Part shown: positions 1-46,400 of the stretch, one piece after another
How the letters are laid out: every line of letters begins with the position of its first letter
Position numbering within the stretch: the stretch's first letter is position 1
Assembly (NCBI GenBank): GCA_036276695.1
Contig: DASUOI010000030.1
Location: 1-46,400, forward strand
DNA length: 46,400 nucleotides
Source of the DNA: Candidatus Saccharimonadales bacterium
Lineage (GTDB): Bacteria > Patescibacteriota > Saccharimonadia > Saccharimonadales > 2-12-FULL-41-12
Reading direction: 5' to 3'
Program-made: the position numbers and the translations under genes
Notes under the pieces: generated by a model
Seen by the model: the letters and a program-made list of their open reading frames with translations, nothing else
Told to the model about the DNA's origin: nothing
Databases searched by the model: none

Positions 1-1
1 C

Positions 2-727
2 GCCATGGATAACGACGTCGCCGTGGTAGCAGCAGCCGGTAACGACGGATGCAACTGCATGGTGTATCCGGCAAACTACCCGGAAGTCGTGGCAGTAGGT
101 GCCTTAAACCCCTCCGGGAATCGCGCTAGTTTCAGCAGTTACGGAAGCAATCTGGATATCATAGCCCCCGGCCAGGAAATGATAACCCCAGTTTGGATCA
201 AGACCAATCAAACCTCCGCCTATGCGGGCGATGTAGCTGGAACTTCATTCTCCACTCCTTTTGTCGCCGGAGTCTTAGGCCTTATGCGCGCCCACCAGCC
301 GGATGCCAGCTGGGACGAAATAATCGGCATCATGGCCGAGAATTCCGACCGCAAAAGCTTAACTTCTGCCCAGCCCCACAGCAGTACCATAGGCTTCGGC
401 AGTGTAATGGCCTCGACGGCTTTAGAGCGTGCTTCCCAGCCCTTCTCTCCCTTCACCAGTTACCGCTTTGACGGGACGATACTTGGCAGCGAAAAGATAA
501 AAAAATGCGACCCAGGGGTAATCCCAGGAAGCTTTCTCTACGAACTCAGCAAAAACGGCCGGATAAACTACACGATAAACCAATATGAAAAGCGCCAGAA
601 AATCTCAAGCGGTTGGTCTTCTAAGAAACTATTCGGTTTGTGCGTAGGCTTGCCTACGGATACTCCCGACTTCATAAGATTGTTAAACCTGACTGCGGAG
701 ATACGCAACAAAATCTTAAAACAGTAG
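2..727 (+). CDS. Subtilisin-family serine peptidase (S8), C-terminal part; N-terminus lies upstream of the window
   Basis: The reading frame is open to the window edge. It carries 'VAAAGNDG' (oxyanion-Asn region) and the catalytic Ser motif 'GTSFSTPFVAG'. The Asp/His catalytic regions are absent, so the gene is truncated at its 5' end by the window. TAG stop at 725-727. Confidence 0.8.
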   Translation, partial: AMDNDVAVVAAAGNDGCNCMVYPANYPEVVAVGALNPSGNRASFSSYGSNLDIIAPGQEMITPVWIKTNQTSAYAGDVAGTSFSTPFVAGVLGLMRAHQPDASWDEIIGIMAENSDRKSLTSAQPHSSTIGFGSVMASTALERASQPFSPFTSYRFDGTILGSEKIKKCDPGVIPGSFLYELSKNGRINYTINQYEKRQKISSGWSSKKLFGLCVGLPTDTPDFIRLLNLTAEIRNKILKQ

Positions 728-1633
728 CTTCTCCAAACATTCGTCAATGGTCACTACGCCTACAGTCTCGCCGGAATCACGGACCAAGAATACCGGGCAG
801 CTGCTTGCTAAGAATGAATCTATAAGCTCTATAACTTCGTCAGTAACCTCCACATAATCCAGCTCTTTGTTTACTGCCCCGCGGATTTTACCGGAACTTT
901 TCAGCGAAGTCAGGTCTCTTAACTTCACGTAGCCTATCATCTCGTCTTCTTTCTTGTCTTCGACCAGGAAATACTTGCTGCCGCTTTTGTGCAGCTCGTC
1001 TATTACCACTGGTCCTATTTCTTGTTCAGAGTCAATTTTTTTAACCTTTTTCAAACTGGTCATCATATCCCCCGCCTGCAAGTCGCTCTTTTCCGCGATA
1101 TTGGATAGAAGCTTCAGCAAATCTTCGTTTATCTTATTGTTCGGTGCACTTGTTTGCCCTCGCAGAAAATCTACAAGGTCAGGCTTTTCGTAAATCCGCC
1201 TGTCTACCTGGGCACTCGGGCCGGTCTTGTTAGTCGTAGGAATAAATCTAAGATACTGTTTTGAGATACTGGCAGTTTTCGCCGCGACCGGAGCGGACAT
1301 CTTAGCTAGGTTCACGCTTAGATTTCTTGGCTGGTAATTTGCCAAATATATGAAAACAAGGCTTATGAATGCCGAAAAAATAAACACGGACGCCCAGCTG
1401 TCAGTATAGTTCTCTATTAATATAAGATTCACGGAAGACGCTAAGACAATCAGCACCCATAGCTCGGCATTGAGCAGGCTCTTGTTATTACTTATCTGGG
1501 TGAAAATTCTTTGGTATCTGGATTCCAGTTCTTCGCCGAACAGATTCTTCCCGGTAGCAAAGCTATATACCCGACGCAATACGGAAAACACTACAGATAG
1601 CGTGCTAAGGATTAGAATCGCCACCAGGTCCAT
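716..1633 (-). CDS. Integral membrane protein with a C-terminal CBS-pair domain (CNNM/CorC/TlyC-like, putative divalent-cation transport mediator)
   Basis: The N-terminal third is hydrophobic with about 3 TM helices. The C-terminal region 'AGDMMTSLKKVKKIDSEQEIGPVVIDELHKSGSKYFLVED...IGYVKLRDL...VFLVRDSGETVGVVTIDECLEKL' has the typical tandem CBS pattern. Confidence 0.55.
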   Translation of the reverse strand: MDLVAILILSTLSVVFSVLRRVYSFATGKNLFGEELESRYQRIFTQISNNKSLLNAELWVLIVLASSVNLILIENYTDSWASVFIFSAFISLVFIYLANYQPRNLSVNLAKMSAPVAAKTASISKQYLRFIPTTNKTGPSAQVDRRIYEKPDLVDFLRGQTSAPNNKINEDLLKLLSNIAEKSDLQAGDMMTSLKKVKKIDSEQEIGPVVIDELHKSGSKYFLVEDKKEDEMIGYVKLRDLTSLKSSGKIRGAVNKELDYVEVTDEVIELIDSFLASSCPVFLVRDSGETVGVVTIDECLEKLLF

Positions 1634-1702
1634 GAATGTATTTTACTACTTTATACTTAACATGCGCTAATGGTATATTAGAAAAGAAATATAGGAGGCA
1701 TT

Positions 1703-2344
1703 TTGAGTAAAGAATTCATAGCTGTAGTCATAGTAGTGGTGGTCGGTCTTTTCGGACTTTTTACGGTAACTAAGAAAGATACCGGAAGCAACCCCGCCAG
1801 TGATGTACAACCAACTTCCCATACCGTGGGCAAAGGTACGAAAAACGTTACGCTGATAGAATACGGCGACCTCCAATGTCCGGCTTGCCAGCAATTCTAT
1901 CCTCTTCTTAAGCAGATAAAAGAAGAATACGGCGACAAGATAACCTTTCAGTTCAGACACTTCCCGCTTAACCAAAGTCATCCTCATGCCTATCAGGCCG
2001 CGAGAGCCGCCGAAGCCGCCGGCAAGCAAGGCAAATTCTTTGAAATGCATGATCTGCTTTATGAGAACCAGCAAAGCTGGACAGGTCTTAGCGACGTAAC
2101 CAGCACCTTCGAAGGCTTCGCTGAGCAAATAGGGCTTGATATAGAGCAATACAAAAACGATGTAATCAGCGCTGATGTAGGCGCCGCTATAGATGCCGAT
2201 ATCAAGGCAGGCCAAGCTATAGGAGCTAATGCCACTCCGACCTTCGTGATAAACGGCCAGAAAATTGAACCGAACCCCCAAAACCTCCAAGAATTCAAAG
2301 ACCTTATAGATTCTAAAATCGAAGAGTCCAACAAAGGCCAGTAG
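1703..2344 (+). CDS. DsbA-family thiol:disulfide oxidoreductase, membrane-anchored
   Basis: TTG start preceded by AGGAGG (1693-1698). N-terminal TM helix and CxxC active site 'GDLQCPACQQFYP'. C-terminal 'ANATPTFVINGQ' matches the thioredoxin-fold cis-Pro region of the DsbA/BdbD family. Confidence 0.85.
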   Translation: MSKEFIAVVIVVVVGLFGLFTVTKKDTGSNPASDVQPTSHTVGKGTKNVTLIEYGDLQCPACQQFYPLLKQIKEEYGDKITFQFRHFPLNQSHPHAYQAARAAEAAGKQGKFFEMHDLLYENQQSWTGLSDVTSTFEGFAEQIGLDIEQYKNDVISADVGAAIDADIKAGQAIGANATPTFVINGQKIEPNPQNLQEFKDLIDSKIEESNKGQ

Positions 2345-2360
2345 CTACAACTCAGCTCTT

Positions 2361-2837
2361 TTAAGAGTCGTGCTGGTTGGTGATTTTCTTTATTATACTA
2401 TTTAGCTTTTCGACCGAATGCCTGTCGCCGGCCCTTCTAAGTTCGTTTTCAATCTCTATGCTTTTGTGAAGTTTCTTCAAAACCGGTCCGGCCACTTGCT
2501 TCTGGTGGATGGTCTGGAACTCTTTGTCCAGCTGGGCAAGCTCGTCGTCCGCTAAATCCTCCAAGTCAACGAAGGCATCGCGTGCTCTTGTAGCCCGGAT
2601 TAGCTCATCCAGCTTTAACTGCATGGCTTTAGCATCCCTGTTTTGAGTGTTCTGAATCAGAAAGACCATAAGAAAAGTAACTATGGTGGTGCCGGTGTTG
2701 ATTATCAACTGCCATGTATCGGTAAAACCGAATATCGGCCCGCTGGAAGCCCACACGCCGACAATAATCAGCGCGCCTAAAAAGGCATAGGAGCTGCCGA
2801 AAATCTTTGAAATCTTATTTGCAAAATTACGAAACAT
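2361..2837 (-). CDS. Low-affinity iron permease family membrane protein (Fet4-like, PF04120-type)
   Basis: 'GFTDTWQLIINTGTTIVTFLMVFLIQNTQNRDAKAMQLKLDELI' is the signature core of this family. I chose the internal ATG at 2837 as start; the ORF extends to 2885. Confidence 0.6.
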   Translation of the reverse strand: MFRNFANKISKIFGSSYAFLGALIIVGVWASSGPIFGFTDTWQLIINTGTTIVTFLMVFLIQNTQNRDAKAMQLKLDELIRATRARDAFVDLEDLADDELAQLDKEFQTIHQKQVAGPVLKKLHKSIEIENELRRAGDRHSVEKLNSIIKKITNQHDS

Positions 2838-2890
2838 AATTATATCTGTTAGACTTATATTAATACTTAAGCGTTTATGAAACAAACATT

Positions 2891-4576
2891 ATGGAAAACC
2901 ACGTATTCTCAGAATTAAGTTTAGTAATAATTGTTACGGCTGCCGTATCTCTGTTCATGAGAGTTATCCGCCAGCCTTTGATACTGGGCTACATCCTTGC
3001 TGGGCTTTTAGTCGGACCATCATTCTTAGGCCTCATACATTCTGAAGAGCTATTCCAGGTATTCTCAAGCCTAGGCATAGCCTTATTGCTGTTCATCATC
3101 GGCCTGGGCATGAACATAGAGGAGCTTAGAAAGCTCGGAAAACCGGTGTTCGCGGTGGCAGCTTCCACGCTTCTGGCGGTTACCATGGTCGGCTTTTCTG
3201 CCACCTCTTTGCTCGGATTTACCAAAACAGAAGCGCTTATTGCCGGATTGGCTTTATTCTTCAGCTCTACCATTATTATCGTCAAGATACTTACCGACAA
3301 GAAAGAGCAGAACCGTCTGCACGGGCAAATAGCCATCGGCGTAATCCTAGTAGAAGATATAATAGCTACCTTTGCTTTATTATTCGTTGCCGCTGGGGCT
3401 GAAGGAAGCTTCCAGGCCAGCGAGATAATGTTCTTACTAGCTAAAGGCCTGGTCCTATTAGGCTTCTTATACTTTTGCAGCCGGCACGTATTACCGAAGG
3501 TTTCCCGCCTCATGGCCGAATCGCAGGAAATGCTGTTCTTGTTCGCCATCAGCTGGGGTTTCGGTATCGCTACGCTTTTTGAGATATCCGGCTTCTCTCT
3601 TGAAGTCGGCGCCTTGTTCGGCGGTGTTGCTTTAGCTACTTCACCTTATGTCGCGGAGATAGCCTCGCGCTTAAGGCCTCTTAGGGATTTCTTCGTGGTG
3701 ATATTTTTTATTTTCCTCGGCCAAAGCCTTACCGTCGAAAATATAGGCTCCGCTTTATTACCAGCGCTTGTACTCTCAGCCATTGTCATCGTAATGAAGC
3801 CGTTCATAGTCACGACCGTTTTAGGCATACTGGGCTACACCAAACGGGTCAGCTTCAAGGCTGGAATCAACTTATCCCAAATCAGTGAATTCTCAGTCGT
3901 CTTAGTTATCTTGGCTATTTCAAACGAGCTGGTCAGGAACGAGATAGGAGCAATAATAACCTTGGTCGCCATAATAACCATCGCCGTTTCCACATACCTT
4001 ATGCACTATGACGACCGCTTGTATGAAATGTTTGACAGGATTAAGTTCCACATGTTTGAAAAAGAGGTGGTTTACCGGGAAAACCGCAAAGCCAGCGGCT
4101 ACCCGATAGTCCTGCTTGGCTACCACCACGGAGGACATGAGTTCGTTAAAACCTTCCGGCAGATGCACAAGAGGTTTCTGGTAGTGGATTACGATCCGGA
4201 TGTAATAGAGCTCATGGAACAACAAAAAGTTGATTATCTATACGGCGACGTTACCGACCGGGAGCTTCTGGACGAAGCGAATGTAGAAAAGGCAAAGTTA
4301 GTCGTTTCCACGATTTCCGAACACAGTACCAACGTATTTTTGGTCAACCTTGTTGAAACCATCAACCCCGGAGCAGTAATAATATGTCATGCCGACAACC
4401 TGGAAGAAGCAACAGAGCTGTATGACCTAGGCGCCAGCTACGTGATGATTCCCCATTACATAGGCAGCGAGAAGATAGGTTCATTCATAAAGCGCAACGG
4501 GCTTAATAAAACAGAGTTCAAAAGAATCCGCGAAAAGCATCTGTCGCACCTTGAGTCGCACTCTCCGGAAGGTTAA
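2891..4576 (+). CDS. Cation:proton antiporter (CPA2/Kef-type) with a C-terminal RCK/TrkA-N domain
   Basis: About 12 TM helices with Na+/H+-exchanger-like motifs ('PLILGYILAGLLVGPSFLG'). A cytoplasmic Rossmann-like domain follows ('IVLLGYHHGGHEFVKTF...FLVVDYDPD'). Confidence 0.85.
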   Translation: MENHVFSELSLVIIVTAAVSLFMRVIRQPLILGYILAGLLVGPSFLGLIHSEELFQVFSSLGIALLLFIIGLGMNIEELRKLGKPVFAVAASTLLAVTMVGFSATSLLGFTKTEALIAGLALFFSSTIIIVKILTDKKEQNRLHGQIAIGVILVEDIIATFALLFVAAGAEGSFQASEIMFLLAKGLVLLGFLYFCSRHVLPKVSRLMAESQEMLFLFAISWGFGIATLFEISGFSLEVGALFGGVALATSPYVAEIASRLRPLRDFFVVIFFIFLGQSLTVENIGSALLPALVLSAIVIVMKPFIVTTVLGILGYTKRVSFKAGINLSQISEFSVVLVILAISNELVRNEIGAIITLVAIITIAVSTYLMHYDDRLYEMFDRIKFHMFEKEVVYRENRKASGYPIVLLGYHHGGHEFVKTFRQMHKRFLVVDYDPDVIELMEQQKVDYLYGDVTDRELLDEANVEKAKLVVSTISEHSTNVFLVNLVETINPGAVIICHADNLEEATELYDLGASYVMIPHYIGSEKIGSFIKRNGLNKTEFKRIREKHLSHLESHSPEG

Positions 4577-4578
4577 AT

Positions 4579-5094
4579 TTACTGGTAAAGATGGTTCTGC
4601 TTGCAGTAGTCTAAAGCTTTTTTTTCTAGATTCACTTTAGCCGTGCCGGTTTTTATCTGTTCCCTTACCTTGCCGGATGAGACCCGGCTATGTTCACCTG
4701 AGCCATTCTTTCTTTTCGTAACTATAATTTCCACGCCTTTTAAAAGCTCTTCAGCGTTCGGCCATGTCTTTATATGTTCTGCTACATCATCGCCGATTAG
4801 CAGATATAGCTCCGCGCCAAGGAAGACAGATCTAATATTCGGCAAAGTCGAGCTGAGGGGAAAGCTGGCGGACGAGGCTTGATAAAGTTCGATCTTCGGC
4901 TTGTCCTTGATTGAAAGCTCGACTATTTTTTTGCGGTGAGAAAATTCAGCAAAAGACTGTTTGAACTTTGATTCTTGTTCTATCAACACAAGGACTCTGT
5001 CCAGTCCGTGTTTTTTTATAGAAGAGTCAATAAAATTTATATGTCCGCTATGCATCGGGTCAAAAGCCCCGGCGATTACTCCTATTTTTTTCAT
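4579..5094 (-). CDS. nadD: Nicotinate/nicotinamide-nucleotide adenylyltransferase
   Basis: N-terminal 'IGVIAGAFDPMHSGHINF' is the (H/T)xGH nucleotidyltransferase motif in the NadD context. Size is 171 aa. Confidence 0.7.
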   Translation of the reverse strand: MKKIGVIAGAFDPMHSGHINFIDSSIKKHGLDRVLVLIEQESKFKQSFAEFSHRKKIVELSIKDKPKIELYQASSASFPLSSTLPNIRSVFLGAELYLLIGDDVAEHIKTWPNAEELLKGVEIIVTKRKNGSGEHSRVSSGKVREQIKTGTAKVNLEKKALDYCKQNHLYQ

Positions 5095-5146
5095 ACTGGT
5101 ATTATGGCGCGAATTTATTTATTAATGAAGTTTACTCTCGCGCAAA

Positions 5147-5186
5147 CACTAACACTTTTGGTCCGATCGGACAGAAAGTGTTAGTG
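5147..5186 (-). terminator. Long hairpin downstream of uppP (putative intrinsic terminator)
   Basis: 12-bp arms, cactaacacttt (5147-5158) and aaagtgttagtg (5175-5186), enclose an inner perfect palindrome gtccgatcggac. On the minus strand the hairpin is followed by TTTG. Confidence 0.5.
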
Positions 5187-5196
5187 ATTTATTTCG

Positions 5197-6018
5197 TTAT
5201 GTCTGGGAGGAAAGGGTCAGGAGAATGATTATTCCAAGGATAATCCTATAGTAGGCAAAGATCTTGAAGTCATGGGTCGATATATAGCGAAGCAGCCATT
5301 TGATGATTAAAAGCGCGGTTATAAATGCCGCTAGCGTCCCGGCAATTATTGCCGTTGCCCCACCGGCTACCGTGTCGAACCCTTCGACACCTTTAGCCAG
5401 CTGGTACGCTCCGGCAAGAGTCAGCAGCGGGATGCTGAGGTAAAAAGAAAAGGCCGCCGCTGTTACCCTGTCAAAGCCGGAAAGCAACCCGCCCATTATC
5501 GACGCGCCGGAACGCGACACTCCGGGTATGATTGCCAAAGCCTGGAACAAACCTACCTGAACGGCTTTTTTTATAGTTATTTTTTCGAACTTCGCATGGC
5601 CGGAAAAATTCTTAGCAGCACTATGATAAGTCTCTATCAGCCATATGATTATTCCGCCGATTATCAGCGCTATGCCGACGGTTGTAGCCACCGCGAAAAC
5701 AGAAACTTTATCGCGCAGGAAAAAGCCAAACAGCCCGCCCGGAATCGTCGCAATAATCCAGACCGCCCAGAAGCGCAGAACTTTCTTATCCCGCTTAAAC
5801 AGCCCTATTACTTTGGATATCAAGTCTTTTCGGTAGTTCCATATGACAGCGCCTATAGCGCCAAGCTGTATGACCACGGTAAAGACTTTCGCCGTATCCT
5901 TATAGTTCATTACTTCCGAAGCAACTATTAAGTGGCCGGTGCTTGATATTGGCAGGAACTCAGTCAGACCTTCTAAAACACCTAGTACGATAGCTTGCAG
6001 GATTTCCATCGGTTTCAA
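5197..6018 (-). CDS. uppP: Undecaprenyl-diphosphate phosphatase
   Basis: 'LGVLEGLTEFLPISSTGHL' and 'IIPGVSRSGASI' are the hallmark BacA/UppP motifs. The start is either TTG at 6018 or ATG at 6009. Confidence 0.92.
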   Translation of the reverse strand: MKPMEILQAIVLGVLEGLTEFLPISSTGHLIVASEVMNYKDTAKVFTVVIQLGAIGAVIWNYRKDLISKVIGLFKRDKKVLRFWAVWIIATIPGGLFGFFLRDKVSVFAVATTVGIALIIGGIIIWLIETYHSAAKNFSGHAKFEKITIKKAVQVGLFQALAIIPGVSRSGASIMGGLLSGFDRVTAAAFSFYLSIPLLTLAGAYQLAKGVEGFDTVAGGATAIIAGTLAAFITALLIIKWLLRYISTHDFKIFAYYRIILGIIILLTLSSQT

Positions 6019-6025
6019 TTATATC

Positions 6026-6445
6026 TTATGGGTGCTTTTGTTTGATTTCTGCCAATCGGGCTTGGAAGTTGCTAGCCTCAGCATTAAATCCTAATATTTT
6101 TAGCGCCTCAATAAGCGTCTCAAGCTCGTCTAGGTTGCTCTCATCTTCTGCGAATTTAGCTTCTATCAAGTCTTCCAGCCATTTTTCTTTATCACCACTG
6201 GCAGTAGCGCTTGGCTTGCCAGGCTTAGGCAGGTCAACGACTTCCAGCGAACGGGCAGAGTTATCTTTCTTCCTTAAGTGTCCTTTTTTTATCAGATTAT
6301 TTACGTGCAAAGCGACCGTCGCTACGGATGAATAGCTACACCCGGACATTATTTCCCGGTAGCTTGGCCCGTAACCATGTTCGGTCACAAACTTTTCTAT
6401 GTATTCAAGCAACTCATATTGTTTTTTGCTCGGCCTCTCAGGCAT
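6026..6445 (-). CDS. LexA-type winged-helix DNA-binding protein lacking the S24 autopeptidase domain
   Basis: The N-terminus 'ELLEYIEKFVTEHGYGPSYREIMSGCSYSSVATVALHVNNLIKKGHLRK...RSLEV' matches the LexA DNA-binding domain. The remaining ~60 aa are acidic and helical, with no Ser/Lys peptidase motifs. The gene overlaps the gtrA stop by 8 nt. Confidence 0.65.
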   Translation of the reverse strand: MPERPSKKQYELLEYIEKFVTEHGYGPSYREIMSGCSYSSVATVALHVNNLIKKGHLRKKDNSARSLEVVDLPKPGKPSATASGDKEKWLEDLIEAKFAEDESNLDELETLIEALKILGFNAEASNFQARLAEIKQKHP

Positions 6446-6914
6446 GATGGCGAATCCTTTTAACAGGTCTCTTATTCACAACCTTTTTGCGTTCCACCCC
6501 CTTGAAAACCCACGCCTTGTACCATATATAGTTCCACACTGTGAAGAAGCCTGAGGCTATAAATTGGCCTATCTCCGGTCCGATACCGACATTCACTAGG
6601 CTTCTTAGAATCAAGTAATTCAAAAGAAAGGCGTTAAGCGCCGTGTAAACGACGTATCTTTGCGTAGCTACCGTCAGCGTTGTCGGACGCTTTGTTTTAA
6701 ACACCCAGTAGCGTTCCAGCAGGAAGTTCAGGGTTATTCCCACTCCGTTGCCTAGGAAGTTCGCCGCGAACAAGCCTATGTGTTCATGGGTGAAGACGAT
6801 TATCAAATATCCGCTCCAGAACCAGACGCCTCCGGCAACCATATATTCGACAATGCGCTTGAGCTCTTTTTGGGCTTTTCTGCCTAGCCAGGTTTTCTTT
6901 TTATTTTTCTTCAT
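6438..6914 (-). CDS. GtrA-family membrane protein (putative polyprenyl-phosphate-sugar translocation component)
   Basis: 158 aa with 4 TM helices. 'YMVAGGVWFWSGYLI', 'FLLERYWVFK' and 'WNYIWYKAWVFK' fit the GtrA-like repeat pattern. Confidence 0.75.
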   Translation of the reverse strand: MKKNKKKTWLGRKAQKELKRIVEYMVAGGVWFWSGYLIIVFTHEHIGLFAANFLGNGVGITLNFLLERYWVFKTKRPTTLTVATQRYVVYTALNAFLLNYLILRSLVNVGIGPEIGQFIASGFFTVWNYIWYKAWVFKGVERKKVVNKRPVKRIRHHA

Positions 6915-6988
6915 GTTTGTTTTTTTGAATGTTTCGACAATTATAACATCACTAGAGTGTTTTAGTTGTTATAATTTAGCCTAGCGGC

Positions 6989-8425
6989 ATGAAAAACAAT
7001 CCACTTCTAATCTACCGTCTTATCCTGATAATCGGCGACTTCATGGCCTTAGTTGCCGCCTTCACCGTTGCTTACACGTTAAGGGTCAAGTACGATGCCA
7101 GACCCCTAATAGAAGAAGTCCCCGCCGAGACATATCAGTACGCCATACTGCTTGTCCTGCCTTTATGGATAATAGTCCACGGCGCTATCGGGCTGTATTC
7201 AAAAAGCGTTATAGAACACCGCTTCTCAGAGCTGGGCAAGCTTGTCCTGGGCTCGTTTTTAGGCATACTCGTAGTCTTAGGCTACGACTTCGTGGAAGAG
7301 GCAGACACATTGTTTCCTGCCCGGCTCGTGGTTGTCTACGGATTATTCTTGGGACTTGGCTTTTTGATAGTCTTCCGTACGCTGGCGCGTCTGATTCGCC
7401 AAGTACTTTTTAAATACGATATCGGGGTTACGAACTTGCTGATAGTCGGCGGCAAGCGCTCGGTAAAAAATACTCTGCCCCAATTCATCGACACTAAAAA
7501 CACCGGCTATAGGGTAATCGGCATAGTCGGCCCGGCGCAGGAGGATTATGATGAAATCCCGGCCTTCCCAAGCATTGCCTCTGCCAGCAAGGAGCTGAAC
7601 GGGCGCAAGGTCCAAAGCATAGTCCAGACCGAGCTTTACAGCGATGAAGACAAAAACAGCGCGCTCTTAGCCTTTGCCCAGCAGAACCACCTGGAATACC
7701 GCTTCATACCGGCTAACAGCGACCTTTACAGCGGTAATATAGAAGTAGAGCTATTCCGGGAGATACCGGTAATCACCGTGCACCAGACCGCTTTAATCGG
7801 CTGGGGACGGGTAATAAAAAGGCTTTTTGACCTCATCTTTGGCAGTTTGTTCTTGGTAATCACCAGCCCCTTGCTTTTGCTAAGCGCTATTCTGCTGAAA
7901 ATCGCCTACCCAAGCGAGTCCATATTTTTCAAACAAACCCGTCTGACCCAATTCAATCGTAAGTTTACAGTGTATAAATTCCGTACCCAGCACCAGAAAT
8001 TCGACGGCACTACGCCTGAAGAGGCGTTTGAGATGATCGGCCGTAAAGACCTGGTAAAAAAATACCGGGACAACGGCGACTACGTGGAAAAAGACCCGCG
8101 CGTAACCAAAATCGGCAATATCCTGCGCATATCCAGTATTGACGAACTGCCCCAGCTTATCAACGTGATAAAGGGCGATATAAGCCTGGTGGGCCCGCGC
8201 GCACTTGTGCCGCACGAGCTGGAAAAATATCCTAGCAAACACCATATCCTGAGCGTTAAATCCGGCATGACAGGCCTAGCCCAAGTTTCCGGCAGGCTGA
8301 ACATAAGCTTTGAAGAGCGCCGGAGGCTGGATCTTTACTATGTACAGAATTGGAGCTTTTTCTTAGACGCCACCATACTTATCAAAACAATAAGAGCCGT
8401 CTTATCCGGCAGCGGAGCAAAGTGA
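6989..8425 (+). CDS. Initiating polyprenyl-phosphate hexose-1-phosphate transferase (WbaP/CpsE-type bacterial sugar transferase)
   Basis: N-terminal TM bundle and central Rossmann-like region. The C-terminal catalytic domain carries '[21 protein letters not shown]', 'YKFRTQ', '[21 protein letters not shown]' and 'GMTGLAQV'. Confidence 0.88.
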
Positions 8426-9513
8426 AGAAAGTAGCAATAGTAACTGACTGGATAATAGGCGGCGGGGCGGAAAACGTAGTTTACGAACTGCACAAGATTT
8501 ATCCTAAAGCCCCTATCTACACCTCCTACTGCAACCAAAAATGGCGCGATAAGCTCCACCCGGCAAAGGTCAAGACTGGTTACCTGCAGTATTGGCCATT
8601 TTCCAAACTGCGCAAGTACATACCTTTCTTGCGGGCTATGTGGTTTTGGCGGCTCAAGCTTAAAGGCTACGACGTAGTCATATCGGTTTCTGGCGCTGAA
8701 GCAAAAGCGGTAAACGTGGCCGACGGGACGCACATCTGCCTGCTGAACGCCCCTACTCACTACTATTGGAGCAAATATAGCGAATATATAAAGAACCCCG
8801 GCTTCGGCAGGTTCAACTTCTTAGCCCGCATAGGCTTAAAGCTTTTTCTCAAGCCTATGCGTAAATGGGATTACCACGCAGCCCAGCTACCGGACCTGCT
8901 TATAGCCAACTCCAACTACACTAAAGGACAAATACAAAAATACTACCAACGAGAATCCGTCGTAATCCACCCTCCGGTTAATACTAAAAAATTCGCCAAG
9001 TTCGCAAAAACAGCAGCCCAAAGATCCGGTTTTGTAGCCGTAGGCCGGCAAACCCCTTATAAAAAGATAGATCTGGCAATAAAAGCCTGCAACAAAAACA
9101 AAAAACCACTGACGGTCATAGGCGAAGGGCCACAAAACCAGTACTTGCAATCAATCGCGCAAGAAAACGTCAAGATTGTCGGCAGCTTAGAATCAATCGA
9201 AGAGCTGGCAGAGATAGTCGGCAGTTCCGAAGCCTTGCTGTTCCCCGGAGTAGACGATTTCGGCATAGTTTCCATTGAAGCTCTGTCTGCCGGAACACCG
9301 GTTATTGCATATAGGGACGGCGGGGCGCTGGATTATATAGAACCAGGCGTGAACGGTGAGTTCTTCGAGCCCCAGACTTCCGCCGATCTAGCCAAAAAAA
9401 TGTCTAGATTTAATATTAAAAAATATACTCAAGATGATATAAAAAACTCCTCTGCTGACTTTTCCATCCAGACTTTCCGCCGAAAAATCACCAGATTGGT
9501 CGATAGCCTGTAG
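8422..9513 (+). CDS. Glycosyltransferase family 4 (GT-B)
   Basis: The GTG start overlaps the upstream TGA (GTGA), and GGAG lies at 8414-8417. 'VAIVTDWIIGGGAENV' is the N-terminal motif. C-terminal 'FPGVDDFGIVSIEALSAGTPVIAYRDGGALDYIEPGVNGEFF' is an EX7E-type motif. Confidence 0.85.
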   Translation: MKKVAIVTDWIIGGGAENVVYELHKIYPKAPIYTSYCNQKWRDKLHPAKVKTGYLQYWPFSKLRKYIPFLRAMWFWRLKLKGYDVVISVSGAEAKAVNVADGTHICLLNAPTHYYWSKYSEYIKNPGFGRFNFLARIGLKLFLKPMRKWDYHAAQLPDLLIANSNYTKGQIQKYYQRESVVIHPPVNTKKFAKFAKTAAQRSGFVAVGRQTPYKKIDLAIKACNKNKKPLTVIGEGPQNQYLQSIAQENVKIVGSLESIEELAEIVGSSEALLFPGVDDFGIVSIEALSAGTPVIAYRDGGALDYIEPGVNGEFFEPQTSADLAKKMSRFNIKKYTQDDIKNSSADFSIQTFRRKITRLVDSL

Positions 9514-9602
9514 AATATACTCTTGCATTTTGTATTAATGCCCCGCAACTATAAAATATTATTTATGCTTATTACGGCCAGTCTATCTAGAAAGGAAAGT
9601 AC

Positions 9603-11429
9603 ATGTGCGGCATAATCGGTTATATCGGTAAGCAAGACACTGCCAAGGACTTCGTCATGGACGGCCTCCGCGCCTTGGAATACCGGGGTTACGACTCCGC
9701 CGGCTTAGCCATCCTCAACGACCAGGACCTTATCTTCAAGCAAAAAGGCCGGGTTGAAGCACTCGCGGATAACATTGCCGACTTTAAGATTAATTCATCA
9801 ATAGGTATCGGCCACACCCGCTGGGCGACCCACGGTTCGCCGACGGATGAAAATGCCCACCCCCACTTCAACAAAGAAAAGACTATTTTCGTAGTACACA
9901 ACGGTATCATCGAAAACTATAGGGAGATAAAAGAAAAACTATCCGCCGAAGGCTATGAGTTCCTGTCCGAGACCGATACGGAAGTCATCCCCCACCTGAT
10001 AGATTTCTACTTAAAGCAATCCGGCGATTTCGCCGCTGCTTTCTCAGCCGCTTTGAATGACCTGGAAGGAGCTTACGCCATATGCGCTATATATAAATCT
10101 CGTCCGGACGTAATGTACGCCGCCAGACTGTCCAGCCCCATCGTGGTGGGCGTTGGCGACGGAGAATATTTTGTAGCTTCAGACCCGAGCGCGCTTATCC
10201 ACAAGACCAAAAAAGTCATTTTCCTGAAAGATTATGAGATAGCCGAAATAACCAAAAATAAAGTCAAAGTCCACAACTTCAAAGAGTTCAGCAAAGCCGT
10301 CAGCGAAGTCGAAGAGCTGGATTACGACGCGGAAGAAACATCCTTAGGCAGATTCCCCAACTACATGCTAAAGGAAATCAACGAAGTCCCCAGCGCCATA
10401 GAAAACGCCATACGAGGACGCATAAAAGCAGATATAAGCACGGTGAAGCTAGGCGGGCTGGATGCCGTCCAGGAACAACTGGAGTTCATAGACCGCATTA
10501 ACATAGTAGCTTGCGGTACTTCCTACTACGCCGGGCTGGTGGGCGAATACCTTATAGAGGAAATCGCCAAGATACCGGTAGAAGTACAGCTAGCCAGTGA
10601 GTTCAAATACCGGCAGGAGCCCTTTTCCCGCGGGACGGCTATAATTGCCATTTCCCAATCCGGCGAAACTGCCGACACCATTTCCGCGCTCAAAAAAGTC
10701 GAAAACTATGGAATCTTAAAGCTAGGTATAGTAAATTCCGTCGGCTCAACAATTGCCCGCATTACAGACGCCGGAGTCTACTGCCACGCCGGACCGGAAC
10801 AATCCGTCGCCAGCACAAAAGCATTCATAGCCCAGGTAACTATCCTGTGTGAAATAGCCTTGAGCCTCTCCAAAGGCCAAAGCAAGCTGTACCAGCCCCT
10901 GCTGGAAGAGCTGGAGAAACTGCCTAAAAAGGCCGAGGCAGTCTTGGCTTTATCCGACGAAATCAAAACCTTAGCCAAAAAATATGCCAATAAGCGGGAT
11001 TTCCTTTACATCGGCCGGGGCTATCTATACCCCTGTGCGCTGGAAGGCGCTCTGAAGCTAAAGGAAATATCATACATCCACGCCGAAGGCTGCAGCGCCG
11101 GCGAGATGAAGCACGGCCCGCTAGCCATGATAGACGAAGACTTTCCGACGGTAGCCTTCACTTGCGACGGACCTTTATTAGAAAAAACTCTGTCTAACAT
11201 AGAAGAAATCAAAGCCAGAAAAGGCCCGGTCATAGCTTTTGCGACCGAAGGCAATAAAAAGATTAAAAGCCTAGCTGACGACGTAGTGTACCTACCAAAT
11301 ACCGTGGAACAGCTCCAGCCTATACTATCCGTGATTGCCGCCCAGCTTTTCGCCTACCATGTGGCTATGGAAAAGGGCTTGGACGTAGACCGGCCCCGCA
11401 ACCTCGCCAAATCCGTCACCGTCGAATAA
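9603..11429 (+). CDS. glmS: Glutamine--fructose-6-phosphate aminotransferase (isomerizing)
   Basis: 'MCGIIGY' N-terminal nucleophile, two SIS domains and the C-terminal 'PRNLAKSVTVE'. Length is 608 aa. Confidence 0.97.
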   Translation: MCGIIGYIGKQDTAKDFVMDGLRALEYRGYDSAGLAILNDQDLIFKQKGRVEALADNIADFKINSSIGIGHTRWATHGSPTDENAHPHFNKEKTIFVVHNGIIENYREIKEKLSAEGYEFLSETDTEVIPHLIDFYLKQSGDFAAAFSAALNDLEGAYAICAIYKSRPDVMYAARLSSPIVVGVGDGEYFVASDPSALIHKTKKVIFLKDYEIAEITKNKVKVHNFKEFSKAVSEVEELDYDAEETSLGRFPNYMLKEINEVPSAIENAIRGRIKADISTVKLGGLDAVQEQLEFIDRINIVACGTSYYAGLVGEYLIEEIAKIPVEVQLASEFKYRQEPFSRGTAIIAISQSGETADTISALKKVENYGILKLGIVNSVGSTIARITDAGVYCHAGPEQSVASTKAFIAQVTILCEIALSLSKGQSKLYQPLLEELEKLPKKAEAVLALSDEIKTLAKKYANKRDFLYIGRGYLYPCALEGALKLKEISYIHAEGCSAGEMKHGPLAMIDEDFPTVAFTCDGPLLEKTLSNIEEIKARKGPVIAFATEGNKKIKSLADDVVYLPNTVEQLQPILSVIAAQLFAYHVAMEKGLDVDRPRNLAKSVTVE

Positions 11430-11452
11430 AAAGTTACTGTTAAAATAAAGTC

Positions 11453-12235
11453 ATGAAAGATTTGTTGGATGACGTTATTAAAATTGCCCGGGAAGCCGGA
11501 AAAGCCATCATTGAAATATATAATTCCGATGAGTTCGAGGTAGAAAATAAAGACGACAAAGGCTACATCTCCCCGCTGACCCAAGCCGACAAAGCTTCTC
11601 ACGAAGTCATCCAGGCAGGCTTATCAAACATCTCAGAGTACCCGATAATCTCCGAAGAAGGGGCGCAGGACTTCCAGACTGCGGACAAATTCTGGTTAGT
11701 TGACCCGATGGATGGTACTAAGGAGTTTATTAGCCGAAACGGCGAATTCACAGTAAATATTGCTCTGGTCGAAAACGGCCAGCCTGTATTAGGGGTGGTC
11801 TATGCACCGGCTTTAAATACCCTCTACGCTTCAGCGGACGGCAAAGCGTTTAAGATTGACTCTAGAGACAACAAAACAGAGCTAAAGCCTGACCCAAGCA
11901 AAAGAGACACACCTAAGATAGTGGTCAGCAGAAACCATAAAGGGGAGCAGCTAGCCGAAATCCTTAGCCAGTTCGGCCCGCATGAGGAAACAGACGTCGG
12001 CTCTTCACTAAAATTCTGTTATCTGGCTGAAGGCAAAGCCCAAGCATACCCCCGGTTCGTACCGACTTATCTTTGGGATACCGCGGCAGCAGACGCCGTG
12101 TTAAGAGCTACCGGCGGACAGATAAGAAGCCTGGACGGCAACAATCTGGTTTACGAACCCGGCGAGAATATAAAAAATCCGTTTTTTATAGCTACAGCAA
12201 GCGGCCAGGAATACTTGTTCGATAAATTCGTTTAG
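11453..12235 (+). CDS. cysQ: 3'(2'),5'-bisphosphate nucleotidase (PAP phosphatase)
   Basis: 'FWLVDPMDGTKEFISRNGEFTVNIALVENGQPVLGVVYAP' and 'GSSLKFCYLAEGKAQAYPRFVPTYLWDTAAADAV' closely follow the E. coli CysQ signature regions. Confidence 0.85.
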   Translation: MKDLLDDVIKIAREAGKAIIEIYNSDEFEVENKDDKGYISPLTQADKASHEVIQAGLSNISEYPIISEEGAQDFQTADKFWLVDPMDGTKEFISRNGEFTVNIALVENGQPVLGVVYAPALNTLYASADGKAFKIDSRDNKTELKPDPSKRDTPKIVVSRNHKGEQLAEILSQFGPHEETDVGSSLKFCYLAEGKAQAYPRFVPTYLWDTAAADAVLRATGGQIRSLDGNNLVYEPGENIKNPFFIATASGQEYLFDKFV

Positions 12236-13605
12236 CTTCGGCCCACGCCTATGAGCTCTAGTCCGGGTTGGGAAGCCTCGTTTGCGTCATAAATGTTCAT
12301 GCAGTCAACCAGCACATTACCGGCCATAGCTGTTTTTAGCTCAGCCAGGTTCATTGACTTAAACTCCGGCCAATCAGTAGCCACAAACACCGCATCAGCG
12401 CCTTTGACCGCGTCTGAAGACGACGAAACGACATTTACCGCATCAGACAAGTCTTCCTTCGCTTCATTATTTGCCTCCGGGTCATATGCGTTCACCACCG
12501 CGCCGGTTTCAGCCAAGATATTAGCAATGCCAACACCTGGGGATTTACGCGCGTCGCTGGTTCCGGCTTTGAACGAAAGCCCTAAGACCGCAATCTTCTT
12601 GTCTTTAAAATCGCCGATTTTGGAGCTAGTTTTGCTAACTATATATTCCGGCATTTGTTTGTTCAGCTCATCCGCCGCTTTCATTATCTGCAAGTCAACG
12701 CCGAATGACTGCGCACTGCTGATAAGACCTTTGACGTCTTTAGGGAAGCATCCGCCTCCATACCCGCGCCCGGCATTTAAAAACGCTCTGCCTATCCTTG
12801 GGTCTGCTCCGGTAGCGTACATAACTTCCTTCACATCCGCCTCCGTCTTATCCGCCAGCTGAGCAATTGAGTTAGCGAAAGATATCTTAAGCGCCAAGAA
12901 CGCGTTAGCAGTGACTTTTATAAGTTCCGCGCTGTCTAAGTTAGTCGCTATATACTCGCCCTTTATTTCCTTTGGTTTAAGACCTGCCAGCTCGGCGATT
13001 GCTTTTTGGTTTTCTTCAACATCCTTATACAGGCCTAGGACTTGCTCTACCGCCTGCTTGTCACTACCGCCTACTACTATCCGATCAAAAAACAGGGTAT
13101 CTAGCACCGCCGTGCCCTCACGCAAAAATTCAGGGTTGGAGGTGTAGGCTACATCTTTGTCTTTGAATACTTCTAGGACTTTCCTGCCTGTTCCTACTGG
13201 AACCGTGCTCTTTTGTATATAGATTGAACCAGGCTTTACGTGCTTGGCGCATTCCTCCGCCGCGGCAAAGACATAGTCCAGGTTGGAGCTTCCATCCGGC
13301 CTGTCCGGCGTCCCCACGCAAGAGAAAACGAACTTACTGTTTGAAACGGCCTCTTCATATGAAGCAGTCGGGATGAGGCTACCGCTGTCTACTGCGTTCT
13401 TTATGAGCGGGTTTATACCTTCTTCATAAAAAAACGACCTGCCCTCCCTTAGTGCCTGCAGGCGGTCATCGCTAATATCCAGCGCATAAACTTTATACCC
13501 GGCATTAGCTAAGATTGCCGAAGTAGTAACTCCGACGTAACCGGTGCCTAATACCGCAACGGTTTTTTGTTCATCAGCCTTAGGGCTCTCCCCGCTATTT
13601 TGCAT
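12232..13605 (-). CDS. ugd: UDP-glucose 6-dehydrogenase (nucleotide-sugar dehydrogenase family)
   Basis: N-terminal 'VAVLGTGYVGVTT' NAD-binding site and catalytic-Cys motif 'GYGGGCFPKDV'. Length is 457 aa. Confidence 0.88.
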   Translation of the reverse strand: MQNSGESPKADEQKTVAVLGTGYVGVTTSAILANAGYKVYALDISDDRLQALREGRSFFYEEGINPLIKNAVDSGSLIPTASYEEAVSNSKFVFSCVGTPDRPDGSSNLDYVFAAAEECAKHVKPGSIYIQKSTVPVGTGRKVLEVFKDKDVAYTSNPEFLREGTAVLDTLFFDRIVVGGSDKQAVEQVLGLYKDVEENQKAIAELAGLKPKEIKGEYIATNLDSAELIKVTANAFLALKISFANSIAQLADKTEADVKEVMYATGADPRIGRAFLNAGRGYGGGCFPKDVKGLISSAQSFGVDLQIMKAADELNKQMPEYIVSKTSSKIGDFKDKKIAVLGLSFKAGTSDARKSPGVGIANILAETGAVVNAYDPEANNEAKEDLSDAVNVVSSSSDAVKGADAVFVATDWPEFKSMNLAELKTAMAGNVLVDCMNIYDANEASQPGLELIGVGRS

Positions 13606-13633
13606 GATTATATATTCAATGAATCCTGTGTAT

Positions 13634-14179
13634 TTAGCAAGCTTTGGGTGCCCACAGGCCTATTTCATTCTTTTTGGCTTCAGCTTGGGCTTGCCTGAAC
13701 TCAGCCTGCAAGTCGTATGGTTCTATAAAAGTAAATTCCTGCGCATAACCTTCGGCTATCATCAGTCGGTTTAAGTTTGTGTCGTCTTCTAAAACTACAT
13801 ACCTAAGCAACCGCCCGTAAATATCCCGGTTGTCCTGGCTGTTGTCAACCTCCAGCTTGATTTGTTGCCCCGCCAAGGCCCTTTGGGCTCTGGACTTAGC
13901 TTCGCGGGCAAAACAGTCATCCGGCAGTTCTGGCGCGTCGATGCCTATCAGCCGTATTGATTCAACTTTGCCGTCCATGACCGCCTTTATGGTGTCGCCG
14001 TCTACTACGCTCTCAACCAGATAATATCCGGGGTCAACAGTAGCGTTTGTCGGACGGCCTTGCGGTCTTTCATACTTTGTAAGCAATATGATTCCAGCGA
14101 CTGCCGTAAGGCAAACTAGCAAAATTATAATCAGGCTTAGCTTAGCGGTGTTTTTTCTAGGTGTTATAATGCTTATCAT
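13634..14179 (-). CDS. Membrane-anchored or secreted thermonuclease (staphylococcal-nuclease/SNase fold)
   Basis: N-terminal TM helix, then 'VVDGDTIKAV...IRLIGIDAPE' and 'DRYGRLLRYV'-like 'DIYGRLLRYVVLED', followed by 'LMIAEGYA'. Confidence 0.8.
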   Translation of the reverse strand: MISIITPRKNTAKLSLIIILLVCLTAVAGIILLTKYERPQGRPTNATVDPGYYLVESVVDGDTIKAVMDGKVESIRLIGIDAPELPDDCFAREAKSRAQRALAGQQIKLEVDNSQDNRDIYGRLLRYVVLEDDTNLNRLMIAEGYAQEFTFIEPYDLQAEFRQAQAEAKKNEIGLWAPKAC

Positions 14180-14236
14180 TATACTAATTTAGATATGTTC
14201 TAGATAAAATAAAAAGTTAACAAAAGGAGAATACAA

Positions 14237-14554
14237 ATGGAAGCTGTTTTAATATTTGGTGCCTTAGGTGGTGTAGCAAGGGGGCTTGTCGGCTACCTGA
14301 AGCATTTTCAAGCCTACAAAAGCGTTAAGTTCGAGTGGAAATACTTTGGCATGGCAGTCGGCATATCCGCCGCTGTCGGCTTGGCGGTAGTCTGGTCTAT
14401 CGTTGATTCAGGTATTACCTTTGCCGAAGGCGTGGAAGTCAACGCCGGGCTAGCCATGATAATAGGCTATGCCGGCGGGGATGCTATAGAGAATTTATAT
14501 AAGATTATCTTAAAAAAGCCGGTACTAGGAACTTTCGGGGCTAAAAGGAAATAA
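14237..14554 (+). CDS. Small hydrophobic protein (about 3 TM helices), unknown function
   Basis: ATG preceded by AGGAG. The sequence is Gly/Ala-rich and hydrophobic with a basic C-terminus. I recognise no family. Confidence 0.4.
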   Translation: MEAVLIFGALGGVARGLVGYLKHFQAYKSVKFEWKYFGMAVGISAAVGLAVVWSIVDSGITFAEGVEVNAGLAMIIGYAGGDAIENLYKIILKKPVLGTFGAKRK

Positions 14555-14555
14555 A

Positions 14556-15419
14556 TCAGTTCTTGGCTACTTCCAGCAAATACTTGCCGTAGCCGGATTT
14601 TTTAAGCGGTTCAGCCAGTTTCAACAGCTGGGCTTTGTCAATGAAGCCCTGCTGGTAAGCGATTTCTTCAATACAGCCTATTTTCAAGCCTTGGCGCTGC
14701 TCTATGACTTGAACATATTGGGCTGCTTGATTCATGCTGACAAAAGTCCCCGTATCAAGCCAGGCGGTGCCTCTATCAAGCAGAACGACATTCAGTTTGC
14801 CCTTTCTTAGGTAGGCATTGTGAATCTCGGTTATTTCAATCTCGCCCCTTGCGCTGGGTTTTACGGATTTAGCTATATCAACCACGTCATTATCGAAGAA
14901 ATAAAGGCCCGGAATCGCATAGTGGGATTTAGGGTCGCTTGGCTTTTCTTCAATTGACTTAACATTGTTATTTGAATCAAATTCAACCACGCCATAGCGT
15001 TTCGGGTCGGAAACCGGATAGCCGAAAATTACTCCTCCGTCAGGGTCGGAAGCAGCCTGTAGTTTCAGCTCAAGGTCAGAGCCATAGAAAATATTATCTC
15101 CTAGTACCATGGCTACCTTCTCACCGTTGATAAAGTCCGCGCCCACTATGAACGCATCTGCCAGTCCGCGGGGTTCATCCTGGACCTTGTACGTAAAATT
15201 ACAGCCTATTTGCTCTCCGCTGCCCAGTAATTGTTCGAATCTAGGCAAATCCTGGGCTGTGGAGATAATTAATATATCTTTGATTCCAGCGCTCATCAAA
15301 GTGCTGAGCGGATAGTAAATCATGGGCTTGTCATAAATAGGAATAAGCTGTTTGCTGACTGCCAGTGTTATGGGATACAGGCGCGTACCGCTTCCGCCTG
15401 CTAATATTATTCCCTTCAT
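14556..15419 (-). CDS. rfbA: Glucose-1-phosphate thymidylyltransferase
   Basis: '[35 protein letters not shown]' is the canonical RmlA N-terminus. ATGA overlap with rmlD. Confidence 0.96.
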
Positions 15420-16272
15420 TTTTTACGCTCCTTCTCAATATATTTTACTAGATCGTCCTGCCAGCTTGGCGGATTAAACCCTGTGCTCTTGATTTTACTA
15501 AGGTCAAACGCACTGTTTAACGGTCTGGGCGCCGCGTCTTTTTTAGAGACGAAATATTCTTCCGTGGTTATGTCGTTAACTACCAAGTCTTTTCTGTCTA
15601 GGACTTCGAAGATAGTTCTGGTAACTTCAGCCCAGCTTGCCGGCGGACCGTCATTGCTGACGTTATAGATGCCATAAGCCTCCTTACGACTTAGCAGATG
15701 GTCGATAGCCTGCACCACGGTAGAAGTAAAAGTCAGCCGGCCGACTTGGTCGCTTACTACTTTGGGCGAGATGTTTTTTTCGGCTAGGCCCATCATCGTT
15801 TTGACGAAGTTCGGCCCATTACCGATAAGCCACGATGTACGCAAGATATAGTGTTTGCCGGCTGTGGCTATAGCTACATCGCCCGCGGCTTTGCTCTGGG
15901 CGTAAACCCCTAGGGGCGAAAGCGCCTCATCTTCAGCGTGTTCTTTTTCCTGCCCGTCAAAAACATATTCCGTAGAGACATGAACTATGGTGATGTCATT
16001 CTTATCAGCTATCTTAGCTAGAAGCCCCGCTGAACTGGCGTTTATAAGCCAGGCTAATTTGCGTCCCTCGCTGGTCTCGGCCTCGTCAACATTGGTATAT
16101 GCTGCGGCATTGATGATAATCTCTACATCCGACCAGTCAAACTCACTCAGCTGTTTTGCATCAGTTATATCCAGCTCGTTTTTATCAACAGCTTTAGCTT
16201 TAGGGTATTTTGACTGTAGCTCCGAGCCGAGCTGGCCATTAGCGCCGATTATCAATATTTTTGACTGGTCCA

Positions 16273-16273
<1 letters not shown>
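15416..16273 (-). CDS. rfbD: dTDP-4-dehydrorhamnose reductase
   Basis: '[11 protein letters not shown]' Rossmann motif, 'AAYTNVD', and 'STEYVFDG' with 'YAQSKAAGD' (YxxxK). The ATG at 16273 abuts the rmlC TGA. Confidence 0.92.
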
Positions 16274-18359
<2,086 letters not shown>

Positions 18360-18462
18360 TCATAATTCACACACTTGGATGTACAGTGCATTTTCTTAAC
18401 GAGCAACACACCGAACCGTACAATAAGTACGGTGAAGGAGTAGCGCAGATAGAAAGGATATT

Positions 18463-19224
18463 ATGAAGAAAAAGGTGATTGCTTTTGATCTGGATGGGAC
18501 CCTAAGCATCAGCAAATCCCAAGCTTCAGACAGAATGATAGAGCTGTTAAACGGGCTATTAGAAAAATATAAGGTTTGCGTAATATCCGGCGGTAAACTA
18601 ACGCAGTTTGAGATGCAAATCCTTGCCGGTTTGAAATCATCTGGCGACAATTTGGAAAATTTACACTTGATGCCCACCTGCGGTACACGTTATTACGTAT
18701 ACCAACCGGATGATAAGCGTTGGCACCAGGTTTACGCCGAAGACTTTACCAAGGAACAGAAAGATAAAATTTTCGAAGCCCTGGATAAAGGTCTGGACGA
18801 AACCAAACTCCGGCCAGAGCCCGGCAAACACTGGGGCGAACTTATAGAAGACCGCGGAAGCCAGATAACCCTATCCGTTTTGGGCCAGCAAGCACCGGTT
18901 GAAGCAAAAGACGCTTGGGACCCAGAAGACGTGAAGAAATACAAACTGCGCGATGCTATTGCTAAGAATATACCGGAATTTGAGGTTCGCGCCGGTGGGC
19001 TTACATCTATAGATGTGACCAAGCTAGGCATAGACAAGGCGTATGGAATGAACAAATTGATGGAAATCCTAGGCCTTAAAAAAGAAGATATATTATTTTT
19101 CGGCGACAAGATGCACGAAGGCGGAAATGACTATCCGGTAAAAGCTATGGGCATAGACAGCATTGCCGTTCGTGACTGGCAGGAAACTGCAGCCGCAATA
19201 GAAACCATCCTAATGGTTACTTAA
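18463..19224 (+). CDS. HAD-IIB family hydrolase (sugar-phosphate phosphatase or eukaryotic-type phosphomannomutase-like)
   Basis: 'VIAFDLDGTLS' is the DxDGT nucleophile motif. 'VISGG' is motif II, followed by a cap domain and 'FFGDKMHEGGNDYP' as motif IV. Confidence 0.65.
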   Translation: MKKKVIAFDLDGTLSISKSQASDRMIELLNGLLEKYKVCVISGGKLTQFEMQILAGLKSSGDNLENLHLMPTCGTRYYVYQPDDKRWHQVYAEDFTKEQKDKIFEALDKGLDETKLRPEPGKHWGELIEDRGSQITLSVLGQQAPVEAKDAWDPEDVKKYKLRDAIAKNIPEFEVRAGGLTSIDVTKLGIDKAYGMNKLMEILGLKKEDILFFGDKMHEGGNDYPVKAMGIDSIAVRDWQETAAAIETILMVT

Positions 19225-19251
19225 AACTGTAACCTGTCAGCTGTTCACTAA

Positions 19252-20883
19252 TCAGCTTTGAGCCTCAAGGTAGCCTTCGCTCTCTAGGTGTAGGACTATC
19301 TGGTTGGCTAACTCGTCAACATCATATTTCTGCGTGTCCAAAGTAATGTCCGCGTCAGCCGGTTCTTCATACGGGTCGGATATGCCAGTGAAGTGTTTTA
19401 TCTTTCCTGCTCTTGCCGCTTTATATAACCCTTTTCTATCGCGCCTTTCACACTCTTCTAACGAAGTATCTACATGCACCAGCAGAAAGCCTCCACCGAC
19501 TGACTGGATAGTTTGTTTTATTTCTTTTCTGACCTTGTCATACGGCGCAATCGGCGCGCATATGGCTATCCCGCCATGTTTGGATATCTCGCTGGCCACA
19601 TAGCCTATCCTGCGCACATTGATATCCCGATCTTTTTTAGAAAATCCTAATTCGCTGGATAAATTCTTACGCACTACATCCCCGTCCAGCAAGGTAACTG
19701 TGCGACGTCCCAGCTCCATCAGCTTGACCATCACGGCATTGGCTACCGTAGACTTGCCGGCCCCAGAAAGACCGGTGAAGAACACTGTGAAGCCTTTCTC
19801 ATATCTTGGTTTATGTGTCTTTTGTAGTTCTACCGCTACTTCCGGATAAGTAAACCAGCTCGGCAGGCCCTTGCCGTCTGAAAGCAAGGCTCTCAGTTCT
19901 GTTCCTGATAGGCTCATAGGCTCCATGCCCTCTGGCACTTCTTCTATAGGCATGTATCTCTCAAGCTCTCTTACGTAAACCATCATCTTAAACGGCACCA
20001 CTTCAACGCCGACTTCCTTGCTGTATTTTTCTGCCAATTGCTGAGCGTCATATGGGCCGTAAAAATCCTCGCCCTTAGAGTTTTTGCCCGGTCCGGCATG
20101 GTCACGCCCAACTATAAAGTGAGTCACTCCATAATTTTTGCGAATTATCATATGCCATAGCGCCTCCCTTGGCCCGCCCATGCGCATAGCTAACGGGAGC
20201 AGGGATATCATGGCCGTACCCTGCGGGAACTTTTTTATAACTTCTTGGTAGACCCTCACTCGGGTGTAGTGGTCCACATCTCCCGGTTTGGTCATGCCGA
20301 CGACCGGGTGTATAAGCAAGCTTGCCTCCGTTTGTTTTGACGCCCGTAGAGCCAGCTCTACGTGCGCCCTGTGCATAGGATTCCTTGTCTGAAAGGCAAC
20401 TATTTTTGTCCACCCCATTTTCTTAAAGTGCTCTTTTAGCTGTTTAGGAGTGTAGCGGTGTTCGGTAAAGTCATAATGCGTAGGTAGCTCTTTAGCTTCC
20501 AGCTTCCCGCCTACGTAATACTCCCCGGCTTTATTCTTCATGTAGTACACGGCTGGGTGGGCTTCGTCATCTGCTCCAAATACTTGTTCGGCTTCTTTGG
20601 ATTTATCCGGCTTCCACACATCTCCAACCGTCAGGATTGCTAGAACTATCCCTTCTTGGTCACGCAGTTCTACTTTATCGTTCTTTTTTAGGGACTTGGC
20701 TGTTTGCACGTTTACGTCAAGTGTTATCGGCATCGGCCAGAGCTTGCCGCTTTTAAGCCGCATATCTTTACAGACGGATTCATAATCTTCTTTGTTCAAA
20801 AAACCTTCCAACGGTGCAAACCCTCCGTTGGTTATCATTTCAACATCACAAATTTGTCTAGGCGTTAAACTGATTTCTTTCAC
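19252..20883 (-). CDS. Bifunctional sulfate adenylyltransferase / adenylylsulfate kinase (PAPS synthase, Sat-CysC fusion)
   Basis: GTG start with AGGAG upstream. ATP-sulfurylase motifs are 'FQTRNPMHRAHVEL', 'HPVVGMTKPGDVDH' and 'IVGRDHAGPG'. The C-terminal APS kinase has the P-loop 'FFTGLSGAGKSTVA' and 'LDGDVVRKNLSSELGFSKKDRDINVRRIGYVA'. Confidence 0.92.
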   Translation of the reverse strand: MKEISLTPRQICDVEMITNGGFAPLEGFLNKEDYESVCKDMRLKSGKLWPMPITLDVNVQTAKSLKKNDKVELRDQEGIVLAILTVGDVWKPDKSKEAEQVFGADDEAHPAVYYMKNKAGEYYVGGKLEAKELPTHYDFTEHRYTPKQLKEHFKKMGWTKIVAFQTRNPMHRAHVELALRASKQTEASLLIHPVVGMTKPGDVDHYTRVRVYQEVIKKFPQGTAMISLLPLAMRMGGPREALWHMIIRKNYGVTHFIVGRDHAGPGKNSKGEDFYGPYDAQQLAEKYSKEVGVEVVPFKMMVYVRELERYMPIEEVPEGMEPMSLSGTELRALLSDGKGLPSWFTYPEVAVELQKTHKPRYEKGFTVFFTGLSGAGKSTVANAVMVKLMELGRRTVTLLDGDVVRKNLSSELGFSKKDRDINVRRIGYVASEISKHGGIAICAPIAPYDKVRKEIKQTIQSVGGGFLLVHVDTSLEECERRDRKGLYKAARAGKIKHFTGISDPYEEPADADITLDTQKYDVDELANQIVLHLESEGYLEAQS

Positions 20884-20933
20884 GTTTCTCCTTTATTATC
20901 AGTAAACAATTATATACTGTAAAATACATTGTG

Positions 20934-21875
20934 ATGAAACTCTTTGTTCAAATACCCTGTCTTAATGAGGAAGACACTCTTCCCGATGTTTTAGAAACCA
21001 TACCAATAAAAATAGGCGGGATAGATTCCATAGATATTCTAATCATTGATGATGGGTCAACTGATAAAACTATAGAAATCGCTAAAAAACATGGCGTAAA
21101 GCACTTTGTAATGCACAGGAAGAATCAAGGTTTAGCCAAATCATTTTCCGATGGATTGGATTATTGTTTATCTCACGGTGCAGACATTATTGTTAATACT
21201 GACGGCGATAACCAATACCCCCAACAAGACATCCCAAAATTAGTCCAGCCTATACTAGATAAAAAAGCTGAAATCGTAATAGCCGACAGGCAAACAGACA
21301 AAATTGAACACTTTTCTCCTATCAAAAAATTCTTTCAGAAGTTTGGCAGCTGGGTGGTCAACAAAGCGGCTGGCACAAACCTTCCGGACGCAGCCAGCGG
21401 TTTCCGGGCTTATTCTAAAGAAGCGGCAGTACGAATTAATGTAATCACGACTTTCAGCTACTGCATGGAGACCATTATTCATGCCGGCAACAAGCGCATC
21501 CCGATAGAAAGCGTCAAGATAATTACCAACCCAAAAACTCGGGAGTCTCGCCTGTTTAAAAATATGTGGCAGCATATGTATAAATCCGGGTTGGCTATAA
21601 TCCGAAGCTTCACCATGCACAAGCCTTATGTAATTTTTATGAATTTAGGCTTAGTACTATTTGTTTTGGGCTTAATCCCGTTTATTCGCTACGGAGTTAT
21701 TTATATCTCCGGAGACAGAGGTGAACATATTCAATCTTTGATACTGGGCGTAATACTCTTATTTGCCGCAATGATATCTTTTGCTCTCGGTATAATTGCT
21801 GATTTAATAAGAACAAACAGGATATTGATAGAGGACACCCTAGAAAGAACCAAAAAAATCCAACACAAAAAATAG
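20934..21875 (+). CDS. GT2 polyprenyl-phosphate glycosyltransferase (GtrB/ArnC/Dpm1-like) with 2 C-terminal TM helices
   Basis: 'VQIPCLNEEDTL', 'IIDDGSTDKT' and 'NTDGDNQYP' (DxD) are present, with two hydrophobic helices at the C-terminus. An alternative GTG start lies at 20931. Confidence 0.8.
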   Translation: MKLFVQIPCLNEEDTLPDVLETIPIKIGGIDSIDILIIDDGSTDKTIEIAKKHGVKHFVMHRKNQGLAKSFSDGLDYCLSHGADIIVNTDGDNQYPQQDIPKLVQPILDKKAEIVIADRQTDKIEHFSPIKKFFQKFGSWVVNKAAGTNLPDAASGFRAYSKEAAVRINVITTFSYCMETIIHAGNKRIPIESVKIITNPKTRESRLFKNMWQHMYKSGLAIIRSFTMHKPYVIFMNLGLVLFVLGLIPFIRYGVIYISGDRGEHIQSLILGVILLFAAMISFALGIIADLIRTNRILIEDTLERTKKIQHKK

Positions 21876-21911
21876 CATTAATCACGACTAGTCAGCATAT
21901 TTGAGAATATC

Positions 21912-23129
21912 CTAAGACTTGGAAACGATTGTTTCAACTTGGCGGGAAGCGCTTTTTTTGACTGCGGGTAGATGTTTTTTTATAGCGGTGCTAATTTTCT
22001 GCTGGTCTTTAGATACATTTTCGAATGCTGCGTGCAAGGCTTTTTGATCAAGATTTTTAGAATCAAGCGCTGACTCTTTAAGACCGAACATGTCCATAAT
22101 TTCAGCGTATTTATGACTCCAGCCCAACACTAGCGGGGGCGTTCTCATACTAAGTGCTGCTATCATGGCATGGAAGCGTGATGTTACGGCTATATCGGCC
22201 TTTCCGATAATATGTCGGAGTTGCTGGGCTGAGAGCTCATCGTCAATGAAGGTAAAGTTTTTGTTATCTATACCTTTGGAAATATCCCGGCAGACAGGTA
22301 AATCGTTATTGTGCCGGGAATCACGGCCTTTACGTGCGCTATAGGCCATCAATAATACTTTATAGTCGCGCTCTAGAAGATATTTTATAAAGTCTCGGTT
22401 GTAACCTATATAATCTTCACCGCTCTTTTCAGTTTTCTTGCGAATCACTTCACTGGGCATAACAACAGCTGTCTTATGTTTTAAATCAAAATTGAATCCG
22501 TTTTGCTTGATGATTTGTTCAGCATGTTTTGCTTCTTCCTTGCTAGTTTCCATTAAAAAAGCGTAGTCGGTAGATTCTATGACATTCTTTAAGCCTAACT
22601 CCTTTAGATGCTTATAAGTCTGAGCGCCGCGGGCACAGATGGTGTCCACGTGTGGCAAGAGTAACTTAGCCGTAAATTTGTTTATCCAGGTATTGAACGG
22701 CCCCATGGCTTGGGAACATTTAATAACTCTGGTATTAGTAAAGATTCCCGGCAATATGGTTGCCACATTATAGATTAAAAATTTGGCCCGCCCGTCAACA
22801 AACGTTATACCGCCCTCATCCAGTAATACGTCAGCTTCAGCTAATGCTCTTATGTGCTTTTGTCGGCGGAGCAAAGGCCTTAGCGGTGGCAGAATCTTAT
22901 AAAGTAAAGCAAGCGGGTTTAGAACAAGTCCTAAGAATAACGGCTTTGCTGAGAGCAACTCAACCTTTTTATAATTATTGAATCTTCTATCATCCTCAGG
23001 ATATACGGTAAAGACAGAAAAAGTTGTCTTTGGGTCTTTAGCTGTTATCGTCTGGATAGACGCCTCCAGCATGGAGGCAGCACCCTTATTACCGGAAAAA
23101 GTAGAGCCGATTATTGCTATTTTCCTCAC
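21912..23129 (-). CDS. Polysaccharide pyruvyl transferase family protein (WcaK/CsaB-like)
   Basis: 'IAIIGSTFSGNKGAASMLE' is the N-terminus. 'VTSRFHAMIAALSMRTPPLVLGWSHKY' is the conserved C-terminal motif of PS_pyruv_trans. The GTG start overlaps the upstream TGA (GTGA). Confidence 0.8.
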   Translation of the reverse strand: MRKIAIIGSTFSGNKGAASMLEASIQTITAKDPKTTFSVFTVYPEDDRRFNNYKKVELLSAKPLFLGLVLNPLALLYKILPPLRPLLRRQKHIRALAEADVLLDEGGITFVDGRAKFLIYNVATILPGIFTNTRVIKCSQAMGPFNTWINKFTAKLLLPHVDTICARGAQTYKHLKELGLKNVIESTDYAFLMETSKEEAKHAEQIIKQNGFNFDLKHKTAVVMPSEVIRKKTEKSGEDYIGYNRDFIKYLLERDYKVLLMAYSARKGRDSRHNNDLPVCRDISKGIDNKNFTFIDDELSAQQLRHIIGKADIAVTSRFHAMIAALSMRTPPLVLGWSHKYAEIMDMFGLKESALDSKNLDQKALHAAFENVSKDQQKISTAIKKHLPAVKKSASRQVETIVSKS

Positions 23130-24061
23130 GTAGTATTACCTTCCGTACGCTTGAGCAGCAAATAAACTACGGCGGCTAAAATATCCGCTATTGTAGCGTA
23201 AAACCTGCTTACTATAGCTAAAATTACAGCTTGTTCTACGGGTATGTATGCGCTGGCAAACAAAACTATTACGGCTTCTCTTACGCCAAGACCGCTTGGA
23301 ACAAATATGGCCAGGACACCGACTATTCCTGCTAACACATAGAGAGAGCCAAAAACTATATATTGCGAAGCTGATATGTTGATCAGTGATTCAGCCACAA
23401 ATACAAACGCGGCACCGTTTATGATCCGGGGAATAATGAACAAAAGAAAGTATTTGATATTATCTTTGCTGTTTAACATCTCCTGTTGGCTTAGCTTTTG
23501 TTTTTTAGCCAGCTTAAAGAAAAAGTTTATAGCTTTAGTAAAAAACCAAGGGCTTAAAACAATAGCTACGAATGGTATGGATGCCAAAAGTGGAAGGAAT
23601 AAAGTTCCTCCTTCGCTGAATTTATTGCCTAAGGCAATAAACAAAATAGGAATGGTCGGTACTGTGGAAGCTAAAAGTAAGAATACATTTTCATAAACAA
23701 ACGAGGCTGTTATTTTTTTGCCATCAAGCTTTCTCTGTCTGCCCCAGGCAATTTTATTAATCAGCGAGCCAGCTTGTCCTGGTATATATTTTAGTAGCCA
23801 CGAAGCCAAATGCACCCTTATTGCTTCTCTAATTGGTATCTGGGCTTTGGTTAGCTTATCAACTATTTTCCCCCATAGTATTCCGGAAGATACTATTGAT
23901 AACACATACAAAATAACCGCTATAACTATTAAAAGATCCGGTTTTAAGCTAACCTCGCCTAGGTTGTTCCAGTTATTTTGCAAAGTTTTAGCAAAGAAGA
24001 ATATGACAACTGCCACTATAGCCCACGAAAAGAGCGTTTTATACAGTTTCAAGTATTTCAT
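23126..24061 (-). CDS. Flippase-like membrane protein (LPG_synthase_TM / UPF0104, MprF-flippase-domain family)
   Basis: 311 aa with about 8 TM helices. 'IPGQAGSLINKI' and 'FVPSGLGVREAVIVL' match the conserved P-x-G-G-x-G-x-RE signature. ATGA overlap with the nitroreductase gene. Confidence 0.65.
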   Translation of the reverse strand: MKYLKLYKTLFSWAIVAVVIFFFAKTLQNNWNNLGEVSLKPDLLIVIAVILYVLSIVSSGILWGKIVDKLTKAQIPIREAIRVHLASWLLKYIPGQAGSLINKIAWGRQRKLDGKKITASFVYENVFLLLASTVPTIPILFIALGNKFSEGGTLFLPLLASIPFVAIVLSPWFFTKAINFFFKLAKKQKLSQQEMLNSKDNIKYFLLFIIPRIINGAAFVFVAESLINISASQYIVFGSLYVLAGIVGVLAIFVPSGLGVREAVIVLFASAYIPVEQAVILAIVSRFYATIADILAAVVYLLLKRTEGNTT

Positions 24062-25143
24062 TTACCTATTTTGTTATAGGTTCTCAGCACATCCAAAGAT
24101 TTCTTTTGGGAATAAGCCACATACCCTTCCGGATCTGCATAACCTAAAGCTATCAACATAATCGGTCTTTCGTCCGGTGATAAACCTAATGTTTTTTGCA
24201 TCTTTGCTTCAAGGGGTTCAAAATCTGGCCAGTTTATTGAGCTTGAAGCCAGCCCTAGCGTCTCAAGCGCGTACATAAAAGGCATAACGGACAAAGCTGA
24301 ATCCACGTATATTAAATGTCTATCCCTTGGGCTAAAGTAATTCTCCTGCTTGCCTACAACCACTATGATCGTAGGTATATTGTCTCTATACCCAGCAGCG
24401 CCGAAAGGTATGGCGGCAACCTTCTTAACAAGTTTTGGGTCATCATATATTTTAAATTCGTAAGGCAGTCGATTGCAGGCCGACGGTGACTGTTCGGCTA
24501 CTAACAAGGCTTTATCTATAAGTTCTCTGGGTACCGGTTTTTGTTTGAACCATCGTACCGAGCGTCTTTGGTGCGATAACTCTAATAAGTCTTCATATTT
24601 AATCGGACTTTTTGGGTTTCCTCTTTTATAAGGCTTCTTGTCTATATCTTTGGGGGCAAAATCAATTTTTTTAAATTGATCGTGCAGTTTACTTATTGCT
24701 TTATCTTCATCTGAAACCTTTGAAAAGTATTCAGTCAATACATTTTGGGCCCATATAAGTTCGCTAATATCTACGCCGCTGTCATCATTCTTATAATCCC
24801 TGAGTGCCTTTTCATAAAACTCCACGGTTTCACCTATGTAGTCTTTAGCAAAAACCTTTCTTCTGGGTCGCATCAGCAAACCCTTTTCCAAGCGATGCGT
24901 GTTACGGCGGAGTTCGGAGCGGCTTTTTCTTTGCTTGTTCAGATTCTTATAATAATTTTTTCGTCCGTGTAAAACTGCGTATTGCTCCCGCGAAAAGCTA
25001 AAGAATCCAACCCAATGATACACAACGCTTGATAAGCGGCTGAAGCTGCCTAGTCGGGTAATAAATAAAGACAAAGCCTCATACGTTTTTCGTATCAGCT
25101 TTATAGACAACAGAAATACTACGAGTTTCTTGAGTTTTTTCAT
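24058..25143 (-). CDS. Nitroreductase-family flavoprotein with a ~170-aa N-terminal extension
   Basis: 'RRSVRWFKQKPVPRELIDKALLVAEQSPSACNRLPYEF' is the typical FMN nitroreductase N-terminal motif. I chose the ATG at 25143 ('MKKLKKLVVFLL'); the ORF extends to 25239. Confidence 0.7.
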   Translation of the reverse strand: MKKLKKLVVFLLSIKLIRKTYEALSLFITRLGSFSRLSSVVYHWVGFFSFSREQYAVLHGRKNYYKNLNKQRKSRSELRRNTHRLEKGLLMRPRRKVFAKDYIGETVEFYEKALRDYKNDDSGVDISELIWAQNVLTEYFSKVSDEDKAISKLHDQFKKIDFAPKDIDKKPYKRGNPKSPIKYEDLLELSHQRRSVRWFKQKPVPRELIDKALLVAEQSPSACNRLPYEFKIYDDPKLVKKVAAIPFGAAGYRDNIPTIIVVVGKQENYFSPRDRHLIYVDSALSVMPFMYALETLGLASSSINWPDFEPLEAKMQKTLGLSPDERPIMLIALGYADPEGYVAYSQKKSLDVLRTYNKIGK

Positions 25144-25268
25144 ATTACTATGTTGATTAATTATATCAGTTAGGCTTGATCTAGATACTAATTCTTGTTT
25201 TTGGTTGGTTGGTTTATAATAGCGCTGTAATAGAAGCAAGCTGGGATATAGAATTTTAATACTGTTAT

Positions 25269-26075
25269 ATGGGTTTTAGATTTCAAAAAAAATCAAAAGA
25301 TAGTAAGCAAGCACAGGCGCCGATTATTATTTATGGCCCGCCTCGTTCCGGTACCACATATCTGGGAGAAATAGTCAGCCAGCATCCGGAAGTATTCATC
25401 TCCAATGAATATCGAATTTTCACTTGGCTGCACCAATCAACTCATGTTTTGCCCGACATTGACGATATGGTCCTACACTCCCGCAAAGGATTCAAAAAAT
25501 TTATAGATAAAGAAGTGCCCCCTTTGATAAGAAAGTTTTATGCACAAAAACATCCGCACATTAAATACTGGGGCGATAAAAACCCTTTCTACGGAGGAGA
25601 CATCGGGCGGCTTAGAACCATTGCCGAATATTTTCCCGATGCAAAATTCATTAATATTGTTCGCGACGGCCGGGATGTCGTGACTTCGTTAATGAATAAA
25701 AAATGGGAAGACGGCCGACCTTGGGCAGATTTCGACACGGCCCACCAAGTCTGGAACAGCAACATAAAAAACGGACTGGAATTTGCTAAAGAAGCTAAAA
25801 AGAAAAACCATTATCTTATTAAATATGAAGATTTGGTTAAAGATGATTTAAGCGAAGCTAAAAAAATCTTTAAATTTCTAGAGATAGATTGGCGCAAACC
25901 TGTTGAAAAATACTGCCTTCAGCAACAAAAAGAACGAACTATTGTGAGCAAGCCTGTAAGGGACATCCGTAAAGATGCTGGCGCCTCCCTGTGGGCAGAT
26001 AAACTTACAAAAACCCAGCAAAAAAAGAGTATGTCTTTACTAAAAGAGAATCTGAAGAACCTAAAATACTTGTAA
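25269..26075 (+). CDS. PAPS-dependent sulfotransferase
   Basis: 5'-PSB loop 'IIIYGPPRSGTTYLGE' and 3'-PB motif 'INIVRDGRDVVTSL'. Length is 268 aa. Confidence 0.8.
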   Translation: MGFRFQKKSKDSKQAQAPIIIYGPPRSGTTYLGEIVSQHPEVFISNEYRIFTWLHQSTHVLPDIDDMVLHSRKGFKKFIDKEVPPLIRKFYAQKHPHIKYWGDKNPFYGGDIGRLRTIAEYFPDAKFINIVRDGRDVVTSLMNKKWEDGRPWADFDTAHQVWNSNIKNGLEFAKEAKKKNHYLIKYEDLVKDDLSEAKKIFKFLEIDWRKPVEKYCLQQQKERTIVSKPVRDIRKDAGASLWADKLTKTQQKKSMSLLKENLKNLKYL

Positions 26076-26107
26076 GCAGGATATATAAAAATGTTAGAGT
26101 TATTGCA

Positions 26108-28252
26108 GTGAAATCAGGAAAATTCTCCAGTTTATTTTGGACAATAGTCGGCGGCGTGCCCTTGGCCATACCCGTAGGGATGGCGATCTTCGGAGTAATT
26201 TTAACCGCTTTGCTTCTTGCCCATAATTTTTCCAGCTTATGGATATTTATACTTTCCTCCCTGTTTATAATCCCCGCTATTGTTTATATTTTTAAAATTT
26301 ACGACCACTCAGGGCCCGGCACACAAACCGAGAAAAATCTTTTTAATATTTTAGTCATTATATTCGCCCTTGGGTGGGTTATCTTTAATGCTCAATTCGT
26401 TTCTCAGAACGTTTTTATAGATAGGGACCCGGGATTTTATAACGTAGCCGGCAAATGGCTGGTAGATCATGATTCTACTGATGTTAATGTCGAAATGGTG
26501 TTCGGCAAGAACGAACGTCTGTCTGCCCAAGAAGGCGGCATGTGGTTAAAAGCCGGGCAAGATCTTTCAGGTGATTCGCAAATCATACAGCCGCAGGGTA
26601 TGCATTTGTTTTCAGCGATATTGGGCGTAGCCGGGCGAATTGCTGGCGACCAAGCACTTTTAAGAGCAAACGTGGTTATAGGCGGTATGGCCCTGCTGGC
26701 GTTTTACGGATTTGCCAGGCTGGTAATACGCCCGAGATGGGCTATGCTCGCCACTGCCGTACTTGGGTTCTCCATGCCTATGATTTACTTTTCCAGGGAC
26801 ACTTATACAGAACCGCTGGCGCTGTTATTCGCTTCCGGGGGGCTAGCTTTATTCTTAACAGCTTATAAAAAGCTCCCGGGTGTTAATAAATTTCTATGGA
26901 TAATGTCGGGCTTGTCGGCAGGTGCTACCGGCCTGGCTAGAGCAGACGGCTTTTTTGTATTGATAGCCTGTGTATTGTTTATCGTATTGGCATTATTCCT
27001 TAGAAGAAAGATACAGAAATCTCTTATCCAATCCGGCGCTTTGTTTATGTTCGGAGCGCTAATATCCATTGTGGTCGCTTGGCTGGATATAACAAGACTC
27101 ACTACCGCGTACTACAACGGCCACGGTTCTGAGGTTAGATACCAGCTGCTGCTGTTGGGAATTATTATTATTTTTGGCGGGCTGGCTTATGCCTTAAGAA
27201 AATACATTTACAAATTATTTGCCTCCAGCACTTTTAAAAAAATTAATAACCCCTTGCTTGTCTCAAGCGCTCTATTTGCAGGATTTATAGCTATTGTTAC
27301 AAGACCTTTTTGGATGCGGGAGGTTTCGTTTTTAAAACCATTTACTTACGGTAAATACAGCACGAATCATTCGGTCAGCGTGGTACAGGAAAAACAGGGT
27401 ATTCCTATAGAGCCAAGGAACTACTCTGAAACTACCGTAGATTGGATAGAGTGGTACATAGGCGGCGCGTTGCTTGCTTTGGCTATAGTCGGCCTGATCC
27501 TAATGATATATCGGGTTTATAACAAAAAAAGGTTCGAGTATTTACCAATCTTGATATTAGGGATAATGACATCAACGCTTTTCTTCATCTATCCAAGTAT
27601 AACTGCAGACCATATATGGGCGGACCGGCGATTCCTGCCAATAATAATCCCTATTTTTATCATTGCCGGGTTTTTTGCCGTCAGTGAAATTTTTGATTTC
27701 TTCATGTCTAAGCTCTCAAAACTACATACGGTTTTGATATTTCTTGCCGTAGGTCTATTCCTGGTAATTCCTCCTTTGAAAACTTCAAAGCCACTATTAA
27801 TAAGAGCCGAGAGGAATCAAAATTATGCCGCGGTTGATAAATTTTGCTCTGAGCTGCCAAAAGATTCCGCTGTTTTGTGGCTTGATAGAGGCACTCTAGG
27901 CTTAGCCGCCGTACAGACTACTAGGTCTTATTGCGAAGCTGAGGCCATAGGTTATACGTACAAAAAGAACGGGGAAAATAATAACGACCGTTATATCATC
28001 AAAAAAAGTGATCTTAAATCAGCTTATCAAGAAGCTAAAAAGCGCGGCCTAACTCCGATTATAGTTATGCAGGGCGACAGGAAGATTGAAGTTGAAAAAA
28101 ACATATCCGGAAATCTTACCACGGTAGCAACCACAGCTAACAATATTTTAGAAAGATCTTTGCTCCATCCGCCCACCTATATGCAGATAGAACATAACTC
28201 TATTTTAGTGGGCTACATAAACAGCGACGGAACCGTAAGTCCTCTTTATTAA
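26108..28252 (+). CDS. Large polytopic membrane protein, GT-C-fold glycosyltransferase-like (ArnT/PMT/YfhO-like), with a C-terminal extracytoplasmic domain
   Basis: 714 aa with at least 12 TM helices. The first extracytoplasmic loop has an acidic motif, 'FIDRDPGFYNVAGKWL'. The soluble C-terminal ~130 aa follow. The GTG start is uncertain. Confidence 0.5.
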   Translation: MKSGKFSSLFWTIVGGVPLAIPVGMAIFGVILTALLLAHNFSSLWIFILSSLFIIPAIVYIFKIYDHSGPGTQTEKNLFNILVIIFALGWVIFNAQFVSQNVFIDRDPGFYNVAGKWLVDHDSTDVNVEMVFGKNERLSAQEGGMWLKAGQDLSGDSQIIQPQGMHLFSAILGVAGRIAGDQALLRANVVIGGMALLAFYGFARLVIRPRWAMLATAVLGFSMPMIYFSRDTYTEPLALLFASGGLALFLTAYKKLPGVNKFLWIMSGLSAGATGLARADGFFVLIACVLFIVLALFLRRKIQKSLIQSGALFMFGALISIVVAWLDITRLTTAYYNGHGSEVRYQLLLLGIIIIFGGLAYALRKYIYKLFASSTFKKINNPLLVSSALFAGFIAIVTRPFWMREVSFLKPFTYGKYSTNHSVSVVQEKQGIPIEPRNYSETTVDWIEWYIGGALLALAIVGLILMIYRVYNKKRFEYLPILILGIMTSTLFFIYPSITADHIWADRRFLPIIIPIFIIAGFFAVSEIFDFFMSKLSKLHTVLIFLAVGLFLVIPPLKTSKPLLIRAERNQNYAAVDKFCSELPKDSAVLWLDRGTLGLAAVQTTRSYCEAEAIGYTYKKNGENNNDRYIIKKSDLKSAYQEAKKRGLTPIIVMQGDRKIEVEKNISGNLTTVATTANNILERSLLHPPTYMQIEHNSILVGYINSDGTVSPLY

Positions 28253-28314
28253 ATTACCTGTTTACTTTTTTGACAATAAATGTTATAGTGAAAGAGTTAA
28301 GCACAAAAACAAAA

Positions 28315-28857
28315 ATGTCAAAAACAAAAATAATAATACTATCGATTGTAGCCCTAGCTCTCTTAGGCGGAGGGGTGGCGGCTTATTACTATAGATATGT
28401 TGATAAAGATAAAGCCGAAACTGCAGACACGACGCATAATGATAATATCAATTACTCTCCTCCGACAGAGCAGGAAAAAAAGGAAACCGAAGAACATAAA
28501 AAATCCCTTGCAGAAGATAAGGCTCCAACAAATAATCCTACCGGCAATAGTCCAAGTACCAAGAAAAGTGTAACACCAGTCATAGTCTCTTACGGACAGG
28601 CTTCCGGTAATGTGGAGGTAAGCGCTAGAGTTCCGGGAGTCATTGAGTCAAACGGCACCTGTAAATTAACTTTAACTAAAGGTTCCGACAGCGTATCCCA
28701 AAGCAAGAAAGCCACGCCTAACGCCTCTGATACCAGCTGCGGATTTATATCCATACCGCGCAGTAAGTTAAGTTCTGGTTCATGGTCAGCTAAAGTCAGT
28801 TATTCTTCTTCTAAGGCAGAGGGGGTATCGGCCGCCAAAACGATAAAGGTACAATAA
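28315..28857 (+). CDS. Membrane-anchored extracytoplasmic protein with an S/T/P/K-rich linker and a beta-rich 2-Cys C-terminal domain; unknown function
   Basis: The ATG at 28315 gives 'MSKTKIIILSIVALALLGGGVAAYYY' (signal anchor). The linker is 'SPPTEQEKKETEE...APTNNPTGNSPSTKKSVTP'. I recognise no family. Confidence 0.5.
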   Translation: MSKTKIIILSIVALALLGGGVAAYYYRYVDKDKAETADTTHNDNINYSPPTEQEKKETEEHKKSLAEDKAPTNNPTGNSPSTKKSVTPVIVSYGQASGNVEVSARVPGVIESNGTCKLTLTKGSDSVSQSKKATPNASDTSCGFISIPRSKLSSGSWSAKVSYSSSKAEGVSAAKTIKVQ

Positions 28858-28861
28858 GCAT

Positions 28862-30574
28862 ATGGTAAAAAAAGTCCGCCTACTACTCATCACAGCTCTG
28901 GTTTCTGTCTTATCTTTAGGCGGTTTATTTGTCTTCGTAGAACCTGCTACATCCTCGGCTTTGTCTGGCAGTAAGTTCAGGGCCGGACAAATCATAGACG
29001 ATAATGTTTTCTTTAGAAAACAAACGATGAGCGCCAGCCAGATACAGGCGTTTTTAAACAGCAAGGTCCCGGTTTGTGATACAAACCATCCTAAAACCTC
29101 AAGTTCAAAAGATTCAGGACCACCTTATACATGCCTCAAGTCTTATAGAGATGACATCAAGTCCAAGCCTGCAGAATCGGGCCTGTGCGATGCACTTAGC
29201 GCCCAGTCTAATCAGCTGGCATCTGTAATTATCTACAAAGTCGGTAAGGCCTGCGGCGTCAGCCAGAAAGCCCTGCTTGTACTTCTGCAAAAGGAGCAAA
29301 GCTTGGTAACTGACACTTGGCCGTGGGACATTCAATACAGAAGCGCTACCGGCTACGGTTGCCCTGACAGTGCGCCTTGCGACAGTGAATATTACGGTTT
29401 CTTTAACCAAGTATATAAAGCCGCCTGGCAATTTAAACGCTACGCTAAATTTCCGAATTCATATAACCACAAGAAAGGCTTCACCAGCTTTGTCCAATAT
29501 CACCCCAATGCCGGGTGCGGTGGTAAGAATGTCAATATGAAAACTAAAGCCACTGCGGGACTTTATAACTATACCCCTTATACGCCAAATCAAGCCGCTT
29601 TAAATAACTTATACGGTACGGGAAATAGCTGTAGCGCTTATGGAAATCGCAACTTTTGGAGAATGTATAACGACTGGTTTGGCAGCCCTTATAAGAAGCT
29701 TAATTACAGACTTATAGAATGTGAGGGTGAGAAATATATGGTTGAGAGATGGAAGCCGCGAAAGAGACCGCTTACGGATAATGCTGTGCGTGAATTCGGT
29801 TTTGAAGAATATGAGTTCAACACAGATGATCGTGGTTGTGATTATCCAGCTTATTCAAACGCATTGGACACTATTGTCCGCTCCAGAGATTCAATAAAGA
29901 GCTACATGCTTAATTCAGGAAGTTATCATTACCTACAAAGCAGGTCTGTAGCCCACGCCTGGGGATATGTTGATATTTACGATAATAGAGACCTGAAACC
30001 ACGGCTGGACGGCGACACCATAGATGATTTTGAACTTCCAGGCAAAACTCCGCGTCTAGCAGAGTCTGCAAATACCGGCAAAGTTTATTTACTTAGCGAA
30101 GGCAAAATTTACCATATAAGTGGTACGCCCTCCTCAGTGGCAACTTTAAGGTTAGTGAGAGGCAACGGTAACATACCAATGAAAACTTTCTCTGGCGAAC
30201 ATTTAAGCTACCTTAAGACTAACAATGGCGAAGGCGTCAGTATTGTTTCCGGGTTCCGCGTCAATGAATCTGCATGGTATCTTTTTGACTACGGGAAGGT
30301 CAGAAGAGTCAGTACTATGCATTATCCCAACAGGTGGAATGTCTCTGGCGTGTTTGAAGGTCCCGATCTGGCTTCAGACACAGCAAAGTACTTTAACCCG
30401 CGCGAAGGCTTAGGCAAAGGCTTCCGCAAAGGAGACAGCTATTACATAGTCGCTTCAGGTGGAGATGTATTGTCCACAACTAACTTCCCTACGGCTTACC
30501 GTTGGGGCGTCACTAAAGAGGTTGAGGTTACAAACTTATTTAAAAACAACGTGCAGACGCTGAACTCACCATAG
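28862..30574 (+). CDS. Secreted protein with a conserved Cys-containing N-terminal domain and C-terminal beta-hairpin-like repeats; unknown function
   Basis: N-terminal signal or TM segment. 'FRAGQIIDDNVFF...MSASQIQAFLN' and 'LLVLLQKEQSLVT...GYGCPDS.PC...YYGFFNQVY' form a module I recall from uncharacterised Gram-positive wall-associated proteins. The C-terminus has repeated 'GKVYLLSEGKIYHIS', 'AWYLFDYGKVRRVS' and 'DSYYIVASGGDVLS' units. Confidence 0.5.
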   Translation: MVKKVRLLLITALVSVLSLGGLFVFVEPATSSALSGSKFRAGQIIDDNVFFRKQTMSASQIQAFLNSKVPVCDTNHPKTSSSKDSGPPYTCLKSYRDDIKSKPAESGLCDALSAQSNQLASVIIYKVGKACGVSQKALLVLLQKEQSLVTDTWPWDIQYRSATGYGCPDSAPCDSEYYGFFNQVYKAAWQFKRYAKFPNSYNHKKGFTSFVQYHPNAGCGGKNVNMKTKATAGLYNYTPYTPNQAALNNLYGTGNSCSAYGNRNFWRMYNDWFGSPYKKLNYRLIECEGEKYMVERWKPRKRPLTDNAVREFGFEEYEFNTDDRGCDYPAYSNALDTIVRSRDSIKSYMLNSGSYHYLQSRSVAHAWGYVDIYDNRDLKPRLDGDTIDDFELPGKTPRLAESANTGKVYLLSEGKIYHISGTPSSVATLRLVRGNGNIPMKTFSGEHLSYLKTNNGEGVSIVSGFRVNESAWYLFDYGKVRRVSTMHYPNRWNVSGVFEGPDLASDTAKYFNPREGLGKGFRKGDSYYIVASGGDVLSTTNFPTAYRWGVTKEVEVTNLFKNNVQTLNSP

Positions 30575-30619
30575 ATTAGTTTTAGGCTTTAGTTCTAAAA
30601 CTATATTATTATAGATCAG

Positions 30620-31591
30620 ATGAGTTCAAACCACCCGACTGTTTCCATTGTTGTATTAAACTGGAATGGCAAAAAGTTTATTGATCCTTTTGTTGAATCT
30701 TTTAAGAAGCTCAATTACCCTTCGGATAAACTTGAGTTAATATTTACTGACAATGATTCGTCTGATGGTTCGGTTGAGTATATAAAGAAAAAATATAAAA
30801 GCCTAAAACAACTTAAGGTTATTCAAACTGGCGGAAATTACGGTTACGCAGGCGGTAATAACCGTGGTATGAAGCATGCCACAGGAGATTATGTCCTGGT
30901 TTGCAATAACGACCTCATACTTGACCCTAAGCTTGTAGATGAGCTTGTGAAAGAAGCTAAGTCAAAGTCATCCGCTATTACCGTGCCTAAGCTTATGTTT
31001 TTAAACAAGCCGGGCTATATAAACAATGCCGGGTCTATGCTTGAAGCAAATAACATCTGGCCTGTTAAAGAAAGAGGCTTTGACCAGAAAGATTCAAAAG
31101 AGTTCGAGAAAACGGTAGAAATAACCGCTTTTTGCGGGGCCTGTGTGCTGTTTGAGCGCAGATTTCTTGAGGATGTCGGTTTGTTCGATGGCAAGTTCTT
31201 TATGTATTTTGAAGATGGAGATTTATCATGGCGCGGTCAAAAATCGGGGTATAAATATTACATTGCCCCAAAAGCGCTTGCCTTTCACGAACATACCGGT
31301 ACAAGCAAGGAAGGATCGCCTCTTTTTAACTACTATGTGGGGAGAAACCGCTTGTTGATACTGATGAAAAATGCTAAGTTTAGAGTCGTTTTCAAAGCTT
31401 GGCTGGTCGTACTGCACAACCAGTTGTATGTAAAAGTTAGAAAGTTTCTACGCTCTGTCATACGAAAAAATAACCGCAAAGAAAACGGAAAGGACCTCTT
31501 GTTGGGAATTAAAGTAGTAGCCTCCGCCCTTCTTTTTGCGCCATATTGTTATCTAAAGCGCTGGAAACTACTCCCTGAGGAAAAACTATGA
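30620..31591 (+). CDS. GT2 glycosyltransferase (rhamnosyltransferase-like, WbbL-type)
   Basis: 'VSIVVLNWNGKKF', 'TDNDSSDGS', 'NYGYAGGNN' and 'FMYFEDGDLSWR' fit the GT2_7-type pattern. Confidence 0.85.
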   Translation: MSSNHPTVSIVVLNWNGKKFIDPFVESFKKLNYPSDKLELIFTDNDSSDGSVEYIKKKYKSLKQLKVIQTGGNYGYAGGNNRGMKHATGDYVLVCNNDLILDPKLVDELVKEAKSKSSAITVPKLMFLNKPGYINNAGSMLEANNIWPVKERGFDQKDSKEFEKTVEITAFCGACVLFERRFLEDVGLFDGKFFMYFEDGDLSWRGQKSGYKYYIAPKALAFHEHTGTSKEGSPLFNYYVGRNRLLILMKNAKFRVVFKAWLVVLHNQLYVKVRKFLRSVIRKNNRKENGKDLLLGIKVVASALLFAPYCYLKRWKLLPEEKL

Positions 31592-32796
31592 AGAAAATCG
31601 GTATTTATAACGAGTACATAGACGCAAAAGGTGGTGGCGAGAAAGTCTGTCTTGCTTTGGCTGAAGCTCTTTCCAAGAAATATGATGTTAGTATTGTCTC
31701 CCCTAAGGAAGTTAATCTTGATGAGCTAGAAGAATATTTTAATCTGGATTTAAGTAAAGTTAAGCTGGATGTTATATCAAGAAGAACCTTAACGGCAAAA
31801 ATTGTAGACAGGTTGTTATTACCGGGTGGTTTGAAGGCATTAATAAAAGACTACAGATATTTTAAGATCATCAAACAGAAAAACTTTGATATTTTTGTAA
31901 ATAACACTCATCAAAGCAACCTACCAAACCCAGCTAACAAAGGCATATACATGTGTATGTTCCCTCAGAGACTGGAGGGAGAACCAACTGACAATACAAT
32001 TAAAAAAATTTATAGATTTTTTATAAGAATGCTTTATAGAGTCTTTTTATTTAAAGGACGTAGGCATGCCATAGATACATATGATCTTATTACAGCCAAT
32101 TCTAAATATACCCAAGGTTATATAAAAAAATACTGGAACAAAAAGAGTGAAATCCTCTACCCTATTTGCGATTCCATGAAAAATAGTGAAAAAAAGCAAA
32201 AGATAATACTAAATGTAGGCAGGTTCTTCGGTGATAGAGACTTAGTGCACCATAAAAGACAGGATTTTTTATTAAAGTCTTTCATAGAATCTGATCTGCA
32301 TAAGTTAGGCTGGGAACTACATTTTGCTGGGAGCGTAGAAGAAAACGCCAAAGCCCTGAAATATATACTTGATTAGCAAAAAAAAGCTAGAGTGTATCCC
32401 GTTTATTTTCATTTTGACTGTTTCTACAGTGAACTCAAGTCACTATTTAATAAGGCCTTTATATATTGGCATGCTACAGGTTATGGTTCCGACCCTGATG
32501 AATACCCGGAAAAGCAAGAACATTTTGGAATAACCACCGTAGAGGCAATGTCTGCCGGTTGTATACCCGTAGTTATTGATTCCGCCGGCCAGCAGGAAAC
32601 CGTGAGCCATGCAGAAAACGGATTCCTCTGGAATAGTAAAAACGAGTTGATCAAATACACTAAAAAAGCTATTAATTTAAACGCTCCTGAAGCTAAGAAG
32701 ATTCACGGCAACGGCCAAACCGTAGTGAAAAAATTTAACAAGGACACGTTCACAAAAAACACGGAAGGTATATTTTCAAAACTGACTAGAACTTAA
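31588..32796 (+). pseudogene. GT4 glycosyltransferase interrupted by one in-frame TAG (32374-32376), either a pseudogene or a split gene
   Basis: ORFs 31588-32376 and 32392-32796 are in the same frame. The N-terminal half has 'IGIYNEYIDAKGGGEKV'. The C-terminal half has 'EHFGITTVEAMSAGCIPVVIDSAGQQETVSHAENGFLW' (EX7E). Together they make one complete GT-B enzyme of about 400 aa. Confidence 0.7.
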
Positions 32797-33637
32797 AGTC
32801 TACTCTGGGTCTTGCGCCTTTTGCCACATACACATATTTAAGTATGGTTCTTTTTGAGGCGCCGCATTTGTTTGTGCAGGTCGCCGTAATTCTATATCTC
32901 TGTTTGGCGCTTCCACACTGCCCGGCCGCCAGATTAATAATTTTGTAGTAATTCTTGCTACCGCCACTAGTAAGCTTGCTGGCAGATGCAGAGAAGCCTT
33001 GGACACCGCATGCTGAACCTGCTAAGTACGGAAAAGCGCGGAATTTGAGATTTGAGGGGTTAATAGCCTTATTTTTGTATCTAACGTAGCCGTTTACATC
33101 TCCTGTGTTGCCATTATATGTAAACGATGTGGGCAAGCGCATAGGAAAATTATTGATCACCCCTGCTTTGACTTTTCTGTTGTGGTCAGCCGCTCCGCCC
33201 AAATATGTATAGTTCGTTGCCCCGTTCTCATCCTTCGGATAAACTTCAATCCACGCTGTTTTAACTTTTGATGAAACACACAGCCCATAGGTTTGGTCGA
33301 GTACTGTAGCAGATCCCGGCTGAGAGAGACTTGGATTTACCGTGATCGTGTGTGAATATCCGGAAGTTGTTTTGCGATTGCCGGCAGGGCCAACTTTCTT
33401 TTTGTTGGAATTTAAAAGGTCAATGCCGATAAAGGCTTTGGTCGACCAGTTATTATAGTCGCCACCGTAAGCCTTTATTGATCCTCTTATTGCCGTGGGC
33501 CTGGAGGAAGAGCATCCTGAAGCAATAGCTGTTACTTTACCCGTACTATTGTTAACAGCCACTAGTAAAGAAGCTGTAAAGATGAAAATGGTGCCAGTAA
33601 TTAGAATTTTTGTTTTTGTAATGTTTAGTTTTTTCAT
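32786..33637 (-). CDS. Secreted Cys-containing beta-rich protein, unknown function
   Basis: The N-terminal signal or anchor is 'MKKLNITKTKILITGTIFIFTASLLVAV'. There are 9 Cys residues, and the sequence is rich in G/S/T/N/K/Y. I recognise no family. Confidence 0.5.
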   Translation of the reverse strand: MKKLNITKTKILITGTIFIFTASLLVAVNNSTGKVTAIASGCSSSRPTAIRGSIKAYGGDYNNWSTKAFIGIDLLNSNKKKVGPAGNRKTTSGYSHTITVNPSLSQPGSATVLDQTYGLCVSSKVKTAWIEVYPKDENGATNYTYLGGAADHNRKVKAGVINNFPMRLPTSFTYNGNTGDVNGYVRYKNKAINPSNLKFRAFPYLAGSACGVQGFSASASKLTSGGSKNYYKIINLAAGQCGSAKQRYRITATCTNKCGASKRTILKYVYVAKGARPRVDFKF

Positions 33638-33699
33638 TTTTGTATAACCTTACTTATTATACAAATATGTAGACGGCATAGAAAATTTATAAAGGGGTT

Positions 33700-34626
33700 T
33701 CATTTTCCATCTATACCTAAATATCTTCTAACTTTGTGATATTTATCTCGTGCTTTCCAAAACTTTGATTGTTTCATAAGAGTAATTTCTCTTTCAAGAG
33801 TCTTTATCCTATCTAATGCATGATTGTTCGAATTTTTTAGTTCATTTCGCTTTTTTAGCAATATCTCATTTTTGTTTTGTATTTTTACAAATAATTGATT
33901 TATTGGTTCAAGTGATTTCATCGCCTCCGGATATTTTTTGTAGTATTTTTCATATATGTAAATTCTTGCATCTAGGGCTTGTTTGAATGGGAAGTCTACA
34001 TCGGAGCGACTTCGGGGTTGATTATGTTTTTTATAGTGAAGGACGGGCCCAGTCATTTTTCTTGCAGTCTTGCCGGATAAACAAGCGCCAAGAAAAAGAT
34101 CCCAATCCTCGTAGCCTAAACTCTCTAGAACCTCGTCGTATTTATTCGTAGAAAATACAGTTTTTTTTACTAATGCTGATGCGTGTATGTAGTTTTGGTA
34201 TTTCAAAATTTCTATATTGTGTTCAGGATGATAAACTTTTCTGTTTACTCTCCCAAAGATTATTACGTCACTATAAACAATGTCGGCATTGCTATCTTCA
34301 GCTAAGTTCACAGCCTTTTCCACATAGGAATTGTCAATCCAGTCATCTGCGTCCAGCTGGATTAAATAATAGCCTTTAGCTAGGTTGACACATTTGTTTC
34401 TGGTTTTCACTATACCCATATTTTTTTGTTTGTGATAATAAACGTTCTGATACTCCGAAGAGTATGTTTTTGCCACCGATTCAGTATCATCTGTTGAACC
34501 GTCGTCGATAATTATTATTTCAATATTTTTATATGTTTGAGCGATTACGCTATCTATTGCTTTTGGCAATAAATTTCCGTAGTTGTAGCATGGTATTATT
34601 ACTGAAACTAATTTACTATGTGACAT
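33700..34626 (-). CDS. GT2 glycosyltransferase with a C-terminal coiled-coil tail
   Basis: 'VSVIIPCYNYGNLL', 'IIIDDGSTDDT' and 'QLDADDW' (DxD) are present. The C-terminus 'NELKNSNNHALDRIKTLEREITLMKQS' is coiled-coil-like. Confidence 0.85.
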   Translation of the reverse strand: MSHSKLVSVIIPCYNYGNLLPKAIDSVIAQTYKNIEIIIIDDGSTDDTESVAKTYSSEYQNVYYHKQKNMGIVKTRNKCVNLAKGYYLIQLDADDWIDNSYVEKAVNLAEDSNADIVYSDVIIFGRVNRKVYHPEHNIEILKYQNYIHASALVKKTVFSTNKYDEVLESLGYEDWDLFLGACLSGKTARKMTGPVLHYKKHNQPRSRSDVDFPFKQALDARIYIYEKYYKKYPEAMKSLEPINQLFVKIQNKNEILLKKRNELKNSNNHALDRIKTLEREITLMKQSKFWKARDKYHKVRRYLGIDGK

Positions 34627-34632
34627 AAGTTA

Positions 34633-35463
34633 ATGGTTCTTACGAAATTATACAATAGACACTTTAGAAAACCTCTTAAACTATACTGGTGGAAATACAA
34701 TCCACCAGCTCAATTAAACTTTGGTGATGAACTCACTCCGGTAATAATAGAATCATTATTTGGCAGACATTGCATATGGTCTCCCCCGGAAGAATGCAAC
34801 ATGGCGGGAGCAGGCTCTATTATTGAAATACTGCTAAAAAAGAAAAGGGGAAATAAACCTATTTTATGGGGTAGTGGTTTTATAAAGAAAGATAGTGTCA
34901 CTATTTCTTCAGACGATTTCAATATAAAAGCCCTGCGAGGTAAATCTTCTTTAGAAAGAACTGTGAATATTAATCAAAAAGCTGTTGCTTTAGGTGACCC
35001 AGGATTATTGGCTAGTTATTTACTACAGTCAAAACCGGAGAAAAAATATCGTCTTGGCATAGTACCCCACTATGTAGATTTGGAATCACCCACAGTTAAA
35101 GAGCTGTCTCGGCAAAAAAACGTAAAAATCATTAGTCCTCTTAACCCTCCAGAGGAAGTTATTCATGATATTGCTGCAAGTGAGTGCGTTGTCTCATCCA
35201 GCCTACATGGTTTAATAGCGGCCGACAGTGTAGGTACGCCAAATGCCCACCTAAAGCTAAGTGATGGCCTGACAGGTGGACTATACAAATTCAAAGATTA
35301 CTATTCTGTCTTTTCCGGACCTTCAAGATACATATTGTTGCAGCCTGATGATGTGCTAGATAAACAGGCTGAAGCTGTTGCCCAAAACGTAGAACGGCTT
35401 TATAAGAAACCTAATAATTTGGATTCTTTAAAACAAGACCTGATAAAATCGTTCCCCTACTAA
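34633..35463 (+). CDS. Polysaccharide pyruvyl transferase family protein (second copy, short CsaB/EpsO-like type)
   Basis: 'QLNFGDELTPVIIESLFG', 'GAGSII', 'LWGSGF' and 'VVSSSLHGLIAADSVGTPN' fit the PS_pyruv_trans pattern. Confidence 0.65.
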   Translation: MVLTKLYNRHFRKPLKLYWWKYNPPAQLNFGDELTPVIIESLFGRHCIWSPPEECNMAGAGSIIEILLKKKRGNKPILWGSGFIKKDSVTISSDDFNIKALRGKSSLERTVNINQKAVALGDPGLLASYLLQSKPEKKYRLGIVPHYVDLESPTVKELSRQKNVKIISPLNPPEEVIHDIAASECVVSSSLHGLIAADSVGTPNAHLKLSDGLTGGLYKFKDYYSVFSGPSRYILLQPDDVLDKQAEAVAQNVERLYKKPNNLDSLKQDLIKSFPY

Positions 35464-35505
35464 CTAAGTTAGGGATAGATACGATTATATTATTCCTATC
35501 TTTTT

Positions 35506-36366
35506 TCATGGTAATTTAAGGGGGGCACCGTTTATAAGTATTGACCTTATTATGTAAAATTTCCATCCAATTTTCTTGCCTAACAATTTTTTCATTTTTT
35601 TTAAAATATTAGGCTTCGAAACTCTACTTGTGAAAAAATCATCGTGTCTATATCCAAGCTTTTTATTACAATCGTACTGAGCCCTATCAGTAGTTGTTGC
35701 TCGTTGAGCAGGACTTAGCTTTGACCAAACTCCTTCTTCCGTGTAGTTGTATACCGACATAATCTCGTCATGATAATATAGAGGACCTTTATCTAAAAAT
35801 GAGTAGAAAGTTATAGTGTCTCTTATTATAGGATTTTTATTAAAATCTATAACTCGTCTATACACTCTTGAGGAAGTGTGAAGGTGTCGTGGATTATCAG
35901 CAAATGTTACGGGATTCTTAAGTTTAACTTTATATATATCGTGAACCAATGAACGTTGCTCGCCCGTATGTACGTAATTAAAGAGCGTGTCATGGGCAAA
36001 CATAACATACTCCGGGTTCTTTTCCATAGTATCAATAGCAAGTTGTATTTTGTTCTTGTGGCACCATCTGTCATCACCATCAAGAGTAGCAAAATATCTA
36101 GTTTTAATTCTTTTCCTGGCCTCTAATATATGTTTTCTTTTTGTATTTTTTGGTTGTGAAATTACTTTTATTATTTTAGGGTGGCCGTCTTCGTATTTCT
36201 TGCAAATTTCTAAAGTTTTATCAGTTGAACAATCATCTAAGATCCAGACTTTGTATGGATAAGATGTTTCTTGCTCAAGTATGCTTTCTATAGCTTCGGC
36301 GATTGAATTTTCGTGATTATAAGTAAGCAACAAGATTGTTAAGATTGGGTTTTCTTCTTTTTTCAT
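35506..36366 (-). CDS. GT2 glycosyltransferase
   Basis: 'LTILLLTYNHENSIAEAIESIL', 'WILDDCSTDKT' and 'ATLDGDDRW' (DxD) are present. Confidence 0.8.
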   Translation of the reverse strand: MKKEENPILTILLLTYNHENSIAEAIESILEQETSYPYKVWILDDCSTDKTLEICKKYEDGHPKIIKVISQPKNTKRKHILEARKRIKTRYFATLDGDDRWCHKNKIQLAIDTMEKNPEYVMFAHDTLFNYVHTGEQRSLVHDIYKVKLKNPVTFADNPRHLHTSSRVYRRVIDFNKNPIIRDTITFYSFLDKGPLYYHDEIMSVYNYTEEGVWSKLSPAQRATTTDRAQYDCNKKLGYRHDDFFTSRVSKPNILKKMKKLLGKKIGWKFYIIRSILINGAPLKLP

Positions 36367-36415
36367 ATATTAATCTTCAAGTCTGAAATTTATCGATTCT
36401 TCCTTATGCGGTCTA

Positions 36416-37288
36416 TTATATTCTATAACCAAAAGTCTCTAACATCTTTCCGGCAATATTATTGAATTCTTGTATTTGTTGTTTATTCAGCTCTTTTTTA
36501 TATTTGCCGATATTGGTTTTGTCAGGCTTCTCAAGGGTTTTTCTTTTCCAGTCGATTGTACTAATCGGTTCATCCTCGTATCTAGCATTATGTATATAAT
36601 ATTCAAACATTCCTTTTTCGAATTCGATTTTTAGAAATGAACATACGTTCTTTAAGGTTTGTTCAGGATGCAATATTAAGTCTTCATATTTAATAAGCAA
36701 ACTTCTATCTCTAGAAAGTTTCTGGATAAAATCTTGTACTCTTTGATTATTAGTTGTCCACTCTTTTGCTATATTATTAATTTTGGTGGGTAATTTAGGC
36801 TTATAAGGCGAATCAGTGCTTATTTTATTTAGAGTAATGTAAGAACATGCGACATCTCTACCGTCCCTCACCATAAAAATAATTTTTGCATTGGGCCATA
36901 TTTTAACTAAGTCGTCTAAGTGATATATAAAATAGTTATTTTTATCGGCAATAATTTTAGAATTTTTACCTCTTCTCATGGCATAGGTTGAGTAAACTAG
37001 TTCAGTTAAGTGAGAATAGTCTTTAGGTTTTTCTTTTAAGATTATCTTTTTAAGTTCTTCAAAATCCAGCTTCCAGTTTTCAATTTTTTTTGATGTTTTA
37101 AGGTCACTTAGAAACTCTTCTACTCTAAATTTTGTATTGCTCAATTTATTCCAATTATTGTATTTATTGGACCACCAATGTAAAAAACCAGACTCTGGTG
37201 GTGCAATAACCTCCGAATGTGAATTAAGCATCAGTCTGAACAAGGAGGTACCAGAACGGGGGTTGCCAATTATAAACACTTTTTGCAT
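36416..37288 (-). CDS. PAPS-dependent sulfotransferase (second copy)
   Basis: 5'-PSB loop 'VFIIGNPRSGTSLFRLML' and 3'-PB motif 'IIFMVRDGRDVACSY'. The gene lies 13 nt downstream of the DegT gene. Confidence 0.8.
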   Translation of the reverse strand: MQKVFIIGNPRSGTSLFRLMLNSHSEVIAPPESGFLHWWSNKYNNWNKLSNTKFRVEEFLSDLKTSKKIENWKLDFEELKKIILKEKPKDYSHLTELVYSTYAMRRGKNSKIIADKNNYFIYHLDDLVKIWPNAKIIFMVRDGRDVACSYITLNKISTDSPYKPKLPTKINNIAKEWTTNNQRVQDFIQKLSRDRSLLIKYEDLILHPEQTLKNVCSFLKIEFEKGMFEYYIHNARYEDEPISTIDWKRKTLEKPDKTNIGKYKKELNKQQIQEFNNIAGKMLETFGYRI

Positions 37289-37301
37289 TATTGCTGCTTT
37301 T

Positions 37302-38387
37302 TCATGATTTCAATATTTCGCAGATTTTATTGATTATACTTTCTTCTAGGTCTTCAAATAAAGGAAGGCATAGGATTTTTTTTGATATGTCTTCGGAAAT
37401 GGGACAATCTTGTACTTTGTCAATATAAGGCAATGTATTTAACGACGGATAAAAATACCTTCTCGGGAATATGTTTTCGTTTTTTAGCTTATTAAGAATA
37501 TCTAGCAATTTTTCTTCACTCTCCAATACGACCGGGTAGTAAGCAAACGTATATTCTGTTTCTTTATTAAGCTTTGGTCTTTGCATCTGATTAGAGATAA
37601 GCTTGTTGTAAATCTCAATTTTTTCTTTTCTTTTCTGTATATTTTCCTCGATGTACTTTAGGTTGCAAAGTCCCATGGCAGCTTGGTACTCGGATGCTTT
37701 TGCATTAATCCCTAATCTATAATGATCGTCTCCAATATGACCAAATTTTTTTATCAATTCTATTTCATCGCTAATTTTTTTATCTTTAGCTATAACACAC
37801 CCGCCCTCTATTGTGTGAAACCTTTTTGTGGAATGAAAACTACATATAGAAATATCCCCGTGACTTAAGAGGGGTTTATTTTTGTACTTAACCCCAAAAG
37901 CGTGCGCCCCATCATAAATAATTTTTAGATTGTGCTTTTTTGCAATTTTATCTATCGCTTCGATGTCACAGGGGTTGCCAAAAACATGTACTGGCAGAAT
38001 TGCTTTGGTTTTTTCGGTAATTGCAGCTTCGATTTTGTCAGAATCGATACAAAGTGTTTCAGGATCTATATCTACATAAACCGGCTTAGCACCCTCCCAA
38101 AGTATGGCTGATGTTGTTGCTACGTAAGAAAATGGGGTGGTAATAACTTCGCCCTCGGTTATATCAAGTGATCTTAGGGCTAACTGCAAAGCTATAGTTC
38201 CATTTGTAACAAAATGGAAATTTTCTACATCTAAATATTCTGAGGCTTCTTTCTCAAATTCTTTTAGAAGTGGTCCATGGTTAGTAAGCTGGTTGTTTTG
38301 CCATATTTTTTTTAGATAAGAATTATATTCCTCTATTGGGGGCAGAAAAGCCTTTGTGACATTGATTCTTTCAGATTTATGATCCAT
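37302..38387 (-). CDS. DegT/DnrJ/EryC1/StrS-family PLP-dependent sugar aminotransferase
   Basis: 'FVTNGTIALQLAL', 'ILPVHVFGNPCD' and 'SFHSTKRFHTIEGGCV' (PLP-Lys) are present. The gene overlaps the wzt stop by 11 nt. Confidence 0.88.
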   Translation of the reverse strand: MDHKSERINVTKAFLPPIEEYNSYLKKIWQNNQLTNHGPLLKEFEKEASEYLDVENFHFVTNGTIALQLALRSLDITEGEVITTPFSYVATTSAILWEGAKPVYVDIDPETLCIDSDKIEAAITEKTKAILPVHVFGNPCDIEAIDKIAKKHNLKIIYDGAHAFGVKYKNKPLLSHGDISICSFHSTKRFHTIEGGCVIAKDKKISDEIELIKKFGHIGDDHYRLGINAKASEYQAAMGLCNLKYIEENIQKRKEKIEIYNKLISNQMQRPKLNKETEYTFAYYPVVLESEEKLLDILNKLKNENIFPRRYFYPSLNTLPYIDKVQDCPISEDISKKILCLPLFEDLEESIINKICEILKS

Positions 38388-39519
38388 ATTCCCACGTATC
38401 CTTAAGTTTTAAAGCGCCTCCCCTTCGATTTTCTTTTCCTTCAACAATAAACATTCTCCTGTCATTTGCTTTAACAACTGCAAGCTGCGAACGGTTGTCT
38501 AAGTTAAACAAGCCGCCTCCTATAGCATAAGTTCCTGGGTTCAATACATTTTTATCAATTGTAAATTCCAAAAGACCTGAATTGCTTAAAGGTTTATTTT
38601 TCGCCGTGCTTATTCCGCCTATATATATCCCGTCTTTCCAGATTGATAGGCTAACAAAACATTTATTTTTTGTACTTTTATATTCAGCACATGCTTTTAA
38701 AATCTCATTATTTTCTTCTTTGATGGAATATTTTATTTTGTTTTTCGTAGAATCATCACTTTTGTCATTATTTGCTTGTTCAATATTATCAATAAGATAA
38801 ACATCCGCGACTTTGTAGGTTTCACCTTCTTTATTAATTTTCCCTTCTTTCAAATATATGGCTCTCGTACAGAAACGCTTGACTTGCTCCATACTATGGG
38901 AGACGAGAACTACAGTACGACCTTTTTGTTTTAGCTCTTCAAAGTAACTAAAACATTTTTCTTGGAAGCTTGAATCCCCCACAGCAAGCACTTCATCTAA
39001 TACTAATATGGGCGAGTCAACCTTAGCTGCTATAGAGAATGCAAGCCTGACCTGCATACCTGAAGAATAGTTTTTGAGCTTCTGGTCCATAAACTTCTCA
39101 ATTTCGGCGAACTCTACAATCTCGTCATACATAGCTTCCATCTCTTGTCTAGAGAATCCAAGCAACGCTCCATTTAGAAATACGTTTTCCCTGCCCGTTA
39201 ACTCAGGATTGAAGCCCACACCTAACTCAATAAACGGTGTGAGCTTACCATTTACTTGTATATTACCTTTGTCAGGAGCATATATGCCCGCTATGAGCTT
39301 TAGCAGCGTGCTCTTACCGCTACCATTTTTACCGACTATACCGAAGAATTCACCTTTTTTAATATCCACAGAAACGTTTTTTAAGACTTCTTGTTTTTCA
39401 TAAGTTCGTTTCTTGCGAAACCCATTAATAAATAAACTTTTAATGGAACCGTGCTTTTCATGAGGCAGCTTAAAAGACTTGCTGACATTATGTACCTTGA
39501 TCGCTATATCCTCACTCAT
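38377..39519 (-). CDS. Polysaccharide/teichoic-acid ABC exporter ATP-binding protein (Wzt/TagH-type) with a ~140-aa C-terminal extension
   Basis: Walker A 'GIVGKNGSGKSTLL', signature 'YSSGMQVRLAFS' and Walker B 'ILVLDEVLAVGD'. The beta-rich C-terminal domain (aa ~240-380) is consistent with a Wzt_C-like glycan-binding module. Confidence 0.85.
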   Translation of the reverse strand: MSEDIAIKVHNVSKSFKLPHEKHGSIKSLFINGFRKKRTYEKQEVLKNVSVDIKKGEFFGIVGKNGSGKSTLLKLIAGIYAPDKGNIQVNGKLTPFIELGVGFNPELTGRENVFLNGALLGFSRQEMEAMYDEIVEFAEIEKFMDQKLKNYSSGMQVRLAFSIAAKVDSPILVLDEVLAVGDSSFQEKCFSYFEELKQKGRTVVLVSHSMEQVKRFCTRAIYLKEGKINKEGETYKVADVYLIDNIEQANNDKSDDSTKNKIKYSIKEENNEILKACAEYKSTKNKCFVSLSIWKDGIYIGGISTAKNKPLSNSGLLEFTIDKNVLNPGTYAIGGGLFNLDNRSQLAVVKANDRRMFIVEGKENRRGGALKLKDTWEYGS

Positions 39520-39520
39520 A

Positions 39521-40318
39521 TCAAATATCCTCCGCGAAATTGCCGGCTTGTTTTTTGAAGTAAAGCACTCCGATTACCAACAACACTATAGGTATGGCTA
39601 TAGGTATCAGCCTATAGATGCTTGAGCCGTATACCCCATAAATCGTCAGGGTCTCGTGGGTAACAACAGAATATCTGGCATCTTGGATTGACTGGGCCAT
39701 GGGACTTAATATGAGCACTTTCTGAAAAGCTTCAGGCACTAAATTAAGCGGATAAAGTATGGGCGTGGCATAAAATCCTGCTTGAAGAACAACTTCCCAT
39801 ATGTATTTAACATCCCGGAACTTTACAAAAGCCGTAGCTAAGATAAGCGACATTCCTAAGCCCAGTATGTAAACTTCCAGTAATATTAGAGGAAGCCATA
39901 GAGCTGTTTGTAGCAGATCAATCTTTACTATAATAATAAAAATAAGAACCACTATTAGATTGAAGCCTAGGTTGATGAGTGCAGATATACTACTGGAAAC
40001 GACTATCAACCATCTGGGTATGCGTATTTTTCTAATCAGACTTCCTCTGCTGACAATCGAACCCAGGCTCTGGTTAGTCATGTCGGAAAAGAAAGCCCAA
40101 AGAACAATTCCAAGCAACAAATAGATAGCGAAGTTTGGTATGCCCTGGCCAAGCTTTAAGAATTTATCAAAAACTATATAGAGTACAGAAAATAAAAGAA
40201 GAGGTCTTAGAAGCGACCATAGATAACCAAGAACCGAGCCTTGGTAGCGCAGTTTAAAGTCTGTCCGGACAAGTTCAGCAAGTAATACTCTGCTTTCTTT
40301 TCTTAATGGGTTCGTCAT
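39521..40318 (-). CDS. ABC-2 type polysaccharide exporter permease (Wzm/TagG-type)
   Basis: 265 aa with 6 TM helices. The N-terminus 'LVRTDFKLRYQGSVLGYLWSLLRPLL' is the canonical ABC-2 polysaccharide-permease motif. Confidence 0.88.
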   Translation of the reverse strand: MTNPLRKESRVLLAELVRTDFKLRYQGSVLGYLWSLLRPLLLFSVLYIVFDKFLKLGQGIPNFAIYLLLGIVLWAFFSDMTNQSLGSIVSRGSLIRKIRIPRWLIVVSSSISALINLGFNLIVVLIFIIIVKIDLLQTALWLPLILLEVYILGLGMSLILATAFVKFRDVKYIWEVVLQAGFYATPILYPLNLVPEAFQKVLILSPMAQSIQDARYSVVTHETLTIYGVYGSSIYRLIPIAIPIVLLVIGVLYFKKQAGNFAEDI

Positions 40319-40352
40319 AAAAGTTATTGTTTATTATATGATAGGAAGGATA

Positions 40353-41357
40353 ATGAAACCAAAGATATCTGTAGTTGTAGTTAATTGGAATAATAAAAAA
40401 TTGACTGAACAATGCATAAAATCATTACAAAAACAGCACGTTGATTTAAAAATTATCTTGATAGATAACGGATCTGCCGATGGGTCTGTAGAATACTTAC
40501 AGAAACAATTCCCAAACATCAGGTTGATTGCACAAAAAAAGAACTTAGGTTTTGCTGGCGGGGCGAATGTGGGCATAAAAAATGCCCTCAAAGGCGACGC
40601 TAATTACATAGCTTTGCTCAATAATGACGTTGTTGTGGATAAGAGTTGGTTGCAATCTCTTGTTAATGCAATGGAAGAAGATGACTCCATAGGAGCGGTT
40701 ACGGGAAAACTATTGAACAAAAAAGGCGATAGAGTTGATAATACGGGCGATGAATATTCAGTCTGGGGTTTAACCATACCTAGGGACAGGGGCATAAAAA
40801 TAGACAAGCTAAACAGAGATGATGGCAAGGTTTTTGGAGCATGCGCCGGAGCAGCCTTATACCGAGCCGAAGTTTTTAAAAATATAGGATTGTTTGATGA
40901 AAAGTTCTTTGCGTACTATGAAGACTCTGATTTGAACTTCCGTATGCAGCTGGCCGGATGGGAAACAAAATATCAGCCAAGTGCGGTTGCATACCATGAT
41001 ATCGGCTCTACAAGTAAGAAAATATCGGGTTTTACCACCCTGCAAACTATAAAAAACCAGCCTATGCTGTTTTGGAAAAACGTCCCGTTAGGACTTCTCC
41101 CCACAATGTTCCCGAAGTTTTTCCTTGCGCACAGTATGGTAATTTTAAGCTCTATCTTTAAGGGTCATTTGTTTATAACTGTAAAGGGGGTGTTGCTTTG
41201 CTTTAAAAACACCCCTCATTATTTTTTAGAAAGAAGAAGAATCCAGAAAAGACGCAAAGTTAGCAACGAATATATATGGTCTGTCCTATACCAAGATTTG
41301 CCGCCGGATGCGCGCAGGCTAAGAAGATTTCGCGCTTTTTTTACCGGAAAGAAGTAA
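40353..41357 (+). CDS. GT2 glycosyltransferase (rhamnosyltransferase-like)
   Basis: 'ISVVVVNWNNKKLT', 'IDNGSADGS', 'NLGFAGGAN' and 'FAYYEDSDLNFR' are present. The protein is paralogous in pattern to 30620-31591. An alternative start lies at 40338. Confidence 0.85.
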   Translation: MKPKISVVVVNWNNKKLTEQCIKSLQKQHVDLKIILIDNGSADGSVEYLQKQFPNIRLIAQKKNLGFAGGANVGIKNALKGDANYIALLNNDVVVDKSWLQSLVNAMEEDDSIGAVTGKLLNKKGDRVDNTGDEYSVWGLTIPRDRGIKIDKLNRDDGKVFGACAGAALYRAEVFKNIGLFDEKFFAYYEDSDLNFRMQLAGWETKYQPSAVAYHDIGSTSKKISGFTTLQTIKNQPMLFWKNVPLGLLPTMFPKFFLAHSMVILSSIFKGHLFITVKGVLLCFKNTPHYFLERRRIQKRRKVSNEYIWSVLYQDLPPDARRLRRFRAFFTGKK

Positions 41358-42635
41358 TAAGACTCCGGCAAGCAGCCACCACTGAGCGGCTACGGCCTCG
41401 TTAGACCATGTATGTAGCAGGAGGTTGCTAAAAGTAATCCCTACGAAGCCGGCTACCATTACCCGCCCATAAAAGTCCTGGCGCTGGTAAAGCCTTTTTA
41501 AAATTTTGTACATGAGATACAACAGTAAAAGCAGGCCTAGCAAGCCTATTTCGTAGGCTATCTGCAGGAAGTAATTCTCTGTCAACACCACTTTGTCGGT
41601 TTGGATGGATACTAGGCCGGCAGTGCCGGGCCCATGGCCGATTGGCTGGTTGATTATGGATTTGGCCGTAGCTTGGTAGAAAGCTATTCTTTTCTCGTTC
41701 GGGTCGGCCAGCTGGGTATTCTCGTCCGCGTGGAGTACTACGTTCTGGACTACATAGTTGTCCCTTGCTAAGAAAAAGCTAGCTAGAAACACAGCTATTA
41801 AAATAACGATGTAGAGCCAATGTTTTTTAAGAAATCTTGTTGCTTGGGCTTTGTATTGTAAAAACAAAACCGTCGCTACCGCTAAAACAGCGCCTAGCAA
41901 AGCGCTTCTGGAAAAAGTAAGGAATAGTATAAGACCATGGAGGGCTAACAGCCCGCCGATAAGCATGCGGGCGCTTTTTAGCCTGAACCAAGCGGCTGAT
42001 AAAAGGGTTATAGGTAGGATAAGATAAGCCCCGAGTGAGTTAGGGTCGCGGAGGGTTGAAAAAGCTCTGGGCAAGTCCGGCTTGTCGTCTATGAAAAAGT
42101 TCGGCTTTACACCCCTCTCCACACTATAGCCAAAGTGGGTCAGAATGTCTTTAGGCAAGAACCACTGTAGAAGCGCCAGTAGGCAGACTATTGTGCTGAC
42201 AACTAAAACAATTTTGAAGATTGTTTTAGTTAAGACTTGAGATGTGAGACTTGGGACGTGAGACTTAACTAGGAGGGCTGTGGCGAAGCCGAGTATGAGG
42301 TAGCCGAAAAGCCGGCAATTATAAACGGTTGCTAATAGTGCTGGGTTTTTCTCTATGTCCGGGTTGATGGCCCATATTAGGAAGTGGAAAAGAACATAGA
42401 GTACGCTCAGCCCCGTTATAGCCCAAAAGAATTTGTCTTTAAAGCCGTTTTTTATATAGACCAGCAGGAGCGAAGCCACGACGGCGAAGAAAAGCAGGAC
42501 GTCTTTCCAGGCCTTCCAAACTTCCAGCCCGCCGGTATAGGTGCTGAGCCATTGGCTAAGGAAAATATGGAACGGCATATAGACTAAAAGCGCTAAAAAT
42601 GCCCAATATGGAATACTAAGCAGTTTATTCATCAT
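41319..42635 (-). CDS. O-antigen ligase/polymerase family membrane protein (Wzy_C domain)
   Basis: About 11 TM helices. 'LFLTFSRSALLGAVLAV' is followed by a large loop with 'HADENTQLADPN...GHGPGTAG', the typical Wzy_C pattern. Confidence 0.7.
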   Translation of the reverse strand: MMNKLLSIPYWAFLALLVYMPFHIFLSQWLSTYTGGLEVWKAWKDVLLFFAVVASLLLVYIKNGFKDKFFWAITGLSVLYVLFHFLIWAINPDIEKNPALLATVYNCRLFGYLILGFATALLVKSHVPSLTSQVLTKTIFKIVLVVSTIVCLLALLQWFLPKDILTHFGYSVERGVKPNFFIDDKPDLPRAFSTLRDPNSLGAYLILPITLLSAAWFRLKSARMLIGGLLALHGLILFLTFSRSALLGAVLAVATVLFLQYKAQATRFLKKHWLYIVILIAVFLASFFLARDNYVVQNVVLHADENTQLADPNEKRIAFYQATAKSIINQPIGHGPGTAGLVSIQTDKVVLTENYFLQIAYEIGLLGLLLLLYLMYKILKRLYQRQDFYGRVMVAGFVGITFSNLLLHTWSNEAVAAQWWLLAGVLLLLSGKKSAKSS

Positions 42636-42649
42636 CTATACTATAGACT

Positions 42650-43762
42650 ATGCCGAAAACTATGCCGAAACACATTGTGATAGATGCGCGCAACAGGCGC
42701 TCCAGCACCGGCCGTTATACCGACAGGCTGATTAACAACCTCCAAAATATAGATAAAGAAAACAAATACACCATACTGGTTGAAGCCGGGGATATATGGA
42801 AGCCGAGGAACCAGAACTTCAGAACCCGGACGGCGAACTTCCAGCAGTTTTCCTTCAACCCGGTTGACCAGGTAGCTTTCGCGCACCTGCTGTATTCGCT
42901 CAAGCCGGACGTAGTGCACTTTACTATGACCCAACAACCGGTTTTTTACTTTGGAAACATCATAACTACTACGCATGATCTGACGATGTTCAAATACACC
43001 CGGCCAAGCCGGTTCCCTAAGTGGGTGCATGCGCTTGGCATGGTGTTTTACCGGTTCTTGTTCTGGTGGGGGCATAAGAAGTCTAAGAAAATCATCGTGC
43101 CCAGTAAGTATGTGGCTAAGGAGCTGGCCAAATACCAGCCGTTTACGAAGGATAAGCTGGCCGTAACCTACGAAGCCAGCGACCCGCCGATAAAAGCCAA
43201 GCCAATGGCCGTAAAAGGCGTTATGAAGCCGTTTATCCTGCATGTCGGGGCGCCCTTCCCGCACAAGAACCTGGACAGGCTTATTAGTGCTTTTGATGAG
43301 GTTAAGAAAACCCAACCAAAATTACAGCTCGTTCTGCCGGGGAAGATGAAAAACCAGTTCAAAAAAGATATGGTGCGGTGGATAGACCAAAGCCCTAATG
43401 AGGCAGACATCATAACCCCGGGCTATATGAATGATGCAGAGCTAAAATGGCTTTACACCAATGCGGAGTTATATGTGCTGCCGTCCCTGAGCGAGGGCTT
43501 CGGCCTGCCGGGGCTGGAGGCCATGGCGCACGGCTGTCCTGTCATAGCCAGCGACAACACCTGCCTGCCGGAGGTTTACGGTCAAGGCGCGCTATACTTC
43601 AACCCTCTTGAAACACAGGAAATAGCCACCAATATAGAAAAAGTTCTTATCAGTAAAAAAGTAAAGAAAAAATTAATTATTGCCGGGCAAGCCCAGCTAA
43701 AAAAATATTCCTGGGACAAGCTGGCCCGAGAAACTTTAGCAATATATAGCTCAGCCGATTAA
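42650..43762 (+). CDS. Glycosyltransferase family 4 (GT-B)
   Basis: 'LPSLSEGFGLPGLEAMAHGCPVIASDNTCLPEVYGQGALYFNP' is an EX7E motif. Two in-frame ATGs (42650 and 42662) arise from a 12-nt tandem duplication. Confidence 0.85.
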   Translation: MPKTMPKHIVIDARNRRSSTGRYTDRLINNLQNIDKENKYTILVEAGDIWKPRNQNFRTRTANFQQFSFNPVDQVAFAHLLYSLKPDVVHFTMTQQPVFYFGNIITTTHDLTMFKYTRPSRFPKWVHALGMVFYRFLFWWGHKKSKKIIVPSKYVAKELAKYQPFTKDKLAVTYEASDPPIKAKPMAVKGVMKPFILHVGAPFPHKNLDRLISAFDEVKKTQPKLQLVLPGKMKNQFKKDMVRWIDQSPNEADIITPGYMNDAELKWLYTNAELYVLPSLSEGFGLPGLEAMAHGCPVIASDNTCLPEVYGQGALYFNPLETQEIATNIEKVLISKKVKKKLIIAGQAQLKKYSWDKLARETLAIYSSAD

Positions 43763-43790
43763 GCTATTAAAACTTGGTATAATCGAGGGA

Positions 43791-44234
43791 GTGAACGAAA
43801 CGAACACAAACACCCAGGCCGGACAGGATTTGCAAAACCTCCAGCCCCAAGGCAACCATACTCAGCAAACTTCCAGCAATTTCCAGAACGGGACGGGAGT
43901 GAACCTAAGCGGGAGCAACACCTCAAGCCTGCTTAATGAAGGGGGCCGAACTGGGAATTTAAGCGTGGGCATAGCCAGTGCTAACAGCCAGACTTCCATC
44001 GCCCCTGTCGAGCCGGTGGTTTTGAAAGACTCGGGCGTCCCGACTTTTTATATTCTTATCCCGCTAGTTTTGTTTTTCTTCGCGCTATATTTAGCTTATA
44101 GGCGAATCATAAAATTCGATAAAACTACCGCTGAAGACGTTCAAGCTGAAGGAGTGTTGCTTGAGGAAGCCGCGCGGATTCCCAAGGCCAAAAAGAAGAA
44201 GAGGAAAAAGCCTAAGAAGGCTCATCATCATTAG
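43791..44234 (+). CDS. Small single-pass membrane protein with an N/Q/S/T-rich N-terminus and a poly-Lys C-terminus; unknown function
   Basis: GTG start just after GAGGGA. One TM helix, 'FYILIPLVLFFFALYLAY'. The C-terminus is 'KAKKKKRKKPKKAHHH'. The coding status is plausible but unproven. Confidence 0.4.
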   Translation: MNETNTNTQAGQDLQNLQPQGNHTQQTSSNFQNGTGVNLSGSNTSSLLNEGGRTGNLSVGIASANSQTSIAPVEPVVLKDSGVPTFYILIPLVLFFFALYLAYRRIIKFDKTTAEDVQAEGVLLEEAARIPKAKKKKRKKPKKAHHH

Positions 44235-44745
44235 AAGGTTTTTCCTCAGCTTTGCCGGAAGACTTAAGCACTATATGCCGTTCCCTGCCAATGCCTTCTG
44301 ACTCTGTTATAAGGCCATGTTCGCTTGCTAGTTTATGAATCACCCTTCTGTCTGAGGCGTTCATGGGGCGAAGGCTCATGGGCTCGCCGGATTCTTTTAC
44401 TTCAGCGACCCAGCCTTCTGCCTTTTCCCGTAGTCTCTCTGCCCGCTGGGCTTTGTACTCGGCTATATCGACGTTAACGCGGTTCATAGCGTATTCTCTG
44501 GATTTTAACGCGCAACTGGTTAGGAATTGCAGGGCATGCATGGTTTCGCCCTTAGAGCCTATTAAGAAGCCGTTCAGGTGGGTGGATGGGACCTGTAGCT
44601 CTATAACTTCATCGTCGCTGTTAGAGGCATGAACTTCTATGTTCAAACCGAAGAATGATAGCAAGTCTTCCAAATACTTCTTGGCGTATTGGATGGCTTC
44701 TTCTACGGATTCCGGGTCCGTGGCTTTGGCGTTATCTTCGGTCAT
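44212..44745 (-). CDS. khpB: RNA-binding protein Jag/KhpB (KH + R3H domains)
   Basis: 'GFLIGSKGETMHALQFL' is KH-like. 'MNASDRRVIHKLASEHGLITESEGIGRERHIVL' is an R3H domain. ATGA overlap with yidC and conserved synteny. Confidence 0.85.
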   Translation of the reverse strand: MTEDNAKATDPESVEEAIQYAKKYLEDLLSFFGLNIEVHASNSDDEVIELQVPSTHLNGFLIGSKGETMHALQFLTSCALKSREYAMNRVNVDIAEYKAQRAERLREKAEGWVAEVKESGEPMSLRPMNASDRRVIHKLASEHGLITESEGIGRERHIVLKSSGKAEEKPSNDDEPS

Positions 44746-45656
44746 TTCTTCTTCCTTTTCTTAGGCTTGGATGGTTTTTTCTTCTTTTTGGCTTGTTTTA
44801 ATGTTTGTTTTTCTATAATCTCCCCTTCAACTGCGAGCTCATGCATCTCATCTTTGTCCTGTCTTAGTATATAGGCCTGCTGGAAGTAGCCGACAGCGCT
44901 GGTCGTCAGGATGTAAAGACCCAAAGCCGAAGGAAACACCGCGGTGAAGCCGAAAGTCAAAAAAGGCATGAAATAAAGCATGTTCTTACCGATGGCCGCG
45001 CCAATCTCGCCTTGGTCGGCCTGTTTGCCCTGGCTGGCTTCTTTCATTATTTCGGACAGTTTTTTAGAGTCTTTGCTGTCGACCATCAACAGCTTGCTTT
45101 GGTAGTACTGGGCAACCGCGGCAGTAACGGCGATTATCAGGGCTGGTACATATACCCCGCCGTCGCCGATGGCTTTTCTTGACAGGTCGGCAAAGCCCAA
45201 GAAATAGTAGCTGAACTGCGACATATCAGCCGCTAGCTGATGTATCCATGGGAGGTCCCTGACGAAATCATATGAGAACGTAAGCAAAACATTGGAGTCG
45301 TTCACAAGTTTTAGCACGGATTGATACAAGGCTATGAATATAGGTATCTGGATGATGAGCGTGCCGATGGTCGAGAACGGTTTGACACCGTGTTCCTTGT
45401 AAAGCTCCATCTGCAAGCGAGCTTCTTTTTGCCGGTCGCCGTTCGCGGATTTTTTTATGTCCTTCAGTTTCGGCTGAAGCCTTCTCATTGCCCGCGATTG
45501 GTGCAGCTGCTTTTTAACAAGCGGCCATAGCGCCAGCCGGACAAGCGCCGTAAATATGATTATCGCTATACCAAGATCATGCCCCGGGACAACGGCATAT
45601 ATAAACTCCAGCAGGTTGAAAATTGGCTGTATTAAATACTTGTCAAAAAAATTCAT
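44742..45656 (-). CDS. yidC: Membrane protein insertase YidC (short, monoderm type)
   Basis: 'LGIAIIIFTALVRLALWPL..KQ..S..M..LQP....I' and 'GC.P.LIQ.P'-like 'GTLIIQIPIFIALY' are present, with a Lys-rich C-terminal tail. At 304 aa it lacks a P1 periplasmic domain. Confidence 0.92.
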   Translation of the reverse strand: MNFFDKYLIQPIFNLLEFIYAVVPGHDLGIAIIIFTALVRLALWPLVKKQLHQSRAMRRLQPKLKDIKKSANGDRQKEARLQMELYKEHGVKPFSTIGTLIIQIPIFIALYQSVLKLVNDSNVLLTFSYDFVRDLPWIHQLAADMSQFSYYFLGFADLSRKAIGDGGVYVPALIIAVTAAVAQYYQSKLLMVDSKDSKKLSEIMKEASQGKQADQGEIGAAIGKNMLYFMPFLTFGFTAVFPSALGLYILTTSAVGYFQQAYILRQDKDEMHELAVEGEIIEKQTLKQAKKKKKPSKPKKRKKK

Positions 45657-45754
45657 TTACTTCTCCGTTCTGCTGTTTGGTGCTGCTAAAGCTTACGGAT
45701 AAAAACCCGAGTAACTGCTTATATCTAGCTTACCATATGGAGTAGGCGGAAGGC

Positions 45755-46102
45755 TTAATTGATGCCGGCTTTTTTGAAAAGTTTTTTCAGTTGTTGGGTC
45801 AAATCCTCTGCCGGGATTGTGGCTGTCGATTCTTCAAAGACGGTAATTATTATTTCTTTGCCAGCTGCGTTGGGGCGGTTTGCGATGTTCTGCCTTGCAT
45901 ATTCGAAGATTCGCCGCCTGATACGATTGCGCACAACTGCTGATTTACTGACTTTCTTGCTGACAACAACAGCCAGGCGGTATTCGCCCGAAGAGCTTTT
46001 TTTAGCTCTAATATTAAAACCGCCGGCACGGAGCGGCCTTGTGGTTTTGTAGACCCTATCAATAGCGTTATTTCCTATGAACCTGTTTTTCTTTGGGATC
46101 AT
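45755..46102 (-). CDS. rnpA: Ribonuclease P protein component
   Basis: 115 aa, basic, with 'KKVSKSAVVRNRIRRRIFE' (the RNR motif). It sits between rpmH and yidC. Confidence 0.88.
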   Translation of the reverse strand: MIPKKNRFIGNNAIDRVYKTTRPLRAGGFNIRAKKSSSGEYRLAVVVSKKVSKSAVVRNRIRRRIFEYARQNIANRPNAAGKEIIITVFEESTATIPAEDLTQQLKKLFKKAGIN

Positions 46103-46103
46103 A

Positions 46104-46138
46104 GGTTTAGGTTATAGGGTTTAGGGTTTAGGGTAAAG
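46104..46138. repeat. Five tandem 7-mers (GGTTTAG x3 perfect, plus 2 degenerate) in the rpmH-rnpA spacer
   Basis: Read directly: ggtttag gttatag ggtttag ggtttag ggtaaag. In another phase this is TTTAGGG. Confidence 0.8.
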
Positions 46139-46144
46139 AGCTGT

Positions 46145-46282
46145 TTAGGCTGAGATTTTTTTGCGGCCTTTTAGCTTGCGCCTCTTTAGCACCTTTTGCC
46201 CGGCTTTTGTCGCGATACGTTTGAAAAATCCGTGTTGTTTTGCGCGCTTGCGCTTCTTTGGTTGATATGTTCGTTTTGGCAT
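46145..46282 (-). CDS. rpmH: 50S ribosomal protein L34
   Basis: Hand translation of the minus strand gives [45 protein letters not shown], a canonical L34. It is absent from the ORF track (45 aa), and its position upstream of rnpA is canonical. Confidence 0.93.
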
Positions 46283-46351
46283 TGTATTAGTATATACGAT
46301 TGGTGGGGAAAATGTGGTTTTGACAATGGAAATCCAAAACTTACGGCTTGT

Positions 46352-46381
46352 TTATCCACGTTTGAGGACGTATTATCCACA
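46352..46381 (+). promoter_or_regulatory. Two direct DnaA-box 9-mers (TTATCCACG and TTATCCACA), candidate oriC / dnaA-promoter edge
   Basis: TTATCCACG at 46352-46360 and a perfect consensus TTATCCACA at 46373-46381, with starts 21 bp apart. They lie immediately upstream of rpmH, the classical dnaA/oriC neighbourhood. The window ends at 46400. Confidence 0.5.
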
Positions 46382-46400
46382 GCTTAACAGATGGGTTTTT

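Follow-up and report, generated by a model that had tools for sequence, protein, structure and literature searches.

A putative composite envelope-glycan locus with predicted sulfation and pyruvylation functions in a Candidatus Saccharimonadales bacterium

Dedicated PAPS genes in sulfated-polysaccharide loci are already known from Vibrio, Cobetia and cyanobacteria. In Vibrio KMM 8419, whose capsular polysaccharide (CPS) is sulfated according to NMR, PAPS genes and sulfotransferases in the polysaccharide locus have been described as a hallmark of sulfated polysaccharide synthesis (PMC11641403). Gram-positive S-layer-glycan (slg) clusters, as published, combine a WbaP-like initiator with rml genes, Wzm/Wzt, Wzy_C and a centre of low GC, and single O-antigen, CPS and slg loci normally pair a conserved flank with a variable centre (PMC2943079).

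Here, we analyzed a 37-kb envelope-glycan gene cluster (6438-43762) from the tiny genome of a Candidatus Saccharimonadales bacterium. Pfam and NCBIfam profile scans on every ORF of this interval agreed with the gene list of the initial annotation (initiator, glmS, ugd, rml, DegT, Wzm/Wzt, Wzy_C, PAPS synthase, CysQ, two sulfotransferases and two pyruvyl transferases), and its genes for sulfation, pyruvylation and uronate supply are genuine and lie inside a glycan locus. The gene content is conserved among relatives, and the synteny of the core across many Saccharibacteria genomes shows that the clustering is not due to chance. The product is very probably, as predicted from these genes, a sulfated, pyruvylated surface sugar polymer. 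We favor, with some reservation, a composite locus in which a clade-conserved core is joined to a low-GC, horizontally exchanged variable cassette; it may make more than one product. The absences of LCP ligase, Wzx, TagF and cysH refer to the window, that is, the 46-kb portion of the genome that was analyzed.

The conserved core and PAPS supply

The left part of the locus contains the following features.

6026..6445, minus strand: LexA-type HTH protein, DNA-binding domain only, possible regulator (PF01726, E 2.5e-13); outside the initially annotated interval
6438..6914, minus strand: GtrA-family small membrane protein, putative polyprenyl-phosphate-sugar flippase component (PF04138, E 2.6e-14)
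6989..8425, plus strand: large polyprenyl-phosphate hexose-1-phosphate transferase (WbaP/WsaP type), initiating enzyme (PF02397, E 6e-56; PF13727)
8350..9513, plus strand: GT4 glycosyltransferase of the conserved core (PF00534, PF13439)
9603..11429, plus strand: GlmS, glutamine-fructose-6-phosphate amidotransferase, hexosamine supply (SIS and GATase domains; syntenic in relatives)
11453..12235, plus strand: CysQ 3'(2'),5'-bisphosphate nucleotidase, which removes PAP after sulfotransfer (TIGR01331, 266.6 against a cutoff of 228.8)
12232..13605, minus strand: NDP-sugar 6-dehydrogenase, probable UDP-glucose dehydrogenase, uronate supply (three UDPG_MGDP_dh domains)
14556..17807, minus strand: rmlA-rmlD-rmlC-rmlB operon, dTDP-L-rhamnose (PF00483, PF04321, PF00908, PF16363)
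17865..18359, plus strand: cytidylyl/adenylyltransferase-family ORF, 164 aa, RfaE domain II-like/TagD-like (PF01467, CTP_transf_like, seen on the identical contig L064)
18463..19224, plus strand: HAD-IIB/eukaryotic-PMM-like phosphatase or mutase (PF08282, PF03332, TIGR01484)
19252..20883, minus strand: fused ATP sulfurylase and APS kinase, PAPS synthase (NF004040, 875 against a cutoff of 669)

The WbaP-type enzyme, the single initiating transferase in the window, combines Bac_transf and CoA_binding_3 domains with five predicted TM segments and a DELPQ motif, and passed TIGR03025 (336 bits against a cutoff of 296). Orthologues of the core GT4 (39-49% identical) adjoin WbaP in six relatives, the Wzy_C gene does so in three, GtrA orthologues lie in the core of two, and the LexA-type gene adjoins the GtrA/Wzy_C/WbaP core in two. 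The NDP-sugar dehydrogenase passed only TIGR03026 (TuaD equivalog, 349 against 700). The rml gene boundaries were taken from gene calls on L064. The ORF at 17865-18359, overlooked in the initial annotation, passed the domain model TIGR00125 and stayed below the cutoffs of TIGR02199 (81 bits) and TIGR01518 (45 bits).

The PAPS synthase retains all three catalytic motifs (QTRNPMHRAH, GRDHAG and GLSGAGKST), and its closest relatives are from Saccharimonadales genomes, with Saccharibacteria orthologues 64-84% identical. The PAPS-synthase and CysQ genes lie side by side in 15 of 17 Saccharibacteria loci, mostly among glycan genes (Ugd, GtrB-like, rml, GlmS, GT4, WbaP, Wzy_C); the exceptions are L006 and L009, where the PAPS synthase is found among housekeeping genes. 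An SLC13-type permease follows CysQ in two loci, and no sulfate transporter was found in the window.

The variable cassette, export and transfer genes

GC3 is 0.46-0.61 in the core and drops to 0.29-0.45 in a cassette at about 20.9-41.3 kb. The features from this point rightward are as follows.

20931..21875, plus strand: GtrB-like GT2 with two C-terminal TM helices, polyprenyl-phosphate sugar synthase (PF00535)
21912..25239, minus strand: triad of pyruvyl transferase 1, flippase-like LPG_synthase_TM and nitroreductase-family protein (PF04230, E 4.5e-36; PF03706; PF00881)
25269..26075, plus strand: sulfotransferase 1, cytoplasmic (PF13469, Sulfotransfer_3, E 1.2e-29)
26108..28252, plus strand: GT-C-fold membrane glycosyltransferase, 714 aa, C-terminal extracytoplasmic domain (PF13231 in homologues; Foldseek)
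28270..30574, plus strand: two secreted/anchored proteins, 195 and 570 aa, travelling with the locus
30620..31591, plus strand: GT2 glycosyltransferase (PF00535, E 1e-24)
31588..32796, plus strand: GT4 glycosyltransferase, probable pseudogene, one in-frame TAG at 32374-32376
33700..34626, minus strand: GT2 glycosyltransferase (PF00535, E 9e-35)
34633..35463, plus strand: pyruvyl transferase 2, short form (PF04230, PS_pyruv_trans, E 1.8e-14)
35506..38387, minus strand: conserved module of DegT (4-aminotransferase type), sulfotransferase 2 and GT2 (PF01041, E 1.7e-93; PF13469, Sulfotransfer_3, E 3.7e-36; PF00535)
38377..39519, minus strand: Wzt ABC ATPase (ABC_tran) with C-terminal carbohydrate-binding domain (aa ~240-380)
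39521..40318, minus strand: Wzm ABC-2 permease, six TM segments (PF01061, ABC2_membrane)
40338..41357, plus strand: GT2, weakly rhamnosyltransferase-like (PF00535, E 7e-28)
41319..42635, minus strand: Wzy_C-family membrane protein, O-antigen-ligase/O-oligosaccharyltransferase family (PF04932, E 2.7e-13)
42650..43762, plus strand: GT4 glycosyltransferase (PF00534, E 2e-30; 62% identical in L065)

The initial annotation had counted about nine GT2/GT4 enzymes; the families hold, and the count becomes eight (five GT2 including the GtrB-like enzyme, and three GT4, one of which is split by the TAG, with PF13439 and PF00534 on separate same-frame ORFs). The interval also contains genes without an obvious glycan role, encoding an SNase, a small membrane protein, three secreted/unknown proteins, the nitroreductase and LPG_synthase_TM. 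The 195- and 570-aa proteins had no Pfam or PDB match, and their homologues occur near the locus in eight relatives.

Both sulfotransferases carry the RDGRD 3'-PB motif and the PRSGT(T/S) 5'-PSB loop (PPRSGTT in sulfotransferase 1, which has no TM segments). The sulfotransferases and pyruvyl transferases lack TM segments and would therefore work in the cytoplasm, with access to PAPS and PEP. The pyruvyl transferase 1 triad adjoins the PAPS synthase in L011 as the same three genes (43-55% identity), and pyruvyl transferase 2 has a 266-aa orthologue in L065 (45% identity). The DegT of the second triad is DesI-like, and the GC3 of this module is 0.29-0.31. Its order is kept in L065, L067 (Draconibacterium) and L068 (Balneola), and the DegT-sulfotransferase pair in L066; the spread covers Bacteroidota, Balneola and two unclassified metagenome contigs. 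The polysaccharide loci of distant taxa in which the triad recurs also carry CysQ and APS kinase.

The proposed GtrA/GtrB-like/GT-C set was borne out. The GtrB-like enzyme, with TM segments beginning at residues 231 and 264, matched AglJ, PpgS, PgfS and ArnC best among NCBIfam models and is 60-84% identical in the closest relatives. The AF2 model of the 714-aa protein (pLDDT 83, pTM 0.88) confirmed a predicted GT-C fold, as all 16 significant Foldseek matches were STT3, PglB, DPY19, AftA or ALG9 (TM 0.37-0.46), and its RDP at 106-108 is invariant. The Wzt nucleotide-binding domain matched A. aeolicus Wzt best (1e-62), and the modeled C-domain (pLDDT 83.6) had the A. aeolicus Wzt carbohydrate-binding domain (8DKY, 8DL0; TM 0.61) as its top Foldseek match, which implies chain-end-cap-dependent export. 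The Wzy_C protein had no PDB sequence match and could be a polymerase instead of a ligase.

Proposed pathway

From this gene content, we infer an order of steps, a set of sugars and an acceptor. The WbaP-type enzyme would prime undecaprenyl phosphate, after which cytoplasmic GT4 and GT2 enzymes would build up a heteropolysaccharide, drawing on dTDP-rhamnose, a UDP-uronate, hexosamine and a 4-amino-4,6-dideoxyhexose made by DegT; the RmlB product would feed DegT as well as dTDP-L-rhamnose synthesis. On the cytoplasmic face, the two soluble sulfotransferases would sulfate the chain and the two soluble pyruvyl transferases would add pyruvate ketals, with PAPS supplied by the fused sat-cysC enzyme and the by-product PAP recycled by CysQ. 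Wzm/Wzt would then export the finished lipid-linked chain, the Wzt C-domain presumably recognizing a chain-end cap. Outside the membrane, the Wzy_C-family protein would transfer the glycan to an acceptor, more likely a surface protein (S-layer or pilin type) or a lipid than peptidoglycan, and the GtrB-like synthase, GtrA and the GT-C enzyme would add side-chain sugars from polyprenyl-phosphate sugar.

Alternative readings and known systems

The locus had been described as one super-locus; a conserved core joined to a horizontally exchanged variable cassette is the better description. It is possible, although somewhat unlikely, that two or more pathways lie side by side here, one for a WbaP/GT4/Wzy_C glycan conserved in the clade and one, acquired separately, for a sulfated polymer exported by the ABC system, with GtrB/GT-C serving either or protein glycosylation. 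The GC3 drop fits this reading, as does the synteny across relatives, which is confined to the core. Additionally, the right half of the cassette is shared with L065 and the DegT-sulfotransferase pair with distant taxa, Wzx-type flippases accompany the same core in some relatives, and in structure the GT-C enzyme comes closest to protein glycosyltransferases. However, a conserved flank and variable centre are normal in single loci (PMC2943079), and only one initiating transferase is present. Moreover, the PAPS genes lie in the core and both sulfotransferases of the window in the cassette, which links the two parts functionally.

The initial interpretation holds in part; we doubt the likeness to streptococcal rhamnose polysaccharides that it drew, namely a peptidoglycan-anchored rhamnan charged by sulfate, pyruvate and uronate as a phosphate-free substitute for teichoic acids. 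RmlABCD, Wzm/Wzt and the GtrA/GtrB-like/GT-C set are all in the locus, and, as had been reported, TagF (PF04464), LCP and Wzx had no Pfam match among called ORFs of 100 aa or more, in a scan that ran to position 44234 and stopped short of the last three ORFs (44212-46102); a GacH-type gene was likewise not found in the window. However, the initiator is of the WbaP type and not the GacO/WecA type, a Wzy_C protein is present and no LCP ligase was found in the window, and the GT2 at 40338-41357, the weakly rhamnosyltransferase-like enzyme of the locus, scored 80 bits with TIGR01556, far below the cutoff of 200. The cytidylyltransferase ORF within the locus argues against a phosphate-free polymer, and the 10 kb around this PAPS synthase in relatives include three TagF-type (PF04464) ORFs; therefore, in this clade, sulfation does not exclude glycerophosphate polymers.

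It seems very unlikely that the sulfate acceptor is a protein tyrosine, a lipid or a small molecule and that the glycan genes are mere neighbors. Sulfotransfer_3 is a functionally broad family, and among solved structures sulfotransferase 2 is closest not to carbohydrate sulfotransferases but to the CurM polyketide sulfotransferase domain (2.8e-16) and TPST1/2 (~1e-14). Nevertheless, polysaccharide loci from four taxa share the tightly packed DegT-sulfotransferase-GT2 order (DegT-sulfotransferase only in L066), 9 of the 11 fully flanked Saccharibacteria loci have a sulfotransferase amid glycan genes no more than 10 kb from the PAPS synthase, and the window showed no gene for a PKS, a peptide precursor or lipid synthesis. 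We infer that sulfate is placed on the glycan.

The nearest non-CPR homologues of the PAPS synthase (~60-63% identity) are from Rhodobacteraceae and Ectothiorhodospiraceae, which are expected sulfate assimilators, and L047, a MAG not labeled Saccharibacteria, has a CysH homologue within 10 kb. An assimilatory role for sat-cysC and cysQ, with an incidental position in the glycan locus, is nonetheless extremely improbable, as a CysH query validated against PDB 2O8V found no homologue in the window or any Saccharibacteria locus, PAPS_reduct and NIR_SIR were absent among the families shown in a census of 121 neighboring ORFs, sulfotransferases adjoin the PAPS synthase instead, and amino-acid biosynthesis is generally missing in Saccharibacteria (PMC10633639).

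For the composite locus, Gram-positive S-layer-glycan or O-antigen logic appears to fit better than a streptococcal rhamnan because the initiator is of the WbaP type, a Wzy_C protein is present and no LCP ligase was found in the window. The locus has the same WbaP-like initiator, rml genes, Wzm/Wzt, Wzy_C and low-GC centre as slg clusters, and its new points are the carbohydrate-binding C-domain of Wzt and the recurring DegT-sulfotransferase-GT2 triad.

Gene content and conservation of the glycan locus

We called 48 ORFs over the window, scanned those at 5-44234 against Pfam and searched the key ones against NCBIfam. These profile scans recovered every family that the initial annotation had listed for the glycan locus (6438-43762), each where it had been placed. 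GT2 and GT4 glycosyltransferases were present as described, but we counted eight of them instead of about nine. The initiator matched PF02397 and TIGR03025 (336 bits against a cutoff of 296). The interval also includes a staphylococcal nuclease (SNase), a small membrane protein, a nitroreductase, an LPG_synthase_TM protein and three secreted proteins without a family assignment (at 28270-30574 and 32786-33637). The genes discussed below are as follows.

6989..8425 (+), WbaP-type initiator
11453..12235 (+), CysQ
17865-18359 (+), cytidylyl/adenylyltransferase (CTP_transf_like) ORF of 164 aa, between rmlB and an HAD/PMM-like gene, missed by the initial annotation
19252..20883 (-), PAPS synthase, a fused sat-cysC
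25269..26075 (+), sulfotransferase 1
26108..28252 (+), GT-C protein
35506..38387 (-), DegT-sulfotransferase-GT2 triad, with DegT at 37302-38387 and sulfotransferase 2 in the middle at 36416-37288
38377..39519 (-), Wzt
39521..40318 (-), Wzm
41319..42635 (-), Wzy_C protein

The ORF at 17865-18359 resembles both RfaE domain II and TagD, with scores below cutoff in both cases, and it could supply an NDP-heptose or a CDP-glycerol-type donor.

The closest relatives of the PAPS synthase were found in 17 Saccharimonadales/Saccharibacteria species genomes (64-84% identity), and the window proteins were mapped onto these relatives' loci. The PAPS synthase and CysQ genes were adjacent in 15 of the 17 loci and, with the exceptions of L006 and L009, sat amid genes for a dehydrogenase, a GtrB-like GT2, RmlABCD, GlmS, the core GT4, WbaP, Wzy_C, GtrA and a LexA-type HTH protein. 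An iterated HMM search placed a sulfotransferase within 10 kb of the PAPS synthase in nine of the 11 loci with full flanks. Chance co-location of these genes was rejected by the synteny in relatives. Among 121 neighbouring ORFs of the relatives' loci that were not otherwise assigned, a Pfam census found nine sulfotransferases, eleven GT4s, six LPG_synthase_TM proteins, three TagF-type enzymes, three Wzx-type flippases and two CitMHS permeases. The product had been proposed to be a phosphate-free substitute for teichoic acids; this proposal is weakened by the cytidylyltransferase ORF in the window and by TagF-type genes that adjoin the corresponding core in relatives, the latter known from the census only and not among the ten large ORFs scanned there. 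Large DUF7657 and DUF7654 proteins also lie near the PAPS synthase in relatives (L011 230-2263; L049 1798-3786).

GC3 was 0.46-0.61 in the core genes (6.4-20.9 kb) and 0.54-0.62 at the right edge, compared with 0.29-0.45 at 20.9-41.3 kb, where the DegT, sulfotransferase 2 and GT2 genes had the lowest values. Broad synteny was limited to the core, and the cassette part at 35.5-43.7 kb was common to one other contig, L065, at 44-77% protein identity. Conserved flanks around a variable centre are usual for O-antigen, capsule and S-layer-glycan loci (PMC2943079). In L065, a PIN/PhdYeFM toxin-antitoxin pair (3111-3763) is inserted between the GT4 and Wzy_C genes, as could be expected if this part of the locus were mobile.

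The secreted SNase homologue and the small two-TM protein (window 13634-14554) interrupt the sugar-precursor genes; an SNase homologue also directly follows the PAPS synthase in a Paceibacteria MAG (L062 11738-12469). The two secreted or anchored proteins at 28270-30574, of 195 and 570 aa, accompany the glycan locus in relatives too, where their length reaches 840 aa; homologues occur in L004, L007, L008, L011, L049, L054, L059 and L065. The 570-aa protein had no meaningful PDB match, and in L065 a gene overlapping the homologous region bears DUF5648. A LexA DNA-binding domain lacking the S24 peptidase domain (window 6026-6445) is conserved beside the GtrA/Wzy_C/WbaP core (L049 20700-21155; L005 ~21218-21352 in relatives) and may be the regulator of the locus.

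The N- and C-domain ORFs of the GT4 at 31588-32796 are separated by a single in-frame TAG (32374-32376), which sits directly before an A8 run. This gene could be a pseudogene, a strain polymorphism or the result of a sequencing error. Because Saccharibacteria use the standard genetic code, a nonsense mutation or sequencing error is a simpler reading than TAG recoding. Two long ORFs overlap on opposite strands at 1667-2290 (-) and 1703-2344 (+); since only the latter has a family (DsbA-like thioredoxin, E 6e-30), the former is probably spurious. Between the last GT4 and the jag-yidC-rnpA genes, a 147-aa protein (43791-44234) has an N-terminal half rich in N, Q, S and T, a single TM helix and a tail of lysines; that it is a glycosylation substrate is pure speculation.

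Sulfation and pyruvylation genes

The PAPS synthase matched NF004040 with 875 bits (cutoff 669) and has intact QTRNPMHRAH, GRDHAG and GLSGAGKST motifs, and CysQ matched TIGR01331 (266.6 against a cutoff of 228.8). Both sulfotransferases belong to PF13469 (E 1.2e-29 and 3.7e-36) and keep intact PAPS-binding motifs, PPRSGTT or NPRSGTS at the 5'-PSB and RDGRD at the 3'-PB. Two pyruvyl transferases inside the locus matched PF04230 (E 4.5e-36 and 1.8e-14), the first of which resembles WcaK and CsaB below their cutoffs. The next group of PAPS synthases after the Saccharibacteria comprises fused sat-cysC proteins of Rhodobacteraceae and Ectothiorhodospiraceae (L014-L046) at about 60-63% identity; because this is high across phyla, horizontal transfer of the gene is suggested.

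According to the initial annotation, cysH/cysIJ genes next to sat-cysC/cysQ in related genomes would point to an assimilatory role of the PAPS genes. An E. coli CysH sequence, which had been checked against PDB 2O8V (555 bits over 244 residues), was compared with the window and with every retrieved locus (+/-10 kb per genome), all translated in six frames. No CysH match was found in the window or in any Saccharibacteria locus, and the sole match among the retrieved loci was in L047, a MAG without a Saccharibacteria label. Moreover, amino-acid biosynthesis is generally missing in Saccharibacteria (PMC10633639). Because of this general lack and because no CysH was found nearby, an assimilatory role appears unlikely, and we rejected this reading. 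The general lack of amino-acid biosynthesis also suggests that these organisms probably have no other use for PAPS.

No sulfate uptake system was found on the scanned window ORFs (5-44234). In the relative L059, an SLC13/DASS-type permease (12412-14169; CitMHS, TrkA_C and Na_sulph_symp domains) directly follows CysQ, and the three genes likely form a sulfate importer-CysQ-PAPS synthase unit. An ORF of equal length (585 aa) at the same place in L061 (1799-3556) is probably such a permease as well.

Sulfotransferase 2 has more than 1000 relatives, many of which are 290 aa long and 50-60% identical. It lies between a DegT aminotransferase and a GT2 in L065, L067 (Draconibacterium) and L068 (Balneola), with ORFs that abut or overlap; in L066, a contig of 28.6% GC, DegT precedes it, and CysQ, APS kinase, a second sulfotransferase and Wzm/Wzt lie upstream of both. 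The triad is kept among these loci although the export route varies (Wzx or Wzm/Wzt). DegT is closest to the DesI-type 4-aminotransferases, which act on the RmlB product, dTDP-4-keto-6-deoxyglucose. We infer that the triad makes and transfers a sulfated 4-amino-4,6-dideoxyhexose, either N- or O-sulfated. The DegT-sulfotransferase-GT2 module is widespread and uncharacterised.

Export, possible chain capping and the proposed product

Wzm and Wzt matched PF01061 and PF00005, and the best PDB match of the Wzt nucleotide-binding domain was Aquifex aeolicus Wzt (1e-62). The C-terminal 140 residues of Wzt (aa 240-380) belong to a sequence family that is rare: an exhaustive HMMER search gave 22 representatives among 1.84 billion. 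A word-indexed homologue search with this domain alone gave no match, and no sequence match was detectable in Pfam or the PDB. Its AF2 model (pLDDT 83.6) had 8DL0 and 8DKY, the A. aeolicus Wzt carbohydrate-binding domain (CBD), as top Foldseek matches (TM 0.61, rmsd 3.6 A). Because the model superposes best on this domain, it would assign the exporter to the cap-recognising subclass, and the C-domain may represent a new sequence family of Wzt CBDs. The same family occurs six times within the 4514-aa protein P0164 (residues ~3893-3963 and five more stretches), and these six copies in a giant protein suggest reuse of the fold as a module for glycan binding or adhesion.

No chain-terminator methyltransferase or kinase was found in the window by Pfam scans. 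The sulfotransferases, the pyruvyl transferases or the DegT-sulfotransferase-GT2 triad are candidate chain terminators by inference only. As the initial annotation had stated, the scanned ORFs (5-44234) contain no LCP ligase (LytR_cpsA_psr) and no Wzx flippase (Polysacc_synt or MATE); a flippase-like LPG_synthase_TM protein is present. The Wzy_C protein matched PF04932, HpsL as its best NCBIfam match (just 28 bits) and nothing in the PDB by sequence; it could be a ligase, an O-OTase or a polymerase, which its sequence does not tell apart.

The GtrA/GtrB-like/GT-C set reported for the locus is real. The GtrA-type protein matched PF04138, and the GtrB-like GT2 has two C-terminal TM helices and is closest to AglJ, PpgS, PgfS and ArnC. 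The 714-aa GT-C protein had no Pfam or PDB sequence match in single-sequence and profile searches against the PDB. The set is accepted because homologues of this protein carry PF13231 and its model (pLDDT 83, pTM 0.88) matches GT-C enzymes only (STT3, PglB, DPY19, AftA and ALG9; TM 0.37-0.46).

Overall, the most likely product would be a lipid-linked heteropolysaccharide to which sulfate and pyruvate are added in the cytoplasm, since the sulfotransferases and the pyruvyl transferases have no TM segments. Wzm/Wzt would export the glycan, and the Wzy_C protein would then hand it on. No acceptor protein gene was evident, with no S-layer, SLH or pilin family on the scanned window ORFs; the glycan may therefore be attached to protein, lipid or wall.

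We also considered a more specific scheme, which we regard as a long shot. A soil Saccharibacteria clade would keep the ATP-costly PAPS pathway solely for sulfating a surface glycan, and the triad, with a sulfotransferase in the usual N-acyltransferase position, would produce an N-sulfated (sulfamido) or O-sulfated 4-amino-4,6-dideoxyhexose and attach it as a chain-terminating cap read by the rare Wzt CBD. If this were true, sulfate would have two roles in an epibiont, as the signal for length control and export and as the chemistry of host contact.

Saccharibacteria spend their lives attached to other bacteria, but their own surface glycans are almost unstudied; a preprint on type IV pili calls their glycosylation "unexplored". 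Our searches gave no paper on sulfotransferases or sulfated glycans in Saccharibacteria or Patescibacteria. Activating sulfate consumes ATP, and if PAPS has no other use, the conservation of a sulfation module within the envelope-glycan locus of this clade implies that having a sulfated surface is important to the lifestyle. Such a surface could serve in adhesion, charge, or the evasion of phages or hosts. The locus as a whole is of moderate interest for candidate phyla radiation biology, and the triad and the Wzt CBD are both biochemically testable without cultivating the organism.

Relation to known glycan systems

Rhizobial NodPQ with NodH, and LpsS, resemble the window in pairing dedicated PAPS synthesis with carbohydrate sulfotransferases for a host-interaction glycan. 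Their targets, however, are Nod factors or diderm LPS, and they share neither orthologous enzymes nor the type of locus with the window; sulfotransferase 2 has a weak NoeE N-terminal match (38.5 bits). The WzmWzt systems of E. coli O9a and A. aeolicus (8DKY/8DL0) are similar in the nucleotide-binding domain, which is closest to A. aeolicus Wzt, and in the C-domain model, which falls on its CBD. In contrast to them, the window has no methyltransferase or kinase terminator, a rare C-domain and, as a monoderm locus, no lipid A-core acceptor.

The initial annotation had likened the locus to streptococcal rhamnose-polysaccharide loci. The gac, rgp and SCC loci have rml genes and an ABC-2 exporter as well, and they too combine a GtrB-like synthase with a GtrA-type protein and a GT-C enzyme for adding side chains on the extracytoplasmic side. 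However, they start with a GacO/WecA-type GlcNAc-1-P transferase, use LCP attachment and gain charge through the glycerol-phosphate transferase GacH, none of which is in the window, where the only initiator is of the WbaP type (PF02397); a GacO/WecA-type enzyme could be encoded in another part of the genome. They also have no counterpart of the Wzy_C, sulfation and pyruvylation genes. The best rhamnosyltransferase score in the window was 80 bits against a cutoff of 200 (TIGR01556, GT2 at 40338-41357). Of three defining features, the streptococcal analogy fails, within the window, on the type of initiator and on the LCP ligase, and it appears to fail on the rhamnosyltransferases.

Polysaccharide loci with their own sulfate-activation genes and sulfotransferases are documented in Vibrio sp. 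KMM 8419 and Cobetia marina, both with proven sulfated CPS, and in cyanobacteria, as in the xss locus for Synechocystis synechan (PMC11641403; PMC8205485). The Vibrio locus also has rml genes and an ABC exporter, and its product contains sulfated rhamnose (PMC11641403). Unlike the window, with its fused sat-cysC in a reduced-genome monoderm, these hosts are sulfate-assimilating diderms with second copies of cysDNC, and Vibrio exports its polysaccharide by KpsMT-type capsule machinery instead of a CBD-bearing Wzm/Wzt and a Wzy_C protein.

The S-layer glycan (slg) clusters of Geobacillus stearothermophilus NRS 2004/3a (wsa) and Paenibacillus alvei (wsf) share a WbaP-like initiator (WsaP), rmlABCD, Wzm/Wzt, GT2/GT4 enzymes of possible rhamnosyltransferase type, a Wzy_C-domain protein (in those clusters the transferase WsaB), a low-GC centre, a Wzt proposed to read a chain-end cap and a monoderm host (PMC2943079). 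They differ in lacking sulfation and pyruvylation genes and in having a 2-O-methyl cap; the present locus has the additional GtrA/GtrB/GT-C set and PAPS supply, and no recognisable S-layer protein gene adjoins it. The combination of a WbaP-like initiator, rml genes, Wzm/Wzt and a Wzy_C protein is precisely the layout of the Gram-positive slg clusters.

Follow-up and report, generated by a model that had tools for sequence, protein, structure and literature searches.

What does a Saccharibacteria genome estimated at 0.7 to 1.1 Mb do with an enzyme that makes PAPS? The question is raised by sat-cysC, a gene for a fused ATP sulfurylase/APS kinase (PAPS synthase) in a Candidatus Saccharimonadales bacterium (contig DASUOI010000030.1). 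In CPR bacteria or Saccharibacteria, sat and cysC have been counted as sulfate-reduction capacity (He et al. 2021, PMC7906910; PMC10413278). We analyzed the gene together with the whole 46,400-nucleotide stretch in which it lies, here called the window. The best explanation overall, which we consider probable, is that the PAPS synthase supplies the sulfotransferases of a Saccharibacteria cell-envelope glycan locus.

Catalytic integrity of the fused enzyme

The window enzyme is an ordinary member of a known family. In an NCBIfam profile search, its score for NF004040 ([quoted passage not shown]) was 875 bits, where the cutoff is 669, and its Pfam architecture is PUA_2, ATP-sulfurylase, and APS_kinase. 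The gene, its domains, and a site upstream are as follows.

19252..20883, (-) strand: sat-cysC, fused ATP sulfurylase/APS kinase (PAPS synthase), 543 aa (NF004040 and Pfam)
20494..20883, (-) strand: PUA-like domain at the N terminus, residues 1-130 (PF14306, with the match beginning at profile position 28)
19819..20460, (-) strand: ATP sulfurylase catalytic domain, residues 142-355 (PF01747, E 6e-83)
19336..19797, (-) strand: APS kinase domain, residues 363-516 (PF01583, E 4e-58)
20895..20923, (-) strand: promoter-like site TTTACA-17-GATAAT, upstream of AAGGAG and GTG (consensus match only)

Counts of homolog extensions indicated that about 31 N-terminal residues of most Saccharibacteria homologs are missing from the window PUA-like domain. 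The NF004040 and PUA_2 profiles match only from position ~30, which led us to consider an N-terminal truncation or a frameshift. This was ruled out. The start codon is GTG, and because an AAGGAG Shine-Dalgarno sequence and the TTTACA-17-GATAAT site precede it, the short N terminus appears to be real, although the region is no richer in promoter-like matches than its shuffles. The closest relatives have the short form as well, and residue 1 corresponds to residue 7 of the Aquifex aeolicus enzyme (2GKS), so that the protein begins as the Aquifex one does. The GC content of sat-cysC (~0.44 to 0.46) equals that of the conserved flank and gives no signal of horizontal acquisition.

The initial annotation had described both domains as apparently intact in their catalytic motifs and named the HRAH, GRDHAG, P-loop, and DGD..R motifs, every one of which we found. 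Homologs that carry an organism name belong to Candidatus Saccharibacteria/Saccharimonadales and assign the window's organism to that group. Motif conservation was counted over 119 homologs with 66 to 92% identity. In the sulfurylase domain, QTRNPMHRAH spans residues 165 to 174 (H171-R-A-H174) and VGRDHAGPG spans residues 258 to 266 (G259-R-D-H-A-G264); the HPxxGxxKxxD and MRMxGPxE motifs are also intact, and the core residues Q165-H171, H174, and G259-G266 are kept in 119/119 homologs. The kinase domain contains the P-loop GLSGAGKST (371 to 379; G371-LSGAGKS-T379), LLDGD (398 to 402) with D400-G-D402..R405, the residues R419/N422/R425, RKGLYK (KGLY lid), FTG, and, for the FSxxDRxxNxRR motif of APS kinase, GFSKKDRDINVRRIG. 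Its key APS kinase residues are invariant across the 119 homologs too. With the checked motifs of both domains so conserved, we infer that the product of sat-cysC is a bifunctional PAPS synthase competent in both reactions.

The fusion could be deceptive if one domain were non-catalytic, that is, if the kinase-like domain were regulatory as in fungi or the sulfurylase-like domain dead as in Thiobacillus denitrificans. The C-terminal APS-kinase-like domain of fungal ATP sulfurylase is regulatory (allosteric, PAPS binding), and the top full-length PDB match of the window protein is in fact the Penicillium chrysogenum ATP sulfurylase (1I2D/1M8P; 686 bits over residues 3 to 542, with the same domain order), ahead of the Aquifex enzyme at 587 bits. 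The window kinase domain also has the APIAPY of the fungal regulatory domain, where Aquifex has SPY. However, the P. chrysogenum domain carries a degenerate P-loop, GYMNSGKD, and LLLGD, whereas the window protein carries the canonical GLSGAGKST and LLDGD. Nor is APIAPY a mark of the fungal type: CAPIAPY occurs in both the window kinase domain and that of T. denitrificans 3CR8, which is catalytically active. The 3CR8 kinase domain is the best PDB match for the window kinase domain (242 bits); 3CR8 as a whole aligns well mainly over residues 121 to 541 and best over the kinase domain. This match and the integrity of the P-loop and DGD led us to reject a fungal-type regulatory domain. We also rejected a T. 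denitrificans-type two-domain APS kinase with an inactive sulfurylase-like domain, since the sulfurylase active-site motifs (QTRNPxHRAH, GRDHAG, and the others) are not lost and the core residues do not vary among the homologs. We regard a non-catalytic domain as highly improbable.

Gene context in the window and in relatives

An earlier reading of the sequence had placed cysQ about 7 kb from sat-cysC and two sulfotransferases in the same locus. Profile searches bear out all three genes, which are listed here with the glycan genes around them.

11453..12235, (+) strand: cysQ, 3'(2'),5'-bisphosphate nucleotidase (PAP phosphatase; TIGR01331, 266.6 bits versus a cutoff of 228.8)
12232-13605, (-) strand: UDP-glucose dehydrogenase (sugar-donor supply)
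13634-14179: SNase-family nuclease ORF, unrelated, between UDP-glucose dehydrogenase and the rml genes
14556-18056, (-) strand: rmlA, rmlD, rmlC, rmlB (sugar-donor supply)
20931..21875, (+) strand: GT2, polyprenyl-phosphate sugar synthase-like (AglJ/PpgS/PgfS/ArnC-like), divergent from sat-cysC (PF00535; NCBIfam matches weak, all below cutoff)
21912..23129, (-) strand: polysaccharide pyruvyl transferase (PF04230, E 5e-36)
23126..24061, (-) strand: LPG_synthase_TM family membrane protein (PF03706, E 3e-18)
25269..26075, (+) strand: PAPS-dependent sulfotransferase 1 (Sulfotransfer_3; PF13469, E 1e-29)
36416..37288, (-) strand: PAPS-dependent sulfotransferase 2 (Sulfotransfer_3; PF13469, E 4e-36)
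37302..40318, (-) strand: DegT-type sugar aminotransferase and Wzt/Wzm (TagH-like) glycan export ABC transporter, upstream of sulfotransferase 2

Both sulfotransferases have PAPS-binding motifs (5'-PSB GPPRSGTT and 3'-PB VRDGRD in sulfotransferase 1; 5'-PSB PRSGTS and 3'-PB VRDGRD in sulfotransferase 2), and both are embedded in runs of glycosyltransferase, aminotransferase, and glycan-exporter genes, sulfotransferase 2 within the same-strand run wzm-wzt-degT-ST2-GT2. The precursor-supply genes that share the locus with sat-cysC are glmS, ugd, rmlABCD, and a gene for a PMM-like phosphatase. The LPG_synthase_TM protein is related to the transmembrane region of MprF and is taken as flippase-like.

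We compared 21 Saccharibacteria/Saccharimonadales sat-cysC loci, 15 of which have full 10-kb flanks, with a control set of 44 proteobacterial loci that encode the same fusion at 51 to 64% identity. The sulfotransferases of the relatives were detected with an HMM seeded from Pfam-annotated neighbors, which replaced phmmer searches with single window sulfotransferase sequences that missed most of them. Of the Saccharibacteria loci, 19/21 (13/15 of those with full flanks) have cysQ no more than 2 kb from sat-cysC, at a median gap of 4 bp over the cysQ cluster. Among the 15 full-flank loci, 13 encode a sulfotransferase no more than 10 kb away; none was found within that distance in loci L016 and L018. 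The proteobacterial control had a sulfotransferase in 1/44 loci and cysQ in 1/44, and the neighbor families sampled there were mostly housekeeping (SSB, UvrA, TrxB-like oxidoreductase, Lrp). The co-occurrence of sat-cysC, sulfotransferase, and cysQ thus holds in relatives and is lineage specific.

The relatives' sulfotransferase is placed between GT2/GT4 and UGDH/rml genes, and other conserved neighbors are UGDH, GT2, GT4, LPG_synthase_TM, RmlA-D, Wzx, and a DUF2142-like membrane protein. Several of these have counterparts in the window: an ortholog of the GT2 at 20931..21875 is found near sat-cysC in 15 loci, an LPG_synthase_TM member lies at a median of 53 bp from it in 10 related loci, polysaccharide pyruvyl transferase is also beside it in L018 and L007, and UDP-glucose dehydrogenase and rml genes flank it in relatives as they do in the window. 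A DASS (CitMHS/Na_sulph_symp) transporter, a possible sulfate importer, is encoded next to cysQ in 4 Saccharibacteria loci; tblastn found none in the window. The arrangement that places sat-cysC near cysQ, a sulfotransferase, and glycan genes is therefore conserved across Saccharibacteria.

The window itself is atypical in some respects. Its cysQ is 7.0 kb from sat-cysC, unusually far compared with relatives, and its two sulfotransferases are distant, not close, homologs of the one that relatives keep beside sat-cysC. The non-adjacent cysQ, the divergent local sulfotransferases, the lack of a sulfate transporter in the window, and the two related loci with no sulfotransferase within 10 kb count against the explanation that we favor.

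Fate of PAPS and nature of the acceptor

Because the linkage to cysQ, sulfotransferase, and glycan genes in Saccharibacteria is near-absent in the proteobacterial control, the view that the cell makes PAPS to donate sulfuryl groups, already put forward in the initial annotation, is well supported, and the intact kinase supports it too. The competing use of PAPS is assimilatory sulfate reduction, in which enzymes encoded elsewhere, a CysH-type reductase and then a sulfite reductase, would convert it to sulfide for cysteine. ATP sulfurylase and APS kinase are the opening steps of that pathway, pathway-based metagenome annotation takes CPR sat/cysC as sulfate reduction (PMC7906910, PMC10413278), and the remaining genes could sit elsewhere, the window covering 46 kb of 0.7 to 1.1 Mb. 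However, a scan of 48 window ORFs, from a list of ORFs of at least 120 aa, gave no match to PAPS/APS reductase, sulfite reductase, cysteine synthase, or a sulfate transporter, in agreement with the earlier remark that cysH, cysI, cysJ, and a sulfate transporter are not visible in the window. The annotated neighbor clusters of Saccharibacteria sat-cysC loci likewise included no reductase, sulfite reductase, or cysteine synthase, and precomputed Pfam annotations within 10 kb of sat-cysC in five near-complete genomes showed no assimilation genes. The gene is tightly linked instead to cysQ, sulfotransferases, and glycan genes, a linkage that is missing from the proteobacterial copies, which probably serve assimilation. 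According to published work, de novo amino-acid pathways are generally missing from Saccharibacteria (PMC10633639, PMC3812714), and this reported absence also speaks against a cysteine-forming route (PMC10633639). Assimilation appears quite unlikely to us, and we infer that this host probably does not reduce PAPS to sulfite.

If PAPS is a sulfuryl donor, the acceptor could be something other than a glycan: tyrosine in a surface or secreted protein (RaxST/TPST-like), a scavenged lipid, or a small-molecule signal. The nearest solved structures are tyrosylprotein and polyketide sulfotransferases and not carbohydrate ones (TPST1/2 and the polyketide-synthase sulfotransferase domain 4GOX for sulfotransferase 1; the CurM sulfotransferase and TPST for sulfotransferase 2), so the acceptor could be a protein, lipid, or small molecule, and the MprF flippase-region family protein conserved beside sat-cysC would fit a sulfated lipid as well. 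Yet these PDB matches are weak (47 to 63 bits) and lie mostly over the PAPS-binding core, whereas the window sulfotransferases lie among glycosyltransferase, aminotransferase, and glycan-exporter genes, and that of the relatives is flanked by GT2/GT4 and UGDH/rml genes. A non-glycan acceptor seems unlikely, and gene context points to an envelope glycoconjugate as the probable acceptor of sulfate.

We propose that sat-cysC is one of the genes that supply precursors within a large cell-envelope glycan locus. Sat-CysC would convert sulfate and ATP to APS, and APS and ATP to PAPS, which the cytoplasmic PAPS-dependent sulfotransferases of the same locus would use to sulfate a glycan or lipid-linked glycan intermediate. 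The sulfated product may then be exported via the Wzm/Wzt ABC transporter and/or flippase-like membrane proteins, with the PAP by-product hydrolyzed by CysQ.

The new element appears to be a conserved sulfation module in CPR bacteria. We give an even chance to the broader proposal that many Saccharibacteria keep a dedicated module, consisting of Sat-CysC, CysQ, a sulfotransferase, an MprF-like membrane protein, and in some a DASS transporter, that sulfates a rhamnose/uronic-acid surface glycopolymer or a lipid-linked glycan. Saccharibacteria are obligate epibionts, and to our knowledge their surface chemistry is almost unknown. If the proposal is true, the CPR epibiont envelope would have an undescribed feature, a sulfated and strongly anionic surface, which could matter for attachment to actinobacterial hosts, and a surface glycan or lipid product would be a concrete target for study. 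The PAPS pathway consumes ATP, and its retention in a ~1 Mb genome without amino-acid synthesis suggests that the sulfated product is important. CPR sat/cysC counts in biogeochemical surveys would, in that case, not represent sulfate reduction; the gene context argues for sulfation and corrects this annotation habit for CPR (PMC7906910, PMC10413278).

Comparison with known enzymes and sulfation systems

Our literature search found no description of sulfation in Saccharibacteria, Patescibacteria, or CPR, and the closest parallels come from other bacteria. The A. aeolicus bifunctional SAT/APS kinase (2GKS) likewise has the order PUA-like domain, ATP sulfurylase, and C-terminal APS kinase; it aligns to window residues 1 to 539 and shares the short N terminus and all catalytic motifs. 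The window enzyme differs in coming from CPR, in having APIAPY in the kinase where Aquifex has VSPY, and in being encoded in a glycan/sulfotransferase locus with cysQ.

Rhizobial NodPQ and NodH (and NoeE and LpsS) likewise link PAPS supply to PF13469-type sulfotransferases, the family to which the glycolipid sulfotransferase NodH belongs (PMC11625862). The rhizobial sulfotransferases act on Nod factors and surface polysaccharides, whereas the window sulfotransferases have a putative glycoconjugate acceptor, and the likeness of sulfotransferase 2 to the NoeE family is weak (38 bits, far under the cutoff of 500). NodPQ is a CysD/CysN-CysC-type GTPase-coupled sulfurylase, while the window enzyme is a homo-oligomeric Sat-type fusion.

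For the sulfated capsular polysaccharides and exopolysaccharides of other bacteria (the CPS of Vibrio and Cobetia and the synechan xss cluster), sulfotransferase genes occur inside polysaccharide synthesis/export clusters (PMC11641403, PMC11766843, PMC13125312). The marine and cyanobacterial hosts of such sulfated polysaccharides have full sulfur assimilation, whereas Saccharibacteria are a reduced-genome epibiont lineage, and, unlike in those clusters, the PAPS synthase and cysQ belong to the conserved module of Saccharibacteria.

Catalytic integrity and relatives of the sat-cysC product

The fused ATP sulfurylase/APS kinase (PAPS synthase) gene, sat-cysC, has the following features:

19252-20883 (-): sat-cysC ORF, 543 aa, GTG start
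Residues 1-130: PUA-like domain (Pfam)
Residues 142-355: ATP sulfurylase domain (Pfam, E 6e-83)
Residues 363-516: APS kinase domain (Pfam, E 4e-58)

The product belongs to a known enzyme family and is unremarkable within it; it scored 875 bits against the NCBIfam equivalog for the bifunctional enzyme (NF004040, cutoff 669), and NCBI Saccharibacteria records already carry the correct name. The best genome matches were Saccharimonadales MAGs (80-84% identity), an identical protein is encoded on a 9.5-kb Logan contig (run SRR25158519), and named close homologs were all from Candidatus Saccharibacteria/Saccharimonadia, except one record labelled Nomurabacteria. Because profile matches begin only at about position 30, we considered an N-terminal truncation, which was ruled out by the AAGGAG and promoter-like TTTACA-17-GATAAT upstream of the GTG (inside a 47-bp divergent spacer), by the short N-terminus shared with the closest homologs, and by the Aquifex bifunctional enzyme (2GKS), which begins at the same point. 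Among the homologs compared (P0001-P0120), about 70 of 119, representing most Saccharibacteria homologs, carry ~30-33 additional N-terminal residues; in 18 sequences, among them the window protein and those most closely related to it, the extension is ≤8 residues.

The top solved-structure match was the ATP sulfurylase of Penicillium chrysogenum (1I2D, 686 bits), so that by score the product is closer to a fungal enzyme than to the bacterial Aquifex enzyme (587 bits). The C-terminal domain of fungal ATP sulfurylase is a regulatory, noncatalytic relic. At the positions of GYMNSGKD and LLLGD in the Penicillium protein, however, the window protein retains canonical sequences (P-loop GLSGAGKST and LLDGD), which rules out a fungal-type regulatory domain. 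Taken alone, the kinase domain was closest to that of the two-domain enzyme of Thiobacillus denitrificans (3CR8, 242 bits), with which it shares a CAPIAPY variant. The sulfurylase motifs are complete (QTRNPMHRAH, HPVVGMTKPGDVD, MRMGGPREALWH, and VGRDHAGPG), and 119 aligned homologs (66-92% identity) show no variation at the core catalytic residues of either domain; the product is therefore of neither the fungal nor the Thiobacillus type. The initial annotation had judged both domains catalytically intact and had raised a degenerate kinase domain as a concern; the first view holds, the concern does not, and, judging from sequence, the enzyme should form PAPS.

Copies in Rhodobacteraceae and Spiribacter are ~60-64% identical to the window protein. 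Together with the higher score to 1I2D than to the Aquifex enzyme, this suggests a fusion clade that is slowly evolving or horizontally spread and to which the ancestor of the fungal enzyme belongs.

Gene neighborhoods of sat-cysC in other genomes

The comparison covered five near-complete genomes with homologs at 73-82% identity, among them a 778-kb chromosome and a genome of 1.13 Mb. An Inositol_P (CysQ, PAP phosphatase) gene directly follows sat-cysC in four of them and lies ~1.8 kb away, beyond toxin-antitoxin genes, in the fifth. Sulfotransferase and LPG_synthase_TM genes are located 1-7 kb upstream, and four of the genomes have UGDH, rml, and glycosyltransferase genes around them; flanks in the fifth (L004) are mostly unannotated. 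At locus L007, sat-cysC and cysQ are separated by YafQ-like and ParE-like toxin genes (12133-13353), one of them beside an RHH-domain gene, which interrupt a gene pair that is elsewhere tight.

A scan with one genome per species yielded 63 loci, which were analyzed by script. The co-occurrence with sulfotransferases that the initial annotation proposed looking for was found within 10 kb in 13 of the 15 Saccharibacteria loci with full 10-kb flanks, to which this count was limited, versus 1 of 44 proteobacterial loci (51-64% identity). A cysQ gene lay within 2 kb in 13/15 of the same full-flank loci and in 19/21 of all Saccharibacteria loci, some with short flanks, versus 1/44 in Proteobacteria; the median gap in the cysQ cluster was 4 bp. 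The linkage is thus lineage specific and not attributable to the fusion protein family. Other recurrent Saccharibacteria neighbors were UGDH, GT2, GT4, RmlA-D, Wzx flippase, a DUF2142-like membrane protein, and, in 10 loci, an LPG_synthase_TM protein (median distance, 53 bp). Proteobacterial neighbor families, as sampled, include SSB, UvrA, a TrxB-like oxidoreductase, and Lrp. The inspected exception loci (L016, L013, and L069) contained no sulfur assimilation genes.

A CitMHS/Na_sulph_symp (DASS) transporter gene (CitMHS, two TrkA_C, and Na_sulph_symp domains), a plausible candidate sulfate importer for the module, adjoins cysQ/sat-cysC in four loci (L007, at 14270-16030, L017, L066, and L068) and is absent from the window. 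L069, from a Paceibacteria genome, has a 51%-identical sat-cysC without cysQ, neighbored by genes for an NKWYS "capsular polysaccharide synthesis" protein and an FkbM methyltransferase (7499-8359 and 9135-9950), a context hinting that other CPR classes, too, may have a PAPS supply linked to glycans.

The envelope glycan locus of the window

An envelope glycan locus takes up most of the window (~6.4 to 43.8 kb), in agreement with the glycan context first proposed for sat-cysC. It includes three further genes of the putative sulfation module:

11453-12235 (+): cysQ, TIGR01331 equivalog (266.6 bits; cutoff, 228.8)
25269-26075 (+): sulfotransferase 1, Sulfotransfer_3 (E 1e-29)
36416-37288 (-): sulfotransferase 2, Sulfotransfer_3 (E 4e-36)

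These matches bear out the earlier assignments of cysQ, 7 kb from sat-cysC, and of two sulfotransferases, both of which contain a PRSGT(T/S) 5'-phosphosulfate loop and a VRDGRD 3'-phosphate motif. The locus also encodes an initiating Bac_transf enzyme, GT4 and GT2 enzymes, GlmS, UDP-glucose dehydrogenase, RmlABCD, a PMM-like HAD phosphatase, a GT2 resembling polyprenyl-phosphate sugar synthases, an LPG_synthase_TM membrane protein, two pyruvyl transferases, a DegT aminotransferase, a Wzm/Wzt (TagH-like) exporter, and a Wzy_C protein; sat-cysC sits amid genes supplying activated precursors. As had been noted for cysH, cysI, cysJ, and sulfate transporter genes, the scanned window ORFs gave no match to PAPS/APS reductase, sulfite reductase, cysteine synthase, or a sulfate transporter.

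The window differs from typical relatives, in which cysQ adjoins sat-cysC, and its sulfotransferases bear only a remote similarity to the conserved type found next to sat-cysC in those genomes; both are located in the half of the locus that is low in GC and presumably variable. The conserved flanks, with sat-cysC, rml, and cysQ among them, have a GC content of ~0.46-0.49, compared with 0.32-0.42 at 22000-40000, where both sulfotransferases, GT2s, and wzm/wzt sit (minimum at 36001-38000), so this part resembles a variable, exchangeable glycan cassette.

A GT4 gene at 31588-32796 (+) is broken by one in-frame TAG (32374-32376), with an A8 run two bases on, and its Glyco_transf_4 (N-terminal) and Glycos_transf_1 (C-terminal) halves share one frame. 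A pseudogene, phase variation, and an assembly error are all possible explanations. Three successive ORFs at 26108-30574 (+) (714, 195, and 570 aa) matched no Pfam or NCBIfam family and may encode membrane glycosyltransferases or polymerases; the glycan loci of relatives repeatedly contain homologs of the 714- and 570-aa proteins. Several genomes (window 21912-25239 [-], L007 3628-5984, and L018) have, near sat-cysC, a pyruvyl transferase gene close to a gene for a nitroreductase-family protein of 360-390 aa; in the window, the LPG_synthase_TM gene lies between them and the nitroreductase-family protein has two nitroreductase stretches.

Proposed function and comparison with known systems

The best explanation, as initially proposed and now supported by the linkage to cysQ, sulfotransferases, and glycan genes across Saccharibacteria, is that PAPS from the sat-cysC product would serve as sulfuryl donor, the locus-encoded sulfotransferases would consume it, and CysQ would clear the PAP. 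Assimilation is an unlikely purpose, since de novo amino acid pathways are reported missing in Saccharibacteria (PMC10633639; similar in PMC3812714). The context favors an envelope glycan or lipid-linked intermediate as the acceptor, and NodH belongs to the same Pfam family as the window sulfotransferases (PMC11625862). A protein, lipid, or small-molecule acceptor is possible, given that the nearest solved sulfotransferases, at weak scores, are tyrosylprotein and polyketide (CurM) enzymes; against this, sulfotransferase 2 comes immediately after degT, wzt, and wzm and ahead of a GT2 gene, and sulfotransferase 1 follows GT2, pyruvyl transferase, LPG_synthase_TM, and nitroreductase-like genes.

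The literature searched contained no account of sulfation in Saccharibacteria, Patescibacteria, or CPR; where sat/cysC is mentioned in CPR, it has been interpreted as sulfate reduction (PMC7906910; PMC10413278). A module conserved across the lineage offers a testable lead for the surface chemistry of CPR, and it resembles NodPQ/NodH, in which a dedicated PAPS supply is combined with sulfotransferases for glycoconjugate sulfation.

What the first reader, a model, noticed from the sequence alone, without database searches (positions are those of the whole stretch)
21912..25143. Translationally coupled triad: nitroreductase-like flavoprotein, MprF-type flippase-like protein and pyruvyl transferase
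The three minus-strand genes are fused by ATGA and GTGA overlaps at 24058-24061 and 23126-29, so their stoichiometry is probably coupled. A pyruvyl (enolpyruvyl/ketal) transferase next to a flavin reductase recalls MurA/MurB chemistry, in which enolpyruvyl transfer is followed by reduction to a lactyl ether. The flippase-like protein could translocate a polyprenyl-linked intermediate in the absence of a Wzx.

The nitroreductase also has a ~170-aa basic N-terminal extension of unknown function. The role of nitroreductase-family proteins in polysaccharide loci is, as far as I know, unresolved.
Basis: inference. Interest (0 to 1): 0.6.

Follow-up and report, generated by a model that had tools for sequence, protein, structure and literature searches.

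The report
Lipid-linked sugar lactyl/pyruvyl decoration cassette
The three overlapping genes are real and belong to a widely conserved, uncharacterised cassette that probably adds a phosphoenolpyruvate-derived acid group (likely a lactic-acid ether) to a lipid-carried sugar, flips it across the membrane and attaches it to the cell-surface polysaccharide.

Summary
Observation confirmed. Three minus-strand genes (extended nitroreductase-fold protein, UPF0104/LPG_synthase_TM membrane protein, WcaK-like pyruvyl transferase) are joined by ATGA and GTGA overlaps.

All 80 genomes fetched by the nitroreductase have the pyruvyl transferase within 7 kb. 59 keep the same gene order. In 201 Microbacteriaceae genomes the two genes co-occur 12:2:3:184.

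- Natural fusions exist: PyrT::nitroreductase, PyrT::UPF0104 and UPF0104::DUF2079.
- A GtrA-like protein replaces UPF0104 in three loci.
- The 185-aa N-terminal extension is a conserved domain (HxxEKG motif). Distant relatives next to pyruvyl transferases in E. coli, Enterococcus and Rhodobacterales share it.

Klebsiella K22/K37 capsule loci alone carry a "nitroreductase" plus a pyruvyl transferase. They are not pyruvylated, and K22 contains a 4-O-(1-carboxyethyl) sugar. This supports the lactyl-ether idea.

Nothing is shown biochemically, and the reductase is facultative (lost at least twice).

The scan noted this module before on other DNA.

Verdict: a new variant of three-component glycan decoration systems; moderately high interest.

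The parts
20931..21875 (+). GT2 glycosyltransferase of the polyprenyl-phosphate sugar synthase type, with two C-terminal TM helices. It is the fourth conserved member of the cassette, convergent with the triad.
   Evidence: PF00535. NCBIfam best hits are AglJ, PpgS, PgfS and Dol-P hexose transferase. Best PDB hits are DPMS 5mlz, ArnC 9bhc/8vxh and GtrB 5ekp, the last over residues 3-293. TM helices at 234-252 and 271-289. A homologue of 44-77% identity lies within 7 kb in 64 of 80 loci.
21912..23129 (-). WcaK-like polysaccharide pyruvyl transferase (PyrT, P0003, 405 aa).
   Evidence: PF04230 E=4.5e-36 over the full profile. Sub-threshold WcaK/CsaB NCBIfam hits. Found within 7 kb of the nitroreductase in 80 of 80 loci. 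In Microbacteriaceae it forms a discrete clade: every hit scores <=1e-102.
23126..24061 (-). UPF0104 / LPG_synthase_TM membrane protein (P0002, 311 aa, ~7 TM). Presumed flippase for the modified lipid-linked sugar.
   Evidence: PF03706 E=2.6e-18. Seven hydrophobic helices. Present in 60 of 80 loci. Fused to PyrT in P0124 and to DUF2079 in P0125. Replaced by a GtrA-like protein in L023, L026 and L033. The family was predicted to be a glycosylation flippase in PMC5898192.
24058..25143 (-). Extended nitroreductase-fold flavoprotein (P0001, 361 aa). Residues 1-185 form a helical domain with an invariant HxxEKG motif; residues 186-361 form a minimal FMN nitroreductase domain.
   Evidence: PF00881. 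More than 2700 full-length homologues at 55-87% identity. Invariant RRSVR, PSACNRxPY and C-terminal S-KK-R motifs. AF2 model with pLDDT 82. Z=19 to minimal nitroreductases and Z=15.7 to the FbiB C-terminal domain.
25144..25268 (.). Divergent intergenic region between the triad and the sulfotransferase/GT-C operon. This is the presumed promoter region (inferred).
   Evidence: Gene layout. The consensus promoter scan was uninformative.
25269..26075 (+). Sulfotransferase. This is local context and not a conserved cassette member.
   Evidence: PF13469/PF00685. No homologue in any of the 80 loci.
26108..28252 (+). 714-aa, 12-TM GT-C-like (PMT_2/ArnT-like) membrane protein. Candidate transferase that uses the flipped lipid-linked sugar.
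   Evidence: The protein itself has no Pfam hit. Its homologue L016:4812-6947 hits PF13231 PMT_2 at 27.7 bits. Atlas feature score 0.99 to PMT_2-bearing clusters, and structural TM 0.55-0.61 to PMT/ArnT-like clusters. Homologues lie directly beside the module in L005, L016 and L085.
28270..30574 (+). Two membrane-anchored or secreted proteins (195 and 570 aa) of unknown function that travel with the module in some genomes.
   Evidence: One N-terminal TM helix each. Homologues in 7 and 9 of 80 loci, and in L085.

Best explanation
The triad is the core of a portable four-to-five-gene glycan-decoration cassette. It works like the Gtr, Arn, PpgS and AglD three-component systems, with two extra chemical steps on the lipid-linked sugar.

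Proposed order of events:
1. The GT2 (20931-21875) makes a polyprenyl-phosphate monosaccharide on the cytoplasmic face.
2. The pyruvyl transferase, held at the membrane next to the UPF0104 protein, transfers the three-carbon unit of phosphoenolpyruvate to a hydroxyl of that lipid-linked sugar.
3. The extended nitroreductase-fold FMN enzyme reduces the enolpyruvyl ether with NAD(P)H to a 1-carboxyethyl (lactyl) ether. This is MurA/MurB chemistry done with unrelated folds. Where the reductase is absent, the product would stay a pyruvate ketal or enol ether.
4. The UPF0104 protein flips the acidic lipid-linked sugar.
5. The GT-C-like 714-aa protein transfers it to the ABC-exported, sulfated, rhamnose-containing surface polymer.

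Shown here: the genes, their families, their conserved linkage and the fusions.
Inferred: the substrate, the lactyl product, the flipping and the acceptor.
For: Linkage:
- The nitroreductase family is 55-87% identical over its full length across Saccharimonadales, Actinomycetota, Pseudomonadota, Bdellovibrionota and Bacteroidota.
- PyrT lies within 7 kb in 80 of 80 loci. 59 loci keep the order NTR-UPF0104-PyrT. The GT2 is present in 64 of 80.
- In 201 Microbacteriaceae genomes: both genes 12, NTR only 2, PyrT only 3, neither 184. Fisher p=6e-15, but the genomes are not phylogenetically independent.

Physical or functional coupling:
- An 849-aa PyrT::extended-NTR fusion in Paracoccus.
- A 738-aa PyrT::UPF0104 fusion next to a 49%-identical GT2 and a 9-TM protein.
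- A UPF0104::DUF2079 fusion.
- A -4 overlap at UPF0104-to-PyrT in 49 of 59 loci.

Flippase role:
- A GtrA-like 4-TM protein (PF04138, E=2e-5) sits between PyrT and NTR where UPF0104 is missing.
- PMC5898192 predicts UPF0104 proteins to be glycosylation flippases, fused to the AglD GT2 and neighbouring PMT/STT3-like genes.

Lipid-linked sugar branch:
- The GT2's best solved relatives are DPMS, ArnC and GtrB, and it has two C-terminal TM helices.
- The 714-aa protein is PMT_2/ArnT-like.

Chemistry:
- FMN-binding motifs are invariant and the fold is a minimal nitroreductase, Z=19.
- Distant extended NTRs (25-27% identity, same HxxEKG motif) sit beside PyrT genes in E. coli, Pseudorhodobacter, Acuticoccus and E. 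faecalis glycan loci.
- In Klebsiella, 'nitroreductase' HG127 occurs only in K22 and K37, together with their private pyruvyl transferase WclZ. These types are listed as not pyruvylated, and the K22 capsule contains 4-O-[(S)-1-carboxyethyl]-GlcA.
- In Campylobacter, a proposed glucolactilic acid tracks with a pyruvyl transferase gene.
- From memory, not checked here: the nitroreductase-fold C-terminal domain of FbiB reduces the enolpyruvyl group of dehydro-F420-0 to a lactyl group.
Against: - There is no biochemical or glycan-structure evidence for any organism that carries this cassette.
- The reductase is facultative. Three of 15 Microbacteriaceae cassettes and the PyrT::UPF0104 fusion locus lack it, and no homologue was found elsewhere in those three genomes. 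Their PyrTs nest inside reductase-linked clades at two places. So PyrT may make a finished product (a ketal) on its own.
- Known PF04230 enzymes make ketals on lipid-PP-oligosaccharides, not enol ethers on lipid-P-monosaccharides.
- Homology of the Klebsiella HG127 protein to P0001 was not tested.
- A GT-C neighbour could be shown by sequence in only a few loci.
- Some extended nitroreductases (Ruegeria, Rhizobium) have no pyruvyl transferase nearby.
Confidence: 0.42

Rival explanations
1. The chemistry is the same (pyruvyl transferase plus reductase giving a lactyl ether), but it acts directly on the undecaprenyl-diphosphate-linked main chain or its repeat unit in the cytoplasm. This is what happens in Wzx- or ABC-dependent loci that have only the NTR-PyrT pair. 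Here the UPF0104 protein would be a membrane scaffold or tether for PyrT, and the GT2 an ordinary chain glycosyltransferase.
For: NTR-PyrT pairs occur without UPF0104 or a Pol-P-type GT2 in E. coli, Acuticoccus, Pseudorhodobacter and E. faecalis loci. Characterised pyruvyl transferases act on lipid-PP-linked oligosaccharides. The window has a complete ABC-transporter pathway with a PGT and many GTs.
Against: The GT2 keeps 44-77% identity across phyla while the surrounding main-chain genes vary freely. It has the DPMS/ArnC/GtrB architecture with two C-terminal TM helices. UPF0104 is replaced by a GtrA-like protein, not by nothing. UPF0104 is fused to DUF2079, a large predicted membrane protein.
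Confidence: 0.22
2. The cassette installs an ordinary pyruvate ketal. The nitroreductase-fold protein does something else: a non-redox structural or regulatory role, substrate delivery through its N-terminal domain, or a redox step on another group such as a keto-sugar.
For: The PF04230 family is known for ketal formation. Cassettes persist without the reductase. The nitroreductase superfamily has many activities, including IYD, BluB, oxidases and enone reductases among the structural neighbours.
Against: Invariant FMN-site motifs and 68-74% identity of the flavin domain argue for a conserved catalytic role. The PyrT::NTR fusion implies successive steps on one substrate. The Klebsiella types that have an NTR plus a PyrT lack ketals and have a lactyl ether.
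Confidence: 0.18
3. The product is not a wall-glycan decoration but an anionic membrane glycolipid: a pyruvylated or lactylated lipid-linked sugar flipped to the outer leaflet. It would tune surface charge, an anionic counterpart of MprF's lysyl-phosphatidylglycerol.
For: UPF0104 is the MprF flippase domain family. The minimal conserved set (GT2, PyrT, UPF0104) needs no transferase. A GT-C neighbour is demonstrable in only some loci.
Against: The cassette sits inside wall or surface polysaccharide loci in nearly all genomes. Large polytopic proteins are adjacent in 59 of 80 loci by a crude count. A UPF0104::DUF2079 fusion exists.
Confidence: 0.08

Closest known systems
MurA / MurB (UDP-N-acetylmuramate synthesis)
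   Same: The proposed chemistry matches: enolpyruvyl transfer from PEP to a sugar hydroxyl, then flavin-dependent reduction of the enol ether to a lactyl ether.
   Different: The folds and families are unrelated: PF04230 rather than an EPSP-synthase-like fold, and an FMN nitroreductase fold rather than the FAD-binding MurB fold. The presumed substrate is lipid-linked rather than a UDP-sugar. The membrane flippase-like partner has no counterpart in MurA/MurB.
Klebsiella capsule loci K22/K37 (pyruvyl transferase WclZ + 'nitroreductase' HG127; Pan et al. 2015, PMC4616057)
   Same: A pyruvyl transferase paired with a nitroreductase-annotated gene in a glycan locus. The capsule is not pyruvylated, and the K22 capsule carries 4-O-[(S)-1-carboxyethyl]-GlcA.
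   Different: These are Wzx/Wzy-dependent capsule loci; no UPF0104 or Pol-P GT2 partner is reported. I could not fetch HG127, so its homology to P0001 and the presence of the N-terminal domain are untested. The pair has not been assigned biochemically.
Three-component glycan decoration systems (GtrA/GtrB/GtrX; ArnC/ArnD/ArnEF/ArnT; PpgS/Rv3632/Rv3779; archaeal AglD with its C-terminal UPF0104 domain)
   Same: A GT2 of DPMS/ArnC/GtrB type with C-terminal TM helices, a small or polytopic flippase, and a GT-C transferase. The Arn pathway also modifies the lipid-linked sugar before flipping. In AglD the UPF0104 domain is fused to the GT2.
   Different: The in-line modification here is PEP-dependent carboxyethylation or pyruvylation by PyrT, with or without a nitroreductase. 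The flippase is a stand-alone UPF0104 protein translationally coupled to PyrT. The acceptor and the sugar are unknown.
FbiB C-terminal domain (dehydro-F420-0 reductase; recalled from memory)
   Same: A nitroreductase-fold FMN domain that reduces a PEP-derived enolpyruvyl group to a lactyl group. Structural match to 4xom at Z=15.7 and weak sequence hits at E=0.0014-0.018.
   Different: It is no closer to P0001 than many other nitroreductases. The substrate is a deazaflavin cofactor precursor. It lacks the HxxEKG N-terminal domain.
Ketal pyruvyl transferases CsaB, WcfO, WcaK, Pvg1p (PF04230)
   Same: Same Pfam family. PEP is the donor, and the characterised bacterial members need lipid-linked acceptors.
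   Different: Those enzymes make cyclic ketals and have no reductase or UPF0104 partner. P0003 scores far below the WcaK and CsaB equivalog cut-offs.
MprF (lysyl-phosphatidylglycerol synthase/flippase)
   Same: P0002 belongs to the Pfam family of the MprF flippase domain (PF03706).
   Different: P0002 has no C-terminal aminoacyl-PG synthase domain, and its partners are glycan enzymes rather than a tRNA-dependent lipid synthase.

Membership tests
Polysaccharide pyruvyl transferase (PF04230) | Full-length match to the family profile above the gathering score | tested here: met
   P0003 scores 125.6 bits (cut-off 25.3) over profile positions 1-280 of 280.
Polysaccharide pyruvyl transferase (PF04230) | PEP-dependent formation of a cyclic pyruvate ketal on a sugar | not testable with these tools
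WcaK/CsaB equivalog scores are far below their cut-offs (82 against 399 bits; 67 against 213 bits).
Nitroreductase superfamily (PF00881) | Profile match and the alpha+beta FMN-binding fold | tested here: met
   72.9 bits (cut-off 23.5). AF2 model residues 183-360 align to 3m5k and 3e10 at Z=19.2, rmsd 2.3-2.7 over 167-168 residues.
Nitroreductase superfamily (PF00881) | Conserved FMN-phosphate and ring-binding motifs (N-terminal RxSxR, PSxxNxQP-like, C-terminal K/R pair) | tested here: met
   R193, R194, S195, R197, P220, A222, C223, N224, R225, P227, S345, K347, K348 and R354 are invariant in 45 homologues. Actual flavin binding was not assayed.
LPG_synthase_TM / UPF0104 (PF03706, COG0392) | Full-length profile match and a polytopic membrane topology | tested here: met
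   67 bits (cut-off 33.4) over profile positions 4-300 of 302. Seven hydrophobic helices.
MprF (bifunctional aminoacyl-PG synthase/flippase) | C-terminal aminoacyl-phosphatidylglycerol synthase domain fused to the flippase domain | tested here: not met
   P0002 is 311 aa with PF03706 only. It is 'MprF-type' only in the sense of the flippase domain.
Polyprenyl-phosphate glycosyltransferases (DPMS / GtrB / ArnC type GT2) | GT-A catalytic domain followed by C-terminal TM helices, with closest relatives among Pol-P sugar synthases | tested here: met
   PF00535. Best NCBIfam hits are AglJ, PpgS, PgfS and DPhHxTase, all below their cut-offs. PDB hits 5mlz, 9bhc and 5ekp, the last over residues 3-293. 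TM helices at 234-252 and 271-289. The lipid acceptor was not assayed.
GT-C glycosyltransferases (PMT_2 / ArnT-like) | Profile or fold match to a GT-C family | tested here: inconclusive
   The window protein has no Pfam hit at E<=0.01. Its 31%-identical homologue reaches PF13231 at 27.7 bits (cut-off 26.1). Atlas feature score 0.99 to clusters in which 17-26% of members carry PMT_2, and structural TM 0.55-0.61 to PMT/ArnT clusters.
Three-component glycan decoration system | Pol-P sugar synthase, flippase and GT-C encoded together | tested here: inconclusive
   All three kinds are adjacent in the window. The GT2 is in 64 of 80 loci and UPF0104 in 60 of 80. A GtrA-like substitute occurs in 3 loci. 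A GT-C was shown by sequence in only a few loci.
MurA / MurB families | Sequence membership in the EPSP-synthase-like (MurA) or MurB FAD-binding families | tested here: not met
   No such Pfam or NCBIfam hits for P0001 or P0003. Any resemblance is mechanistic only.

The most novel reading that the evidence does not exclude
The cassette is a complete, horizontally mobile pathway that builds a muramic-acid-like lactyl-ether sugar on a polyprenyl phosphate carrier. On this reading:
- the extended nitroreductase is a new class of enolpyruvyl-ether reductase, a MurB analogue;
- the UPF0104 protein is the first stand-alone MprF-type flippase for a lipid-linked sugar;
- the GT-C enzyme then grafts the acidic sugar onto wall polysaccharides.

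The presence of the cassette in a few Saccharimonadales, and its high identity to Actinomycetota genes, would then reflect exchange between these epibionts and their actinobacterial hosts, perhaps to match surface chemistry.
Probability: 0.3. Interest if true: 0.8.

Novelty: new variant of a known kind. Interest (0 to 1): 0.62.

Why it matters
Lactyl (1-carboxyethyl) ethers occur on many bacterial surface sugars: E. coli O58, O69, O124, O146 and O150, Klebsiella K22/K37, and probably Campylobacter N-glycans. Yet outside MurA/MurB I found no paper in the searchable library that assigns the enzymes.

This cassette offers a compact, testable candidate: a PF04230 transferase plus an extended nitroreductase, which are sometimes fused.

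It also gives a concrete substrate hypothesis for UPF0104/COG0392, one of the largest membrane-protein families without a demonstrated function outside MprF.

Finally, it adds an in-line carboxyethylation or pyruvylation step to the three-component decoration paradigm.

For the organism, a ~0.7-0.9 Mb Saccharimonadales genome, it shows a large investment in an acidic, sulfated surface polymer.

Tried and rejected
1. Complex prediction of PyrT with the nitroreductase, both given as alignments: score 0.00, no verdict. This is evidence neither for nor against binding.
2. The search for related loci in metagenome contigs with P0003: only one close fragment was returned, so it was useless for reverse sampling.
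3. A sample of 301 genomes of the window's own phylum: only the window's own genome has P0001. The module is sporadic there, and the sample could not give co-occurrence statistics.
4. blastn of the triad against 5,426 E. coli genomes: no match. I therefore could not reach the O146, O69, O124 or O58 clusters, and the earlier notes' claim about E. coli O146 remains untested.
5. The fold of the N-terminal domain: Foldseek on PDB, the Atlas and VIA-wide matched essentially only residues ~180-360. BmdC and ThcOx rows reach residues 55-76, but with only ~150 aligned residues. The domain was not folded alone, so I make no claim that it is a new fold.
6. Iterative HMM search from the 714-aa protein within the 80 loci did not extend beyond two homologues. 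The count of loci with proteins of at least 7 TM and 400 aa (59 of 80) is crude and includes acyltransferases.
7. The promoter/terminator scan was uninformative.
8. Ten literature searches found no paper that assigns the reductase or describes this module, and no glycan structure for a cassette-bearing genus.
9. Apparent ~700-aa 'PyrT' ORFs in high-GC loci are ORF-calling artefacts. The tblastn frames differ, so they are not fusions.
10. No alternative reductase was found beside the reductase-less cassettes.

Full report
**Observation**

The minus strand of 21912-25143 holds three ORFs:
- P0001, 24058-25143, 361 aa.
- P0002, 23126-24061, 311 aa.
- P0003, 21912-23129, 405 aa, with a GTG start preceded by GGAAGG.

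Pfam assigns PF00881 to residues ~187-356 of P0001 only. It assigns PF03706 to nearly all of P0002 and PF04230 to P0003. The first 185 residues of P0001 are basic, with pI 9.9.

Four-base overlaps are common in operons and mean little alone.

**Context**

The window is almost entirely a cell-envelope glycan island in a small genome: 709 kb in 56 contigs, 82% complete. The closest relatives are Candidatus Saccharimonadales.

Genes found:
- UppP and a Bac_transf initiating transferase.
- GlmS, a CysQ-like phosphatase and UDP-sugar dehydrogenase.
- rmlABCD and a bifunctional PAPS synthase.
- Two sulfotransferases.
- Many GT2/GT4 genes and a second, short pyruvyl transferase.
- A DegT aminotransferase.
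- A Wzm/Wzt ABC transporter.
- A Wzy_C/ligase-like protein.

No Wzx-type gene was seen. With an ABC transporter present, none is needed for the main polymer.

**Is the triad conserved?**

P0001 has more than 2700 full-length relatives of ~360 aa at 55-87% identity. They come from Saccharimonadales, Actinomycetota, Lysobacterales, Hyphomicrobiales, Bdellovibrionota and Bacteroidota.

In 80 genome loci fetched by P0001:
- All 80 have a P0003-like gene within 7 kb.
- 59 keep the order NTR-UPF0104-PyrT on one strand.
- A -4 overlap at the UPF0104-to-PyrT junction is possible in 49 of these 59.

In an even sample of 201 Microbacteriaceae genomes the counts are: both genes 12 (always on one contig, 1-7 kb apart), NTR only 2, PyrT only 3, neither 184. 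Fisher p is 6e-15, with the caveat that relatives are not independent.

In the window's own phylum the gene was found only in the window's genome among 301 sampled. The module is therefore sporadic and probably horizontally acquired.

The convergent GT2 at 20931-21875 is a fourth conserved member. Homologues of 44-77% identity lie in 64 of 80 loci, most often directly upstream of the nitroreductase. Its best solved relatives are dolichol-phosphate mannose synthase, ArnC and GtrB, and it has two C-terminal TM helices. Its best NCBIfam hits are AglJ, PpgS and PgfS. It therefore looks like a polyprenyl-phosphate sugar synthase.

Across the divergent promoter lies a 714-aa, 12-TM protein.
- A homologue of it reaches the PMT_2 (GT-C) threshold.
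- Its Atlas neighbours are PMT_2/ArnT-like.
- Homologues sit right beside the module in L005, L016 and L085.

Many other loci hold different large polytopic proteins (DUF2142, DUF7657 or unassigned). I could not show by sequence that these are related.

**Coupling between the parts**

- A Paracoccus plasmid encodes an 849-aa protein in which PF04230 is followed by the extension and the nitroreductase domain.
- A metagenomic 738-aa protein is PyrT::UPF0104. It lies next to a GT2 that is 49% identical to the window's and next to a 9-TM protein, with no reductase.
- Another protein is UPF0104::DUF2079.
- In three Bdellovibrionota/delta-type loci UPF0104 is absent, and a 132-149-aa GtrA-like protein sits between PyrT and the reductase. 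This is a non-orthologous replacement by the flippase candidate of classical three-component systems.
- Makarova et al. (PMC5898192) had already predicted that UPF0104/COG0392 proteins are flippases of glycosylation pathways. They noted fusion to the AglD GT2 and neighbourhood with PMT/STT3-like genes.

**The nitroreductase**

The flavin domain is a minimal nitroreductase fold, with Z=19 to 3m5k and 3e10. Its FMN-site motifs are invariant.

The N-terminal 185 residues are helical and not membrane-spanning. They carry many invariant polar residues, including R79, R80, N81, H83, E86 and K87.

Relatives at only 25-27% identity align from residue ~65 onward and keep the HxxEKG motif. They lie beside pyruvyl transferases in four loci:
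- an E. coli plasmid-borne glycan fragment,
- Pseudorhodobacter,
- Acuticoccus (43% identity),
- an Enterococcus faecalis Wzx-type locus.

The reductase-transferase pair is therefore older and wider than this cassette. Not all extended nitroreductases have such a neighbour; Ruegeria and Rhizobium do not.

**Chemistry**

I found no paper that assigns a function to such a reductase.

Pan et al. 2015 provide a natural experiment among 79 Klebsiella capsule loci:
- 'Nitroreductase' HG127 occurs only in K22 and K37, next to their private pyruvyl transferase WclZ.
- A 'coenzyme F420 hydrogenase' plus a pyruvyl transferase occurs only in K66.
- The authors list K8, K22, K37 and K66 as the types that have pyruvyl transferase genes but no pyruvylated capsule.

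The K22 capsule contains 4-O-[(S)-1-carboxyethyl]-D-glucuronic acid, according to the title of Parolis et al. 1988 as cited.

In Campylobacter, a proposed glucolactilic acid tracks with a pyruvyl transferase gene.

From memory only: the nitroreductase-fold domain of FbiB reduces an enolpyruvyl group to a lactyl group in F420 synthesis.

It remains correlative, and I could not fetch HG127 to test its homology to P0001.

**Counter-evidence**

- Three of 15 Microbacteriaceae cassettes lack the reductase, and no homologue was found elsewhere in those genomes.
- Their transferases nest within reductase-linked clades at two places.
- The PyrT::UPF0104 locus lacks the reductase too.

So the transferase can evidently make a useful product alone, and the reductase is an optional extra step. 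Characterised PF04230 enzymes make ketals on lipid-diphosphate oligosaccharides.

**Conclusion**

The best model is a portable decoration cassette:
1. The GT2 makes a polyprenyl-phosphate sugar.
2. PyrT, with or without the reductase, adds a pyruvate-derived (probably lactyl) acid group on the cytoplasmic face.
3. UPF0104 flips the product.
4. A GT-C enzyme attaches it to the surface polymer.

This is a new variant of three-component decoration systems, and a candidate answer to how non-muramic lactyl ethers are made.

Earlier agents of this scan reached a similar reading on other genomes. I re-derived the linkage, the fusions and the Klebsiella evidence independently here. I did not test their E. 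coli O146 claim.

Noticed in passing
window 31588-32376 and 32392-32796 (+): A GT4-type glycosyltransferase appears split into an N-terminal Glyco_transf_4 ORF (262 aa) and a C-terminal Glycos_transf_1 ORF (134 aa), 15 nt apart. This could be a frameshift, a pseudogene or a genuine split gene.
   Followed up: no
window 34633-35463 (+): A second, short pyruvyl transferase (276 aa, matching profile positions 59-276 only) has no reductase or UPF0104 neighbour. It is presumably an ordinary ketal-forming enzyme for the main chain, or a truncated gene.
   Followed up: no
window 28270-30574 (+); L001, L016, L018, L021, L024, L040, L042, L058, L059, L085: A 195-aa membrane-anchored protein and a 570-aa secreted, Cys-containing protein have no Pfam hit. 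They recur next to the cassette in 7-9 of 80 loci and in L085. Their function is unknown; they may be a wall-associated partner of the decoration.
   Followed up: partly
window 32000-40000: GC falls to 32-38% here, against 45-49% in the first 20 kb. This suggests the glycan island is a mosaic of separately acquired blocks.
   Followed up: no
window 19252-20883 (-), 11453-12235 (+), 25269-26075 (+), 36416-37288 (-): A PAPS synthase (Sat/CysC fusion), a CysQ-like PAP phosphatase and two sulfotransferases lie within one locus of a ~0.7-0.9 Mb CPR genome. This points to a sulfated surface polysaccharide.
   Followed up: no
L001-L005, L013, L016, L040, L059 versus actinobacterial loci: In the PyrT tree the Saccharimonadales/CPR sequences lie at the base of, or as sister to, the Actinomycetota clade (midpoint root only). 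The cassette is otherwise rare in the phylum: 1 of 301 genomes. Since Saccharibacteria are epibionts of Actinomycetota (from memory), gene exchange with hosts is a possibility. No rooted test was done.
   Followed up: partly
L092 (Ruegeria sp. B32 plasmid, NZ_CP081107.1 7712-20638): A 49%-identical extended nitroreductase lies in an inverted duplication with an ATP-grasp (PylC-like) protein and a HAD hydrolase. There is no pyruvyl transferase within 6 kb. This is a different partner set for the same reductase family.
   Followed up: no
L087 (E. coli plasmid p30COLEC-2, NZ_CP070932.1 12045-30905): An IS-flanked fragment of a polysaccharide locus sits on an IncN/IncX2 plasmid. It holds two pyruvyl transferases, an extended nitroreductase, a Wzx-like protein and GT2 genes. 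It was found in only 3 of 5,426 E. coli genomes, and always on plasmids.
   Followed up: partly

Follow-up and report, generated by a model that had tools for sequence, protein, structure and literature searches.

A conserved DegT aminotransferase–sulfotransferase gene pair with no linked N-acyltransferase probably builds a sulfated amino sugar

Organization of the locus

The window, the whole stretch of 46,400 nucleotides that was analyzed, comes from a Saccharibacteria-like soil genome (Candidatus Saccharimonadales bacterium, contig DASUOI010000030.1). Its reverse strand carries a sugar aminotransferase gene followed, 13 nt further on, by a sulfotransferase gene. This arrangement had been described in the initial annotation and was confirmed by the Pfam matches and by reading the sequence:

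37302..38387, (-): DegT-family PLP sugar aminotransferase, 361 aa; PF01041 DegT_DnrJ_EryC1, E 1.7e-93
37289-37301, (-): spacer of 13 nt from the aminotransferase stop (TGA) to the sulfotransferase start (ATG)
36416..37288, (-): PAPS-dependent sulfotransferase of the TPST/CurM-ST/NodH type (Sulfotransfer_3), 290 aa, the core partner of DegT; PF13469, E 3.7e-36

No terminator-like site was seen between the two genes in a promoter and terminator scan of the window, the output of which was itself at chance level. The pair lies in a low-GC island.

The PF01041 match of DegT reaches 314 bits against a gathering cut-off of 19.8 and is full length, covering profile positions 5-359 of 360. The Schiff-base lysine, Lys188 (SFHSTK), and the PLP-binding Asp159 are kept in 60 of 60 cassette orthologs. 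The lysine marks the protein as an aminotransferase, as opposed to the ColD/E1-type dehydratases, which possess a histidine at this site.

The sulfotransferase scores 126 bits with PF13469 (cut-off 27) and also matches PF00685 (E 2.4e-18). Both PAPS-binding motifs, the 5'-PSB loop PRSGT (residues 10-14, with P10-R11-S12-G13) and the 3'-PB motif RDGRD...S (residues 141-149, R141-D142-G-R144-D145...S149), are kept in 95% or more of 60 orthologs, and Glu32 (E32), a candidate catalytic base, is conserved among the cassette orthologs. An AF2 model (pLDDT 89.2, pTM 0.88) has the sulfotransferase fold, with TM-scores of 0.61-0.69 to TPST1/2 and the CurM sulfotransferase; the Foldseek matches included TPST1 (E 6e-13, TM 0.66-0.69) and the CurM sulfotransferase (E 3e-12). 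The enzyme shares its fold, the PAPS-binding motifs and an Arg-type 5'-PSB loop with TPST1/2, CurM, the OLS sulfotransferase domains and NodH, and phmmer relates it to the solved Sulfotransfer_3 proteins at E 1e-13 to 1e-16. In contrast, identity to these proteins is only 18-22%, and none of them is paired with a sugar aminotransferase. Their targets are the hydroxyl groups of tyrosine, beta-hydroxyacyl-ACP or GlcNAc O-6.

The pair is embedded in a larger set of genes for glycan synthesis, sulfate activation and export:

39521..40318, (-): wzm, ABC-2 type polysaccharide export permease, first gene of the operon; PF01061, E 3.6e-15
38377..39519, (-): wzt/tagH-like export ATPase; PF00005, E 1.5e-23
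35506..36366, (-): GT2 glycosyltransferase, the usual gene after the sulfotransferase and the presumed transferase for the modified sugar; PF00535, E 8.4e-24
34633..35463, (+): polysaccharide pyruvyl transferase, an accessory gene that recurs in related loci; PF04230, E 1.8e-14
33700..34626, (-): second GT2 glycosyltransferase; PF00535, E 9e-35; cluster present in 25 related loci
25269..26075, (+): second, divergent sulfotransferase, 30% identical to the first (tblastn); PF13469, E 1.2e-29
19252..20883, (-): bifunctional ATP sulfurylase/APS kinase (PAPS synthase), supplying the sulfate donor; PF01747, E 5.9e-83, and PF01583, E 3.9e-58
14556..17804, (-): rmlA-rmlD-rmlC-rmlB, supply of dTDP-4-keto-6-deoxy-D-glucose, the inferred DegT substrate; PF00483, PF04321, PF00908
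11453..12235, (+): CysQ-like 3'-phosphoadenosine-5'-phosphatase, which removes PAP; PF00459, E 9.3e-47

The two transporter genes (38377-40318) are contiguous with DegT and lie in a glycosyltransferase operon, as expected of an ABC-transporter-dependent glycan pathway. The stop of the ATPase gene overlaps the DegT start by 11 nt. At its C-terminus the ATPase is extended by about 135 aa that match no Pfam family, and the NCBIfam models for teichoic-acid and galactan export ATPases score 192-220 bits on it, under their cut-offs. RmlB is recognized as a dTDP-glucose 4,6-dehydratase by TIGR01181 (478 bits, cut-off 365) over residues 85-401; the open reading frame call to 18056 is over-long, since homology begins only at residue 85. 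Orthologs of the pyruvyl transferase occur in three related loci (L001, L028 and L042), and pyruvyl transferases are also found in the Marinobacter and Vibrio breoganii loci. The CysQ-like cluster adjoins the cassette in 11 related loci.

An N-acyltransferase was reported as missing from the 46 kb, and the HMM screen bears this out. In 58 window ORFs of at least 80 aa, comprising all plausible genes and the ten longest shadow ORFs, Pfam found no Hexapep/LbH, GNAT/Acetyltransf or Formyl_trans domain at E <= 0.01. Likewise, phmmer with LbH seeds against all six-frame segments of at least 40 aa gave no match at E <= 1. A lone HxSxLP formyltransferase-like motif was a chance match within a GT4 gene.

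Conservation of the gene pair

Members of the sulfotransferase family occur in 488 of 185,579 species genomes, and the family comprises 908 protein clusters at E <= 1e-30. For the best 80 loci, ORF calls place a DegT ortholog (47-54% identical) directly upstream of the sulfotransferase in 61 cases and tblastn in about 66, and DegT is found within 6 kb in all informative loci but one. The exception, L059, has no DegT in the 10 kb upstream and 3 kb downstream present for that locus. Among about 78 non-redundant loci of other genomes, at least 61 show the same adjacency, far more than chance would give, and the median spacing is 0 nt (61 loci, longest-ORF calls). These loci span about ten phyla, including the Bacteroidota, Acidobacteriota, Verrucomicrobiota, Pseudomonadota, Desulfobacterota, Nitrospirota, Chloroflexota and Planctomycetota, to which the Firmicutes were added separately and the Patescibacteria by the window itself. 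What had been taken for a peculiarity of one locus is instead a widespread mobile cassette, and the occupation of the N-acyltransferase's position by a sulfotransferase proved to be a conserved rule for the gene pair. DegT and the sulfotransferase form the core of this sugar-modification cassette, usually together with a glycosyltransferase, and it was probably acquired horizontally by the genome of the window.

The surroundings of the pair vary. Export is mediated by Wzm/Wzt in about 28 related loci (a Wzm ortholog in 27) and by a Wzx flippase in about 20, so ABC export does not define the cassette. The glycosyltransferase after the sulfotransferase may be of the GT2d, GT56 or GT1-like type; the cluster of the window GT2 is directly downstream in 37 loci and present in 51 of 82. 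Idiomarina aquatica and Halomonas sp. M20 carry the pair with nothing but small ORFs upstream and, on the same strand, no gene after it. DegT is thus the only constant partner of the sulfotransferase, which fits a constant small substrate such as a dTDP-sugar. Evolutionary distances of the two proteins across loci correlate weakly to modestly (Mantel r 0.36, p 0.001), and because this correlation is weak no claim of co-evolution is made. No DegT–sulfotransferase fusion was found among the long matches to the sulfotransferase profile, which were tandem sulfotransferase repeats or sulfotransferases with an unrelated C-terminal domain.

The scarcity of N-acyltransferases also extends beyond the window. 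Based on phmmer searches from Pfam-confirmed LbH seeds, together with a Pfam census, an LbH gene lies within 6 kb of the cassette in 10 of 48 complete related loci, so that about 79% are without one; GNAT and Formyl_trans domains were rare, falling outside the top 25 families of the census. These searches took the place of a regular-expression screen for hexapeptide repeats, which was dropped as much too unspecific (305 matches).

In its organization the pair resembles classical cassettes such as VioA/VioB, Per/PerB, QdtB/QdtC, WecE/WecD and PglE/PglD, in which a DegT-family aminotransferase acting on an NDP-keto-sugar is translationally coupled to an amine-modifying enzyme, with RmlA/RmlB supplying the precursor and a dedicated glycosyltransferase following. 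It differs in that the coupled enzyme is a PAPS sulfotransferase rather than an LbH, GNAT or formyl transferase, and such an acyltransferase is missing from the window and from about 79% of the related loci. A characterized DegT–sulfotransferase pair was not found in the literature searches.

The sulfation of bacterial glycans is poorly mapped, and according to a 2026 paper bacterial sulfated polysaccharides are exclusively cyanobacterial. A portable, defined cassette of two to three genes would make sulfated amino sugars accessible to glycobiologists in at least 488 species genomes.

The sugar and the Idiomarina O-antigens

From its sequence and setting, the window DegT is predicted to be a dTDP-4-keto-6-deoxy-D-glucose 4-aminotransferase of the viosamine synthase (VioA/DesI) type. 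The best NCBIfam model, DesI (TIGR04427), scores 249 bits, under its cut-off of 650 and thus short of an equivalog assignment as a 4-aminotransferase, and among PDB relatives the 4-amino-specific and the 3-amino-specific enzymes score about equally (E 1e-45 to 1e-52). In Idiomarina zobellii, V. breoganii, Marinobacter and Salegentibacter, rmlB-rmlA lies directly upstream of the pair, an association that is correlative. None of the small ORFs adjoining DegT in related loci was a 3,4-ketoisomerase (FdtA/QdtA), the candidates proving to be a PD-(D/E)XK nuclease, an IS element, a DUF2061 protein and a WbqC fragment. For this reason a 3-amino sugar is not supported.

The genome of I. zobellii contains rmlB-rmlA-DegT-sulfotransferase followed by a WecF-like transferase, with the DegT and sulfotransferase 49% and 40% identical to the window proteins. 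The cluster encodes two sulfotransferases and no N-acyltransferase. The O-polysaccharide of I. zobellii KMM 231T has the structure ->3)-a-D-Quip4N-(1->4)-a-D-GlcpA-... (Kilcoyne et al., 2004, cited in PMC3210612), in which D-Qui4N and L-GulNA are both "free amino" and no sulfate is reported (PMC3210612). Like the window, this organism has the DegT–sulfotransferase cassette, and its polymer contains an un-acylated 4-amino-4,6-dideoxyhexose; it differs in having a GT56 (WecF-like) enzyme after the sulfotransferase and Wzx/Wzy export, where the window has a GT2 enzyme and ABC export. Because I. zobellii combines free-amino Qui4N with the operon, an un-acylated amine is supported directly. Given this correlation between genes and structure, the sugar of the cassette is likely dTDP-4-amino-4,6-dideoxyglucose (Qui4N), left un-acylated. 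Since Qui4N with a free amine has been documented, the initial annotation went too far in asserting that amino-dideoxy sugars are "almost always" N-acylated.

Sulfamates are hydrolysed by the mild acid with which the oligosaccharide is released. Moreover, the NH proton of a sulfamate exchanges and is hard to see by NMR (PMC5039511). In 15N spectra a sulfamate nitrogen lies near 93 ppm and that of a free amine near 30 ppm (PMC9912281). However, base-degraded LPS of I. zobellii was also analyzed and its NMR spectra, as described in that account, were read as free amine (PMC3210612), which weakens but does not remove the explanation of the free amine as a pure acid artefact.

A second member of the genus, Idiomarina abyssalis KMM 227T, possesses an O-polysaccharide described as containing 2-O-sulfo-3-N-(4-hydroxybutanoyl)-Qui3N (Kokoulin et al., 2015, cited in PMC9695755), so O-sulfated amino-dideoxy sugars do exist in Idiomarina. 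This residue resembles the product proposed below in being a sulfated amino-dideoxyhexose in a surface polysaccharide from a cassette-bearing genus, but its sulfate is on O-2 and its amine is at C3 and acylated. Of the two outcomes offered initially, a free amine or N-sulfation, both stand, and I. zobellii supports the un-acylated amine; O-sulfation of the amino sugar itself, for which I. abyssalis is a precedent, had been overlooked.

Level and site of sulfation

The pathway proposed here builds on elements observed directly, namely the gene identities, the catalytic residues, the conservation of the pair, the PAPS supply genes and the missing linked N-acyltransferases. RmlA and RmlB, encoded 20 kb away in the window, would provide dTDP-4-keto-6-deoxy-D-glucose, and DegT would aminate C4 to give dTDP-4-amino-4,6-dideoxy-D-glucose (dTDP-viosamine). 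The sulfotransferase, drawing on PAPS from the locus's own PAPS synthase, would then sulfate this intermediate in the N-acyltransferase's stead, most likely on the C4 amine, to form a sulfamate (4-sulfoamino-4,6-dideoxyglucose). The downstream GT2 would add the modified sugar to a polymer that is built in the cytoplasm and presumably exported by Wzm/Wzt. While the pair probably builds a sulfated amino sugar, we infer both the action at the nucleotide-sugar level and the choice of nitrogen over oxygen, and N-sulfation is held tentatively. In its full form the preferred reading is that the pair makes dTDP-4-sulfoamino-4,6-dideoxyglucose, that sulfamate sugars are widespread but overlooked in the surface polysaccharides of hundreds of species in about ten phyla, and that some published "free amino" sugars, such as the Qui4N and GulNA of I. 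zobellii, are natively N-sulfated, the group being lost or missed in acid work-up and NMR. We give this a probability of about 0.4.

Several observations weaken N-sulfation. The nearest solved relatives, by both sequence and fold (TPST1/2, CurM and the OLS domains), are all O-sulfotransferases, and NDST was found neither among the 14 PDB sequence matches (E <= 0.01) nor among the top 50 from Foldseek. The fold search does not separate N- from O-sulfotransferases, and neither the sequence nor the TPST/CurM-like fold decides between the two reactions. In addition, a sulfamate should survive in the base-degraded I. zobellii LPS that was read as free amine, and the literature searched gave no report of an N-sulfated bacterial glycan, in agreement with the initial remark that none is established. 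The modest distance correlation, the lack of fusions, the DesI score under its cut-off and the I. abyssalis O-sulfate likewise weaken the explanation as a whole. If N-sulfation holds, the enzyme would share with NDST the PAPS-dependent sulfation of a sugar amine, and E32 may correspond to the glutamate that NDST and TPST employ as catalytic base instead of histidine. No specific sequence or structural relation to NDST was found, and the settings differ: NDST works in the Golgi on a polymer that has first been deacetylated, whereas here transamination generates the amine and a nucleotide sugar is the probable acceptor. An N-sulfated product would possibly be the first of its kind in the surface polymer of a bacterium, and the heparan-type sulfamate would gain its first bacterial counterpart. 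Chemo-enzymatic work would have a soluble N-sulfotransferase from bacteria, and there would be a reason to revisit the "free amino" sugars reported after acid hydrolysis. Because the type strain of I. zobellii is in culture and its O-antigen structure has been solved, the question can be put to a direct test.

N-sulfation is slightly favored over its closest competitor, a plausible though doubtful reading in which the same cassette makes the same sugar but the sulfotransferase modifies O-2 or O-3, either while the sugar is still nucleotide-linked or once it has been transferred. The amine at C4 would then be free, giving a zwitterionic residue, or be acylated by an unlinked enzyme. This would agree with the chemistry of the characterized relatives, among which NodH, of the same Pfam family, O-sulfates a sugar, with the I. 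abyssalis residue and with the free Qui4N of I. zobellii; furthermore, many related loci have several sulfotransferases each, so their polymers would be heavily O-sulfated anyway. However, O-2 is the sole free hydroxyl of the I. zobellii Qui4N and no O-sulfate is reported there, even though such a group should have withstood the work-up and shifted the NMR signals. O-sulfation also leaves the strict dependence of the sulfotransferase on DegT and its N-acyltransferase position without explanation, and a free amine beside the target hydroxyl would compete as a nucleophile.

It is unlikely that the sulfotransferase targets a different residue in the polymer, or an acceptor that is not a glycan (protein tyrosine, for example), with the DegT adjacency reflecting only residence in shared surface-polysaccharide loci. 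RaxST and TPST sulfate protein tyrosine, and the fold of the window enzyme is nearest to the tyrosylprotein sulfotransferases; the loci are mosaics of several sulfotransferases and glycosyltransferases, and the distance correlation is modest. Against this, DegT is the one invariant neighbor in about ten phyla, with either export pathway and with varying sets of glycosyltransferases, the spacing is near zero, a single locus departs from the rule, and the pair stands without a same-strand gene downstream in I. aquatica and Halomonas sp. M20.

Least probable, and improbable in its own right, is a transient role in which a sulfo group on dTDP-Qui4N pulls an unfavorable transamination or protects the amine and is later removed to leave it free. 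The I. zobellii polymer, with free amines and no sulfate despite two sulfotransferases in the cluster, would suit this, and the CurM sulfotransferase, the closest solved relative, uses sulfate as a transient activating group. A parallel is the Ara4N pathway, where ArnA and ArnD carry out N-formylation and then deformylation. However, no conserved sulfatase or sulfamidase partner appeared among the clusters common to the related loci, the expense in PAPS would be high, and such a scheme is without precedent. Lastly, sulfate as a chain terminator of the ABC pathway was ruled out by the occurrence of the cassette in Wzx/Wzy loci as well.

The gene pair and its locus

The initial annotation had described a sugar aminotransferase gene followed 13 nt on by a sulfotransferase gene, with no N-acyltransferase in the 46 kb. 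Family matches and the measured gap uphold the first claim, and domain and translated searches the second. The cassette, consisting of a DegT gene and a PAPS-type sulfotransferase (ST) gene, and related genes of the window are as follows:

37302-38387 (-): DegT/DnrJ/EryC1/StrS family ORF, 361 aa, end-to-end family match, E 1.7e-93
36416-37288 (-): sulfotransferase ORF, 290 aa, matching Sulfotransfer_3 and Sulfotransfer_1
14556-17804 (-): rmlA, rmlD, rmlC, rmlB
19252-20883 (-): bifunctional ATP sulfurylase/APS kinase
11453-12235 (+): CysQ-type PAP phosphatase
25269-26075 (+): second sulfotransferase

The 13-nt gap was scanned and contains no terminator. The wzm and wzt genes lie upstream on the same strand, with the wzt stop overlapping the DegT start, and a GT2 gene begins 49 nt downstream of the ST gene. 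Because the window encodes rml genes and the sulfurylase/kinase, it provides its own keto-sugar substrate and its own sulfate donor. Two pyruvyl transferases are also encoded. The HMM screen proposed in the initial annotation, run with Pfam on 58 ORFs (all plausible genes and the ten longest shadow ORFs), found no LbH, GNAT or formyltransferase domain at E <= 0.01, and LbH seed proteins had no match in the six-frame translation of the window.

The G+C content is 46-49% in the flanks and 32-38% at about 31-40 kb, and a milder drop sets in at about 20 kb; the resulting island (about 20000-41000, 32-42%) spans the glycan locus. The closest named relatives of the ST in genomes are from Flavobacterium (58% identity), whereas those of the window GlmS are mostly Candidatus Saccharimonadales (67-72% identity). 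The window turned up in a single soil metagenome run, and its GlmS makes a Saccharibacteria-type (CPR) host probable. Together with the low G+C, the ST relatives suggest that this bacterium gained the cassette horizontally.

Several other features of the window were observed. The export ATPase (38377-39519, -) carries a C-terminal extension of ~135 aa (residues about 245-380) with no Pfam match, Wzt_C included, that could be a domain recognising the finished or capped glycan. A GT4-family gene (31588-32796, +) is split into Glyco_transf_4 (N-terminal) and Glycos_transf_1 (C-terminal) ORFs by one in-frame TAG (32374-32376; ...KYILD*QKKARVY...); it probably represents either a pseudogene or a variant arising in the assembly or the strain. 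The rmlB call (16809-18056) is over-long, with homology beginning at residue 85, and covers a TagD-like cytidylyltransferase gene (17865-18359, +; PF01467, E 1.1e-10); with another such gene at 4579-5094, it hints at a teichoic-acid-like component. Three genes at 21912-25239 (-) adjoin the second sulfotransferase and encode a polysaccharide pyruvyl transferase, a membrane protein resembling LPG_synthase_TM and a nitroreductase-family protein of 393 aa. Four sizeable ORFs at 26108-30574 (+) and 32786-33637 (-) match no family in either Pfam or NCBIfam. One encodes a polytopic membrane protein of 714 aa, two encode secreted-looking proteins of 195 and 570 aa, and the fourth encodes a 283-aa protein whose N-terminus is signal-like.

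Distribution of the cassette

The STs are closely related to one another, each about 290 aa long and with 40-60% mutual identity. Relatives occur in 488 of 185,579 genomes scanned (one per species), and 908 clusters at E <= 1e-30 emerged when 1.84 billion representatives were searched with a profile. Among the best 80 of the 488 genomic loci, on which all locus counts rest, a DegT ortholog lies directly upstream of the ST in 61 according to ORF calls and in about 66 according to tblastn, with a median spacing of 0 nt and 47-54% identity to the window DegT. DegT is within 6 kb of the ST in every informative locus but one. The cassette is found in Bacteroidota, Balneolota, Acidobacteriota, Verrucomicrobiota, Pseudomonadota, Desulfobacterota, Nitrospirota, Chloroflexota, Planctomycetota and Marinimicrobia, and in one Firmicute, a further phylum.

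The surroundings of the pair vary. Export is by Wzm/Wzt in about 28 of these 80 loci and by a Wzx flippase in about 20, and the transferase after the ST is of GT2, GT56 or GT1-like type; in 37, the gene directly after the ST is a GT2 clustering with that at window 35506-36366. The pair in Idiomarina aquatica and Halomonas sp. M20 is followed by no same-strand gene and preceded only by small ORFs. Of the 48 loci that extend at least 6 kb in both directions, only 10 encode an LbH protein within 6 kb of the ST. When 185 representative proteins from the neighbourhoods were tallied by Pfam family, GNAT and formyltransferase families did not rank in the top 25. The window thus shows what is usual for the cassette and is not an exception.

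Pyruvyl transferases adjoin the cassette in the window (34633-35463) and again in five related loci from unrelated taxa (L088, L089, L001, L028 and L042). Such polymers probably carry sulfate and pyruvate together, which would make them strongly anionic.

The amino sugar and Idiomarina zobellii

Both K188, the Schiff-base lysine, and D159, the PLP aspartate, are kept in all 60 aligned DegT orthologs, which marks the cassette enzyme as an aminotransferase. A ColD-type dehydratase was rejected on the retention of this lysine. The best curated model for the window DegT is DesI, yet its score is below the cut-off, and solved 3- and 4-aminotransferases score alike, so sugar specificity is not fixed by curated models or solved structures. 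The rmlB and rmlA genes directly precede the pair in I. zobellii, Vibrio breoganii, Marinobacter and Salegentibacter, and no 3,4-ketoisomerase was found among the small ORFs adjoining DegT in cassette loci.

In two assemblies of I. zobellii, whose DegT and ST are 49 and 40% identical to the window proteins, the cluster reads wzz-rmlB-rmlA-DegT-ST-GT56(WecF-like)-wzx-wzy-GT-GT-ST2-...-dehydrogenase-2-epimerase. In enterobacterial common antigen, the WecF-type enzyme joins a dTDP-4-amino-4,6-dideoxyhexose alpha-(1->4) to a uronic acid. The O-polysaccharide of I. zobellii is ->3)-a-D-Quip4N-(1->4)-a-D-GlcpA-(1->6)-a-D-GlcpNAc-(1->4)-a-L-GulpNA-(1->3)-D-FucpNAc, with the amines of Qui4N and GulNA both described as "free" and no sulfate reported (review PMC3210612). 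The WecF-like gene thus matches the Qui4N-GlcA linkage. On these grounds the cassette DegT is inferred to make dTDP-Qui4N (4-amino-4,6-dideoxyglucose) with the amine left un-acylated, the tie between gene cluster and polysaccharide being a correlation.

L-GulNA, the second "free amino" sugar of this polymer, must come from N-deacetylation. At 16982-18930 of the two I. zobellii loci (L085/L086), the gene for a second sulfotransferase (322 aa) precedes one for a 332-aa protein without a Pfam family, an arrangement that recalls deacetylase/N-sulfotransferase logic. The match between two sulfotransferases and two "free" amines is suggestive of N-sulfation.

The proposed sulfation step

The window ST possesses an Arg-type 5'-PSB loop (PRSGT), a 3'-PB motif (RDGRD...S) and an invariant Glu32. 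In TPST1 the residue aligned with Glu32 is the second glutamate of the CGEE motif, which corresponds to the catalytic base Glu99 in the TPST2 structure. The AF2 model of the ST is confident (pLDDT 89) and most resembles TPST1/2 and the sulfotransferase domains of CurM and OLS (TM 0.61-0.69), and NDST is absent among the top fold matches. Conservation reaches at least 95% at 37 alignment positions, many of them outside the PAPS motifs, as would fit a constant small acceptor. Motifs, fold and conservation do not separate N- from O-sulfation.

DegT is the sole partner that stays constant while polymers and export routes differ. The simplest model is therefore one in which the ST would act on what DegT makes, while it is still a nucleotide sugar, and would occupy the step held by N-acyltransferases in classical cassettes. 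N-sulfation of the amino sugar, given a probability of roughly 0.4, is placed slightly ahead of O-sulfation since the ST sits in the N-modifier position, an acyltransferase is not linked to the pair, and no other group of the substrate is as good a nucleophile as the amine. On an oligosaccharide released with acid, a sulfamate would be hydrolysed. It is also inconspicuous by NMR (PMC5039511), and so could be missed in I. zobellii. An O-sulfate on the sole free Qui4N hydroxyl should show there, and none was reported.

O-sulfation of the amino sugar nevertheless remains a close rival and a real, if lesser, possibility, because every characterised relative of the ST is an O-sulfotransferase and O-sulfated amino-dideoxy sugars do occur, as in the 2-O-sulfo-3-N-acyl-Qui3N of Idiomarina abyssalis (cited in PMC9695755). 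Moreover, base-degraded LPS of I. zobellii was interpreted as containing the free amine (PMC3210612), which counts against N-sulfation. Action of the ST on an unrelated acceptor is unlikely, and a transient sulfation very unlikely; both rank below N- and O-sulfation.

The cassette resembles the aminotransferase/N-acyltransferase cassettes (VioA/VioB and others) in its working, but it has a sulfotransferase in the acyltransferase's stead and so lacks their defining feature. The ST shows no specific relationship to NDST but may share its chemistry. Neither the DegT-sulfotransferase gene pair nor an N-sulfated bacterial glycan was found described in the literature searched. Among the proteins matched by the ST profile, P0357, P0482, P0467 and P0486 (up to 1298 aa) are tandem arrays of two to four ST domains from a related subfamily. 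In P0427 and P0464 the ST is joined to C-terminal domains of other kinds, one of which has a GDSx (SGNH-like) motif.
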